In this document: piece by piece, positions 1-64,000 of the stretch
Layout: every line of letters starts with the position of its first letter
How positions within the stretch are numbered: the stretch's first letter is position 1
Source of the DNA: Amoebophrya sp. A120
Taxonomy: Eukaryota; Protista; Dinoflagellata
Assembly (NCBI GenBank): GCA_905178155.1
Contig: CAJINV010000020.1
Location: forward strand, 806,001 to 870,000
Direction: 5' to 3'
DNA: 64,000 bases
The notes under the pieces: generated by a model
Seen by the model: only the letters and a program-made list of their open reading frames with translations
Database searches by the model: none
Told to the model about the DNA's origin: nothing
Made by a program: the position numbers and the translations under genes

Positions 1-37
1 AAACGAAAACCAGTTCGATCAATTCCGATCCTCGCAA

Positions 38-3000
38 ATGAACCAAAATTTCAACAACTTCAACCACAATGGCAATTTCCACAAAAATTTCCGAATGTCC
101 ACCACCTCCTCCGATGCCGCGGAGCAGGTGCACCTGTTGCAACAGAAGCCGAACCAAAACCTTGACCCGCACAGCCCCCCGTTCGTCGCACACCAGCAGT
201 CTTTGCCCATGCGGCAATCGCAGCCGTTCCGCCCGCCCCAAGGCCTGCCCCGTGCGGCTGGTCCGCGGGAAAGTTTCGGCGTGCCGTGCGAACATAGTGG
301 ACCGAGCCTGGGCAGCGGTCATGTGGGGGGACCCGGCAAGCAGGGCGGGGTGAATCAATCGCCGGCTAATGCGGATTTGATGAGTCCGCAGTTGGAACTC
401 GGTATGCGTATGCAGCAGGAGCAGCAGCAGCAGCAAGGTAAAGGCTTCCTCAATGGAGGTGGAGGACCTGTTACTAAGTGGAACTTTCTAGGAATGAGGA
501 AATTTTGAAAAAATTGCCCCCCCTTCGAATTCTCTTCCGAAAGCAGCAGCTCTTCGTAGCTGTGTTTGGCTGGCGTGGCGCGCCAGCATTTGTTTGCTGT
601 ATTCGAAAATGGAAGCGGGAAGCGACTGTGTCAGAGTTCGGACGCATTGCCGCGCAGTGAAATCACCAAAGCAGGCAGGCGGCTTTTCGGGTGCCACTCA
701 CCTCGATCGCCAACTAGCCATCGCCGGAGGCTCAGCACACACCTACAAAGCCGCGCTTCATCTGAATAACGGCCGCGATCTCTACATGTGCATCGCAGTG
801 AGAGCACCGCGCTAAGGTGGCAGGTCTTTGAGGTCTCTGGGCCTACTCTACCGAACAGCAGCTCGCCGGCAATCGCCTAGTGGGGCTTCCAACCCAAGGC
901 GGCAGCCCTGGAAGGGGCCAATGGGGTCGGGCGCGTGGCCTGGCCGGCTCGAGGAGTTGCAGAAACATTTGAAAAGAATGGCGGAGGACTACCGCGGCGC
1001 CCTCAAGTGCCTCGGCCGGGTTTTGGCGGGGTGCCCCAACAAAGGTCGCGCCCGAGGGCTCAGCCCCGCTCTGCTTTTCTTGGTGTTTCTTGTATGCTTC
1101 AAATAGAGATCTGCGCTTTCCGCTCGTGATTCAATTTCCGAGGAAAATGGCGAAGGGGGGGGTCGCGGGGGGGCCGGAGGGGGCCTCGAGAGGGCCCCCA
1201 CTGAAGGGGGCAAAAATCGCCCCCGTGCCGTCGTGATTCAATTTCCGAGGAAAATGGCGAAGAGGGGGGGGGAAGGCAAGGGGGAGGGGCCGGGGGGCCC
1301 TGAGTTTTCCTCGGAAATTGAATCGCGACGGTATGGCACCGCTTTTTGCCTTGTTTCGAGGCGAATCTGGGAATTGGCCTGCTTTGCCGGCCTTCCCGGG
1401 CTCCCTTTTTTGGGTAGCGAGCGCGGCAACAAAACACGCCCAAAGCGAGGCCAAAACCATCACCATAGCACCGCGATTCAATTTCCGAGGAAAATTTCGA
1501 GTCCGGTGCGAAATGCCCTCAAGTTGGGAGCGGTAGGACCAAAGCCGCGGCAGGTTGGTTCACGGTGGGAAGCTGTCGACGGCGTGGGATATTTAGCGCG
1601 GTTCGGTAAGGGGGTATACCTGCCCCGGTTTAGCCGTTTTATTTGTAGCGCATGGCGTCCATGAGTAGGAAGGCCCATGGCGCTTGAGGTTTTGGCTCAA
1701 TGGCTTTGAGAATGATGCGGGTGTGTGGAGGCGCCACCATTCGGAGAGCAAGGCGCTGTCTTTTAGGTGCAGCCGCGATAAAGCCCATTATATGTGAGCC
1801 ACGGATGGCTCTCCAGGCTCGGCGACCACAGTTGTCCACGGGGCTCTGCGAGCTCGTCTCGCGCAGCGGTATTCGCAAATGGGCCGGCACAGGGCCGCGA
1901 CCTGATATCTCCACCTGCCTACTTTCACCTGGGGACTGAATTTTTTCGAATTTTCCTCATTCCTAGAAACTTCCACTTAGTACCTGTGAACAACCAGAAT
2001 CTCAACAACAATCAGAACCAAAATGCATCAAACCGCAACCCGAAGAACAACGTGCTGAACGCGCAGCAGTTCAACCACAACAATAACTTGCAGTTGAGCG
2101 TGATGCCGTCGCCGGATTACGGATTTTATGGGCAATTTGACGGCCCACCTGGAGGTTTGAACGCCAACTTCAACAATCTTCGCATGCCGATGAATCCACC
2201 ACAAATTATGCCCCGTCCGGGGATGGGGAACAACAGCCACAATTTCTACAACAATCCAGGAGGTGGAATCAATCAACAGCAAAACCACTTTTCTGCTTCG
2301 CAGTTCTACAATCAGCCGAACGATATGAACCAGATCGTGCAGGGTCAGCATCCGCACCAGAATACGACGAACAGTGGGGAAAATAAGCCCAAAAAGCCAC
2401 AGAACCCGTGGATCGGCGGAGACATGGCGGTTTTGTGGACGGACAAGCCCGAGAAGAAAAAGAAGCACTGGCAGGAGGGGTTTCTCCGAATGCAAAACTT
2501 CAACACGTTGGAGCTTTTCAACTCGCAATTGCGGTTTCTGGAGGAGTTTGTGTTCGACGACAAGCATATCACAGGAAAATAAAGTGCTATCGTTAACGGA
2601 ATTTGTGATGCAGCAATGCATCACTATCACTCCACTGAGCGTGCCAGGATTTGTCTTGCATAGCATGCATATTGGGCTACATTTGTGATGCATGACTGCA
2701 ATCTGTGAATAAAACCGTTAACGTTATTGATACTTTTTCTTCGTGATAAAGCAGAAGGAATTGTGGGACAACGACGAGGAGATTTTCTATGGGAAAAAGC
2801 ACGCCATCCAGGTCCTCCCGACGGACGAGTCCGGGGGGTATTGCAAGGCGTACTACTTTTTCCGTGACCGGATACCCAAATACAAAACTACAGATTTGGT
2901 CGGGAACGAATGCAACATGGACTACCACCCCTTGCATTTACCCTTCGAGAACACGTGCAAGGAGCTGAAAGCCAAGCGGGAAAAGGATCGCGACGTGTAC

Positions 3001-4369
3001 AACTACCGCAATTACGTGCGGCCACCGTTATTGCCGTCGTTGAGGAAGCAAAGGTTGCTGCCGGCGAAGAATGGAAGTAATAGTGTCCTCGCCGGACAAA
3101 ATGACGTTGGTAGAAACCTCCGCCCAGGTGGTCGCGAGCAGATGACCCCGGGAGCCGCAGCCAGATTGGAGTGGGAACAACAGCACCGACGGGGAGGTGG
3201 CGTCGGTGCGCGGGCTGCGGCGGGAGCTGCGCAGAGAGTAGTGTTTACTTCTTTTTGTAGCGATAGTGATTTATTTTCATGCATTGCAGCCATTGGCTGC
3301 GGCTGCGCTGTGTCAGGTGGTGGTGGTCGTGCAGCGCATGCAGACTTTCTCTTGTTCTCATTCATGATCTCTTGCACTCCGGTCAACTTTCCACACCTAG
3401 ACCCAAGGGAAGAATTCAAAAAATTTTCTAACTTCAACAAAAAACCAGCCCGATTCCAAGCTGACTTTGCCGGAAGGTCCGCAGAGTGGCGACGCATTTG
3501 TTTTCCTGCGGGACGACGATCAAGCACTGCATCAACACCACGACGACCGCGGCCCACCGCCCCCGTACTTTCCTGGAGCAGGAGCTGAAAACAACTACGG
3601 CCAACAAGGACTGCAGCACTACTTCTTTCCCAATGGGGAGCGGCCCGATGGAATTACGGAAGCCAGTCACCGCGACATCCACGACCGGGAATTCAATCCG
3701 CACATGGGAGGTACTGAATGTGAAGATAATTGTTCCCAGTACATGTCCCGACAGAGGCAGAACCAGTGGCGTGGTCCTGCTCAGCACGGTGGAATCGTTA
3801 GTCCGGAAGTTGTCGGCGATGATCAACAGTCGGAAATATCATCAAATGGGTCGAACATGAACCAACACGTCCCGTTTGCGGGCAACAATCCCCGGGGGAG
3901 AAAAATCCACACCCGAGGTGATTCTGCAGTGGGGAACCGCATCAACATCAGAAGCCGGTCCCGGAGTCCGCGGCGGCGCGCCGGCGCGGAACTGTTGATT
4001 GGCGGGAAGGAGATTGAAGTAGAGGATTTCGACGAGGAGGAGGACGAATTGTTTCACGCTACAAGCGCTGAGGAGCAGCAAAAACAGGAGCAAGAAATGC
4101 GGATGCGGCAGCAACTACAGTATAGTCTTCAGCAACAGGAACAGCAACTGCATATGCAGAAGAACAACAAGTCGTCTTTCCAGACCGCGGACAAAATTTC
4201 GTACAATGACCCACTAGCGAGAGAGATGCGGGAGCGCGCCGACGCGTTGAATGCGAAGAAGGGCCGCGGAGGGGGTGGGAGGAATAAGTCGAAACTGAAT
4301 CTGAATTTGTCCTCGATGAAATCGTCACCAGCGGAATCTGGTTCGGAGGATATGATGTACGCGAGGTGA
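38..4369 (+). CDS. Asn/Gln-rich protein with a DUF2439 (ZGRF1/Mte1 N-terminal)-like domain; probably 5'-partial
   Basis: Exons 38-471, 1988-2566, 2754-3237, 3449-4369 join in frame (2418 nt); the frame is open back to base 2. MAVLWTDKPEKKKKHWQEGFLRM resembles the DUF2439 pattern VLYT..K.KK.K.W.DG.L (recognised from memory). Confidence 0.6.
472..1982. mobile_element. 1.5-kb TIR intron element (large introner)
   Basis: Left TACTAAGTGGAACTTTCTAGGAATGAGGAAA, right TTTCCTCATTCCTAGAAACTTCCACTTAGTA (1 mismatch in 31); DR CCTGT; removal gives GGP-V-NNQ in frame. Confidence 0.9.
1125..1494. repeat. Four copies of CG(T/C)GATTCAATTTCCGAGGAAAA inside the large element
   Basis: Forward at ~1125, ~1232 and ~1472; inverted at ~1305-1328; G-rich spacers follow the first two copies. 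Confidence 0.85.
2567..2748. mobile_element. Introner, family G (TATCAC...CGTTAACGG)
   Basis: TATCAC...GTGATA; DR AAGCA; restores DDK-Q-KELW. Confidence 0.85.
3238..3448 (+). other. Canonical GT-AG intron
   Basis: GTAGTG...CTAAC...AAAAAACCAG; phase 0, joins ORF 2743 to the frame of ORF 3467. Confidence 0.6.
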
Positions 4370-5762
4370 GGAGAGAGTAATAACTCGAGCTGGATTCTTG
4401 GAGGAGGTGGCCGCACTGATTATGCACAGTGGTATGGTCGTAAAAATTGCGTTTCCGTCATGTACTTAGTTTCAAGGGTGGGAGCAGCTGCCGGATATAA
4501 TACTTTGTTTTCTGTATGATTACGACAAGAAGGACAATGACTCATCTTTTTGATTTGATATACAGAGCTTTGGTTTCTCTTTCTTCAGTTTTGAGCTGAT
4601 TAGATTTTGTTTCATCCGTCGCTTGCAACGAATGAAAAAACCTGACGGGAGCGGCACAGAGAAGGCAAGTTGAATAAAAAAAAATAATGAATGAAGAAAT
4701 GAAAAAAGAAATGAGATAAAAAGACGGCGTGTCAATATGTTACTTACCTAGTAACGATTTTGCAACTCCTAGAGCTTCTTATACCCCGCGTTTTCTATAT
4801 TTTGACAAAACAAACTTTCAGTTTCTAATTCAGTTCGTGAACGTGAACTGCGAGGCCGAAGTTACTTTGTTTCGAATCCAAGTGAGCTTAAACAGATAGA
4901 TCGATGAAAAACGCTTGCGTTTCTACAGCTACTACAAGAACGCAAACAGAAAGAAAAATTACAGCACGAACTGCAAATAATGAACGAAATTTCAGATAAC
5001 AAAATGCAGCGACTGGTAGACGATACATAACATCTACAGGAAATGAAAGCAGCTGCTGTAGTACTGAGATTCTCTACAACCAAAACGAACCAAATGAATC
5101 TGTTAAAGTGGTGCTTTTTCTTTTCTTAGGGTCCGTTTTTATAATTTTGCTCGAAGTTGTATATTGCAAAGCAGAGAACTAGTCCTCGAAAAAAACGCTT
5201 CACCTTTTCGTTTTCGACACTCGCAAGAACTAAAAAGCTGCTGCACAGCAATTCAATTCAGAATGCAATGCCGATGCGCAGACCATGCGCAAATGAACCA
5301 TTAATCTCAAGAACAAAATGGGTTTCCAATCCGCGAGCTTGGTTTTTGGTTTGTATACGAATACAGAACAGAAACGAGAGGTATGAATCGCCAAAGGGCG
5401 TATTAACCCTCCAGATGAAAGAAGCATCTCAACTCCGACTGTTTATCTAATCCGCGGCTGAGCAATATGTTTATGTTCTTCTTGCGCGAAATGTTAAATT
5501 TGCGTGTGGGTGTGCCTCAAGCATGTTGTGTTTGGGTTTGCGAGACGAGTGAGTGGGGAACGAAAAGCTCAAAAGTAAAAGAGAGAGTGGCTTAGAAGTA
5601 CTAGATAGTTGGATGTTGACTTCTGTAGCGGGTTCCTTGTTTTATCTAAGAGCGGCAAAAAGTCTGCTTTCTCGACCCTCGCTACTGGCGGTGCTGTAGT
5701 TGGTTCCGGTTCGTCACTCGGTGCAGTGTGGTCGTTTAGTTCCGTTGCCAAAAATCGCGAAG

Positions 5763-7945
5763 ATGGTCCGTTTGGGCAAGATCTATCCCATCAAAATTCC
5801 GAAGGAGGTGGCCATTCGGAATGGGAAGCTGTCCTTGTTCCAGCTTGGCGTGCAGGTTCTAGTCGTGTCCCTGTTGTTGTGGCAGTTCATCAAGGAACGA
5901 ATGTACTACGTGGTGCAGATTCCGCAGGGCTTTCCCAACGCATGGGTAGGCGGCTCGGGTAACGCGGATGCCTCTGCGGTGAGCGCGGACTACAGTTCGG
6001 ACATCTGCCGCGACAACCAGTCCTTTCTGTACAAGTACTCCGCGGGCTGGACCCACGGGGCCTACCAGTGCCTGCAGACCCCCAAAGCGGAGGCCGGGTT
6101 CAAGATCGGCAAGCGCGAGATCTACTTTCCCACCTACTTCCGTGAAACCATCGTGGAGACGGAATCTGGGAGCACCTGCAGCTCCGCGTCGTTTTGCACG
6201 AGCTCTGTCAGCTGCAGCCACAACAGTCTCTCGCAGGCGCCGTTATACAACTTCGGCCAGAAGTGCTTCGAGGATGCGACCGAAAACAATGTCCCGGCGT
6301 GGAACGGCCCAGCTGGCTCGCAGTCCCCGTCGCACGCTCACCAGAACGTCCGGAAGTGTTCGTGTAACCAACAGTCGCACTACCTCGTCGCGGGTGTATC
6401 GTCCAGGAAAATGACATTTGAGCACATCTTCAAGGTAAGTACAGAAATTGGAATGTTCATTTTACGTGGGCAAATGCGAACGAGATCATGCAGAAGCGCA
6501 AGCGTCTGTGATGCATGAGAAGCATGGACGCCAGCATTGCATTTTCATTACAGTGCTCCGCAAGAAATCAATGGAACAACGTGAACATCGAATGCTGCAA
6601 AAGCATATCAAAGTTACAGCACAGGCAGAGCAAAGCACCAAATAAAAACCTTCAGGTTACCGCCGCGGACACGGAGGTTTCTGGTTCCTCTGGAACCCCA
6701 AAAGCGGTTGCGGACGAGGATGAGAACAAACTGCCGGTGGTGTCCATTATCATGCGGAAAGACCAGGACGGTGCCTACTCCGAGTACGATTGCTCCTACA
6801 TACAGGTGGGCGGCAAGCCCGGGCAGTGCCGGTTTTCGGAGACCGCGGGCGTCCCGAACCCCCCTACCCTGACGCTGCAAGACTGGGTGGCGGCCGCCAG
6901 TAACGGGGACATCGACCTGCAAAACGCGGACGCACGCAACCCGTCCATCGCCAGCAACCAGGCGGGCTCGGGCTATGACGCGCGGGCCCCCTACCGGCTC
7001 ACGGGAGTGGAAGTAGTGGTATCGATCGAATACGTGGGGCCGGCCTTCCACAACCGCATTCCGGATGACGTGGACTTGTCCGGCTTCGGCAATCACATGG
7101 TCGCGCTCATCAAGGTCAGCGTGAATCAGGCGATGTGGACGGGGCTCCCGCACCTGGCGTACCAGAAGCCCACGACGTCGTACTTCGGCGACATCAGCAA
7201 CTTCAACAAGGGCAAGTTTCGCGAGCGCTACTACTACGGAATTCGGTTTCTGTTCACCACCTCCACTTCCTCCGCCTACGGGGCGTTTTCCTGGACCGAT
7301 TTCCTGACCGGTATGGCCGTGTTCAAGGTGTACTTCGGTGCCGCGGGGGCCATCGTGGTGCTGTTCGCTTTGACCGCACTCGGCCGGCTGTCCCTGCAGT
7401 ACAAGCGAGCGACGCTGACGCCCCTGGACCTCGAGTACGAGGCGACGCGGGTCGCCCCGGCGCGGATCCTGGTAGCGGTGTCGGCGTTCCACGGTATGTG
7501 CAAGATTCTGGAGGACGAAAGCCCCAAACTGCTACTCACGGACGAAAAGGGAAACCGGGTGATCCACGCGAAATCGGTGAACGCCGATGTGCTGAACAAG
7601 TGCTTTGGCAAGGTGTTTGGGTCGGGCAAGATCCAACTCGGCTCCGGGGGCATCGAGGCCTTGAGCGAGGCGGTGCTGGCCACGCTGGGCGACGAGCACA
7701 GTCTGGACGTCGAAAAGTTCGTCAACGCCTATCTTGCCTGCGATTGCTTGGACCTCACGGAGATGCAGCAGGTTTTCGACGAGGAAAGGCAAGTGGGCCG
7801 ACTGGAGCAGTTTTTCGCCTCGCCCCTGGAGCTCCCGTTCGCGTGCGAAAACCTGATGAACCGGAGGGGCAATAAGGAGATTGACGGGTCCAGCCAGGAA
7901 GCGTCGCCGCGACAGGCCGGCCAGATCCAGATGCAGCAGCCGTAA
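5763..7945 (+). CDS. P2X-receptor-like two-TM ion channel (~653 aa)
   Basis: N-terminal IPKEVAIRNGKLSLFQLGVQVLVV (TM1), Cys-rich ectodomain, YYYGIRFLF motif before TM2; exons 5763-6434 and 6656-7945. Confidence 0.75.
6435..6655 (+). other. Canonical GT-AG intron
   Basis: AAG|GTAAGT...AATAAAAACCTTCAG|GTT, in frame. Confidence 0.85.
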
Positions 7946-7996
7946 ATTGAATCGAGGCCCGCGGGGGCAACTGCTCAAAAAATGTTGATTTCCACG

Positions 7997-8017
7997 TCTC
8001 TCTCTCTCTCTCTCTCT
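7997..8017. repeat. (TC)n microsatellite downstream of the P2X-like gene
   Basis: About 10 TC units. Confidence 0.9.
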
Positions 8018-9030
8018 GTTGTACAGTTAAGACGATGAGGAAAAAACAGATTTACTTATATTTGAAGCGAGGAACGTATTTGGAAGAAGCAGCCAGTTAC
8101 CGTTCCCACGTGTAGCTGGTTTCTTGATGCACAGTAAAACTACTACGGTAAAAACACCATCAGAATTATCTTCCCTTGAGACCAGCAGCACTGTCTCTGC
8201 TAAAGAGCAGTAGATGGTACTTTTTTTTTATACAACTACTTTTCTTCCCCCTTTTTTTGCTGAATAGTTAGCCTCCTCACGTATGCGATAGCACATGGTC
8301 TGTCGGATGGTCTTTTTTCGAAGGCGCATCGCCAGCATTAATGTACGATTTGGCTTTTCATCAGACAATTTTCTCTGACCACACATGTTGAAGAGTTACA
8401 CTTACACAGCACAACATAGGATGATGCGATCAGATACAGACTAGGACTAGCATGAACTGTGCATGAACTAGCATGATAGGCTAGAGGCTGTATTTCTCTC
8501 GCTCTGGAGCTTGACGCCTACGCACCTCGACTATGAAATTTTTGCGGAACAACTCCCATTTTTCCAAGAGCAAATTTATGCCCAGCATAAATACACGAGT
8601 TTGTGTCGGATTCTAAACAGACACGCGGCAGCGACCTCTCTCTTCTTTAGTGCAGCGGAAACCGAAACAAGTACAAGCTCTTTGGCTTGAGCGAAAAACT
8701 TTTTCGGCGGTTTGGTCTGTCTTTCTTTTCTCGTATACATAAATGATCCTACTAGTAATGATGACGCACCACAATTTCAGCACGGTTTCTGATGATCTGC
8801 TCATGCTCCGCTGCGTAACTACAAGTAACAAGCAAAAGCCGAGCATCATTTTCCCTGACAAACGAGGTCTCTTGACGATGATGCGACTCCATTGTTGGCA
8901 TTGGCAAAAGGGGTCTCTGTGATCACAGTTGCACAACATTGATTAACATTTTCAGATCTAGTACTATTCAAGAAGGGAGTTTATTTCAGTCTCCATATGA
9001 ATTTTTGTGCAGAAGCAGATCAATTTTAAT

Positions 9031-12000
9031 ATGCCATTCTGGAAGATGGGATTTTCTTCCCTCTATGCAGCCTTCCATTGGGCTGTACGCTGCGTGGCTG
9101 TTTTTCAACTTTTTGCTGTGTTTCTCCAACAAATTGGATGCTGCTCCAGCACGACCGCGGCCGCCCTCGAGAGGACAATCTCGCCTCCAGAAGATACAAT
9201 CGCGTTCGCGAGGGAGAGGCCGCAGCGACCGAGAAGGGCCGCTGGCCCGCTGCCTTTTTCTGGAAACGACCATGGCTTGGCGACCACGTCCACGGACACA
9301 ACAACTTCAACTGCAGCGCCGCCACTGCCAAGCTCGGCGAGAGGAAGCCGAAGCACTGACGTGACTACTTCTGATGAACTTCATTTTCACCATCACCACA
9401 TTCAGCCTCGCAGTAGTGCCATACCTCCGCGTGGCGGTGTCTTCGCACCCGCATCTTCTGCATCATCTTCACGATGGAGGACAACGGGTGAAATAGCAAG
9501 AAGAGACCAAGGAGATGAAGAAGAAGAACCACGCTCGTGTTGCAAGGCCACCGGATCTTCTAGTTCAGGATCAGGTGGCACCGCCAGGAAAAGCTCAGCG
9601 TTGCAGCAGTCGTCTTCAGCCGGGGGACAACTAGGCTTTGCATTGCCATTTCGAGACCCGCGGGTTGTCGTCGACGTTGCGCCAGTGCGGCCGTTGTGCC
9701 GCGCGCGGCACTTTTTTCAGAAAACGTCAACAAAGACGCGATGTACAACTTGGGACGCTCCTCAGACACAGTCCTATGTTCATTCCGAAGCGGCTTCCTC
9801 AGCGGGCAGCGCAAGTTCCAGCTCGTCGTCTGAAAAGAAGGCGAGAACTTCTGAAGACGAGACCCCTGAGTTGCACGCTGACGATCACGCTCAGGCTCCG
9901 TCCTTTTTGGAATACCAGTTTCCCGGCTTAGTCTCACGCGCGGACGAAGTAGACCAAGAAGACTCATCGTCGCAAATAGCAGCTGGTCGTGGTGAAGATG
10001 CAAGTGCCAGTGCCTCATCAAACGAGAAACGGAGAGAAACGACTACGAAACCAACTACCGCACAAGGAAAAAACCACGAAGGTACACACACACCTCATCC
10101 ACACTCCATTTTTTTCCAGGACCATCTCCCAAAAGAATTGCTTCCGCGGTTGAATGCCTTCACGGAAATGCCGAACATACCGCAGACCTTCGAAGCGGTC
10201 CACGTGGGCGTGCAACTCGTGCCGCAGAGCCGCTCGGGTGGTCCCAGTTTCCAGACCCATCTGCGGATCCAGGCACGGTTTGCCTTTGTGGTGCCCACAC
10301 TGCACGCGTTGATCCAAAAGTTCCGGGAAGAGGTGAAAAAAACACTGCACGCCGCTTACGACGACTACGATTTGCCACACTGGTGGGCAGGCCGGGGTCG
10401 TCGTAGGGACGATGATCTAAATAATATGGCGAAATGGAAATGTAGTTCAACAGGAGCTCCTGCAAATAAACGTGGTCAACAAACAACTACTCCATCTAGT
10501 ACCTCGGCGCACAACCTGTCTCTGCCACAACTCCTTCCCCCGCTACTTCCAACAGCGAGAAATGACGTTTCCCGGATCGATCCAGAGTTACGTGAGAAAT
10601 TTTGCGGCGCTTCTGTAGATGAGTCCTCTGCAGCGTCGACTGACCGCGTTCGCCGATGGAAAAGGGCGAAGGCGAAAACTCGAGACAGGTTACAAGTGAA
10701 GCTGACCGACTCGGAGATCGATGAAGCTGACCAAGAATTTGACGTAGACATGGTGCATGCGCAAAAATTCGATCGGATTGCCGCAGTTTCTTACGGGTTC
10801 CGCCAGGGCATGAACGACGAAATCTTCGAGCGGTTAACTAGCAGCGGAAGCAGTACTAGCTCCTCAACACCTACCTCGAGCGCTGCCAGCACACCCGCTT
10901 TTGCCGCAAACGCGGGTGGTCGTCGGGAAGGAGAAGAGGAGCCGAATGATCTGACTATAATTGGCACCGACCACCGAACCAGTCCCTCTGTGGGCGCCGG
11001 GCTGGTGGGGTCTTCTAGTTCATCTAGTGCGGCTGCAACTGCATCATCTTCATCGTCGCAGCTGCAGCCTGGTTCTTTTGTTCCGCGCGACCAACAATCC
11101 CCCGCAGCACTCACAAGTACTCCGGCGGATCACGCAGCTGCGGACTCGATGCACGCTAAAGAGCAGCGACGACTGCGACACGAGGCTGCGTTTTACAAAA
11201 GACTAAAAGCGCTGCGCATGCTCGTTCGCAGCGAGTGGGGCGACACGGATTACATTCGCGTCCAAATCGGGCGGTTTACCGTTTCTTACTACGAAAGCAG
11301 CCGAGAAAATGCGAAGTCGGTCTTCCTCCCCTTTCATGTCGGTATGGAGGGGACGCCTGGAACACTGCTCGCCACCTACCTTCGGGACACCCAAATTTTT
11401 TCCTGTCACGAGATGCGGATGGCCTTCCTGCGGGCGAAAGGCTTTCCCACAAGTCTGGTCGCGACAAGACAGGGAGGTGCTGCTGGCACGACGGCGTTGG
11501 GACGTGGAGGAGAGCCGCGTAGTTCTTTTAGTCCACAACTGCAAAAAACGTTGTACCAAAGCAAATCTGTTGAAGCTGAGCTGCGCAATGAGTATGAGGC
11601 TAGGGGACCAGCAATGTTGGCTTCAGGTGGTTCCGAAAGGGCGCCGAGACGAATTATACGATCCTTGAAGTATAGCGTGGCGGAGGGGAGGTGGAGGAGT
11701 TTTGCTGAAGCTATTTCAGCAGGCACGGGACCCCGGCGCCGCCAGAAGAGGAGGTACAATAAGAGGCTGGCGGAACAACCGGGAAGGCTAGGCAGTCAGA
11801 ATCAGGAACAACCCGCTCCCGCGGCGCAAGACGACGATCCACATCCAAGTGGCCGACCTGCGCAACGTACCGATCTACTTATCGGGGGGCACGATTTAGA
11901 TCATCTCAAGGGAGATGCACTAGACGAGGAGGATGAACAAAACAGTAGCAGCGGAACCGATATGGACGACCCAGAGCTACTGGAAAATACTCTTCACACG

Positions 12001-15000
12001 GGCGAAGCGATCGGAACGTCCGCGAAGATTGCCTTCTGGGGCAACGGGTGGCTAGGCACCACGTACTTCTACCGCGACGCCCGGTGGGGCTTCATGCTGA
12101 TTGCCACGGAAGTCGCAAATTTGATCGCTTTCCGAGTGCGGAAGGACGCGGGTCTTGCGAGCAAGAAGGTGTGGTCGTCGGCCTCGTCTGCAGAGATAAG
12201 CAGGCATGATGCTGATGCAGGCCGTCGTGGGGAAGATGATGCTCCTGTTGGCGACAATGACAATGATCGTGCTATGCCAACTCGTCGCAGTCGCCGTACA
12301 AGTAGTGCAGGACCAGGAGGCGAGACTTGGACTTCTAGAACCAATCCTGCTGCTCCTGTTTTTAACACGTCGACACACGGATTTGCTGGAATCAACATGA
12401 GCGCAAGCGTGTCGGGAGTTACATCACCTCCGGCGGTGGTGTACTCAACATCGACGGCAACTGCGACGCCCGCAGCAACAAGCTCGTCGTCTTCCTCCTC
12501 TAGCGCTCGCTCTAGAAGAACACACCGGGAGATGGAGGAGCACCATCATGAACACAGCCAAGCTGCGCGCAATGAGAAACCCGACACGGGAGGTCGAGGA
12601 AAAAAACACGTTGAAGGAGACGAGCCGCTTACGTCTAGTCTCCACGCCGAGCCGGACTTCCGCACAGCGTGGCCAGTACCGTACTCGTGGTCAGAGTCCT
12701 TTTCCGTGCTCGTCGGAACCCTTGCCCTGGCCAAGCGAGTCCGCGCCTCCCTCTGCAGCGTTGTTCGACATCTGTATGGTGTTTCTATGCCGGAGCAGGA
12801 GGAGGACGGGGAGGAGTTTTCTTCTGCACGGGAACAAATGTCGCGAGGCAGTTCCGGCGCAGCCTCGTCGTCTTCCTCACCGGGTACGTTTCGTCGAGAT
12901 GATGCAGGTACGATGATAAAGCAGAAGATTTGATTTGTTTTTTTTCTAGAAACTTGTCTGCATTACTGTTACAACTCGGATAGAAGTTATTTCTGGCATG
13001 ATGTCCTCATCAGGGTAGTTTTGACGATGAACCCGCCTCCTACTTCAACGATTTTATTCCGTAGGTGCATCTTCATCTCCACCTCCCGCCCACCACAACC
13101 TCCTCTCCACCCTGGACCCCGAGGCCCAGACGCTGCTCCGCCGGCAGATCCAGACGGCCTGCGAGCAGGCGGAGGCCGACGACACCGCACTGCAGGCGGA
13201 CGAAATTCGGTCCGATCCAGACCTGGCGAAACTCCAGAAATGGCTGCCGCCAAACATCAACCTCGCAGCCCTGTTCGACTTCCGGGCGCCGCCGCCGGCC
13301 GAACTAGAAGAGGTGGAAAGCGAGGCGGGCAATGTTGAAGACCAATCTACTTCAGAACATGCAGGTGAACGTCGTCGAGACAGAACAGCTACAGCAACTA
13401 CAGAAGACGAAACCACGACCAGACCGAGCGCTATAAGGGGAAGGAGTACGTCGACGAGCGCAAGGACAAGTTCGGTCTCTACAACATCCAGAAGGACCAG
13501 AAGCAACAGTGATCCGCGCAGCACAAGTAGCGGGAGAACGACGGAGCGAAACAGAAGCTCGTCGGTTCTTTTCACAACGACAAGAACGGCACCTCCCGGT
13601 GCAGCTGGGCTCTCTAGTATTGCAACCACTGCCACCTCCCGGGGACGCAGCAGCACTACTTCCCCCCGGCGGCCATCTTCCCCTCCGCGAACTACGAACG
13701 GCGGCGCGCGACGCTTCTCACCAGAGGAGTGGCGGCGCTACGTGGCAAACGTGCACGAGCCGAACTGGAATCTAGCGCCGCTGCCGGTGGGCGTGGAGGA
13801 AGAGGAAGATCAAGATGTGGAGGACGTGACGAGCATGAATGTGGAAAACGATAGCGAACGACTCCATAGTACCGGTATGGTACTCGACGGGAACGACGGT
13901 CAACTGTGGATACGAACGCAAAGGAGACCTCTGGAGCAGCAGGGTCGAGGACCCAGCACCGCCGCATCTCCGGTGGTCCTCCGGGAGCCGCAGTTTCTGC
14001 GCAGGTTACGATTGGTGCCTAGGTTGCACTCTCCCCGGGCGGCACTATTGTTTCTGTCCCGCGCACTGCATCGCCTCCCGCTCGACGTACCGGTTTTGAA
14101 TTCGTGGACTTTTTCTAAACCTGCACAGGAGAAACATCATGATGTCAAGTCGGCTGCATCTTCCGCAACATCTTCCAGAAACAAGGGGATCAAGCAAATA
14201 ACATCGGCCGCCGCGGCGGATTACGTTGAACGGATTCAGAGCCCTAGCGGCACACGTCGTGGTTCCTCTACGTCACGCCCGCTGAATATCTGCTGGTCTC
14301 CTCCGCGACTTCCGAGCGAGACACGGGCGGTCCCCTTGAGGACTATGGCGGTTGCGCAGAAAAACACTAGGATATCGACTGCCGGGAGCAAACTGGACAA
14401 TTACGACCACTGTGACGGAAACGCCGCGATCCTCGTCGGGGAGAAGGGGAGTGCGAGTGGTGGTTCCGAAGACAGTTTTTTGCAAACTGCGGATTTCAAC
14501 TACAACAAACAGAAGAGCATTTTTCCCGGCGTCGCTTCCCTCAACCAGGGTCTGTGGAACGAGGAGAGGTTGCACGACACAGCAATGCCCACCTTTGCAC
14601 AATATGTCGACTCCCCACAGTTTCCTTCGGAATTGTTAATCCCGCAGGAGCTGGCGCACGACTTTGGGCTGCTCAACAATTGGTACAAGACCGGCCTGTC
14701 GGGGCGGGACCCCGCTTGGCCTAACGCTTGGCCGAGAACCGCAACGGTCGTGCTGGAACTTCAAAGCGGAAATAGGGAGTGGTACAACGTGTCTAATTTT
14801 GACGCAGCTGTAGGTGGAGCGACTAGCACTTCCGCCGCGGAACACGAAACCGCAACCGCAGCGGCAAACGCAGCAGCTGCACGAAATAACGGCGGGGGCA
14901 ACAATGTTGTTTTTGGTCCTCACCCCCGGCCTCAGCCCGCTCCGGCCCGACCGCCGACACGCCGCGGGTTCGGAGACATGGCTACGATGCTGTTGGGTCG

Positions 15001-15292
15001 AACCAGAATGGCAGGACCGGCGGTGCGAAACGTCAATGCGGCACAGGCAAATAACCCGAATGGAGATCCTGCTCGTTTTATTCCCAATCCCACTGGGTCT
15101 ACGACTTTGACTCCCGCGGAAGATGGTGACGCGTCGACGACGTCAACTTTCGCAAGCGTTCTATACTTTCATCGCCAGCTGCCCCCCATCACCGGGTCAG
15201 CTGCCTCCGACGGTAGTTTTGGAGTCACAGGATACGACCCACGAGGAGGTGCAGGGGAAGCAAGACCGCGAACCAGGGTGGTTCGACTGTAG
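9031..15292 (+). CDS. Large Ser/Thr-rich low-complexity protein of unknown function (~2034 aa), hydrophobic N-terminus
   Basis: ORF 9007-12933 joins the frame of ORF 13313-15292 through intron 12908-13064; start codon uncertain. Confidence 0.65.
12908..13064 (+). other. Canonical GT-AG intron
   Basis: GCAG|GTACGA...TTCCGTAG|GTGCA gives GAT GCA GGT GCA. Confidence 0.75.
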
Positions 15293-16742
15293 TGGTCGCA
15301 TACGCAAATGAAAATGAGCAGAGGAGCTCCAATCCCAATCCGTTTTTGGCCGCCGCGTACGCGGCGCACGAAGATGAAATCATCATGCCGGCGTGTGATA
15401 ACAAGTAGTCCACCTCCTCTCGGTCTCGACTATCTCGCGCTCCTCCCCACGGACTCGAGGACGTCGAATTCGACGAGCGCGCACTGGGAGTTCGCCCTGG
15501 CCCTACAGTGCTCCTGCATGTGCACGTCGCGCGTGATCATTTTCCAACGATGTGGAGGGGATTCTGAAAGCCACTGAAAAGTCGCGTGTCTCCTGAACTG
15601 TGCAGGCAGCTGCGCTCTGCGCTTTTGACGTTTTGGTCAGCGGTGGTCGCTTGAACTGTTTTTGTCAAAATGCTTTCACGAGAACTCAAATGTCATGAAA
15701 AACGCCAAAATGAACAATAGTTATGAACAAGATCATTAGAAAATAGCAGCATCAGTTTCAGTACTTCTGCACCCGTTGCAGTGGCAACGATGGTGCTGCG
15801 GGATTCAAGATAGATATGATGTCCAAAAGCAAAACTTTATCTGGTAGAAGCAACCGCTGAAAAAGAAATACAACATGCACCTTAAAGCATCTACTCCAAC
15901 ATCAATTCGGGGTATCTAGAAGACTCGTCGTGCCCCCACCTCCTGCGCAACGAGAATATAAAGCGAGTAAGGATCCCATGAGGTGAGATATTCAGATTCA
16001 GGCCGTTGATTCGAACGCACCAGGCGCCATCGCCTTTGCGTCATCAAAGATTTGTCACGCGTAGCCGTAGTTGGTTTCAGGAACGTGAAGAATGAATATC
16101 TACGATCCTGACGGAAGTGGAAGCCGGTCTGCCTCTGCGTACCAGGCGAAACCGTGCTACGCCACGGAACTTTGTTTCTTTCTGGAAGGAGATGTTGTCA
16201 GTAATATCTCATCTACATCTTCTACACGATGTTCGTCCCGCTCCCAATCGTAGTGTGGTCGTTCTGGTTATGGTTTTTGCGTTGTCACCACCATCTCTTT
16301 GCTGTCTGTATTGAAGAGCGATCTCGCATCAACAAAGAAACCTAGAGAAACAAAATGGAAAATATGGTTACAGTGCCGAGAGGAAGTAGTCTTCAGACTA
16401 CATTACTGAAACTCGAAGCCCCGACAAGGTACAACAAGAAATGGCGGTGTTTTGTCCGAGTTCTGAAAAAACAAAAAACTCCTAAAAGAGACTTCATGGA
16501 CTGCGGCCAGCGCCAGAAGGAAATTCAAATTTCTAATCACGACCTAACGCGTGGTAAATCCGTTCAGTTTTGATTTTGAAGTGCACAGGAGCAGTCTTTC
16601 CGTGCTTGTGCGTATACATTAGCATTACTTGTTGTTAAACAAGATGTCGGAAATAGTGACCAGCGCCAAGAAGATGCCGATCAATACCGCCGAAGCAGAC
16701 CACGTTGGACATCAAACCGCGAAGTAGACCACCACCTGCACG

Positions 16743-19700
16743 ATGCGCAATCAACCGGCATCAAAACCGGGACAACTACAGAACACGATGCAACCACGTC
16801 CACCGCAGCTCCCGGACAAGGTGGACCGCACCCCGGGGCCGCAGATGAGGGTGAGCGACGTTCTGCGGTTCTGTTTCCCGCAGGACGACGTGCGCGCGCG
16901 GAACGAGAAAAACGAATTCCAGAAGCGGCACGCGAAGGAAAACAAAAAGCCCGGCCACTTCTACGAGTTCAACCTGGCGGACGACTCCCCGTTCGGTCGG
17001 TTGGACTGTCTCGCCCTCTTCGGCCCCCTGTCGCCGGACGGCTACCTGTGCCAGAGTCTGTGTCTCCCCGGCTCGGGGCTGCAGTCGGTGCGGAAAACCC
17101 GGGCGTGTGAGGAGCGGAAAAGAGCGAAGGCAGTTGCGGAAAGAAGGAGGATCGAGGACATCCGGAAAGAACTCCGGCGGGCGTTGGGAATCACGAGCGA
17201 AGATGCAAGTGGATTGATGGCGTTAGGGAAGATCACAGCACTTGGAGGTGCAGGTGCAGCCGAAGACGCAGGTGGTTTTCACGACGCCTCGTCTGGAGGT
17301 GCACAAGAAGCACACCTCGACCTCGACCCAACCACGCCCGCAGATGATCGACCATCCGCTCGTCCTGATCTTCCAGGTGGGACCTCCGCGCAAGTTCAAG
17401 TGAGCTTCGCCGAGCCCGCCCCAACCGAGCAGGCAAGTATGACGCCGGCGGATGACGCTTTTGCCGCAACTATCAAAAGGAAAAATCCCCCCTCCCCATA
17501 TCGAAAATGTATGTTTCTAAAGATTTCTGATGCTGATTTCTGACCACAAATCCTGTCTCTCTTGCAAGAGGGCAAACTCAGAGACCCCGCCACGATATTC
17601 AGGCGGTTTGTAATGCTGCAAAGCCTATAGGGCAGATGCCTGCCATGCTAGGCGCCTACACCAAGAGGCCCTCCCTTAGGCTTACGATCTGCGTGCAGTC
17701 CTTTACTGCAAGACAAATGCGATTTGTGTACTCAAATACAGCAACGCAAATTTGGTTTTCGATATGGAGCGGGGGGATTTTTCCTTACGATAGCGACCGA
17801 CCTACTTTTCCCAGCGAAGAGAAGATTCCGGCCACCCCGAACCGGACTGGCCAAAGACATTGAGATTGCGCGACCGGAAAGGAAGGAGCAAGAAGCGACA
17901 GGAACTAAAGCAGGCAAAGCCAAAGGCTCGTCTTCGGCCCCGGGGGGTCAAAAATCAGCTGCGACCACCGGCGCTGCATCTCCATCTGTTGACATTTTCG
18001 GGTTTGACGAAAAAGCAAAAACAAGCGCCGGCTCCAGCAACTTTTCAAAGACGAGGCTCCGACGTCCCGCGGAGCACTGGGAAGCACGGTTATCAAATGT
18101 AAAAATGTCTGGGTCTGGATGAAGAGTCGCGGCTTGTCATGCAGGTTTTCCATGACGCATGAGGTCTGGAATTGTGTACCTAGCACGACAAACTCTTCGA
18201 GGTCTCTATGATGCCTATCCTGCATGAGAAACTCCCTCCCAACTTGGTCGAAAGTTGACAGGTTTTGGCACTCATGCAACACAGATCTTTGCATGATTCT
18301 GATTTAGGTTTAGCATTACAAGTTCCACTCTTCCAGACCCAGACATATTTGCAATCCATATCGGTTGCTGGAGATCAAAAACGCCGACGAAATGATCGGG
18401 TCCAGCGAAGACCCCTACGTCAAGGGCGTGCGGCAGGAGCTTTTGAATGCCATCGAGATGGAGCTGATGGATGAACAAGGAGGCCACGACGACGGAGGAG
18501 GTGCTCCAGCTACACGAGCTGGTCGTGGCCATGAAGATGACGACTCTTCTAGCTCGGACGAAGAGGTTGATCGCGTTGTTGTCAACATGGCTTCCTCACC
18601 AAGGAAGGGAGCGGTAGAAAGTCCTGCTCCGGGCGATAGCAATAGCGTTGACAAAGACCATGACAATCACGGCTCTCTTGAAGACGGCAGCACATCGTCC
18701 CCTTCCCCCACCAAGAAAGCGGTCCACCACCAGAGTAAAGCCAACGCTCGGGCCGAGAAAGCGCGGCGACTGTTGCTACAGGAGCTGAACCTGCGCAGGG
18801 AGGAGGACATTCGTCCGGGGCGACGGCTGAAGTACGACGTGGGCATCGTGAAAAACAACAAGGCCCTCGCGGACGCAGAGGCCAGTGTATGGGAGGGTGC
18901 GCTGAACCGGGTGCGGAATCGGGACGAAATCGAGCAGAAGTGTATCACACCAAAAAGTGTTGACGTTAACGGAATTTGGCATGCAGGAATACACGAGAAA
19001 CTATGCCCAAATTTGTATTGCATAGCATGCATGATAGTGAAAATTTGTCATGCATGACGGCAATGCCCCAAAAGCAAAACCGTTAAAACACTTTTATTCT
19101 TTGCTTGATAAAGTGGATTCAGAGCATCGTAGACGAGCTCGAGGAGCTGAGCCCGGCGGGAGCCGGGCTTGGAGGTTCTGCACAGATAGACGCCAGCATC
19201 AGCAACGGCAAGAAAACTGAAGCAGGAACCACTGTGCCGGGGGATGCAAATACGGAGGAAATGGATGTTCAGAAACGCCGGGCAGTTGCAATTCAGCAGA
19301 GGAGGCTGACGAATCAAGAAGTAAGTGCCGCTGATCCGCTGATATAGTACAAAAAGCGAATGCGAAAGATGAAAGCTTTTGTTGCTTGATAGTGCTACTT
19401 ATGCTTTGTACTATCTCCCGCGATGATGAAAAAGAAAATGTATGAAAAGCGAAAAGCAAAAAATAAACCCATCAGATCTACACGATGTACCGGGAGGTGC
19501 ACTTGCACAAGTGGCGCAAAGTGTTTCCGCAGTACACCGGGTGTTTCGACGACCTTTTGTCCCTTACTCTTGGCCTCGTCGACACCGTCAAACTCGGCGC
19601 GGAGAAGCTCCAGCAGCGCCCCTCCGCAGTGCCGAAACCCTACCTCGCCAACCTGGGCCAGGCGCCGGACGCGCTCACCGCCGGCAAAAACACGGCGCAC

Positions 19701-20888
19701 TGCGTCCCGCCGTATGGACGGGACTCGTGGCGCGCCTCGTGGCGGAACGAGGGCGTGTACGGGGCCATGTTGGAGCACGAGCGGAACCAGTGGTCCCAGG
19801 TCCCGGACGTGAAGGAGCGGAGTGCGAAGCGAAAGGACCACTTCGAGCAGAGACTGAAAAAAAAACTCTCCGCCGTAGACGGCATCAAACCGAGTGGCGA
19901 GAAGTACAAAAACGCCGAGAAAATCCGGAACATGCGAAAGGAAATCCAGCAGGAAGTTTTTTCCCCCGGACTAGCGACGCTACCCCGAGACGCTTTCTTG
20001 CAGCGGGGCGGGGGGGAGTTGAGTGTGGATCTGACGGCTTCTTCGCCGTTGAATCGTGCTGGTGACGGAACAAAGAGTACATACGTGATGGTGCCGAAGG
20101 GAGTTGTTGCTGGAGGAGGTAAAAACGTCGACAGCTCCGACCACCTGGTCCAGCCCATCCGGCGACTAGATCTTCCGAAACACTCGCCACGGGGGATCAT
20201 AAACAATGGCAAAAATGTACCTGCTGTTGCGTCGAACAAGAACAACAGCAAAACTCACCGCAAAACCAACACGAGTTCGACTTCAAACCGTGTTTCGAAT
20301 TGCGTTTACACGGTTGAAGACGTTTTGTATTTCCTGCAGAATTGCATCGTCAGCGACTGGCAAACCGGTGCGTCCCCGCGAAACCACTACAATGTGGATA
20401 AAGTAAAGGCGATCAATGTTGATGTTCCTGACCTGTCGGTGTCCTCGTCCTCTCCACCCGGTCCTACCACGACTACCCAGTTGCTGACGACCGACCAAGT
20501 GATTGATTTCAAGCGATTCCAGGCGAAGGTGGTGGAGAATTTGAAAAATCGGTTCGAAAAGGCGAAGTTCCTCGTGCAGAAAGTTCGGGACCCGTCGCTG
20601 CTCGCCCAGGACTTCACCGAAGCGAGAAAAAACGCGGAGTTTGTCAAGGAAAAAACCATGCCACCTATTCCAGTCACGCCGTCCATCGCACAACAAGTGG
20701 AAGCCTATGTGCGGGAGAACGGGGCCTTCATGGTACACCCGCTGCCGGGCAAGATGAAGCCGTCGCCGCGGGGACGGAGCAAGTCGCCGCAGCCGCGGTC
20801 ACCCCGGCACAAGCGGGAGCCGGCGTTGAAACTGCCGCACTTGAGCGGGAATGGCGGCACTGGAACCCACAATTGGTGGGCATTGTGA
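16743..20888 (+). CDS. Hypothetical protein (~1070 aa), 5 exons
   Basis: Exons 16743-17470, 17798-18090, 18366-18942, 19116-19320, 19476-20888 sum to 3216 nt in frame. Confidence 0.7.
17471..17792. mobile_element. Introner, family C (TATCAAAAGGAAAAATCCCCCCTCCCCATATCG)
   Basis: TIR ~37 nt; DR GCAAC/GCGAC; restores AAT-DLLF. Confidence 0.88.
18091..18360. mobile_element. Introner, family A (TATCAAATGTAAAAATGTCTGGGTCTGGA)
   Basis: Right end TCCAGACCCAGACATATTTGCAATCCATA; DR ACGGT/TCGGT; restores EAR-LLEI. Confidence 0.88.
18943..19110. mobile_element. Introner, family G
   Basis: TATCAC...TTGATA; DR AAGTG; restores EQK-W-IQ. Confidence 0.85.
19321..19475 (+). other. Canonical GT-AG intron
   Basis: GAA|GTAAGT...AAATAAACCCATCAG|ATC, phase 0. 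Confidence 0.85.
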
Positions 20889-22371
20889 ATTCTTTCTGTT
20901 CTTGAATGAATTCTTACTCTTTATGGTAAGTTGTATGATTTTTCAGCCTGCTGTCATTTGACTTGCTTTTGTTTCTTGAAATTGACTGTACTTTACTTAA
21001 GTTGATATTGTGAGATCATGCCCGCGAAGGTCAACGTTGGTTGACGCGGGAACAAGTTTCGTGTACTTGTAGGATGTATTGGCCGAGAAGCCACAGAAAC
21101 AGCCCCAGGAAAACAATTCTAACACTGTGAATGGAGCGGGTTACTGTGGATGGAGCACAGTGGAGGTGGTTATTAGGCTTCAAACAAAAAATGACATTTT
21201 TTGGACACGCTATAATCAGTTGTAGTTGGTGGTAATATTGCGTTTAGCTTTCTGTTCGAATCTGAGTCGGGCACGGATTCGCTCCTGCTCCAGGCTATCG
21301 ATAATTGTGGTTTTTCTTCTTGTTCGTCGTTGTGACATGTGCGTCACGGAGAACACGCAAAAACACAGGAAGTTTTCGACGAATGGGTATGGTTCAGCAA
21401 CCACAGTATACGTATGAGTTGGTCGAAAAGGATCGCTAACTTCTCAGTTATTTTTGTTGTACGCGACCATGAGCTTGCTCTGGTCCAGGTCGAATGGTGG
21501 ATCCCCCGCTAGAGAAGAACTGGATCCGGTTCATCTAGATCTCAAGGCGGGCTGCAGAAGTATTCTCGGCGTTTCAGAGTTCCTGGGGAAGCAAAAGGGT
21601 TCCCAACGGCAACGGGAGTTTTAGTGGAAAGATCTCAACGATTGCGATCCTACTTTCAAGAATTGCAGATTGTTATCTCCCGGCAGGAGGAGGAACCAGT
21701 TGGATCTTCTAGCACAACATGTGTGGAGATCAACATCCCGATCCTGCTGAGTAAGTCATCATTCGTTCTTCTCGCGCAGAGAAGCGCTTTCGTCCTGGTT
21801 TGCTGCCGGGAATTTGTTATTGTTTCTGTGTTTGGGTATAATTCGTATAGCTTATGAAAAACGAACAAATTAGTACAAGTTCTTGACGCACGTGTTTGTC
21901 TCACTGCTAGAAAAGGAAAACAGAGACAAAATCTAGGGAAACACAACAAGACACAGCAACTAACGGCTGTACTATGTAGAGCTGCGAGATTTTCATGTAA
22001 TTTTGTGTCTTTGGCAGAGCAGACCAAGTGTAGCTTCCACAAAAATACTGGAAATAACAAAAACATATCTGTGCCAGAATCGTTTGATTTCCTCCGGCCA
22101 ATTACGTATATCACTTTTTTCAAGCGACTTATCCAGCGAGCGACAACAATGCTAGCACTCAAAGCAGTGCGAGTGCTGTGAACTCCGAAGCGATAACTTT
22201 CAACCGCGACCATGCCGGCCTTCTGATTTCGACTACCTACGAGGGGGTTTATTTTTTGGTTGGAAGAGCCGTAGGCAACTACCCGAAGAGGACAAGAGAG
22301 GGGGCAGGGCACGAAAAAACCGATTGGGAACATTAACCACGGACGCGGCGCCCGGGTTGTAATAGACGACA

Positions 22372-24742
22372 ATGTCGCCGTCGTCCCACTGGAGTAGAAA
22401 TGGGCGCGATCGCTCCCCATCCCCGCACCGACGCCGTGACAGCCGGGATCGCGGTGGACACCGCCGTGCTCATGAGAAGGGCAAAGGCAAACCGCGATCG
22501 CCTAGAGGCCACCACTGGTATAATACCGACCGCCCAGCCGCCTCGCGCTACAACGAGCCGCCTCGCGGAAAGGGCCCCTACGACTTCTACAATCAAGATC
22601 GCACACCATGGTGGGAGGAGCGAAAGGGCAAAACAGGCGCGGAGGACGCGGGAGGTCGTGGTGGAGGATTTGCACACACCTACCACAGCAAGGCACTCTG
22701 TTTCTATATTTCGTTTCGGGTTCATCTCCTTCTCTTCTGAGACGTTCCCGAGTTCGCTCTCGGGCGGGGAGGTTTTCACATGCATCTGAACAAAATTGCG
22801 GGCTTGCATTCATTTCTGCTCTTGCTTTTCGCTTTCGGATAAGAAAGTAACCATGTGAACAAAGAAGACACCGCATCCGCATCATCTATTTTTCAAGAGT
22901 AATCGATCTTCTATACCCTACAACAGGATCATGTTGCGAAAGGAGAGGCTGTGACAGGAAAGGGAAAAGGAAAGGCGACCATGAATGCGTTCTTTGCGCA
23001 GCAGCACCACTACGCCTACCCCAGCAACCAGCCTGCCCCCAATACTGGTCACTACGGAACGAAATCGGGAAAGAACGTTGACAAGGGGAAGAGCGGCTGG
23101 CATGCGGTCACCAAGGGGAAAAGCGTCGATCCACCTCCGCCACCGGCGAATAATACACTGACTGTATTTTTTACAACTATCATCTATCTTGCCTATTCAT
23201 ACAGAAAGTTCATTGCTTGCAGTTGCCTCGCTCATTAGTACTAGCAACAAACATGGCCGCTTCATCGTCGCGTGGCTTCATGACGCCGCTCTTGATCTGT
23301 TGGAAGCTTCGCGTACTAGACCGTTCTTTTTTATATACGTACTCCAAGGTTTTTCGTGGAAAGCCCGGCTCAAATCAGCACCACGATCCGGGGGCGATTC
23401 CAATTCGGATGGGAAAGAGCACCACTTCCGTTGTACTGAGTGTTTTCCTGCTGCGATGTACTTCTACTTCAGTGCAACATGTTTTGCGTTTTTTCCGCCG
23501 AAGAACAAAAAGTATATGCTTGCCGGTACTACTAGATGTAGATGCTGACGTAGACCACGACTTTATGCCTGTACACGACAGAGCACATGGTTCTTCCAGG
23601 AGATGAATTATTCTACCTCGAAAACTAAACCAGGACATCGACATGCTGGCTTTAGCCCAGGCGCAGAGCCGTATGCAAGAGCAACAGCAAGTACAGGTAG
23701 CAGGAGCCGCACCGCAAGCTGGCAACGGCAACTCCCAGCGACAGGATCAGGAAACCGAATCGCGCAGCGAGCTGAGACAGCGCGTCGCGGCGAGAGAAAG
23801 ACAGCTGAAAGCTGAGGCCCTAGACAGAAAAGAACGGGAGGAGCTTGAGGCCGTACAGGCAAAAGAACGGGAAGCACAGGAATTGCACCGATTGGAAAGA
23901 GAGCGGATTGACAAGGAGGAAGAGAGGGCTAGGAAGGACATCGCAGAGGAAAAAAAGAAGTGCCGGATCGATGCTTTGATTCGTGGGAACAAAAAGGACG
24001 ACTTGGTGGAACTCTGTCGGAAGTTGGAGATCAAAACCGCGAAGAGCAAAAGCACGATGAACAAGCCCGAACTTGCGAAATTAATTGCGGAAGCGGAGGT
24101 GGTGCGGGAAGCGGAAGCCGAAGCAGAAGCTGCAGAGAAAGAGGAACAAATCCAAAGTGGGCCGGAAGGTAATAACCCAGTAACGAACAGGCACAGAGCC
24201 GGACAAATGTCGGGCAACAACAGACTGAGGCGCCTCTACTATCGCAGCCCAATCTTGATTTTTTTCTTTTACTTTCAGCTAACGTCTCGGTATCGTTTGT
24301 CTGATCAGATCAGGGCGGCGAGGGATCTCACAGCTCGCGCAGGAAGCTCTCTGTCCATCCAGTTCCGAATGGTGACTGACACATATGCCATAAGGATAAA
24401 AAACTTCTGTCAGGTACCTCCGCCGGGGCCGGCCCGAGTTCCGCCAGTGCGAAAGATGAGACGGGCTCTACCTGCCCCTGGTTTCTGCAGAAAATGGGAG
24501 AGCCGGACAAGAAATGGGGGCAGGAGTACGTCTGCAGGCTCTGCGAGCATTTTGGCAAGCCTCATCGCGAACTTTTTGGCCTGACCGATGTAAAGTGGCA
24601 CCTCTCTCGTCAGAAGCATGGCAAGGCGAAGAACTGGCATGACGAATTACATGCCAGCGAGATCGAGAAACTGAAAAGCGAGCGGAGTGGTCCGCCGGCT
24701 TGGGGGGGGCGCGTGGACTTAGAATACCGGGGCGAGGCATAG
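22372..24742 (+). CDS. Putative nucleic-acid-binding protein: Arg/Ser/Gly-rich N-terminus, coiled coil, Rho-N/SAP-like helical motif, C-terminal C2H2-like zinc finger
   Basis: KKDDLVELCRKLEIK...MNKPELAKLI; CRLC...HLSRQKH. GT-AG intron 24169-24413 and probable GC-AG intron 22693-22926 keep frame; exons in 23146-23634 unresolved. Confidence 0.5.
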
Positions 24743-25758
24743 AAGTGTGGGGCGCTTCGAAAGCTTTGTTTGCAGCCGTTTGCCGATACGCAGGCACGAG
24801 AGGACTGCAACCGCTTCATCGGTCACGTCTTGGGCGTTCCGAAACGAGAACCAATCTCCTATTCTTTTTTATATCGACGACGCACTAAATTATACACGTA
24901 AATTTTGTAGGCGATAGCGACAGGTCTTCGAAAAGCGACACAAAAGGGGCGACAGTGACACCTTCAGTTTGTCGAGGACATTCACCTACTGCTACTTTCC
25001 ACGGACGAAGGAGGGACCCATTTATATCTTCAACTTGTCCATCTTTTTCCTCCCCTGGCTCGAAGATAATCATCATACAGCAGGCTAGACATGATTCTGG
25101 ATCTGGATGAAATTATGACATAAGCGCCTTTCGTGTCGTCCTCGTCCTCATTGATGTTGTTGTATTTGTAGCGCGAACTGATCAAAAAACCAACATATAT
25201 ATAAAAGGAAAAATAAAAAAACAACAAGAAAAGGAAGAGCTCGAGCTTTGTTGTGTTTCCATAAATGAATTGCCCTCGTCGTTGTCGAGTTTCTGTTTCT
25301 GTCATAAGGGGAAGTCTGGAGAGACGAAAGAGTTGTGTGTCGAGAGGAAAATGAATGCTGACATTCATTGTTGCTATCTCCAAATAATTCTCAATGAAAC
25401 GCTGTGGGTGATGGGTTTCGCTTTCGTTTTCTTACGTGTCCTCTTTTGTAGTAAAGTGAGAAGACGCAGACCGTTAAACCAAGTGGTGCGTCGAAAGTAA
25501 AAGGGTCGTACGTAGAGACGAACACGAAACCATGTCGCATTCCATCCAGGTGGAACACGAGCATGAAGCCATTTGTTTCTTAGATCGCAAAAGTGAGAAC
25601 CTACCACATCTGCAGTAGTTCACTTCATTCATCTTGACCTTGTTCAATTTCTCTCACCTTCATAACCTTCACCTCCGTTCCCATTTTTTCCTCTGTTAGA
25701 ATACGAGAGAAGCTCTCTGCTCCCGATTCACAGTTTATTTGTGAGAAAAAGGTATATC

Positions 25759-26691
25759 ATGCGTGTTCATCAGATGCTATGTTTCCGTGTGATGTTCTTG
25801 CTCCTCTCCTTGCCGTTGGCCGCGTTTTCCCTGGAGGAGGCCGTGGTGGATAAAGCGGCCGACATTTTTAGTCCCGTGGGAGCGCCCCAGATCTCCAAGG
25901 GGAAGGTGTATGGCCGCAAAGCCGGCTCGTCTACGGAGGGTATTTATTATTTTTTGACTCGCAGACTTCCTCTTCCACAACTTCGACTCCAAAACTTTTC
26001 GCGCGCCTCAGCTCACTCAATTTGACACAATGAATGTGATTGCTCATGCAACGACGAACGTATTCTGAATCTGATTTGGAAAACGACTCTGAAGTCATTC
26101 GCTCGTCAATTGAAAAGTCAACACGCAACAACACAGGCGCCAGTCCGTCGGACCTCCGACCGACCCAGCGCGTTTACCCCGATGACGCGCAACAAATCCG
26201 CGCTGAAAGAAGTGCCGAAGCACCGAGTGCGCCAACTGCGGCAAGCGCGCGACATTGCGAAAGCGGCGGAGAAACACGCGAACACGATGACCGCGGATCT
26301 CGTCTTCGAGTACGGCGCCAACGCTGTGCAGTTCGGTCTGTTGGACGCCGACGAGAGCGGGCACCTGGAGGGTGCGGAAATGGAGGCTTGCCCGCCGTCG
26401 GCTGATCTCAATCAGGACAAGAGGCTGGACCTCGGCGAGCATGATCAGTACTGCTCCGGTGCTCTTTCGGAGGGAAGCGGTGTTGCGTCCTCTTTTATTC
26501 TGTCCGAGGCCCCGGTGGTGAAACCGTCGAAAAAGACATTTGCGGGGTATGGGGTGCAGAAAGGCCGGGTGGTAGTGGTGTGGCAGTTGGGCGATAGCAC
26601 AAACCCCACATATGTGCATGACCGTAAGATTGCGAACATTCTGTTGTTTTTACATCGTGACTCTACCATTCTTTTTGGCATCGTATTTTAA
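25759..26691 (+). CDS. Putative secreted EF-hand protein; exon borders and 3' end uncertain
   Basis: Signal-like MLCFRVMFLLLSLPLAAFS; EF-loop-like DADESGHLEGAE and DLNQDKRLDLGE; intron of about 25906/25940-26136/26143. Confidence 0.5.
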
Positions 26692-29035
26692 ATCTAGATG
26701 AGTTGAAAGAAAGCAATCCTCAGTCAATATCATTCAGCCGAGAAGAACGAATACAAGCGGTACCTCGGAACGGATTTGTTTGAAACAGAGGAGGAAGCGA
26801 AAAATTTTTCTTTAGCGACCCGCGCCGATGCGTCAATGGTATTTACGTGCACCCGATTTCTGTTATTAGGGCTGTTTTGATATATATCATCTCGACTGAA
26901 GCTATCGGTATTCGTATAGAGCTAAAGGATTCGGACCATCGTACATTTCTCGTAGTGGCGTAGAAATACTAATACAAATAGAGTCCTCGTACTTGTAAAA
27001 ATTAATGCATGCAACTACTACATGATGAGAACGCACACACGATGAAGAAAGGAAGAAGACCGATCATGATAGGTCTTTGATTGCGCGCTGGCAGGCTTTT
27101 TTGTGAACCTAATATACGCACGGCACAATGTTGGAGCTCATAACTAGCAGCACCCACATCCGTTGCCTGAGGATCGTAACCGCATGAAATTTCCTAAAAT
27201 TGCCGCTCACCACACTCTTACATAGGGAACGCCGAAAGCGGGGCAGTGCTGCAGCTTGTTTTCTGGGTGGGAGCTCCCGTCGTTTTTGCGGAGCTCGTGA
27301 ACGCAGAGCGAATGACCTATTTGATCGACTACTACCCAGAAAGGCAAGCACCAGGAGGCGGGTATATTCCTGCGGTGTGCCGCCATGGCTCACCTCTTGC
27401 TTTAAGTGATTCGTTGCTCGCGCTTTGTTCTTTTATGGGAAGATGAAATAGGTAGTAAGATGGATGTGGAGTGAATATGTATAACAGCCCTTCCGGGAGT
27501 GGGAGACGAGCAGCCCTCCAGCCGTGCCACATATTGCCAGACTTTCTGACCATTCGCTGGGCATCGCAACCAAAAACTACCTCCAGTCACTCAAATTTCT
27601 CAGCACGAAGCTTCACTGAAGAACAAGAAGCTGCTGGCCACGCGAAGATTTATTAAATTCCTCGTCTTCAAGTGTGGCGCTGCCGCTGGAACAGGCGAGA
27701 CCCTTCTCTTCTTCCTCTTCCTTCTCCTCTTCTTCAGCGCATCAGCCTAGTACTTCCTCCTCTTCAACATCCAGCTCTGGTCCACCCAAAGCTACTTTCC
27801 GGCCGGGGGACGAGAAACAACGTCACGGTTGCCGTGATCATGGGATGTCTACTTAAGTCTACGTCACAAAGTGAGAAGACGTCGATACCCGGCTCATGGT
27901 CATGCAAGGCGTGAGGCCTCCTTTACTTCTTTATACCCCCGCTACGGAAGCCGAGGAAAACCAGGAAAGCAAGCGGAAGGTGTGAGAGGTGAAGTGGAAT
28001 CGGAGCGATGTGGAAAAGAAGTAGACGTAATAGCAAACATTAAAAACAAGCAATATTTGACCAAGTCAAAAACAAAAGCATAAAAGCACGACAGGAAAGG
28101 AAAACTATTTTACCAAAATGCGACCAGGTCCTCTACTGTTTTTTCAATGGTTTCAAATATATTTTTCATAAACAAAATCAAAAGCATTCTTTGTTTCTGT
28201 TAGTACGTAAGATTCAAACTCAAGAATACAGACAGGCCGCCCTTTTTTTATGTTTTTATGTTTTTAAGTTTTTTAGGTTTAGCTTATTTTCCTCAAGCTT
28301 GATTTTTCTACTACGGTTTTTTCATGAGTAGAGAAGTCCCCCTTCTGTGGCAAGTGAAGGTGACAAACTTAGAACAGAGGCGCAGAGCCTGCTCACATCG
28401 CCTCCCAGGATCCTCCATATGCGAGCGATTGACTGAGACAAAGGCTAGCGCATTGTAGAGTGATTGGCTGTCTGTTACCATGCGCGCAGCGTTCTTTACT
28501 TTTTGTATTGTGGGTTTATTTTTTATTTTTTTTGTGTTGTTGTTCTTCGTTCTAGCTCTCGAGGAACCTCGTCAGTTATTTTTGCTGGTTCCTATTGCCA
28601 CGGCGCCGATCAAAATAGAGAAAGCGCCAAGTGCAAGCTTGTTGCAGTTTGAAACAAGTGTCATCTTGGGCTGCGGAAAAGAGAGGAAGAAAGTTGTAGT
28701 GAGTTTTGAACTTGATAAAATTCTGATAGGTCTCCTCGTGTCTTCATCGCTGCCATCGTTGCGAATGTTTCATCATGAAGAGTGAAGTCGAAGTAGTGTT
28801 GTGACGGTGTCGAGAGGAGACAGGTGGTACACGTGCGAGTTGATTTTAGATGCATTTTGCATTCAAACTCTGAGATGAGAAAAAATATAAGGAAAAAGTG
28901 AGCGTCTATAACTCCTCGGTGTTGTGCTTGTGCTAAAAGTAAAAGCAGTGTCAGTGATGTAAAGATTAATTCTCTATAGATACTTACTTTCCAGTAAGTG
29001 GCGGAGAAGTAGAAGAATAGAAGGAAAACAGTACC

Positions 29036-30304
29036 ATGTCGCATTCCATCCAGGTGGTGGCGCGGCACGACGTGGCCATCACGAGTCCGGTGTTTGGGCC
29101 GAACAACGACCTTTTCACCATTTCGCGAAACGGGGACATCTACCGCTACCTCGGCAACACCGAGACGGACAGCGAGTTCCAGGTCGAGTCTTGGGGCAAC
29201 AGCAGCGGACAGCCCCTCGGGGTCCTCTTCGATCCGCAGGGGGTAGCGTTCGTCTGCGACTGCGCGCACCAGGCCATCTTCCGTATCCTGCGAACGGAGG
29301 AGGAGGGGAGCGCGCCCCGACAGGAGATCGAGCCCTACGTAAAGGAGTACGAGGCCCAGCAACTCCTGGGTCCCAACTCCGTCTGCCTCGGCCAGCAAAG
29401 CGGGCTTTTGTACTTCACGGACTCCGGCCCCCTGGGAGAGACCAGCGTCCAGAACCCAAAAGGTTCGGTGTTCGCGATAAACCCGGCAACGCAGCTCCTC
29501 ATCCCACTCGCCTACAACTGCCTCGCGTACCCGAGCGGAATTGCCTTGACAGCAGACGAGAAGGTGCTCTACGTGGCCGAAACCAGTATGAACCGGGTGC
29601 TGCGCTTCACGCAGTCGCCCCCCGGGGTCTACCACTGCACCGTCTTTCACCAACTTAGTGGCCGCTTCGGACCAACAGGTACCTCCCAGTACAAGTTTTT
29701 TGTACGACTGCATGCAATTTTCAAATTAGAAGAAGCTGTCTTTTCTTTGGTCGTTTGGTTTAAGGATGTGATGTAGTTGTGCTGCAGCCCGAAGCACGAC
29801 TATTGTTATTGATACAAAATGAACTACAAGACGGCTCGACGCTCCATAAAAACTCCTTCAGCCTTGGCCGTGTCATCCACGGGGGATCTTTTCGTGTCGC
29901 ATTTTGACTTCGTCGACAACACGGAGAACGGCAGAATCGTGGTGATTGACCCAGAGGGCGAAGTTATTCGCGAGAAAAAAACACTGCTTTCATCTTGTCA
30001 TTTCGTATGCTGCACATAGTGTTGTATTCATTTTCATGACAAGCAAAGACTATGCAGTAGCTGTTTTCCCGCCCAAGTTTGTCTTGTCTTTTTGTCGTGT
30101 CCTTGTTTTCAAGATGAAACGCTAGCTCGACCACCGATACAACTACAGTGAAGCAGTGTATTTCAACCTCCTGCCATACTCGTAACCGCCATCATGAGCG
30201 TCCCGGGGCCAGAAATCACCGGCCTCTGCCTCACACCAGACGAACGCTTTCTGCTGATCACCGAGGGCAGTGGCAACTCCCTCTATCGCCATCCGTTGCG
30301 GTAG
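29036..30304 (+). CDS. SMP-30/gluconolactonase/strictosidine-synthase-like beta-propeller (~288 aa)
   Basis: GPNSV, LYFTDSG, YPSGIALTADEKVLYVAET, PGPEITGL motifs; exons 29036-29678, 29862-29964, 30184-30304. Confidence 0.85.
29679..29861 (+). other. Canonical GT-AG intron
   Basis: ACAG|GTACCT...AAAAACTCCTTCAG|CC restores T-A-LAV. Confidence 0.85.
29965..30178. mobile_element. Degenerate introner
   Basis: TAT...ACACTGCTT / AAGCAGTGT...CATA; 5-nt flanks GAAGT/CTCGT; restores GEV-TAIMSVPG. Confidence 0.6.
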
Positions 30305-32034
30305 GAGTAGACGAGAGCTGCGGTGAATGGACAAGAACATCCAAAGCGGCGGGCACCTAGGGATACGAAGTCATGGCTCAACCCGACGAGGAGTTCCAGG
30401 TAGTTTGTTATCGTCATTTGTTACTTGCTCATGGTCATGGTCTAGTATTTGCCCTTCGTGATCCAGCAATGGACGTGATTTTTGCTGTTCGAAATGAATG
30501 AATCTGCAGCGAGGTCGTGTCCATTTGATTTGAAAAAACATCTTTGTAGGCCCGAGCACAGAACCAGCAGCAAGACGCTCTGGCCAAGAACCCCTACCCG
30601 CACACCTAATAAAGCGAAAGTATCACCTGTACATGTACGGACAGCGAGACTAAGAACCAATTGCTCGGTGCAGCAAGTACAAATCGAGGAGCCTGCATCG
30701 CCGTTGAGGATGTTCAGTCGAGCTCATTTATTTGCCCAGATAGTTTTGATACGCGAGTTGTCTTCAGCGGAACTGGCCAGCTCCAGTAAATCACACACAC
30801 AATCACAAATATTTTACTCTAACCTTAACGCTTTCGCTTCGATATAACTAACCGAGTCTCGTCCGTCACCACATCCTGACTTATTTATGCAGGAAGTGCA
30901 AACTCGAACAGAAAACTCTGCAGACAGAGTGCGATTTAGATTTTGAACAAGAATTCGTCATTGCCATTGGAGCAAGACACGAAATGAAATGGGCTAATGC
31001 AACAGATTTGTATGAAACTTCGGCTTCGCTCAGTGCGAGAAGTATTGCAGCAATTACGCTTGTATGTCAAGCTAAGCACAAGACCAGGGTCGTTGTGGTA
31101 GAGCAGCCTGTTCTAGTTTCTTGAGCCGTCACTTTAGTTTGTTCGTCTTGGTACTTAACTAACAGTAACAGCAAGGCCATGCTGTCGCGCAAGAACGTCA
31201 TATCTTTTATGGAGCCACCGAGTTTGTTTCGTCCTGACGTGTGCAGAAATTTCGGTGAGAGAAAAAACAACAACAAGTCGGTTCTGAAAATGAAAAGTGG
31301 AAGCTCGTCGGTTTGAAATTTTTTTTATTTTACGAGACGAAATGAGCTTTGTGTTTGTTCGGTCACCGTCCACACCTGTCGCCGAAACAACCGCAAGGAA
31401 CGCATAAAATTGGTCTGTTTCCGACCGGTGTCCACTGGCAGCAATCTTCATGACCTAGACCTGTGCAAAGAAAGTGAAACTGGAATGATGCGGCTCCGAA
31501 AAAAATGATTCCTGAGTTCCAACTACGAACTGCAGCATTCAAAATCTTCACTAAACATCAACTAGAACAAATGCAATTGCCATACCAACCACAAAATCAC
31601 ATGATATCCAATTCCAATGAACCGCTCTCATGGTCAAGACAGAAAATCGAAAATGAACATGATCCGTGTTTTTAAATCTTCTACCAGGACCACTACCTCT
31701 CCCTTTTCTGTTTCGCTAGTTATTCGGGCGACCATGAATTATGCCCCCTACAGCCTCCTCATCATCTGCATTGCTGCTTAATCTTCAACATTCCTATTTT
31801 TTCCATTTTCCCAGTCAGAAGTGTCTAGCGATTTATTGAATCTCGCCCAGATTCGTTCGTTGAATTGTTGTTGTATAGTGAAGTAACAACTAAGAATTTC
31901 CGAAGAATTTTCTACTCTTGTTCTCCAAGGAGTAGACCATATCGCACTTCTTTGCTGGTCGTCAGATATTGTCCTTCGAAGAACTTCTTTCCGCTTTCTC
32001 GTCCCCGAAACAAGCAGCGAGCACCAATCTTGAA

Positions 32035-35000
32035 ATGTCGCCTGCATCGACGTCAACATCCAATGTGGCGCACGAAGAACGTCGTTGGCCGGAGGAAGGT
32101 CCTGAGCGCCCGTCGGGAGTGGATGTGGAAGATGAAGAACTAGAACCCGTGAAAGAAGTAGAAGTAGCTCGAGATGATGAACTACAAGACCATGAAAATG
32201 ACAATTCCAACGGGTCGTGCGGGTCCTGTTCCGCATCCTCCTCTGAAGAGGAGATTGACCTATCGGAACGCCTCTCCATTGTCCTCGTCACGAGCCCGAT
32301 CGGCATGCACCCGCAAACCACGCTGGTTGATGGGGTGATCACCTCCTTCGATTTGATCCCGGGACTGCAGAAATGCCCGCTAGTCATTGTCGCGGACGGG
32401 GTCTGTTTGATCCCTTCCGATTCGAAGCGGTTTCTCGAGCGGCCGAATAAACGACTGCAAGAACGCCGGGAGCAGGAGGAACGACTGATGGTGAAAAATT
32501 TGCGCAGAAAAAGTTCCAATGTGGAGATGGAGATTGAAAATAGCGGAGTTCTTGAAGGAGACCACCACGGCGGGAACAGAACGTCGAAAGTCGGCTCTGG
32601 TAGAAATCGTAGCAGAAGAGCCAGCTCTTGTAGTGAGAGTGGAATTGCAGCTGGTGTACTTGCAGTGTCGTCCACCTCGTCCGCGTCCCCCGGGGGTTGC
32701 AGAAGTACAACACCCGGAGATCTAGTTCATGATGATGCTGAGTCAGCACCATCTACAACTGCACAAGAACATTCATCTACAATGCGCCCAGCAAAGACAA
32801 AATCCTGCACCAGCACGTCCTCCTCATCCTCACAGCCCGTGCACGAACGACCGCGGAGGACAATAGGAGCACTAAGTAACCGGCAAGAAGATGATGAGGA
32901 GACCACCGATGCCCAGCGGCGCGCTGCACGGGCGCAGCACACCAGCGTTGTTCGTGTTCCTCAGAGGACCTCCTGCACCCGGTCTGACACGGCGAGCACG
33001 AGCTCGGGGGGCCGCGGGTCGGGCAACAACGAAGACGATGCAGACGAGGACTTAGAGGAGGACGAAGAACCAGAACTACACAGCTGCAACTCGAGCGGTG
33101 GAACTACTACACTTGGTCGTGTGCTGCAGCAGGAGCAGCCGCCCTGGAGGAACTACACAGCGAGTAGCCCAGCTGTGGCAGCGCAGGCCGACGCGCCGCA
33201 AACCAGGTACTCAGGAACTGCAGATCATGTAGATGAAGAACATAATACCACGAAACAAGAAGTAGCAGCGGTCGAAGACAAACTCAAACCGTCGGCCTTC
33301 GAACAAAGAGATCAAGATGAAGCTCAAGACTCAGGTAGAGAGGACCAGCCTGACGAAGAAGACTTGAGATCCGCCGGTGAACAAGATGAAAACGAAGACG
33401 AGGAAGACCAAGATGACCAAGACGAGGACCAGCAGGCGCGGCTGCGGCTGAAGACCAACCAGCGACAGCGGGTGGTCTGGAAGCGCGGGCTATCAAATGT
33501 AAAAATGTCTGGTTCTGGAAGAATGCAAGTTTGTCATGCTTGTTTGGCATGACTCGGAAATCTGTGTTGCATAGACACGAAAAAGCCCTCTTACCTGTCA
33601 TGCAAAAACGCAGTTTGCCATGCGGAATACGTAAGACATGACAGCCAAAAAATTTGTCATGCGCAGCTGCGTACTGCAGTGCGTCTATCATTCATTTTTA
33701 GCATTACAAGTTTCCAGACCCAGACATTTTTGCATTTGATACGGGCGGGTGACCAAGGAGGACCTGGACCGGTACACCGAGTACGTGGAGTATCAACTGG
33801 AAAAATGTCTGGGTCTGGAAGAATCCAACTTGTCATGCTGATTTTGGATTCTAAAAAAATCTGTATTGCGTGAGCAGCAAAGAGAGTCCAAGTTTTGCTA
33901 CACGGAAAGAGCATTTGCCATGCGGTATAGGCATCAGGAAGCCCTCACAAAATCTGTGACGCTAGGGCATGCATCACAGACGTCAGGAGTCATGCAACGT
34001 GTGCATGACAAACCTGGCAATCTTCCAGACCCAGACACTTTTACATTTGATATGGAGCGGTTGCGCACCAAGTACAGCACCAACCCCGACCGAAAGCGGG
34101 AAACCACCGTGCTGGGCCCCTTGCCAAAACACCTCTCCTTCGCGCACGCGCTCCGGAGAGGGCTGGAGGAGGTACTTGATAGATACTTCACTTCGTCATC
34201 ATGTCATGAGCATGATTTTTCGTTATATCGTTCATGCTCGTTTGTATTCCTGAGTGGTCTGCGGCGCTAATACAATTTCAATTACTATGTGGTCCGGACA
34301 GGAGGAAGATAGAGATACATACGCTCACACATCATAAAAATCCATCGCTTTTTAAACGACACAGGTGAAAACGGAGTATGTGATGGTGGTGCAGCACGAC
34401 CGTGCCTTTGTGGAGCAGGTGGACTTACCTCGCGCGCTTGAGTTGATGGAACAGGAATCTAAAATCCGCTACATCGGCTTCCAATCGCGGACCAACGCCA
34501 ACTACCCGAACCGCATGCTCGGTCGCTACGGCGAGTGGGCCCGGATGCCGTACTTCTGCGACCAGCTGCACAAACCCAAGCGGGGCCAGGTGGTCTTGGA
34601 GGAGTTGGAGAAGAGTAGCAAGGTGATTTCCAAATCTGTACAGTTGCAGCCGCTGCTGTCGAAGGAGACTACAGGAGATGAAACTGGCTCTTGTACAACG
34701 TCACCGGACGGCGCAGAAGATCTACGACCTCCGACGACAGGCGATATTCTTGGCGCCGGCATTACGTCTTCAAAAGCGGCGGCTTGCGGTGATGAAAGTG
34801 CACAGGTGCAGCACAACGCGAGCCCCCGCGGCGAAACCAACAGTGGCGCCGGGAGGTCCAGCACAAGCACGCCGACTGGCAGAGAGACCACCACGACCAG
34901 AGCAAGACACTTGAGCTACTCGCCCGTATACAACCAACCCTCACGACCAAATTCTGCGTCGTCATCTTGTTCCGCGGTGAAGATGGAAGTGCACGACTCC

Positions 35001-36146
35001 CCAACAGCAGCTCCAAGATCATCTTCAGCGTCGCCTGAGCCTGTTGAAAATGTGAAGCGAAATCTTTCCGTGCCCATCCATACCAACTCGGTGAACTTGC
35101 GAAAAAACAACAGGAGCCCCGACCCGAGCCCGACAAACCGGAAGAAAAAAAGCAGGGCGCAACAATTTCGAATACCAAAGACGAGTTCATTATCGAGGGG
35201 CACTGGAGCAACGGAAGCAGTGGATGCCACCCCGCCCCGTTGCGAAGACGACGAGGCAGCTGGGGAAGTAGATCAAACACCCGCTGCTCTTGCCGATCCA
35301 ACTCGCATCACGACCAGGGAAACATCTAGTAGGCGGGAGCAGCACCAACGTGGAAACGAGGAAACTGTTCATAGTGCCGGCTCTTTGTCATTTGTTTCTT
35401 CTGATAGAGGTCCTCCTGGACGCGACGAAAGCGACACTTCGGCACCTAAGCAGGAGGAGCATCAAGTTGTAGAACAGGATTCGAGATTAATAGTACAACC
35501 CGAAGAGCAGGAAACATCCACAACGGTAACAAAGACGAGAACTTCAGACAGTAAGAACAGCATCAAGACGAGCACTTGCGGCTCCAAAACCAACACGTCG
35601 AACAAGAACGCTACTAGCACAGCAGCATCATCAAGTACTAGGTCCTCGAAGGAGCACCTTGCGGAGGAGCTGATTCCGCTCTTTTTTTGGTACGACTCGA
35701 CGCACATTTGCCACACGCAGCCCTATAAGGAGCTGATTCGGAAAGAATGCAAACTCGGCCAGTTCATCGAGTCGACCTACGGGTTTCGCATGGAACAGGA
35801 GGTAAAGGAGGACGGGATGGCGGGAAGATGGAACTTTGACCACCACTTGAACAAGTACGGGTGCTTTCTCTTCCACGACCCGGCCGTCGGCGTGCTGAAG
35901 CCGATCGTGGCGCACCTGCACGGGCGCATGTTCTGGTCCAAGGACGAGCGCGTGGCACGAGGCTGGCCCGCGGTGCCCTTGTTCAGTAAATACGAGAGGC
36001 TAGCGCGGCTGGAGGGGGGCATCGTGCCCGAGGAAACGGTGTGTGAGGACGGATTAGACGACGTGGAGCGGGATCGCCGGCGCGCCGACCCGGAGAAAGC
36101 GGTGGAGGAAGACGAGGGGTATCTGTGGCAGGAACTCTTCGACTAG
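32035..36146 (+). CDS. GT-A-fold (glycosyltransferase family 2-like) protein with long low-complexity inserts (~1130 aa)
   Basis: LSIVLVTSP..HP, LVIVADG, HLSFAHALRRGLEEVKTEYVMVVQHD; exons 32035-33490, 33747-33790, 34058-34171, 34365-36146; an upstream exon is possible. Confidence 0.65.
33491..33741. mobile_element. Introner, family A
   Basis: TATCAAATG...CATTTGATA; DR CGGGC; restores KRG-R-VTK. Confidence 0.92.
33791..34052. mobile_element. Introner, family A
   Basis: DR TGGAG; restores YVE-RLRTK; close same-length copy at 44510-44771. Confidence 0.92.
34172..34364 (+). other. Canonical GT-AG intron
   Basis: GAG|GTACTT...AAACGACACAG|GTG. Confidence 0.85.
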
Positions 36147-37540
36147 GACCACGGCGCGTGATGTATGTAGAATTCATCCGAATTATAATTTTCAATCGAT
36201 GGTACTGCTGGTGCAATCGCAGCTGCAGTTGTGCCTCGTTGCTGTTACTCGCAGTCTGTCACAGTGAGTTCGTGTGGTTGTATAAAGAAGTAGCCAAAAT
36301 CTACTCACTCTCTGTATCAGTATCAACCCAAAAGTTGTATATTTTTTGTTTTTCCTGCAGAAGTAGAAAGAACGTGCGAAATAAAGTGGACGAAGCATCG
36401 CTGTATTCCACATCGTTGGAGATTGTTGTTGCAAGATGAACCGCGACTATGTTTGTACAAAGAACGTGCTAGTACTTCAGACGACTTGTTGCAGCTTGTT
36501 CCTGTTGTAGTTTTACGAAAAAAACTGTGTCGCATACGGACAATCATGAATACCCTTGCGCCTCTCGGCCTCGCCTCGTCGCGCGCAAGCGGTGTAGTCA
36601 CACCCACCTCGTATCTGTTGTTCTGTTCCATGTTAACTGGTGTCAAACTAGTACAACTAGAAGCTCTATATCATGGCTTTGTTTCGTCGTTTACCAAAGG
36701 ATAATCTCTACTTTCTGCAAACCAAGTCGTGAACCTCGTGGTCGTAATCGTGTATAATTGTGCTCGTATTTGTAGAGGGACAACGACAACCACAACGGTT
36801 CGCTTGTCGCCGGTCGTAACAATCGCGTATCGATGAGCCGTGTCTTGTTGCAACTGAGTGAACAAGTCGGACCTTTTTCGTACCATCGCTATCACTCATC
36901 GTTGCAGACAAATCTACTTGTTTTCCTCCTGTTCATAATCTGTTTTTCGTGTTTTTCATCATCATCATCGCTCGAGGCAGGCCGTGTCGACGTCGTCCTC
37001 CCAGATCGAGGGAGAGCCGAAATCTCGTCGCCCCTCGTCTGGAAATACAAAATCGACTCTGATATGCGTTTTCGGCAATCGACGGAATCGAAATTTAAGG
37101 CTAGCAATCGAAGTGCGGCGACCACGCCGCCGCCAAACTTTTTGCCGGACGTCGAGAAATGTACTTAAGTAAGTTAGTATATGTTGTCCTCAGACCGGTT
37201 TATGTATTTATCTTCGCTTCTGATTATCAGAAACAGAATCTCCACTTATCGAAATGGATATATCATCGCTAATGAAATGAATTTAAATTATGTCCTAGCG
37301 CTCGCCGGGGTGTCTTTTTTTCATACTTAGTTTCTTGTTTGTGGAACGACGGGTATTATACACACTATTAAGTAGAAAGTCATCAAAGTTGTATATTATT
37401 CGTGCCCAGAATTGTGCATGATGAACTTCATCGCAAGAAGCAGGCCTCCATGAGCAAAACCTATACGAGTCGTTCATCTGGTACGTTGATGACACCAGTT
37501 CTTGCACGATTGTAAGTAGAGCCCAAGTAGCAGTCTTTCT

Positions 37541-40500
37541 ATGTTGGGGGCGCCGAAGATGCCGTCGCAACTGCAGCTGAGGTTTGTCTACTTCTTATTC
37601 GTCAGTGCTATAATTTTGCACGAGGAAAGTAGACGGTGGAGCTACGATCTGCTGTCGTTGCAGCAGGATTCGGGAAATTATAACGCCTCGACGGTGTCCG
37701 TGTCGTCCCACCTCGTGCTGGGTCTGATGCAGCAAGATCATGCTGCCGTCCGCTTGCACAGAAAGAACAGACTGGAGGATGTAGACGAAGAGGAAAACGA
37801 AAACGTAAACGAGTTGTATCAAGAAAATCAGGGGATCATTCGGCAGACGAGTTCTTACAACGAGTACGATTCCGGTGGAGATCGTGACGAAGTCGACGAA
37901 GAAGTCGACGAAGAACTGGCGGCAGAGCGGGCTTTGTTCGTCCAAACGAAGGAGAATGAAAGTCCAGACGACGACGATGAGGCACCAGAGCAGATACAGC
38001 TTGTTCCGGATGAAGTAGATCCGCCGGAAAGTTTTGGCGAGAAGGAGCGTCGTGAGGAAGATGATCTTCTGGCAGGAGAACATGAACAAGACGACTTCGA
38101 CCCCGAGGACGACGCGCAAGACGAAAACGCGGCGGAAAAAGGAGAAGATGAAGACCATATCCTCTGCAAAAGTATCGTACTCGTAGTAATTGCAGCTGTG
38201 CATGACCCGAACACGCATGACAAACTGCATTTTTCTTCTTGAAAAAATTTGTAAAATGCAATTTCTACTAGAACTAGTGCGCTAGTTTTGCAACGCATAG
38301 ACCAATTTGAAGATCAGTTCGATCCGTTGCTTGACAGAATTCCGTCGTATGAGCTGGACGAAAACGGAGAGGAGGATCCGTCCTTTCTGGATCGCGAGGA
38401 GAACCTGATAAGAGATCATGTTGAAGAACCAACAACAACATCTCCGATAGCCGCGATAGGATCCTCGTACTATAACAGAAGTGCTACCAGCATGCTTCAT
38501 CCGGCGCGGCCCATCAGCTATGATATCACCGGAGCCGGTGCGATCCGTTCCTCCGGAAGAAATTCGGCCGACGATTATGATCCAGATGATGACTCCCTGC
38601 GCGACTATGTGTCGCCGTACAATCCGGAGATATATGGAGCTCTCGAGCGTGGCACTGTGGTCAGCTATTGCGTGATACATGCTAGACTTGTCATGCAAAA
38701 TCACCATTCAAGCCATGCTATGCTACTGCTACTTCACATGATGACTAATTTCCAAAGTAGGGCTAAACAGCGTGGAAATAATCTGTGCGGAATTTGTAAT
38801 GCGAGAGGTGCAACAAGCTGAAGGTGTAGGTGAATCAGAAGCTCCCTCCTATCACGTAAGAACAGCTGAGTATGTTTATGTATCGCTTGAGAACCCCATA
38901 AGATAGACGCCCCGTTTGTCGACGAGGACGGCAATAATGCTACCCCGGTGCGTATCAACTGCAAAAATTAAAATGTCTGGGTCTGGAAACTTGTGATGCT
39001 GGATGGCGATGATTGAGCATACTCCTGAGTGCAACCAAGCATGACAAATTTTTCGGATACTTTCTCATGCGTAGTGCGTATGAGAGACTGCGCTTTTGCA
39101 TGACAAAAGAAGGCTCCTTTTCCTGGTCATGCAATACAGATTTTACAGGAATCCAAGACACGCAATACAGGCTCTACTCTTCGCTCTTCCAGAGGACCCA
39201 GACATATTTGCAGTGGATAGTGCAAGAGGAACTTCTTGCGTCCGGCGATGAGCAAGGAGAACAAAAAATACGCGAACGCGGCTTCCACACCGTGATCGGA
39301 CCGGACCGGTCCTTCAAGCGCATTTCCTCGACCCACCTGCGCAATTCCGAATTGCTGCAGGCCATCCACGGGAAGACCCTACAGGGGGACAGCTTGCTAG
39401 AGGCCATCAACAGCTTGGTGCCGGATGTTGAGGATGATTCTCGTGTGGAGCAGGTGGAGTACGACGAAGGCGGCGAGGATGATGACAACAACGACGAGAA
39501 ACGCAATTCTGAGCACCCTTCTCGACGAGTTGAAGATGTGTTCACCAGCGGAACTAATAGCACCGGATCATTCGTGGAGACCGCAGCCACCGCCCAGGGG
39601 GGCAACGGGAATAGAATGCACCTGACGGAAGAAGATCTTCACGCTGCGCTCGATAGCAACGTGGAGGACGAGGACGGGTACGCGAAGTGGAGTCGGGCCG
39701 TCCGAAAGCTGCTTTTCGAGCAGGAGAACGGCGAGGAAAAACAAAAACAACATGCTCGCGTCAGACGAGATATAATGCAGCGCGGCGATCATCAAGAGCA
39801 TGCTCATGGCGGTACTACTGGCCAGGAGCTGGAGCACGAGGACGAGCTCGAGCGTTCACACAATCATGATTTTCTGGATCATGATGTTTCAGCTTCTGCT
39901 GGTCGATCATCTATTGGTGCAACAACTTCTTTCCTTGCCGGCACTTCTACTTCTCCTTGGCCACCACCTCACCAAAAGACTGCCGCAATGAAGATCTTCC
40001 GAGCAGCTGGGGAGGACGCTGACAGCGAAAAGCAAGAAGACCTGATGAACAAGGAGGCGGGGAAGGTGGAACACGACGATGAAGACTACGGATACTTTGA
40101 CGTAAACTACGACCCAGGAAATGAAGAAATGCAACTACGAAGTACTACTTTCACCAATGATTCTGCAGCCACGTTCCTTACCGGCACTTCGAATGACCAT
40201 CGTGACCAGCATTCCTCTGACTTTTTGCAGCAACGCGGCTCTCTGATCCTCACAAAATCGTGGTCCGTGGGCGGGAGTTCGAATCGAGAAAACTGCCGCA
40301 CCGTGAATGGCGTCCCGCCTTTGCGAATGAACTACGTGCCCCGACTATCCAAGAAAAAAACGTTGTTAGTGTAAATTTGTGATGCGCAACATGCAAGACG
40401 ATTGCGTCTGTCATGCTTGGCATGCGTCGCAGGGTCCACTAAAGGGCGTTTTCACGTACTATCTGCGCATGACAGGTTTTGCTGTCATGCCAGACAGATT

Positions 40501-43500
40501 TGCAATGCTGTTCCTCCAAAAAAGTTACACCTACAGTGTTTTTTTCTTGGATACAGACACGGGCCAACTTCTTTCAAAGGAGTGTCTATTCCGGCGATGG
40601 ACGAAATTCATTCCTGCTACCAACCGCTGCTGGACCCGCCGAAGTGCGGGGGCCAGTGGATCCGGCATTATCCAGCCCTGGACTACTGGCTGGGGGACAT
40701 TTGCACTCTTCCTTTGGCGTGGAACCAAGTTTGGACGGGCTTCAACCCCCAGAACCTCTGGCCCTGGGGAAGCAATTACCAGTGCCCCAACAAGAGGGTG
40801 TGCCACACCAAGCCCATAGCGCGCTGGATGTACAACCGATGGAGGCCCGCGTGCGTCGCCGCTCAGAAATGGGTGAGGAAGATGCATTATTTGCAAAAAA
40901 ATACGTATTTAAAAAATCAAAACCCGTGGCTGAAAATCACGGGATACCTCCCCAGCAAGATGGAGTGGAAGTGCCGCTTTCTCTGCGAGGTGCTCCCGGA
41001 GTGCACAATGTACTCCTACACGACACCAGCGGCCTTTTCCGGAGCCGGGTACCATTGCTGGATCAAGTGGGCGGCGCTGCAGGGCACCAAGCTCACCCGA
41101 AAGCCGCACGTCACGTCCGCGATCTGCAAGCCCCGCCTGTGCAAGCACCAGGGCTTCACGTGGAACGCGCACAGCCAGCGGTGCGAGCGGGAGCGCGTGT
41201 GTCGCGGAATGTGGAAGCCCTGGACCAAGTGCCGCTGTTCCGCCGCCAACACTATCCGGGTGTCAGGATCGAAATCGACAACGAAATCGAAAAAAAAATT
41301 GTAATGCGTAAAATGGAGGGCACGCATGGCCTGTATTGGGGAGCAGGCAAATGGGACCGCTTGCAAGCCTGATTAGGGGAAGGCGATGCGCTGCCAGAGT
41401 AGCACGACAGGAGCAGTCTCCTTTGCCCAAACAACGTCACAGACTGGAGTTTGGTGCTCCCGAAATTCGTCGCGCGCTACTTGAAATAAACTGAGGCTCC
41501 AAAGAACCGACTGGTATCGATTTTATGCGTGGCAAATGATTTCCACTTTGTCGACTTCGATCCTGACGTCCCCATAAACACCGGGCAGGGCGTACAGTTT
41601 CAGGAGTGGGTGAAATTTGCCTCGTCCCCGAAGCACGCGTTCAATGGCGCCAGCTGCGACAAAGCGCGGAAGATACGGAAGTGCAAGCGCCAGCACCCCT
41701 GCCGGGTCGACTGCAAGGGCGAGTGGCGGTTGCCGAGCCCCGGAGCCATGCGCGCAGACTGCGGCAAGAAAACCTGCGCCAACCGCTACCGAAAGCGGTG
41801 GCACGTGATCCGGGCCGCCACGCACGGGGTATCCACTGCAAATATGTCTGGGTCTGGAAGAAAGCAAGTCTGTCATGCTTGGGCTTGGCTGATAAGACAG
41901 AAAAGTCTACTGTCATGCTTGGTGCGCTACAGTGCCACTTGTTTGCCATGCAATAAAAAAGCCATTTGTCATGCGGTTCACGCTAGACATAGCCGCTCAG
42001 AAACTTGTAATGCGCGGCCCCCTAATAAGTACAGGTTGTGGTTGCGTATTTAGCATTACAACTTTCCAGGAGATCCAGACATATTTGCAATGCATACGGG
42101 GGCCGGGAGTGCCACTCCAACGGCCGCATCGTCCACGCGGGGGACCACAGCCGCGTCACCTTCAAGTGCGACGAGACGAAATTCAGGACCCAGCCGTGCG
42201 AGCACAACCGCGACTGCTATGGAGTTCTCAAACGTTACATTCTCAACTGTTACATGAATTTATGGCGGCGTCAACAATCTCACCACTATACTATATCAAA
42301 AAAAAAATATATCGTTTCTATTTCATCTCTTGGCGCGCCACGTTTTCCCACGCTTCTCCAAAATGGCCAGGATTTGTTGTGCTCAAGTGAGCACTTTTTG
42401 AACTGAGATTGACGACCTCGGGGGACGTCCTCCAAAAAGTGAGTACATTATCGAAAAAAACTAGGCTCGAAGCTCACTAGCATCGGTGCTAAATTTGGAA
42501 GGATAGCAGAAAAAGCGCGCTTTTTGAGGCTTGCGTGTGTGCAAAGAGGAGGAAGAATTAGCTAGCTCAAGGCAGCTAGCTCAAAGTCGCTACTGTTGCA
42601 TATCTATTTTAAAGTGGTAGCTCAAAATAGGTGCTTTCAGATACATAAATACGATATGAAATTTTTTTTGATATACTATAGTGGTGAGATTGTTGACGCC
42701 GCCATAGAATTTGTCATGCAAAACTACCATCATCATCCACAAGATGAAGCTGCTGCGCATGACAAATTTGCGGAGGGCCAAACAGCACCGAAATCTGCGC
42801 GGGATTTGTAATGCAATCTTTGCAATCTTCCCCCTTTTGCTTTTGCCATTCTTGCATTACAGATTCATGTAACAGTTGAGCATGTAACGTTTGAGAACGC
42901 CATAACTGCAAGGGGCACTTTGTGGACCCGGAGGACAAGGCGGAGCAGTGCCGAGCGCACAATTGTATCGCAGGAACAAAAGTGTTACAGTAGTTGTTAC
43001 ACATTTTTGTGTTGCAAGCCCAGCACCATGACAGACACAGACAACCTTTGTCATGCCGGATAAGCATAGGTGGAGCCTTGTTTCATAAATGTTTTCCCGT
43101 AGGATTTCTGCATTGCAAGTTTTCTCTCTCAAGCAGAGAAATTTGATGTGTTGCTGCATTGACAAGAACAAATCAATGTGTAAGTAACTGTAACACTTTT
43201 TTCTTGGGATAAATTGCGGAAAAAACTACTACCATAAGGTGTACAAAGTGATCCAGACGCGCTATTGCAAGGAAAAATCTCCCCTCCCTATATCGAACAC
43301 GAAATTTGTGATGCTGTATTTGAGTACACAAATTGTATTGCTAGAAAGCCAAGAGCCGCAGTTGTGGCCTCGTCGTTTATTGCAGGCAATTTGTCATGCT
43401 GATTCCCGCTTCCAGGTGCCTCCTGTCATGCTGAAGATGCCAGGCTTTCCCATGCCACCAAGCGCCAGCACTACAGTCCGCATCTTCTGCCTTCTAGCAT

Positions 43501-46500
43501 GACAAAGCTGATTTGTGGCCACAAATCTGCATCACAGCTATCCGCTTTGATATGGGCGGGAGGGGGGATTTCTCTTTTTGATACGCGCCATGGGACGGGA
43601 AAATCCTGCGACTACCTGGATGGGCACAAGAGCCAAAGAGAAACCGAGTGCGCGCACCAGAACCTGCCGAGCTGCGAATGCCAGGGCGGGTGGGGCGAGT
43701 GGTCCGAGTGCAGGTGCTCCAGGCTGAACAACGGCCACGGCGTGAAGCAGCGGGAGTTATCAAAAAGAAACATCCCCCCTCCCCATATCAAAACGGAAAC
43801 CTGTGATGCAGATTTGTTGTCACAAATCAGCTTTGTCATGCTACACGGGAAAAGATGCGGACTGTAGTGCTGGGTGGCGTTGGGAAGCCTTGCATCTTCA
43901 GCATGATAGGAGGCAGCTGAGAGTGGGAAACAGCATGAGAAATTGCCTGCAAACGGGGCCACGACTGCGGCTCTTGGCCTTCTAGCATGACAAGTCGATT
44001 TGTGACCTCAAATACAGCATCACAAATTTCGTTTTCGATATGGGGAGGGGGGATTTTTCCTTTTGATAGGAGTGGCGGAAGGCGGCCGGCAGTCCGAAAC
44101 AGGACCAGCACGGCAACAGCTGCGAACAGGGAACAGAGTATTAAATGCAATAAAATTACATATCGATCTGGGTGGTCTGGAAACTTGTGCTGCTAAAGTG
44201 CGGACTGGATGACCGATGATGCAGCCGCCAAGCATGGCAACGAACTGTCCAGCACGCTTTCTCACGCGCAGGCCGCATGACTAGTACAAGCTGCGTTTTT
44301 GTATGACCAAACAATAGGCTGCGTACTTCTGTTGGTCAACATGCGCTACGATACAGAAACAGATTTCGACTTCGCTAGATCATTGTAAGACCAGCATATA
44401 CGAAGTTCGAACTTTCTAGACCCAGATCGAAGTCGATATTTTCATTGCATACAGAGCTAGCCACCTGTCCTTCCATGCCCGCGAGCAAGAACTGCGACGT
44501 GGACTGCGATATCAACTGTAAAAATGTCTGGGTCTGGAAGAATCCAACTTGTCATGCTGATTTTGGATTCTAAAAAAATCTGTATTGCATGAGTGCCAAA
44601 GGAAATGCACTTTTTGCTACGCTGAGAAGGCATTTGTCATGCGGAATACGCATCAAGAAGCCCTCAAAAAATCTGTATTGCTAGGGTATGCATCACAGAC
44701 ATCATGGCTCATGCAAAACGTGCACGACAAGTGTCAGAATCTTCCAGACCCAGACACTTTTGCATTTGATATGCGAGGGGCACTGGGTGACGCCGGCGCC
44801 CGACGACCGGTGCCAGACGAAGGTCTGCGTATCCTGAGTAAAAACGTACCCACACCAGAGTCAGGATGGGGATTTTGCAACACAAACCTAGGAGTTTTGT
44901 GAGTCACGCATGACAAGTTGCACTCTGCAGTGTAGTGCAGGATAGCAAGTGCAGCCGCGTCACAGATTCATCTGCTCATCCTGTTCACAGCATCACAAAT
45001 TCCAAAACACGATTGGAAATGGCTCTCATGGGGATGCGCATTACAAGTCTTCCTGTCTTTGCAAATCTGCATTACAACTCTGGCGGAACATGTTGGTAAT
45101 GGTTGGTGGTTGGCAAAAAAGTTGGCTGTTGGCGATAAGTTGGTTTTTGGCAAAAGAGTATGGCAAGTGGCCGGGAGATGATGGTGATGGCACTTTGGTG
45201 TCCGCCTGACCTACCCCCCCTGCGTGTCAAGCCATCTGCGGCCTGGGGCAGAGGGGGGGGCAAAGTGTGCTGCAATTCCTTTAGCATTACAACTCTGGCG
45301 TGGGGACGTTTTTACTCAGGATACTGAGGTCGCGAGACGTACTCCCGCGTGTTCCACGTGACCCGGGAGCAGGCAAACGACGGGACGCCGTGCAATCACG
45401 AACACGGCGATACGGAGCCCCTCGAGTGCAACCACCCGCACTGTCTATGCATTGCAAAAATATCGTACTCGTATAAATGCATTACAAATTAAAATTATTT
45501 ACTCAGCATGAGAAAGAAAATTTGCAATGCGGATTTAACCTGAGAAAAAAATTTGTAAGGCATGACTGCGATTACTACGAGTGCGATATTTTTGCAGTTC
45601 ATGCTGTCCGGTGGACTGCGATTTCTACTGGGAGAAAACGGAGTGCAAGAAGGAGTGCGGGGAGGAGACGTACCAGCTGATCTACCGCATTCGCGAACAC
45701 GCCGCGTACGGTGGTCGCGAGTGTGAGTTCGCGGATGGGCACCCTTCACCTGAGACCCACATATGCATTGCAAAAGTATCGTATTCGTATAATTGCATCA
45801 CAAATTTCCTCAGCATGAGAAATGAAATTTGTAATGCGGATTTAGCTTGAGAACAAGATTTGTAATGCATGTTTGCAATTACAACTACGAGTACGATACT
45901 TTTGCACAGGATACCACAGCTGCGAACACGACCCCTGCCCGATCCCGTGCCAGGGGCACTGGACGCCGGCCCTCGACGAGCCTCCGCCGGTCGGTTCCTG
46001 TGTGAAGTCGTGCGGCCCCGAAGTCTACCACCGCATCTACAAACACACTCGGGAGGCGAAGTATGGCGGCGAGGAGTGCGATTACGACGACGGGTATGTG
46101 AGCAAACTGGCGCGCGACTGCGGCAACCCCGCCTGCACCGACTGCAAGCTCTCCGAGTGGGCCAAGCGCGGGCTCTGCTCCGTGACATGCTGCCCCCCGC
46201 CGCGCACGCATTGTATGCATTGCAAAATTACTTACCGTAGTAGTGTTGTATGGGAATTTTTGCATGAGAAGTTTTATTCCCAAAAAGAAAAGTGGAACTT
46301 GTCATGCAGATTTAGACGCAGGCGCAGATCTGTCATGCATGACTACAATTACTAGTGCGGTATTTATTTTGCGCGGGATGCATTGCGGGGTGCAGCGCTT
46401 GACCCGCCACGTGGTCCGGGAAGCGGAGGACGTATGAAAGCCTCAGAATGGAAATCCTGAAAGTGGAAATGATAATGATTTGTGATGCATGAAATGCGAC

Positions 46501-49500
46501 GCAAAAAACACTGTATTGCAGAGGACGCAATGGAGGCCGACTATTGTCCTGCTAGGGGCGAAGAATTGGAGTGCTGCTTAGCACGACAGAAGGGCACCCC
46601 TTTGCCTTAAGCTGCATGACAGACTTGCTTTAGGTGCCCGGAAAATTTGTCATGCGCCGACTACAAATGCCACTTCAACTGGACTCATTTTTTGGCATTA
46701 GAAATTATATCCACTTGTTTGACTTGAGGATTTCCAACCTGAGGCTTTCATAGGACGGCGGGCGCGTGTGCGACGAGTTCCGCCTGACCAAGGAAATGGC
46801 ATGCGAAAACATGCCGGCCTGCGTATCCTATGTAAAAACGTCCCCACACCACAGTCAGGATGAGGATTTTGCAACACAAGCCTAGGAGTTTTGTGAGTCA
46901 CGCATGACAAGCTGCACTATGTAGTGTAATGCAGGTTAGCAAGTGCAGCTGCATCACAGATTCATCTGCTCATCCTGTTCACAGCATCACAAATTCCAAA
47001 GCACGACTGTAAATGGCTCTCATGGGGATGCGCATTGCAAGTCTTCCTGTCTTTGCAAATCTGCATTACAACTCTGGTGTGAGTACGTTTTTACTCAGGA
47101 TACTGCGAGGACCCGGGGCCGGTGACCCCGGGCCCGAACCCGGTGGACGAGTGCGCGTTGTCCGAGTGGGTGCCCGTCAAGGACTGCTCCGTCAGTTGCT
47201 GCGAAGACGGTAGTTCCAGTTGCGGACGACAACTATTTGAGCGCAGCGAGGTTCTTATGGGACGCTGATTCTCAAACGTTACAGTCTGAACTGCTGTGGT
47301 GTTACAAGATTGGCGACGCGATGAACAAATTGCCATCGGCCACACCAGGATCTGGATCAAGCCACTTCGCATGACAAGAAATTCTGGTAGGGCTAGTTCA
47401 CAGCATCGATTTGTACTTATGCGAAAGGTGCAAACTTTTTTCTACTTTCAGTTTCACTTACGCGATTCTTGCATGTTGTAACTGCTGAGAGAGTAAAAAT
47501 AACGTTTGAGAATCCCATAGAGTTTTCCGAGAAGCAGGCGGGAAAGACCTGCCCGCACGCGCGGCTGCGAGAGGAGCGCGAATGCGTGGACATGCCGGGT
47601 TGTCCGGCAACGACGCCCCAGCTCCCGGTGACCATCTCGAGCACCCGATTTTCCACGGTCACGCCTCATTGGTCCACCAGCCACCCGGCCACGACCACGC
47701 CCGTACAGACCGGTTCCACCACACGGGAGCCTCCCTCGACCGCCACCAGCACGGGGCCGCAACCGGAGCCGCTCCCGCCCCCTCTCACAAGCACCAACGG
47801 CCCTGAGCCGCTACCGCCCCCGAAAACGACCCCGAGTACCAAGTGGCACCCCGAGACGACGCGCCCCCACACCACGGGCGCAACGCGGCCGCCGGACCCA
47901 AATACCTGGGCGCCGCCCACCACGCAGCCGGGGCCACATCCGACCGCCCCATACACACCGGCGCCCACAGTCTACAGCTCCACGCGGGCCACGACGACCA
48001 TCCCCGCGGCGCACACTTCAATGGAACCGACAAAGCCGCCGGTATTGTGATTGATCATGGTGTCTAATATAATTATTTGGATGTGGTGTTACAAGTACAA
48101 CAGAATTCTCGAGTCATTGTCATTGCTTGCATGTCGCAAGCACGACAAGCGCGATTTAGTGTCGTTTTCTCGTTTGATGCCCTGCTTCGTCAAGCGTCTT
48201 CTTCATGTCTGTCCCGTCTCAGCTTGTCACGGTCGTGAAGATGTTGGCTTCTGCACGAGCACGCGACTTCAACTGCATAAAGGCCTGGTACTGGTAGGAG
48301 GTGAAGACGCATTTTACTTCTTAGCACTTGCATCTATCAAAATCAAGGTCAAACGAACAAGAAGAAATTATTATGAATATATTTCAGGAAACGAGCGGCC
48401 TGGCGACTACCGCGCAGAGCACGGGGCAGAGCACTCCGGCAGAGACGACGGCCTTAACGTCGAGCACGACGCACACCGTGACCCGGACTGCCCCGGAGCA
48501 AGCGACCACGCGGTCCGCGGGCCCGACCACCTTCGCGTCTGTGACCTCCAGCACGGTCCCAACGTCGACTACTCTCCTTCCCGGGAGCACGCCGCCGGAA
48601 ACGCGGTCAACCACCGCCAGCAAGCACCTGACGACCCGCCCCCCGGAGACCGTGTTCACCCCGACGCAACCCCCGGAGGCGACGTCCAGTTTCGACCCGG
48701 GCGCAAGCACCGTGAGTTCGACACGAGCAACGACCTCAGTAGCGACCAAGACCGGGATTGAATATGCAGCGTTTCAAATGTGTCTGGGTCTGGAAAGGTG
48801 GAACCTGTATTAATGCGAGTCTTGCATTAGTGTACTGGAGATAAATTTATCTGTGTTGCATGAGCAGCAAACGAGCAGCTTCCCTTGTTATGCACAAAGG
48901 CAATTTGTAATGCGCTTTAGGCAGGAGCAGAGAGCGTCTCGAAAGTTTGTCATGCTTTCCTCCCATTGCAAGCATAGCGTTGCTGCAATAATGCGCACTA
49001 CAGGATCACAGGTTTTCGGAGGAGCCAGACATATTTGCAGTCGATATTGAAGACGTCAGCACGACTCCACCTCCCACGACGGGTATTACGTTTGCGCCGA
49101 CCTCAGTGCCGGAGGCTTCGATCAGCAGTACGCTGGTGGACAGCACTGAAATTGTCACTACGCCAGCGTCCACCACTCGAACTTCGACTTTTTCCTCACA
49201 AGCGTCAACCCAAGGCACCAGCACACTGACGGGCAGTACCAGCGCCGCCCCGGAGAGAACCACCAGCTACGTTCTTCCGGCCACAACGACCCACCGGGCG
49301 CCCACCACCTCGCATAGTGGAAATTTCACCGAGCAGGTGACCACTCCAGTATGGTCCACGCTGGGGCCAAGTTCGACGACGATTTCCGACTTCTGGCCGG
49401 GGGTGATTACTTCCGAGTCAATATCGACGACCAGGCTGCCGGAAGCCACTACGGTTGCACAGTCGACTACCGGGCAAAGTGCGACCACACGGACCGCGGC

Positions 49501-52500
49501 AAGCGTTACCGCCACCGGTGACGTTCTTTCCTCGACGACCTTGGTGGCCGACGAGCACACCACGCGCACGGGGAGTACAACTGGAGTAACGGTGGGTAGT
49601 ACTATTATGGAGACGAAAGCAAGTGGTGCTGCTGGTTTTGCTCTTGGTCTTACTCTACTGTGAAGGTCATCGCTTGTTCTTGCATCAGGTTCGACAGTTT
49701 TGCTCTTTGCATCAGGAGTTCATGTACTTGTGTGTAGGTAGGTCGTGCTTGTTCCCCACCTACTTCAACCTCGCCTTCATAGTTGTAGTTTTCTGCGTGC
49801 TGTTGTGTGTCCTAGAGGGAGCAGCTTGCCCCGTGGTAATCATTTAACCTCAACATTAACATTGCATGTAAAAACAAGGAAAGAAATCACAAAGAAATAG
49901 ATGCGCATGACGTCGGAGTCGATCCGAGAGCGCAGCTACAAGAACCGCTTTTCGTGTGCATACCTACCGAGCCTGCTTCTTCCACGACCGGGCAGGACCA
50001 GACTGGCAATGCTGTCGGCACCGTTTCCACAACGACTGAGCGCCTCCCGTCATCCACCCGGTATCCTGTGCAAAAGTATCGTATTCGTATAAATGCAAGT
50101 CTTGCATTACAAATCTCTGTCCTAAGGCAAATCTGCATTACAAATTTCATTTGTCACGCTGAGGAAATTTGTAATGCATTTATACGAGTACGATACTTTT
50201 GCACAGGATACCCGGTTCGCGGAAACGACGGGCGGGCCGAGTTCTACACCGCCATGGACGGGCACGCCCGAAGTCACTGTACCCACAAAAAAAAACCCAT
50301 TCCCATGATCCAATTTGTCATGCGAAGCATGCATCAAAGCGTGTGTTTGTCATGCAAAAACTGGATGTGGTTGGCGTGGGTCTTTATTTCTGTGGATACA
50401 CCCTCGCCTCCAGCTATTCTATCCCGCCGGAAGAGTTGTCGACAACTGCAGGCACCTCCACCTCCACTTGGACCGGCGGGGCTACCACCAAGACACCGAC
50501 GACCGAACCGCTCACGCAAGAAAAGACGACCTGGGCGCCGACGTCCACGCCGGTGGCAGACACCGTAAGCGTGACCGTGTCGACCACGACGGCCTCGACT
50601 ACCGGGGCGGAGACGACCGGGGTAGACGGGTCCCCGACCAGCGGGTTCTCGACAAAGCCTGTGACTTTGTTGTCGACGCCTGATGGATATCGAGTGGAAA
50701 TAGAAATATGTCTGGGTCTGGAAAAGTTTTGCAGAAGCAAGTTTGTCATGCAGGTTTGCGTGGTCTGGAACGGCAACGGGACGACACAGATGCAGGATCC
50801 AGTATCACAGCTTCTGCAAGAGGAAGAGCTTTGCAATCCCTATAGTCCTGCATCAGAACAAGTCTGTTCCCAGTGTGGACAAAAATGGACGATAGCCATA
50901 GCCTGCTTAGCTCCTACAACCCACGTTCTAACTCACGGAGAGCATCGCAAGTTTGGGTTCCAGACCTCCCAGACGACCTATTTGCAATGCATACCGAAGA
51001 TGCCCCTGGGAGCAGCACCGCCACGCTGCCGTTTTACTCCACGACATGGATCGCGGAAGACACCACGGCGCCCAGCACAAGCTCGGCTGCGTCGGTGTCG
51101 GACACGAGTCCGCGCTCGTCGACGAGTGCGCGTTATGCATTGCAAAAGCATGAGACTTCTCACTAGTCGTATTATTTGCCTTCTACTTGCAAATTTTCCC
51201 CAGTTGAACTGAAGTTGTAATGCTGAATTGCCTAAAGACGAAGGCAGATTTGTCGTGCGAGATCGCAATAAGTAGAAGTTAGTACAGGGTGCGATGCTTT
51301 TGCAGAGGATACGTCGTCTGAGGAAACCACACTAGCCACAAGATCGTTCAGCACGACGCGCAGCACCACGACCACGGGACCGCTGCCGAGCAGTTTGTTT
51401 TCCACGCCGGCCGGCACGAGCGGCTTGCCCACAACCGCGAGTTTGGCGACCGCGGAGACGTCGACGAAGCCGACGACTCGACCCCCGCCCGCCACGTCGC
51501 CGAGCCGCACGTCGCTCTCCTCGACTACCAGCAGTACGCGGCCGGGCGAAACGACCTTCGCGTCGCCGTCCAGCGAATCCGGGACCACCCCGCTCGAAAA
51601 TACAACCCCATTTTCCAGCACCACCACAAAAACCGACTCGACCACGGGAGCTGCACCGTGGGCCACCACTCTTTTTCCGCCGCAAAGCACGGTGTGGTCC
51701 GTCTCTTCGACTGACCCCGGCGGAGATCCCTCCACGTCGACGAGACCCTCCACGCGCACGGTCGAATCCACAACCACGACCGGACCGCTATACTCGACGA
51801 CGAAGCCGGTGACCGCCGAGCCCCCGACCACGTTTGTGTCGACGGGGGGGAGCGAGGGCGGCTGGGGCGAGGGGCCGGAGCTGCAGAAGGGCGCGGGGCC
51901 GGTGATCATCACGAAGATGTTCCCCATTTCGACGACCCGCGGCACCACGACGACGAGTCCCACCACGCTCGCCGCGAAACCGGTGGAAAATATCCAAACG
52001 ACGCTCGTGTTTACCCCCGCTGCTTTGTCGACGGCGAGTCCATCCACCAGTTTGCTCACCACCGCGAGCACCTCGGTGGCCAGCGGGGGAACCACGGGGC
52101 CGGAGGCGAGTTCAGGGAACATTGAGAGGGCCTTGTCCTGGACGACGATGGAGCCGACGACGGGCTACGGTGCGGAGCAAGACTACAATCAAACCACCAC
52201 AAAGCTTTTTCCAATGTCAACGACGCGGACCGATTCGACCACGGGCGTCGCGACCGACGCGAAAGGGGACGGGGGAGGGGGCGTTTCGAGCACCACGGCC
52301 TTGCCGTGGACGCAGTCTTCAACTGGGGGTGGCGGTGGAGCCTCCACAGACGAGCTTTTACGGGGTGGTCATCTGGTGTGGGAACAATCGAGAATGGAAG
52401 ATGAAAAATATTTGTGCCGCAAACTGCGGATGTTGATCTGGCTAATAGTGATAGTCACCTGTCTGCTCAGCATGGCAAACCTAGAATCTGTTCAGCATGG

Positions 52501-55500
52501 CATAGCTATTCGCACCTGGAATCCGTACAAAATTTGTCATGCAATGGATAGCGGCTCTTGGTCTTGCTTTTGCGTTTGCCGGTTAGGTCGATACTTACAA
52601 AACTAACAGGAGGCCTTGGCGTTAGTACATTGTTGAGATTGTTCCACCAGCTGAGCAGGGCATAGGTTCCGACTTCGGTATTTTCTTCGACTACGACCGT
52701 CTCGGTTACGACGTCTGGCGCCGCCCCCACAACCGCAGAACTTCCACAGCTGACGTCTACAACCTGGGCGGATTCGAGTACCACGTCAAACGCGGAAACT
52801 GCGACGAGCTCGGTGAAAAGCAGTACAACCTGGACTGACAGCACCACGGCCTTGCAACTTACCGTGTCTTCTGCTGGTCTTGCGACCACAACCAGTTTGG
52901 CGATCACGAGCCCACCGGACTGGTACGAGAGTGCACAACGAGCTGCGGCTCCCGTTCAGAGTCAATTTGCATTTGTCACGCACAGTCGTGATCCCTGTGC
53001 GTGCCTGTCCCATATCCAAGCGATAGAAATAGAACTACAAAGCACTGTCTTGCATAGCAAGCTCAAGCTGCAGTGCATGCCCCACCCTGAAGGGCACTGC
53101 AATCTTCTGGCCGGGGATTTGTGATACAGCAGGCACTGTAGCTGTGCCGTTGCTTCTGATTCTGTTGCTGGTGCTAGGAAGTACTTATATGCAGTTCGAA
53201 TGAAGGAGATGGAAAACAAGCAGGAAAACCAGTTTCATCAGTTGTACCCTCTCATACCTGGTCCTCCGGCAGTCCTGACGCTACCGCGACAAAGATTTTC
53301 CCGGCCAGCACGACGAGATTTGCCACGACGACGGGGAACGCCGTGCTGGGGGACGGTTCTTCTCCGACCACCATTAGCCCGTTTTGGACCCCGCATGATC
53401 CGGGAGCATCTTCAACTACAGGCACTGGTGCGGACGAGATGTTCACAACGGGGATCTTTTCTTCGTCCACAAACGGCCCAGTACCGTCCACCACCGGGCC
53501 GGAATTTACGACGTCGCCGGCACCGGCTGGTAGTACGACTCAGAGCATGATCCCCGGAGATGAAACGCTCTCGGTTTCCGCGACCGTGGCACCGACGACG
53601 CGGACGGATTTGCCGGATGCGACGACGTCGCCGGCGGGCAGCAACACGGCGTCTTCTCCGTCGACAGACTGGACGGTAAAACCTACCGCAGCGTCAACTT
53701 TGACTGCAGCCTCAACTTTATATTCGACGAGGACAACCAAAACGGAGGTCACAACCGCACCGGGCACGACGCATTTCGATTCCGGTAGCAGTGTAATTCC
53801 AACAGTGAATCCGACACAGCCAACAACAGAGACCTTATCTAGCACCGTTTTGAGCACCAGCACAGAAGTCCGCACATCGTCCACGACTTCACCCGCGCCG
53901 CCGACGACCGAAGTGCAGACGGTGTCGAGCGTGTCGACCGCGGAGCCTGGGTTGTCCACAACGAATGAACCAGCTTCCACCACAATTTTGCTTTCCACGT
54001 TTACGACGCGCGAGCGGGAAACAACGACGCCAGCCGTGACGACAGATTTGCTTTCCTCGTCCCCAGGGGGGAGTGGCACGACCGGGCTTGTGTCCAGCGG
54101 GGCTACAACTTCCCCACCGGAAAGCCCCTCCACGACCATGTCATCGACTTCGAGTACGACTAAGGCGGGTAGCACAACTGCAGCCACCACCTTCACCGTT
54201 TCCCCCGAGGGGGCGGGGCCCACCGTGACGCCGGATGCTGGTGGGACTACTCCGCCGACCACGTGGAGCGTTTCCACGACCGTGTTTTCTTCCACGAAAA
54301 CGTTTTCCCCGGCGGAAACCACTTCAAAAACGCCTCGGACGACAAAGGCGCCGGTAGGGGGAGACTCGACCTCAGGCTCGTCCACCGCGTCGACGACGGC
54401 AGGAAAACCCACGACGCACAAATATGCAGCGCAAAAGTGTCGTAGCACTGCTTGGAGAAAAATTGGAATTTGAAGTGTCGTAGACGTAGCAGCATAAATT
54501 GCATTGGAGAAAAAATGGAATTTGATGTAATGCTTACTAAAAGAAAGAGGTAGTGCTAGTGCAGAGGCGAGTAGATCTCTCATGCAATACTGGTATACAG
54601 ATTTGCATTTGCATGAGTTCGAGCTCGAAAGTACGATACTTTTCCACTGCATAACAAGCCGGTGGAGACCACTACCGTGTCTCCCTTGACCACTTCCTCG
54701 GAGCCGACCTCCACATTGCCTTCCACAGCCAGCCCGAGGACGCCCGAAAGCAGTAGCCAGCCAAGCACCGAAACGGCGAAGACGACGGCGCACCCGTGGA
54801 CGACCACCACGAACGAAGTCACGACCACGGGCGTGACAGCGACCACAGGACCGGAATTTCTTTCCACGGTTACGTCATCCTATCAACTGCAAAAATGTCT
54901 GGGTCTGGAAACTTGTGATGCAAAAAGTGGATGATAGCCGGACTGCAATACGCAGCTATGCATCACAAATTTTCTGGCTGCCATGTCTTACGTATTCCGC
55001 ATGGCAAGCTGCGTTTTTGCATAACAGGTAAGAGGGTCGCTTCGTGCCTATGCAACACAGATTCTCGGATCATGCCAGACAAGCATGACAAACTTGCATT
55101 CTTCCAGACCCAGACATTTTTACATATGATGCATCCCGCACGGTGTCAACAAATTCGTCCACCACGTCCGATTTGCCAAGTACGACGAGAGAATTCGTTT
55201 CGTCCACCACTTTTAGCGCCACCACGTCGTCTCCTGCCGCGAGCAGCACAACTCCGGATTATAGTCACAGCAGCGCCACGGCAGTTTCCTCTACGGGTAG
55301 CACCACGCGGCCGGACTTCCTGGACACGACAATAGCGCCCCAGACGAGCACGACGCTGCCACGCGTCACGACGGGGCCCGATTTTCTGCAAACGACTCCG
55401 GAAAGCTCCAGTTCGACCACACCGAGCGTGACGACTACGCCCAAGGCAGAGGACTCGAAGACGAGTAAGGAACACAAATTTATTTTTGCCGTATACGTCG

Positions 55501-58500
55501 TACAAGTTGCATGGAAAATTTGATCGACCGGAGGACTGAAGCTTTTCATGCTGAGTGTTGTGATGTTGTGGTGGTCGGGCACTATCTAAAGGTTGTGTCA
55601 TGCATTCATCTTGTTGGCGTGTACGGAGTGCATTTCGTGTGGATAACGACTGGGGCGACCCCTGCGTCAACAACCTACACGCCGATACACTCAACCTCGT
55701 CGCCCGCGCCGAGTACAGGAACGGGCCCGGGTATGGCGAGTAGAAAAAAGTTCGTCGTCGTCACAAATGACACGCAGCTTCGTTTTGCTTTTGCATGAGA
55801 TGGAGATTGACAATTTTTTTTGCATTGCAGCCAAAATGAACTAGACAGACCGAAAAGTCCGGATCAGATCATGTGACTGTGATGCATTCGCTCGGTGCAT
55901 GATAAGATGACTGTGTTGCAAGTTGTAGACTGCCGATGGGAGGTGATCGCGACGAAGTTTTTTTGTTTGATATCTTGCTCGGGGGAAGAGAATCACAACA
56001 GCACGACGATGAGGTCGACGACATCTTCGGTGGAGACGATTCCGACGACAGTAATATCCACCACTACAGTGTTCTCGTCTACTTTCCTTTCGTCCAGCAC
56101 GAGATCTACTACGAGCAGTTCGGATCCTTTCGCCAACCAGACACCGAACTCGACGCGGGTGCCGGCAACGAAAACCGACGCAACCACGAGGTACTCCAGC
56201 ACCACTTTACCGCTAAAAGACGATACGACCGCGCCCTTCAGATCGAGCATGTTCACAACACCGCCCCCGCCGGTGACGGTCACGCTAACGCCGAACTCGA
56301 CGAGCTTGCCCTCGACAAAAGCGCCTGAAACGACGCAATTCTCGAGCACAAGGGATCCATCGGTAGAAACGACCGCGCCTTTCAGGTCGAGCCCTAGCAC
56401 GACGCCAGGGGGAGCTACAGTAACGCACCAAACGCCAAATTCGACCAGTTTACCGTCGACAAAACCGCCCCTAACCACGAAGTACGCGAGTACGACGGTG
56501 CCGGTGGAGGGAACTTATGCAATGCAAAAGCATCGTACTAGTATAAATCGCAATACAAATTTTATCAGGAGGAAAAATGGTGTTTGTAATGCTGATTTGG
56601 CTAAGAAACAAGATTTGTCATGGATAAATGCAACTGCTACGAGTGCGATACTTTTGCACTGGATAGAACTACAGCGCCTTTCCGATCGAGCACGGGCACG
56701 TTCTCGTCGAGCCAATCACAAACTATCACGCTGACGCCCAATTCGACGAGCTTGCCGTCGACAAAACTTCCGGTGACGACAAAACATTCGAGCACCAGCA
56801 CGGGAAGTAGTCCCACAGACGACCACTCGACTGCCAGATCGAGCACTAGCACGTCCACGACGACGTCGTTGAGTGTTACACTGACGCCGAATTCGACAAC
56901 GATAGGCACAACGCATATTTTTACGACTGGAAATACGACCACGACGACCACAACGTGTATGACAAGGGAAGCAAGTAGTCGGATGAAACTCAAAGTCAAA
57001 CAACTTTTCCTTTTTGTGACTTCCCTATGCTTCTTGGGGGAGAAACTATGACTATTTTGATTGCGGGTGCTGGTTTTGCGCCTCCTGCATATGCGCATGA
57101 GAGAGCAGATACGACGAGTGCTGCCAGATTATAGTTCGATCAATCGCTGTGCTGGCCTCACGCTTTCGATAGCATTGTCATCTGTACGTAGAAGGAGCAA
57201 GTGCGCGATCAGTGAATTTGCAGCTGCGTCTGTTCCGGAGGCGCAATAGACTCTGCCTGCCCGTGTTTTAGTTTTACGGGCAGTTGTTAGTTGTGTTTGT
57301 CATTGAGTTGACATCTCATTTGCTTTGCATACCCCCGACCACGACCACGACGACGACATCGACTACAACCACGACATCGTCGACGACCTCCACCGTTACT
57401 GCGGAAATCACTAGCACCAGTACAACTTCTGCCAGTGGCACTAGTACTTCAAGTGGTACGACAACAGCATCAGCAACGGCTTCCACCAGCAGTACAACAA
57501 CTTCTAGTACCTCAACGTCAACGTCTTCTTCTTCGGAAGAAATCGGGGGGAGCAGTACGCCGCACAAAACCAGCAGTAGTACCGCGACAGTGTCGACATC
57601 ATCAACTACAGGGACCGGAACGGGGACGGAGAGTAGCACTGCGAGTAGCACAACCACAACTGGTACAACTAGCTCGACGACTTCATCTAGTAGTACCACA
57701 ACCACAACCGTTACAACTAGCTCGACGACTTCATCTAGTACTAGCACGACTACAACTGTTACAACTAGCTCGACGACTTCATCTAGGAGCACCACAACCA
57801 CAACCGTTACAACTAGCTCGACGACTTCATCTAGTAGTAGCACGACCACAACTGTTACAACTAGCGCTACGTCAACTAGTACCGAGCCGGAATTTCTGTC
57901 GACGACAACGACCACCAAGCCGGAATTTCTGTCTACGAGCACAACAGAGACGGCGTCAACCACAACCACCTACACCTCAGCTGCTACTTCATCCACCACG
58001 ACCACCGGCGGCACGCCGGTTGCTATATTAGAGACCACTACGTCAACAGAAACTCACACTGGCGCTGTGACAACTTCAACTGTTTCCTCTTCTACAATCA
58101 CTGAGACCACGCCGTCGGAGCAGGAGACCACTAGTAGCACTTTGTCGAGCACAAGCTCAAGCACAGCTTCGAGTACAACTAGCACTTCTTCGTCTTCAAG
58201 AACATCGTCGTCGACAAGCACGACATCTCGTACCACAACGGAAACGGAAAGTACAACAACCGGAACCGCTTCGCCGACTTCTAGTTCTAGTGGTGCGCAG
58301 ACCTCGGCGTCGACTTCTTCTGCAACTTCGACAAAAAGGGAAACCACCACGGCGACGGGTACTACGACAACGGAAACCACCACGACCTCGAGCAGTTCAA
58401 CTGCGACGGAAACGGTGACTGACAGTACCACAACAGAAGCAGAGAAAACCACCACGGGCACTGGTACTACGACAACGGAAACCACCACGACCTCGAGCAG

Positions 58501-61500
58501 TTCAACTGCGACGGAAACGGTGACTGACAGTACCACAACAGAAGCAGATAAAACCACCACGGGCACTGGTACGATAACGAGTAGCACTAGCAGTACTACA
58601 TCACCAACATCTGCACCAGTTTCATCCAGTTTGTCAAGTTCTAGTAGTGCACTATCGACTTCGACGAGCTCGGAAACTGCTACAGCCAGCGAGACGGAAA
58701 CTGTGAGCAGTAGAAGCAGCTCTACTACGACATCTTCAACGTCGACGGAGCAAGTGTCTACAACTACATCCACAAAGGCGTTGCCTGAGACAAGTCTGCC
58801 CAGCACTCCCAGCACCCCGCAGACCCATACTTGGAGTGGCGTCGAGACCAGCACGGTGACTAGCACTACAAGCTCGAGCACCGGCACGGCTTCAACGAGC
58901 ACAGGCACTACCTTGCCGCCATTTCCCACCATGCCTACCAGGCCAAGCACTCCCAGCACCCCGCAGACGCATACTTGGAGCGGCGTCGAGACGGTGACTA
59001 GCACAAGTTCCAGCACGACCGAGACCACGGCGACAACTTCTACAAGAACTTCAACTACATCCACACCAGCTGCTACTTCTACCACGACCACAGGCGGCAC
59101 GCCGGTTGCTATCTTGGAAAGCACTACAACAACTTCGGGCACAAGCACCGCGGTCCCCGTAATAACCATACCCGTTATACCGACTCTCCCCAGCACTCAC
59201 AGCACCCCGCAGACGCATACTTGGAGCGGCGTCGAGACTTCTACGGCGACTAGCAGCACAGAGACCTCCACCTCAGTTGCTACTTCTACCACGACAGGCG
59301 GCACGCCGGTTGCTATACTAGAAAGCACTAGTACGACAACGGCGGGCACGAGCACCGCGGTCCCCGTGATAACCATACCCGTCATCCCGACTCTCCCAAG
59401 CACGCACAGCACTCCGCAGACGCACACTTGGAGCGGGGTCGAGACGGTGACTAGCACTACAAGTTCGAGCACAGAACCGGCTTCAACAAGCACAGGCACT
59501 ACCTTGCCGCCGTTTCCCACCCTGCCTACTAGGCCAAGCACTGGCACCACCCCGCACACGCACACGTGGAGCGGCGTCGAGACGGTGACTAGCACGGAGA
59601 GTGCTTCAACAAGCACAGACACTACCTTTCCTCCGTTTCCCACGATGCCTACCAGGCCGAGCACTCACAGCACCCCGCAGTCGCATACTTGGAGCGAGGC
59701 CGAGACAGTGACCAGCACAAGAAGCTCGAGCGCACCGACAACCAGCACGACCACGAGCGAGGCGAAAACGAGCCGCGAGCTGTTGGAATCCAGTTTGCGG
59801 CCGACGACGTCAATGTTTGTGACGACAACGGGCTCGGCGCTGCCCTTTGTTGGTACGTCGACGACCACTACGGAAAAAGCGGTGCTTCCCGGCGGGCAGA
59901 CGACCAGCACGGAGGAGCCCTGGTCTTGGAGCAGTAGCACAACTTCTAGCACATCTAGTGGGGAGGAATCAACATCGACTTCGAGCACGAAAAGCAGGAC
60001 CGGGACCACGACTGGCACAGGTACCGCTCCCGACACGGGTCCGCCTGGGCAAACTTCGCTGTCTAGTAGAAGTGCCACTACGTCGTCTACTAGTAGTTCT
60101 AGTACATCGAGTTCTACCACAGAAAAAGGCGTGCTTCCCGGCGGGCAGACAACGGCCACGACCGGCCCCTGGTCCTCGCCGGGCAGCAGTACAACTACGA
60201 CCGAAAGTGGCGATGTTGTTGAGTCGTCTTCAACTAAAACCGGAACAAGGCCAAGTGGTGGCCTCGGAACATCCTCGCTACCTCCTACTCCCTCATCGAC
60301 AAGGACAACGTCCACGTCAACAACTGAAAAAGGCGTGCTTTCGGGAGGGCAGACAACTGAAACTACAGCGCCGTGGTCGTGGAGCAGCACGACGACCTCC
60401 GAAAGTGGCGGCGTGGTTCAGTCATCAAGTACGAGTGCTGGAACTACGAGTGGTGGCCCCGAGCAGAGGACCACGACGTCGCTACCACCTCCTGCTTCTT
60501 CCACATCCACAGTATCAACAGCCTCAACTACTGAAAAGGGCGTGCTTATGGATCTGTCAGGATCGAAATCGTCAAAGTTGAAATGATTTGTCATGCATAA
60601 AATGCAGCCCACAAAGTGTCTGTCTTGCAGAGTAGGCAAGTGAGGCAGATTGTAAGCCTGTCGAGGGGTAGAAACTGAGGCGCTAAAGTAGCACGACAAA
60701 AGGCGTCTTCCTTACCCAAACAGCATGACAAACTGGATATCGGTTCTACCCAAATTTGCCATGCGCCACTTAGAAACTGGATTTCAAGTGGCATCCATTT
60801 TATGCATGACAAACTATTTCAACTTTGACGATTTCAAACCTGACGCTTCCATAGTGCTTTCCGGAGGGCGGACAACGGCGACGACAGAGCCGTGGTTGTG
60901 GAGCAGCACGACTATGACAGTGCACAACTCCCCCTCCCCCTCCTTTGTAATGCAAAATCCCAAATCCAGTTGCAGTTGGTGCCTTGTGGCACTGTTTGCA
61001 TTACAAATTCCGGAAGCCCAAACAGTAGTACAATAAATGTAATGCAAAATCCCAAATCCAGTTGGATTGGTGCCTTGTGGCACTGTTTGCATTACAAATT
61101 CCGGAAGCCCAAACAGTTACAGTACTACAATCGGGACGTGGGGTTGTCATGCACAGGCCCCACGTTTGTTCGTTGGTGGTTGTGATGGTGCTACTCATGC
61201 AATACAAATGAGGGGGAGGGGGAGTTGTGCACTCTGATAACGACGACCAGCACCGCAGTAGTAGCGGGGTCTTCCTCGACGACCACGGAAAAAGGTGGTG
61301 GTGGCGGTGCTCCTACTTCTACTACCCCCAGTAGCACCGCAACAACCCGGCCCCGGCCCGTAACAACGACGCAGACGGGAGGGGGAATTATTATACCGGA
61401 AACCGGGCTGCCAACGACGTCGAGACGGCCATTTACTTCGCGCCCGAGGCCGCAGACAGGTTCGAGCACGACGAAGCCACTGTTGTTTCCTATCATCAGT

Positions 61501-63675
61501 ACTAGTGCCAGCAGTACTAGCACCTCCACGACGGTAGAAGGAGACAGCACAAGGTTCGTCCCGATCATCGCGACGGTCAGCCCATTCACTCCGGTGTTCC
61601 CGCCGGAGTCGCCGGGAACCACCACGGCAACATCCACATCTGTACAAGGTGGAACTACGACGACCAAGAATCCGACTACGCAAGGGGAAAAGAGAAAGGC
61701 AAGATCGAGAACAAAGTGGGACGCGCAGTCGCAGAGCGATAGAAGATGCTGCGTTTGTATGTTCAAATTTACTTCTTTAGTTTCTCCCAAATGGCATTGC
61801 ATTCGCCGCTGCCGTTGAACAGAAGGGCGTGGACGACGTCGCTTCTAGTAGTAGTAAATGATTAAACGAACTTGCTGAAGTTTGTGACTGTGGACCCGTT
61901 CATCTCTATCTTTTCGATTTCTTTCCCTTCCATAACCAATGGAGAAGAGGAGGCGCCTAGTAAAACAACGGCTGCACCTCAACAGCAAATTATAGATATC
62001 CCACAGAAAAAGACCGACAGGTCATATTTGTAATGCAAAAATAAATACACAGGAAAATCTGTCATGGGCGAGGCCATAACATCCTGTTTAGGGCATGCAA
62101 TACAGATTTTTTTGTCTATTTATTTTGGCATTACAAATATGACCTGTCGGTCTTTTTCTGGGGGATAATAGAACTCCCCCCCGCCTTGCAAGTCGAACCC
62201 GTGCGCTACCCTGTGCAAAAGTATCGTACTCGTATAAATGCAAATACTGCATTACAAATCTTGTTCCCAAGGCAAATCTGCATTACAAATTTCATTTCTC
62301 ATGCTGAGGAAATTTGTCATGCGATTTATACTAGTACGAGGATGCTTTTGCATTTCATATGCGCGGTCCGTCGACGATGCGCGGATCCGCGCAGGCTTTG
62401 TGGGCCAAACCGCAGAAGCGAAAGGACGGCAAGAAGCAGTTTCTGTACCACTTTCCGTCACATTGGTACCTGCAATGGACCGGGGTTCACCAGATTGTGG
62501 TGTTCTCCCGCCCACTGTCGGATTCCTTCTGGTGCACCTTCTGGGGCGCGAACTTGTTTTGCGTGTTGCTGCTGTTGCTGATTTCGTGTGTGGTCTACGC
62601 CTCGGGGCAGGGCTTGTATTGCTGTTTTCGCAGGGCGGGATTGTTAGACGAGACTGGCAGTTATAGTACTAGCAGGAGTGGCAGCCATAGAAGTGCTACC
62701 AGGAGCAGAAGAAACAGTGGAGGTGCTGGATTCATCATGAACGGAACATCAAATGGGAACGGCGCAACAGGAGGTGGAGCAACAGCTTCCGGACTGGCCG
62801 CCGCAGGACATTTTAGCAACGGCTTCGTCTACTACACGGATAGAAATAATTCCTCTCGCGATTATGAGAACACCACCAGTCCGGTAGACGACAGCGACTC
62901 CTCCCCGTCTTCACACCGGTTGGCCGGGCGTGCCGTGTCGACCCCGCTTTCTCGGAGTAACAGTAACTCGCTGTACAGCAACAGAACGCCGGGTGGAGAG
63001 GGATCAGTTTACAGTGAGGAAGATTTGGAGGACTGGAGTATCAGCGACGAATTTTCATCCTCAAATAGCTCGTCAACATCTTTGGCGATTGCGTCCGGGG
63101 AAGAGGAGGACCTGGTTTTCGAGAAAGGGGAATTTGAATTAGAGACGGATCAACTTCTTTCTGGAAAAAATGGAGGAACGTCTTGGAGCAGCAGCGGTGC
63201 CGCAAGTAGTAGCAGTTCTAGTAGCGGGGAAGAAAATGAGTATGGCCATCATCTATTTCGGCAAAGACAGGACGCGGAAGCGGAACTCGATCTGAAGTTT
63301 CGTCACGCTGCTGGTGTTCGTCCTGCTGCTCCACCGTTGGCAGCAACATTCCGATCTCCCGGAAGAATATCAGCGCCACATAGCAACAACACAGGCAATA
63401 GCAATACTACAGCTACAGGTCGGAAAACTACTGGCAATATGATGTTTCCTAATCCACTAGACCCGGAGTTCTCACCGATACGGCGAACTTACCACTTCTA
63501 CGACGACAAGGACAACATCGAGGAAAATCAAAATGATGAAAACGGTATGGAGGAGGAGAAATTCTACCTGCTTCAGACACGCGGGCGAGGAAGAATAAAA
63601 AAGGAAAACAGGTCTGATGGCGCTGCAATTTCACCAAATCAAAGACAACACGATGGTGATCGTTTGACTCAATGA
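37541..63675 (+). CDS. Giant type I membrane adhesin/mucin-like protein (~5150 aa): signal peptide, acidic region, PAN/apple-like domain, TSP1-like Cys/Trp repeats, Thr/Ser mucin stalk, TM helix, acidic tail
   Basis: Removing 38 TIR elements (each plus 5 nt) and one GT-AG intron leaves 15465 nt in one frame. CRFLCEVLPECTMYSY...CWIK; WGEWSECRCS, LSEWVPVKDCSVSC; TM FCVLLLLLISCVVYA near 62560. Confidence 0.75.
38158..38299. mobile_element. Introner, family B (TAT....TGCAAAAGTATCGTACTCGTA)
   Basis: DR GACCA; restores DED-Q-FE. Confidence 0.85.
38633..38900. mobile_element. Introner, family D (TATGG...CTC)
   Basis: TATGGAGCTCTCGAGCG / CGCTTGAGAACCCCATA; DR AGATA; restores PEI-DAP. Confidence 0.82.
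38953..39219. mobile_element. Introner, family A
   Basis: DR GTGCG/GTGCA; in-frame join to EELL. Confidence 0.85.
40346..40553. mobile_element. Introner
   Basis: TATCCAAGAAAAAAAC / GTTTTTTTCTTGGATA; DR CCGAC/CAGAC; restores VPR-HGP. Confidence 0.87.
41253..41576. mobile_element. Introner, family F (TGTCAGGATCGAAATCG)
   Basis: DR AACAC; restores AAN-T-GQG. Confidence 0.88.
41830..42096. mobile_element. Introner, family A
   Basis: DR CGGGG; restores THG-G-REC. Confidence 0.88.
42218..42904. mobile_element. Introner, family D, hosting a nested element
   Basis: ~43-nt TIR TATGGAGTTCTCAAACGTTACATTCTCAACTGTTACATGAAT; DR ACTGC; restores RDC-KGH. Confidence 0.92.
42261..42706. mobile_element. Nested TIR element inside introner 42218-42904
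   Basis: TATGGCGGCGTCAACAATCTCACCACTATA / TATAGTGGTGAGATTGTTGACGCCGCCATA (perfect 30 nt); DR GAATT. Confidence 0.93.
42966..43211. mobile_element. Introner
   Basis: TATCGCAGGAACAAAAGTGTTACAG / CTGTAACACTTTTTTCTTGGGATA; DR AATTG; restores HN-C-GKN. Confidence 0.88.
43263..43583. mobile_element. Introner, family C
   Basis: DR CGCGC; restores QTR-HGTG. Confidence 0.88.
43758..44068. mobile_element. Introner, family C, opposite orientation to 43263-43583
   Basis: DR GGAGT; restores QRE-W-RK. Confidence 0.9.
44139..44451. mobile_element. Introner, diverged family A-like
   Basis: TCGATCTGGGT / ACCCAGATCGA arms; DR CAGAG; restores GTE-LATC. Confidence 0.8.
44510..44771. mobile_element. Introner, family A
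   Basis: DR TGCGA; restores DC-E-GHW. Confidence 0.92.
44830..45323. mobile_element. Introner, family E, with internal insertion
   Basis: TATCCTGAGTAAAAACGT / ACGTTTTTACTCAGGATA; DR CTGCG/CTGAG; restores KVC-G-RET. Confidence 0.9.
45086..45283. mobile_element. 198-bp insert flanked by a 17-bp duplication (GCATTACAACTCTGGCG)
   Basis: Duplication at 45069-45085 and 45284-45300; absent from sister copy 46824-47102. Confidence 0.75.
45446..45603. mobile_element. Introner, family B
   Basis: DR CTGTC; ends ATG; restores HC-P-VDC. Confidence 0.88.
45762..45913. mobile_element. Introner, family B
   Basis: DR CCACA; restores TH-S-CEH. Confidence 0.9.
46214..46380. mobile_element. Introner, family B (diverged)
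   Basis: DR CATTG; ends ATG; restores TH-C-GVQ. Confidence 0.83.
46433..46752. mobile_element. Introner related to family F
   Basis: TATGAAAGCCTCAG / CTGAGGCTTTCATA; DR GGACG; restores ED-G-GRVC. Confidence 0.9.
46824..47102. mobile_element. Introner, family E
   Basis: DR CTGCG; restores PAC-E-DPG. Confidence 0.92.
47256..47519. mobile_element. Introner, family D
   Basis: TATGGG...ATTCTCAAACGTTA / TAACGTTTGAGAATCCCATA; flanks GTTCT/GAGTT; in frame. Confidence 0.8.
48042..48387 (+). other. Canonical GT-AG intron, the only clear one in the giant gene
   Basis: CCG|GTATTG...ATTTCAG|GAA, phase 0. Confidence 0.75.
48763..49046. mobile_element. Introner, family A
   Basis: DR TTGAA; restores GIE-DVS. 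Confidence 0.85.
49603..49962. mobile_element. Degenerate introner
   Basis: TATGGAGACGAAAGC / GCTTTTCGTGTGCATA; flanks AGTAC/CCTAC; in frame; left border may be 3 nt later. Confidence 0.55.
50062..50210. mobile_element. Introner, family B
   Basis: Near-perfect 36-nt TIR; DR CCCGG; restores STR-FAE. Confidence 0.93.
50280..50398. mobile_element. Short degenerate introner
   Basis: TACCCACAAAA / TTTCTGTGGATA; flanks CACTG/CACCC; in frame. Confidence 0.65.
50688..50993. mobile_element. Introner, family A (diverged)
   Basis: TGTCTGGGTCTGGAA arm; flanks ATGGA/CCGAA; in frame. Confidence 0.75.
51134..51311. mobile_element. Introner, family B (diverged)
   Basis: TATGCATTGCAAAAGCAT / ATGCTTTTGCAGAGGATA; flanks CGCGT/CGTCG; in frame. 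Confidence 0.78.
52359..52664. mobile_element. Degenerate introner (a GT-AG reading is also possible)
   Basis: Arms CTGGTG..GAACAATC / GATTGTTCCACCAG; flanks GCTTT/GGTTC; in frame. Confidence 0.5.
52924..53256. mobile_element. Introner, family H (TA.GA.AGTGCACAAC)
   Basis: TACGAGAGTGCACAAC / GTTGTACCCTCTCATA; DR ACTGG/CCTGG; restores PDW-SSG. Confidence 0.75.
54423..54653. mobile_element. Introner, family B
   Basis: DR ACAAA/ACAAG; restores THK-PVE. Confidence 0.83.
54881..55131. mobile_element. Introner, family A, inverted copy of 33491-33741
   Basis: DR CATCC; same 251-bp length; restores TSS-RTV. Confidence 0.92.
55466..55645. mobile_element. Degenerate introner
   Basis: DR ACGAG/ACGAC; arms CCGTATACGTC..ACAAG / CTTGTTGGCGTGTACGG; in frame. 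Confidence 0.65.
55732..55978. mobile_element. Degenerate introner
   Basis: AAAAAAGTTCGTCG / CGACGAAGTTTTTT; DR CCGGG/TCGGG; right border may be 6 nt earlier. Confidence 0.65.
56516..56665. mobile_element. Introner, family B
   Basis: DR GAACT; restores EGT-TAPFRS, matching neighbouring TTAPFRSS repeats. Confidence 0.9.
56958..57331. mobile_element. Degenerate introner
   Basis: TATG...GATGAAACTCAA / TTGAGTTGACATC...GCATA; flanks ACGTG/CCCCC; in frame. Confidence 0.55.
57663..59720 (+). repeat. Coding tandem repeats of the mucin stalk
   Basis: About four 60-nt units (ACAACTAGCTCGACGACTTCATCTAG) at 57663-57865; a 96-nt duplication near 58340-58570; six PSTxxTPxxHTWSxxET units at 58800-59720. 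Confidence 0.85.
60547..60853. mobile_element. Introner, family F
   Basis: DR GTGCT; restores EKGV-L-SGG. Confidence 0.9.
60913..61239. mobile_element. Introner, family H, with internal ~80-bp duplication
   Basis: ~37-nt TIR AGTGCACAACTCCCCCTCCCCCTC; DR ACGAC. Confidence 0.92.
61677..61934. mobile_element. Degenerate introner
   Basis: TACGCAAGGGGAAAAGA / TCTTTCCCTTCCATA; flanks CCGAC/ACCAA; in frame. Confidence 0.6.
61997..62167. mobile_element. Introner that is almost entirely a hairpin
   Basis: ~66-nt TIR in a 171-bp element; DR ATAGA; restores II-E-LPP. Confidence 0.93.
62207..62359. mobile_element. Introner, family B
   Basis: DR TGCGC; restores PVR-GPST. Confidence 0.9.
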
Positions 63676-64000
63676 ACAAATAGCAGAGCTGCATGATGTA
63701 AGAAGAACACATCAGAAGATATGAACTGATGTTGTGTGGGAGGAAAGAAATAGAAAAGTAAGCAATTTTGGAGATGATTTATTATTTCTTTGTTGTGTTG
63801 AAATATTCGATAGATCCAGTTCCAGACGCAGCAAAAGCATTACGATCTAGCTACGAACGAAGATCCCCGACCAATTTCCTTCATTTCTTTTCGCAAATAT
63901 TAAATATCGATGAATATTACGGGTAAATTTCGAAATCGAAATCTCAGAATGATTGAATCAGAATTCATTGATCGGAATAATTCACAATATCTCATCATTT

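Follow-up and report, generated by a model that had tools for sequence, protein, structure and literature searches.

Five genes on the + strand of the window (the whole 64-kb stretch of DNA analyzed here) have exons interrupted by 46 top-level TA…TA inverted-repeat elements, each of which must leave together with five further nucleotides, even where its flanking five-nucleotide repeat has decayed (Table 1). The intron class is already published: these are introner elements of the kind that the text of Farhat et al. (2021, PMC7789003) describes for the same strain. The reading that we favor, and to which we would give about half of our confidence, is that these Amoebophrya A120 introners are removed from the pre-mRNA by a modified spliceosome whose cut sites are set by the paired ends of the element, one nucleotide before the 5' TA and four nucleotides after the 3' TA (the 1+4 register). 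How the tens of thousands of non-GT-AG introns of Amoebophrya are removed has been a standing question since 2021. A fixed 1+4 register would turn their "variable" boundary into a rule, testable at a handful of named junctions, and would also correct gene models of the A120 genome.

The five genes carry 2, 3, 1, 2 and 38 copies, with lengths of 119–1511 nt (median 264). The initial annotation had counted about 46 elements in five genes plus one nested copy; the count stands, but one element holds two successive levels of nesting. In an automatic scan, 26 end pairs combined a perfect 5-nt repeat with a TIR score of at least 18, against 0–3 per shuffle in ten Markov shuffles. Irregular ends were set by hand from the TA and the TIR pairing; those at 44139 and 50280 were corrected by one nucleotide and element 52359 was re-placed since its first placement broke the frame, so that for these three the frame test is to some extent circular. 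An end-profile scan of the window also gave scattered unpaired matches outside the catalogue.

All 46 elements begin with TA, and 43 end with TA and three with TG. The end logos have TAT at 39 of the left and 42 of the right ends, and A at each of positions 10–13 in 31–41 of the 46, which is the 8–20 nt inverted repeat (TAT, some seven variable nucleotides, then at least three A) of the published introners. TIRs were thus rightly annotated, but the 5-nt direct repeat claimed with them is perfect in only 28 elements, with 4/5 matches in eight and at most 3/5 in ten; this agrees with the 3–5 nt repeat of the published class. The earlier description of the elements as MITE-like, non-canonical introns is supported, and they are of the type that Farhat et al. 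(2021) describe for Amoebophrya. Like MITEs or other non-autonomous TIR transposons, the elements have TIRs, a fixed-length target-site duplication and no coding capacity (2 of the 23 ORFs over the longest element were scanned), and they are likely to be non-autonomous DNA transposons that leave a 5-nt target duplication. Their insertion sites in the window have no palindromic target preference, and the intron phases are distributed 12/20/14. As first reported, consistent GT-AG ends are lacking: none of the 46 has GT-AG or GC-AG termini, wherever in the direct repeat the cut is placed. Every one of the 16 possible first/last base pairs is found at the 1+4 register, G.G plus A.C being observed 6 times against 6.9 expected, AT-AC appears once (45762), and we have rejected a canonical U2 or U12 identity. 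The first exon base downstream is a purine in 24 of 46.

Table 1. Elements, host genes and ordinary introns of the window (direct repeat as matching nucleotides of five).
Feature	Position	Strand	Repeat	Gene	Remarks
Gene 1	95..3230	+			Asn/Gln-rich protein; 2 elements; 3' end not placed; ORF 596 aa at +5, 126–159 aa at out-of-frame removals
Longest element	472..1982	+	5/5	1	TAC..GTA ends; 2 ORFs scanned, no Pfam match; no exact internal motif
Element	2567..2748	+	5/5	1	
GT-AG intron	6435..6655	+			gene without elements
GT-AG intron	12908..13064	+			gene without elements
Gene 5	16743..20888	+			1071 aa once 3 elements (each +5 nt) and one GT-AG intron are removed; same sequence as deposited A120 protein P0121
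Element	17471..17792	+	4/5	5	
Element	18091..18360	+	4/5	5	
Element	18943..19110	+	5/5	5	
GT-AG intron	19321..19475	+		5	
SMP-30/gluconolactonase-family gene	29036..30304	+			288 aa; same sequence as deposited A120 protein P0001
GT-AG intron	29679..29861	+		SMP-30	
Decayed element	29965..30178	+	2/5	SMP-30	within the conserved G-E-V motif; no terminal stem predicted (z −0.84); junction informative
Gene 9	32035..36146	+			1131 aa after removal; 2 elements, one GT-AG intron
Element	33491..33741	+	5/5	9	family of 54881, opposite orientation
Element	33791..34052	+	5/5	9	
GT-AG intron	34172..34364	+		9	
Gene 10	37541..63675	+			predicted 5,157-aa protein, Cys-rich then Thr/Ser-rich; 38 elements, one GT-AG intron
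Element	38158..38299	+	5/5	10	
Element	38633..38900	+	5/5	10	
Element	38953..39219	+	4/5	10	
Element	40346..40553	+	4/5	10	
Element	41253..41576	+	5/5	10	
Element	41830..42096	+	5/5	10	
Element	42218..42904	+	5/5	10	host of two nested levels
Nested element	42261..42706	+	5/5		without its own insert, a near-perfect hairpin of 61 nt
Second-level nested element	42294..42673	+	5/5		
Element	42966..43211	+	5/5	10	
Element	43263..43583	+	5/5	10	family of 43758, opposite orientation
Element	43758..44068	+	5/5	10	
Element	44139..44451	+	5/5	10	
Element	44510..44771	+	5/5	10	
Element	44830..45323	+	4/5	10	key junction; TGA if <4 nt of left repeat kept
Element	45446..45603	+	5/5	10	ends TG
Element	45762..45913	+	5/5	10	orientation opposite to 50062 and 62207
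Element	46214..46380	+	5/5	10	ends TG
Element	46433..46752	+	5/5	10	
Element	46824..47102	+	5/5	10	family of 44830
Element	47256..47519	+	2/5	10	
GT-AG intron	48042..48387	+		10	
Element	48763..49046	+	5/5	10	
Element	49606..49962	+	3/5	10	
Element	50062..50210	+	5/5	10	
Element	50280..50398	+	3/5	10	
Element	50688..50993	+	2/5	10	
Element	51134..51311	+	2/5	10	
Decayed element	52359..52664	+	3/5	10	ends re-placed by hand
Element	52924..53256	+	4/5	10	
Element	54423..54653	+	4/5	10	
Element	54881..55131	+	5/5	10	ends TG
Element	55466..55645	+	4/5	10	starts TAA
Element	55732..55972	+	2/5	10	informative junction
Element	56516..56665	+	5/5	10	
Element	56958..57331	+	1/5	10	informative junction; Ser at 1+4 cut, Trp at 0+5
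Element	60547..60853	+	5/5	10	
Element	60913..61239	+	5/5	10	internal duplication
Element	61677..61934	+	2/5	10	
Element	61997..62167	+	5/5	10	
Element	62207..62359	+	5/5	10	

Clustering of 48 elements (nested ones included) by blastn gives six multi-member families and 21–25 singletons, not the eight or more TIR families first proposed, and in DNA run X1 far more contigs fall on element ends than on exons, the elements being repeated in the genome. They are tolerated in either orientation: in the 19 clear same-family pairs, 11 are opposite and 8 the same. A motif common to unrelated families, TGTVATGC, has 96 matches inside elements and none in the exons or intergenic DNA of the window. It is phased, with RRATTTGTVATGC at a spacing of 31–32 nt, and thins out with age, old elements having 0.7 copies each against 2.6. 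It is likely to be the site of one mobilizing protein, for which it could serve as bait; perhaps a single DDE-type transposase that binds the motif might move all of the families. Farhat et al. (2021, PMC7789003) report in their text that they found no autonomous element or transposase for the A120 introners.

The evidence for the removal length comes from the reading frames. Retention of any single element truncates the ORF in 46 of 46 cases, where only most had been expected to break it, and the claim that loss of the element plus 5 nt restores the frame is borne out. At +5 the ORF of gene 10 runs for 5,157 aa across 38 elements, against 1,156 at +2, 1,068 at +8 and fewer than 250 otherwise; a symmetric removal of element plus 2 nt fails. 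The in-silico products equal the deposited A120 proteins P0001 (288/288) and P0121 (1071/1071), which cover four elements, and the SMP-30 junction is gap-free against 119 homologues, its Glu being kept in 100 of them. For gene 10, a search that covered 679–2000 aa found no homologue or deposited model and a second returned 0 matches, a low-complexity exon being included in both; Pfam on ten pieces of the protein gave only a sub-threshold PAN_4. The protein may have thrombospondin-like repeats.

With one register applied uniformly, gene 10 stays open only at 1+4 or 0+5; under the other four, element 44830 ends the frame at 1,203 aa. When the 18 imperfect repeats are scored by composition, 1+4 comes first, ahead of 0+5 by 2.8–8.3 log units and of the rest by 8–15; about 7 log units of this score are due to a single stop codon, whose penalty is arbitrary. 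Individually, 0+5 is clearly preferred at three of the 18 (38953, 52359, 61677), and a cut that keeps 0–2 nt on the left at two (51134, 52924). The decayed copies favor 1+4, which we infer with fair assurance to be the register, 0+5 being the alternative. Published dinucleotide tables (Farhat Table S4; family fam3 of Gozashti et al.) were dropped as support for an N-T start: there is a mirror excess at the 3' end (as tabulated for fam3, 5' GT 26% and AT 17%, 3' AG 26% and AC 20%; PMC12130899), which suggests an aligner preference inside perfect repeats.

It is at this point that the spliceosome enters the argument. With the 1+4 cut, the TA that begins every element comes to lie at +2/+3, where all six of the GT-AG introns examined in the window, each of which starts with GTA, also have it. 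In the text of Farhat et al. (2021, PMC7789003), U1 snRNA was undetected in A25 and A120, the set of spliceosomal proteins is near-complete and the non-canonical introns have RNA-seq support. The TA position and the undetected U1 together point to a changed spliceosome, and the spliceosome of Fritillaria, adapted to MITE introns, offers a precedent. In a GT-AG strain ex K. veneficum, U1 is present. The signal for removal lies in the paired ends, because both orientations occur, the 3' dinucleotides look random and there is no G.G or A.C bias. A modified spliceosome would likely take both cut sites from these ends; its chemistry might be spliceosomal, with U+2/A+3 recognized the way they are in GTA donors, and the hairpin might replace both U1 and 3' AG recognition. 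Spliceosomal catalysis is said to need a G.G or A.C first-last pair; the missing terminal-pair bias speaks against this reading, as does a stem that would bury +2 onward. It also counts against it that, by eye, the A-rich tract before the canonical 3' ends in the window has no counterpart in the elements.

A terminal stem of at least 8 bp is present in the MFE fold of 44 of the 45 elements folded. Element 29965 folds no better than its shuffles, but the deposited protein lacks it, and structure alone is therefore not the whole signal. The excess of G.U over A.C in the TIRs is not significant (62 vs 47, p=0.18) and so does not demonstrate RNA-level selection on the stem. The sense strand folds lower than the antisense in 33 of 45 elements, which could be due to strand-biased mutation. 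Of the structure-guided pathway beside the spliceosome proposed in the initial annotation, the signal in the paired ends survives; its separateness from the spliceosome is the less likely reading, given the TA at +2/+3 and the undetected U1, and the stemless 29965 qualifies the role of structure.

The strongest rival, to which we would give a third of our belief, keeps the same elements and the 1+4 geometry and has them cut by a separate structure-specific endonuclease and an RNA ligase beside the spliceosome, as proposed for the euglenid nonconventional introns. Orientation independence, the unbiased terminal pairs, the 15 different 3' dinucleotides over 46 elements and the near-universal terminal stems would all suit such enzymes, and the tested code of Euglena likewise combines a paired motif with spacers of fixed length, the 3' one being the longer (N3 vs N5-6), and its introns leave as circles. 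However, the invariant TA sits on donor positions, U1 is undetected although 35–40% of introns remain GT-AG in strains with these introns (per the text of Farhat et al. 2021, PMC7789003), the decayed-stem element is still absent from its protein and no candidate enzyme is known. With the same one-in-three standing, the remover would be specific to A120 and independent of the spliceosome, needing no terminal nucleotides, acting in either orientation, measuring 1 nt and 4 nt from the paired TA and invented independently of the euglenozoans. Any insertion of one transposase system (RRATTTGTVATGC at 31–32 nt spacing) would then be harmless in coding exons. Either outcome is notable: a spliceosome that has no need of either terminal nucleotide, or a second pathway in the nucleus that works without the spliceosome.

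It is improbable that there is no single register, with cuts that slide in or near the repeat or with nearby GT and AG used by the ordinary spliceosome. The Fig. 3 legend of Farhat et al. (2021, PMC7789003) does call the sites variable relative to the hairpin, 34 of the 46 elements have some frame-preserving GT..AG within ~20 nt and five sites score better away from 1+4. But 12 of 46 have no such GT..AG, the deposited proteins fit +5 exactly at four of the four elements checked, and variability of the published kind is what aligners would produce when they choose a position within a perfect repeat.

Removal at the RNA level can be inferred fairly well from the published RNA-seq for the class and from the deposited proteins. 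RNA runs X5–X7 gave no read across a junction: their exon coverage on 29001–49000 was nil, and they contain only element ends from other loci. A precise, programmed or stage-specific excision from DNA seems very unlikely, even though the elements look like DNA transposons, their symmetric TIRs and phased internal motif would suit a DNA-binding protein and their TA ends resemble those of ciliate IESs. Against it, the X1 contigs run through elements and exons without a gap or a differing letter, at a depth of ~40–45 (29001–33519, 38168–38998, 47073–49000), with the proviso that X1 is possibly the assembly's own source and that contigs drop rare variants. Among the X1 joints listed, which are dominated by repeats, there was no empty site. 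Moreover, the motif decays in old elements while the frame rule still holds, and the favored 1+4 register is strand-asymmetric, as expected for RNA. Least credible of all is that the genes are dead and the reported junctions arose when reverse transcriptase switched templates at the hairpin-flanked repeats, or that ribosomes hop the inserts. A hairpin with a short repeat is indeed the textbook situation for such artefacts, and runs X5 and X7 do have element ends joined to other flanks. But the 5,157-codon frame and the conserved SMP-30 protein (90% identical to that of A25) are intact. At 10 of the 18 imperfect repeats, the in-frame codon within the repeat also differs in its amino acid, in one case becoming a stop; a take-off/landing bypass is thereby excluded, and template switching would have little homology to act on.

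Among known systems, the nonconventional introns of euglenids and diplonemids (PMC12501133, PMC11282704, PMC12621601) are similarly MITE-like, with paired ends, direct repeats, GT-AG introns alongside and fixed motif-to-cut spacers that are longer at the 3' side. Their lineage is unrelated to Amoebophrya and circles are reported there; the euglenid signature has CDG/CH'G at N3 and N5-6 with a purine exon start (N3-CDG … CH'G-N5-6|R), whereas in A120 TAT/ATA lie at N1 and N4 and the exon start follows no purine rule (N-TAT … ATA-N4), and identity with them was rejected. The Fritillaria borealis introns (in the text of PMC13326754; Henriet 2019 via PMC11282704) are also MITE-derived with TIR and TSD, and are removed by an adapted U2 spliceosome, but AG-AC/AG-AT ends are preferred and 45–55% of terminal pairs are isosteric, while A120 has no terminal preference. 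With the introners of Farhat et al. (2021, PMC7789003; A120 and A25) the elements share the strain (P0001 and P0121 are named A120), the inverted repeat of TAT, ~7 variable bases and an A run, the 3–5 nt direct repeat and a similar size, removal of the published class having RNA-seq support; that text has variable repeats and sites and singletons unrelated to one another, where the window has a uniform 5-nt duplication, a favored 1+4 register, both orientations, nesting and one common motif, part of which the paper's figures (3, S19–S25) may show. In the literature text searched, we found neither the +5 rule under repeat decay with a 1+4 cut, nor the two orientations, nor the common motif. Finally, the A120 families of Gozashti et al. 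(2025, PMC12130899, Dataset file 8) are, in the portion consulted, also TIR-type introners, tens per gene and mostly with non-canonical ends; their assignment is to a mixture of TE classes, and the TSDs called automatically run from 2–6 nt (32 of 58 A120 rows), whereas the window points to one 5-nt, TA-ended system.

Forty-six top-level elements, each a TA...TA inverted-repeat (TIR) insert named here by its start position, were catalogued in five genes (2, 3, 1, 2 and 38), in agreement with the initial annotation, which had reported about 46 in the exons of five genes. They came from a scan for TA-ended inverted repeats flanked by a 5-nt repeat (26 perfect-repeat pairs against 0-3 per shuffle; 10 shuffles), plus irregular copies found by walking the reading frames; the ends of 44139, 50280 and 52359 were corrected by hand, in the case of 52359 once the frame had failed. 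All 46 elements have a 5' TA, and the 3' end is TA in 43 and TG in three. On the sense strand the left TA is invariant and the third base varies in 7/46; at the right end the base mirroring that position varies in one and the last base in three, each time as an A-to-G change, which pairs as G.U in RNA. The 5-nt direct repeats that had been claimed are perfect at 28 sites, with 4/5 matches at eight and no more than 3/5 at ten. Nesting, thought to involve a single copy, proved to be two deep, with 42294 within 42261 within 42218 and a perfect repeat at each. Clustering of these 48 elements (46 plus the two nested) gave six multi-member families and 21-25 singletons.

The window contains no N and is dense in genes, and every gene modelled in it is on the + strand. 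Every top-level copy lies within coding exons, and none was catalogued in the 16.8 kb of intergenic or unmodelled DNA, the opposite of the usual transposon distribution. Element density is about 2.5 per kb of coding sequence in gene 10, which carries 38 of the 46, against 0.5 elsewhere; judging from sequence, this gene is possibly an insertion hotspot and its product a surface adhesin. Searches for homologues of this predicted protein found none. The 653-aa protein looked P2X-like, which is our assumption, and a Pfam scan of the first exon of its gene gave no match. Six GT-AG introns were modelled, and all counts on canonical introns cover these only; by eye, a TAAA(AA)C-like tract lies no more than about 15 nt from the AG in four of them, and a polypyrimidine tract is missing from all six, which suggests a branch site near the 3' end.

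Features of the window and what was observed in them
Feature	Position	Strand	Observation
Part of the longest element	1120-1500		unit of ~25-30 nt repeated in both orientations, G-rich spacers
Membrane-type protein gene	5763-7946	+	653 aa, one GT-AG intron
Gene 5	16743-20888	+	product P0121 (deposited A120 protein)
SMP-30-family gene	29036-30304	+	product P0001 (deposited A120 protein)
Gene 10	37541-63675	+	predicted 5,157 aa: hydrophobic N-terminus, then acidic, Cys-rich, long Thr/Ser-rich stalk; hydrophobic stretch near C-terminus
Nested element	42261-42711		61-nt hairpin element inserted directly before a copy of TGTVATGC in its host; own loop also hit
Extra segment of 44830	45050-45300		~215 nt extra relative to 46824, bounded by a 17-nt direct repeat (by eye)

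Most elements had been said to introduce stops or frameshifts; in fact, keeping any single one truncates the host gene (46/46). The further claim that removing the element plus 5 nt restores the frame was borne out: this leaves gene 10 open for 5,157 aa, as against 1,156 for +2, 1,068 for +8 and fewer than 250 for other lengths, while in the small genes the frame test settles the removed length modulo 3 only. The same in-silico removal reproduces P0001 and P0121 letter for letter (288 and 1,071 aa, covering four elements); both deposits, named Amoebophrya sp. A120 at NCBI, are 100% identical to the products of the window genes, and since these deposits are models, not reads, their support is indirect. 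The SMP-30 junction aligns to 119 homologues with no gap. As had been noted, there are no consistent GT-AG ends: neither GT-AG nor GC-AG occurs at any register within the repeat (0/46), and a frame-keeping GT..AG within about 20 nt is absent in 12/46.

Perfect repeats hide the cut position, so that the register was read from the 18 imperfect ones. At 44830, a TGA arises unless 4 nt or more of the left repeat copy are kept; hence a uniformly applied register leaves gene 10 open only at 1+4 (cuts 1 nt before the 5' TA and 4 nt after the 3' TA) or 0+5 (at the 5' TA and 5 nt after the 3' TA). At 29965, a Glu conserved in 100 of 119 homologues is encoded only when 3 nt or more of the left copy remain. 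A local-composition score ranked 1+4 first, 2.8-8.3 log units over 0+5 and 8-15 over other registers, about 7 log units being owed to the single 44830 stop; of the imperfect-repeat sites, five are silent and five clearly favor a register other than 1+4. From these three lines, the intron is likely to be N-TA...TA-NNNN (1+4), with 0+5 as an alternative. At 1+4 the invariant TA falls at +2/+3, matching the GTA start of all six GT-AG introns; the 5' dinucleotides would be GT (16), CT (11), TT (10) and AT (9), with 15 distinct 3' dinucleotides. In the accessible text of PMC7789003, the predominant 5' sites given for the second strain, A25, all start with TT and its IR with TTA, which would again place TA at +2/+3. 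The published A120 dinucleotide tables, as far as accessible (PMC7789003, PMC12130899), agree with 1+4, but aligner choice confounds them and they were not counted.

Relative to transcription, members of a family can face either way: of 19 clear pairs, 11 are opposite and 8 the same, so a strand-specific internal signal is not required. The structure-guided removal proposed initially stands in so far as a terminal stem is predicted in 44 of 45 folded elements (z -3.95 for 44830). It falters on 29965, predicted to fold no better than shuffles, and on the TIR mismatches, where G.U is not in excess (62 vs 47 A.C, p=0.18), both of which count against a purely structural signal. All 16 first/last base combinations are present, and G.G plus A.C show no excess (6 observed, 6.9 expected).

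The elements also share an internal motif, TGTVATGC, which was picked by eye, post hoc. The 13.3 kb of element sequence contains 96 copies, spread over 39 of the 46 elements; the GT-AG introns (1.3 kb) have a single copy, and the exons (32.7 kb) and remaining DNA (16.8 kb) have none. In 200 element shuffles it turned up 2.7 times on average and 10 times at most, and a 10-mer form occurs 54 times against 0.6 expected. The wider consensus is RRATTTGTVATGC, with a spacing of 31-32 nt in 12/37 same-orientation pairs; the first inward copy lies 32-48 nt from the element end in 30/58. Old elements carry 0.7 copies each against 2.6 in the others and still follow the frame rule, so the motif likely serves transposition rather than removal. 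We infer that one DNA-binding transposase may move all families; no transposase was found, and the two ORFs scanned in the longest element had no Pfam match.

As to mechanism, a modified spliceosome that reads TA at +2/+3 would remove the elements from RNA, a reading to which we give an even chance. It is favored by the position of TA, by the pattern of U1 snRNA (not detected in A25 or A120 according to the accessible text of PMC7789003, but present in the GT-AG strain ex K. veneficum) and by the precedent, in the accessible part of PMC13326754, of a Fritillaria spliceosome adapted to non-canonical introns. The pathway beside the spliceosome envisaged in the initial annotation is retained as a less probable, though serious, competitor to which TA at +2/+3 and the U1 pattern are adverse: a separate endonuclease-ligase would suit the terminal bases with no pair bias, the symmetry of the elements, a donor buried in the predicted stem and, from partial sources, the parallel with Euglena nonconventional introns. 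A variable register seems improbable. Excision from DNA is more doubtful still, with contigs of the DNA run X1, possibly the assembly's own source, running unbroken through elements and exons at a depth of about 40-45. Artefact or bypass is the least credible. A search for RNA runs containing window sequence listed none, and exon coverage of 29001-49000 was looked for in the RNA runs X5-X7 and not seen; all that these runs hold is element ends with a different flank attached (one locus in X7 has ~355 such reads), so that the libraries still contain some copies. In X5/X7, matches at window positions 40448, 44507, 44830 and 46433 point to a few other loci with tens to hundreds of RNA reads, the element end still joined to its flank. 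Such reads would come either from abundant transcripts that retain the element or from amplified DNA.

The elements of this window are an instance of an intron class already published from this very strain: left and right ends both fit TATS-N6-AAAA, the A120 motif in the accessible text of Farhat et al. (PMC7789003). A search of that text found nothing about how elements are oriented or nested, about their excision, or about ATGC and subterminal motifs (its figures may show register), and the open-access literature searched gave no account of what we add to the class, namely a cut rule open to testing, independence of orientation and the motif that the elements share.

What the first reader, a model, noticed from the sequence alone, without database searches (positions are those of the whole stretch)
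42218..42904. Introner nested inside an introner (twintron-like)
Seen: a 446-bp element with a perfect 30-nt TIR and GAATT duplication lies at the inner edge of the host's left TIR; removing it leaves a 236-bp host, near the size of its family D relatives. The DR is made even in non-coding sequence, so it is a true target-site duplication. It also moves the host's TTTGTCATGC motif 451 nt from the 5' end.
Basis: seen in the sequence. Interest (0 to 1): 0.8.

Follow-up and report, generated by a model that had tools for sequence, protein, structure and literature searches.

The report
Young mini-transposon inside a mobile intron
A rare and apparently young 446-base DNA transposon has jumped into an older transposon-derived intron of a gene of what is likely the marine parasite Amoebophrya; the nesting is real, but the whole block is likely cut out of the RNA in one piece, so a two-step twin intron is possible and not shown.

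Summary
The nesting is real. Inner element 42261-42706 (30-nt perfect TIR, GAATT on both sides) sits in a 236-nt host introner (ACTGC on both sides), the 7th of 19 TA..TA elements in one gene. Removing 18 of them plus 5 nt each opens a 1486-codon frame; removing only the inner gives a stop. Assembled contigs of runs that hold this DNA show host relatives without the insert. They also show a second inner copy with the same ends and its own duplication GTAGT, plus a third junction. So the inner is a mobile unit of about 2-3 copies and the 5-nt repeat is a true target-site duplication. 'Twintron' is not shown: no RNA run covered the locus. The host's ends and predicted 42-bp stem are intact, and the inner lacks the motif found in 32 of 32 other elements, so one-step removal is my best reading (0.5); optional inner-first splicing is close behind (0.33). 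Nested introners are known in Micromonas; I found none described for Amoebophrya in the text I could read. The scan's look-ups gave no look-alike DNA, only two related notes on other genomes.

The parts
42213..42217 (+). Host target-site duplication, left copy (ACTGC), end of upstream exon
42218..42259 (+). Host introner left TIR (42 nt, begins TATGG, internal 15-nt tandem repeat)
42256..42260 (+). Inner target-site duplication, left copy (GAATT), overlapping the inner end of the host TIR
42261..42706 (.). Inner 446-nt non-coding TIR element (TAT..ATA ends), about 2-3 near-identical copies in the genome
42261..42305 (+). Inner left TIR (30 nt perfect, 45 nt at 98%)
42662..42706 (-). Inner right TIR
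42707..42711 (+). Inner target-site duplication, right copy (GAATT)
42712..42862 (+). Host body with family motifs TGTCATGC / GCATGACA / TGTAATGC / GCATTACA
42863..42904 (-). Host right TIR
42905..42909 (+). Host target-site duplication, right copy (ACTGC)
37500..48050 (+). Host gene (approximate ends): Cys-rich protein with a weak PAN_4 match, interrupted by 19 TA..TA elements; the nested block is the 7th

Best explanation
A 446-nt non-coding element with terminal inverted repeats sits, with a 5-nt target-site duplication, inside a 236-nt member of an abundant introner family, and the 692-nt block is likely removed from the RNA in one step at the host's own intact ends, with the inner element as a passenger. 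Shown: the nesting; a second inner copy with identical ends and a different 5-nt duplication; host relatives without the insert; the need to remove exactly 692 nt to keep the gene's frame. Inferred: insertion by a cut-and-paste DDE transposase supplied in trans (staggered 5-nt cut, then gap repair); recent age (near-identical copies, best TIR of 34 elements); inner later than host; pairing of the host's TIRs in the pre-mRNA, which would bring the two exon ends together whatever is looped out. Not tested: any splicing product.
For: Second site: contigs of 3799 and 5699 nt leave the window sequence exactly at the element's ends and share GTAGT (X1 and X2 both ends, X3 right end). The interior 42322-42706 is one contig with 0 differences at depth 99.1, against 42-45 for single-copy contigs of X1. 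Empty host relatives: joint 42255->42707 skipping 451 nt in 4 contigs of X1, flagged 'between: not known', and 4 listed rows joining 42249-42254 to 42707-42709 with 2-9 letters between (15 of 225 joints and 12 of 71 such rows were shown). Host ends run into unlike flanks in 100 and 67 contigs. Frame: 18 elements + 5 nt removed gives 1486 open codons; inner-only removal stops at codon 1171, no removal at 1166; removing 0, 3, 4, 6 or 7 nt instead of 5 at 14 sites gives 5-10 stops in every frame. Predicted outer stem: mean pair probability 0.91 with the insert, 0.885 without. The family motif is in 32 of 32 other elements (106 hits in 9201 nt, 5.1 expected in 446 nt) and absent from the inner.
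Against: The inner has the same junction features as every other element: TAT..ATA ends, 5-nt repeat, and a stronger predicted stem (mean 0.965). A cut one base before its TAT gives TT..AT ends, and all 9 predominant A120 splice pairs in Farhat Table S4 have T as second base (the link is my inference). A motif-poor 1511-nt element (472-1982, 1 hit) sits in a frame that opens on its removal, so the motif is probably not needed for splicing and its absence does not make the inner unspliceable. The motif was defined after seeing the data. No contig spanning the window's own inner junctions was laid.
Confidence: 0.5

Rival explanations
1. Optional twin intron (twintron in the wide sense): the inner element is a splicing substrate like the other TA..TA elements and is often removed first, since both its ends are transcribed before the host's 3' end; the host can also be removed whole.
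For: Same ends, 5-nt repeat and stem as the exon-inserted elements (exact 5-nt repeat at 28 of 35). The motif-poor element 472-1982 lies in a coding frame. Inner-first removal would restore a normal 236-nt family member.
Against: No RNA evidence either way. 2 of the 3 known inner junction sites are at introner-type motifs and none is shown to be in an exon. The inner lacks the family motif.
Confidence: 0.33
2. Obligatory twintron: the host's motif must lie about 44 nt from the 5' end (or the intron must be short), so the inner has to be removed first.
For: The motif is displaced by 451 nt. A forward-strand motif hit lies 33-49 nt from the left end in many other elements. 31 of 35 catalogued elements are 142-327 nt long.
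Against: The motif occurs on both strands, several elements have no forward hit near the 5' end (38158, 44830, 50062), and 18 of 39 close same-strand pairs are 31-32 nt apart, about three helical turns, which fits a DNA-binding site better than an RNA signal. A 1511-nt element is tolerated in a coding frame.
Confidence: 0.08
3. The insertion is very recent, not fixed in the culture, or damaging: the block is poorly spliced and the otherwise intact gene has just been knocked down.
For: Depth suggests 2.0-2.4 interior copies while three sites are known. The window's own junctions were not among the 4, 5 and 15 contigs laid from X1-X3.
Against: The window's own letter is also missing from X1 contigs at 42818 and 43956 (other depth equals all depth), so short contigs inside repeats are being lost generally. 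The window-type left arm is present with 0 differences. The predicted host stem is unharmed.
Confidence: 0.07
4. Three-level nest: the inner is itself a 380-nt element (42294-42673, TACTA on both sides) inserted in the loop of a 61-nt hairpin element. This is about origin and does not exclude the readings above.
For: TACTA direct repeat around TATCAAAA..TTTTGATA ends, TIR 13 of 20-22; it accounts for the single mismatch of the 45-nt TIR.
Against: The second copy has G at 42291, which makes the TIR perfect there and removes the direct repeat. No joint and no loose end at 42294 or 42673 in X1-X3 at 80% likeness.
Confidence: 0.05

Closest known systems
Introner elements (IEs) of Amoebophrya strain A120 (Farhat et al. 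2021, PMC7789003; abstract, sections 10, 11, 12, 16, passages and supplement text searches read)
   Same: Non-canonical introns with terminal inverted repeats starting TAT, 3-5 nt direct repeats at the boundaries, about 240 nt mean length, no transposase, identical pairs reported.
   Different: One element lies inside another; 'nested' has 0 hits in the main text and in the supplement text (supplementary figures are images and were not seen). TIRs here are 42-45 nt against the 8-20 nt scored there. A fresh 5-nt duplication at two unrelated sites points to DNA transposition, which that paper doubted for lack of a transposase in A120.
Nested or merged introner elements of Micromonas CCMP1545 (Verhelst et al. 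2013, PMC3879977; passages)
   Same: An introner inserted inside another introner; several cases reported.
   Different: The inner and outer elements here have long TIRs, a 5-nt duplication and no GT-AG option (0 of 18 elements can be cut as GT-AG); the inner is not of the host's family.
Stwintrons of Hypoxylaceae fungi and Euglena plastid twintrons (Fekete et al. 2022, PMC9024468; passages)
   Same: One removable-looking unit inside another, with terminal symmetry.
   Different: There the internal intron usually breaks a sequence needed to excise the external one and the intermediate RNA is shown. Here the host's ends are whole and no intermediate was seen.
IS3EU/GingerRoot DNA transposons (PMC10045372; passages)
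   Same: TA..TA termini with TIRs. An A120 introner family with integrase-like ORFs between TIRs is reported in PMC12130899 (passages).
   Different: Duplication is 5 nt here, usually 6 nt there; no transposase was found to place the element.
BogoMITEs nested in longer IESs of Blepharisma (PMC9942856; passages)
   Same: Young MITE copies nested in older removable elements, read as a sign of recent spread.
   Different: IESs are cut out of DNA; Amoebophrya IEs are reported as RNA-level introns.

Membership tests
Amoebophrya introner element (Farhat 2021) | Inverted repeat joining the two ends, starting TAT (A120 type) | tested here: met
   host and inner
Amoebophrya introner element (Farhat 2021) | 3-5 nt direct repeat at the boundaries | tested here: met
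   ACTGC, GAATT; GTAGT at second inner site
Amoebophrya introner element (Farhat 2021) | Repeated in the genome | tested here: met
   host: 2 relatives in the window, 100 and 67 contigs with other flanks; inner: about 2-3 copies
Amoebophrya introner element (Farhat 2021) | Removed from RNA (RNA-seq-supported intron) | tested here: inconclusive
   RNA runs laid 0, 0, 1 reads; host removal inferred from frame; inner untested
Amoebophrya introner element (Farhat 2021) | Organism is Amoebophrya | tested here: inconclusive
   inferred from element features only; no close protein relative found
Twintron / stwintron (strict sense) | Internal intron interrupts a sequence needed to excise the external one | tested here: inconclusive
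   host ends, stem and motif sequence are whole; the needed signals are unknown in this organism
Twintron / stwintron (strict sense) | Intermediate RNA lacking only the internal intron | not testable with these tools
   no RNA run covered the locus
MITE (non-autonomous TIR DNA transposon) | Short, TIRs, target-site duplication differing between sites | tested here: met
   446 nt; GAATT vs GTAGT at identical ends
MITE (non-autonomous TIR DNA transposon) | No coding capacity | tested here: met
   longest stop-free stretch 53 codons in six frames
MITE (non-autonomous TIR DNA transposon) | High copy number (usual for MITE families; recalled) | tested here: not met
   only 4, 5 and 15 contigs laid at 80% in X1-X3; about 2-3 copies
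MITE (non-autonomous TIR DNA transposon) | Autonomous partner with the same ends | not testable with these tools
   no whole genome held; no transposase family among 21 of 65 window ORFs scanned
IS3EU/GingerRoot | TA..TA termini | tested here: met
IS3EU/GingerRoot | Target-site duplication usually 6 bp | tested here: not met
   exact 5 nt at 28 of 35 elements, 6 nt at 0 of 35
IS3EU/GingerRoot | Related DDE transposase | not testable with these tools
   element is non-coding; no genome to search

The most novel reading that the evidence does not exclude
This is an obligatory twintron made of two non-canonical, hairpin-ended introners in an organism that seems to lack U1 snRNA: the inner, a still-active TA..TA transposon drawn to introner motifs, must be spliced out first to bring the host's motif back to its working distance, which would identify that motif as the missing splicing signal.
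Probability: 0.08. Interest if true: 0.75.

Novelty: new member of a known kind. Interest (0 to 1): 0.33.

Why it matters
How Amoebophrya-type non-canonical introns are recognised and how they spread are both open questions (PMC7789003, section 16). This locus speaks to spread: one element at two unrelated sites, one of them intronic, has a different exact 5-nt duplication at each, as a transposase cut would leave. It also gives a ready test of recognition: one RT-PCR tells whether hairpin ends plus the 5-nt repeat suffice for removal (inner spliced) or whether the family motif is needed. Nesting itself is expected when such elements fill 16% of the window and is known from Micromonas.

Tried and rejected
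RNA test: no RNA holder listed. Raw RNA runs X5-X7 laid 0, 0 and 1 reads on 40500-44500 and the guessed-RNA contig run X8 laid 0 on the inner: no test. No whole genome is held. I looked for an annotated spliced protein as indirect RNA evidence, using exon 40561-41250: none at E<=0.001 among 404-2000 aa proteins; 5 distant hits of 32-37% identity and no self hit among representatives. Inner TIR pattern: 0 matches in metagenome contigs; 1 match in viral contigs, an isolated 18-mer with no further likeness, taken as chance. Pfam on 21 of 65 window ORFs gave families for 1 (NHL repeat), no transposase. Misassembly as the source of the nest: rejected, as it would not make a 5-nt duplication and the same ends recur at another site. 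Whether the second inner copy is in an exon could not be told from 30-nt flanks. Exact targeting of the motif: the two motif-adjacent junctions differ in register by about 4 nt, so at most a loose preference. Pair 44830-47102 is two copies of one family, not one element. Rows dropped from the 38-row catalogue before counting: 5 long or weak pairs (37482, 45073, 46038, 49600, 60196) and 42294-42673; added by eye: 44139-44451, 47256-47519 and later 38953-39219. Paper searches for a prior description: introner+Amoebophrya, introner+nested+twintron (27), introner+dinoflagellate+nested+non-canonical intron (40, 0 papers), Amoebophrya+non-canonical introns+splicing+inverted repeat (43), introner+nested (44, 30 of 47 listed), MITE+nested insertion etc. 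(62). Roy et al. 2023 (Curr Biol) was seen only in reference lists.

Full report
Observation. All coordinates hold. The inner element 42261-42706 is 446 nt with a 30-nt perfect TIR that extends to 45 nt at 98%. GAATT flanks it on both sides. The host 42218-42904 has a 42-nt TIR and ACTGC on both sides; without the inner and one GAATT it is 236 nt. Such TIR + 5-nt repeat pairs do not arise in shuffled windows: 11 real against 0 in 30 shuffles at 18/20 or better. The host's motif is shifted by 451 nt, from position 44 to 495.

Setting. The window holds at least 35 elements with TA[TC]..TA-type ends, covering 16% of it; 28 of 35 have an exact 5-nt flanking repeat and none a 6-nt one. They match the introner elements described for Amoebophrya A120: IR starting TAT, 3-5 nt direct repeats, about 240 nt (PMC7789003 sections 10-11). 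The organism is inferred from this match only; protein searches found no close relative. The nest is the 7th of 19 elements in one gene. Removing 18 of them with 5 nt each gives 1486 open codons up to the 19th, whose flanking repeat is degenerate. Other removal lengths at 14 sites give 5-10 stops in every frame. Keeping the block, or removing only the inner, gives a stop at codon 1166 or 1171. So, if the gene works, all 692 nt must leave the RNA.

Host family. The rebuilt host aligns end to end with two uninterrupted relatives in the window. In run X1 (kind not on record; it covers intron and exon at one depth, so I read it as DNA) host ends run into unlike flanks in 100 and 67 contigs. Four contigs show the joint 42255->42707, skipping 451 nt (flagged 'between: not known'), and further rows show the same join with 2-9 letters between.

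Inner element. At 80% likeness only 4, 5 and 15 contigs of X1, X2 and X3 lay on it. Two long single-copy contigs leave the window sequence exactly at the element's ends and share GTAGT: a second insertion with its own 5-nt duplication. A 61-nt contig in X2, with a matching loose end in X3, shows a third junction that abuts CTGTATTGC. That 9-mer occurs 7 times in the window, 5 in elements catalogued at that point and 2 in the element 38953-39219 added later, so this may be a second nesting. The interior is one contig with 0 differences at about twice single-copy depth (99.1 against 42-45 in X1; 58.7 against 27-29 in X2). The second copy differs only in its left arm (C>G at 42291, small insertions at 42307-42321). 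The inner has the best TIR of 34 elements (30/30) and no frame longer than 53 codons. It is therefore a mobile, non-coding, low-copy and probably young unit. Its first 14 nt match the host's right end at 11 positions, which suggests the same transposase; the bodies are unrelated. Caveat: the window's own junctions were not among the contigs laid, but the window's own letters are also missing at 42818 and 43956, so this blank says little.

Removal from RNA. Not tested: RNA runs laid 0, 0 and 1 reads. Folding predicts both stems, the inner stacked on the outer (z -16.9), and the outer stem is as stable with the insert as without (0.91 against 0.885). The insert sits just past the host stem, and the duplication keeps the motif sequence whole. 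The inner lacks the motif found in 32 of 32 other elements (motif chosen after seeing the data). These points favour one-step removal. Against it: the inner has the same ends as all others; a cut one base before TAT would give it a T at +2 like all 9 predominant A120 splice pairs (my inference); and a motif-poor 1511-nt element lies in an open coding frame. The motif's presence on both strands and its 31-32 nt spacing (18 of 39 close pairs) suggest a DNA-binding site, which argues against obligatory stepwise splicing. Odds: one step 0.5, optional inner-first 0.33, obligatory 0.08, unfixed or damaging 0.07.

Comparison. Host and inner fit Amoebophrya introner anatomy; the splicing criterion is inferred for the host and open for the inner. 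Introners nested in introners are reported in Micromonas (PMC3879977) and MITEs nested in ciliate IESs in Blepharisma (PMC9942856). Strict twintrons need an interrupted splicing element and an intermediate (PMC9024468); neither is shown. TA..TA ends resemble IS3EU/GingerRoot, whose duplication is usually 6 bp (PMC10045372), so it works like them at most. 'Nested' had 0 hits in PMC7789003 main text and supplement text, PMC12130899, PMC9860276 and PMC11282704; only passages of the last three were read, and the supplementary figures of PMC7789003 could not be seen and may show such cases. PMC12768974 (passages) was not relevant.

Verdict. A real, well-supported nested insertion and a clean case of target-site duplication by a recently active element; an expected kind of event; a useful natural test of an unknown splicing mechanism; not yet a twintron. 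Interest 0.33.

Noticed in passing
window, 32 catalogued elements: The motif TG[TC][ACG]ATGC/TGTATTGC occurs on both strands in all 32 elements and 0 times in 3755 nt of exon; 18 of 39 close same-strand pairs are 31-32 nt apart, about three helical turns, as for a DNA-binding protein such as the transposase.
   Followed up: partly
window 472-1982: 1511-nt element with TAC..GTA ends, 44-nt TIR and CCTGT repeat, nearly motif-free, with internal repeats at 1126-1500; its removal opens the coding frame. Possible decayed larger transposon; its 185-codon ORF 1107-1664 gave no Pfam match.
   Followed up: partly
window 44830-45323: Copy of the 46824-47102 family (93% over 254 nt) with about 200 extra nt bounded by a direct repeat of about 17 nt, without TIR or 5-nt duplication: a second, different kind of insertion in an introner.
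   Followed up: partly
window 37500-48050: One gene with 19 TA..TA elements, encoding about 1650 aa: acidic N-terminal part, weak PAN_4 match (E 0.004), many Cys-Trp repeats that look thrombospondin-like by eye (recalled; no Pfam match), and a Pro/Thr-rich tail; possibly a surface adhesin.
   Followed up: partly
window 42294-42673: A 380-nt introner-like piece flanked by TACTA inside the inner element; no sign of independent mobility.
   Followed up: yes
all elements: TA..TA termini with 5-nt duplications resemble IS3EU/GingerRoot (6 bp); the A120 splice pairs of Table S4 all fit a cut one base before the terminal T.
   Followed up: partly
window 57272-60586: 1104-codon Thr/Ser-rich repetitive ORF with 48-nt and longer tandem units, mucin-like by composition.
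   Followed up: no
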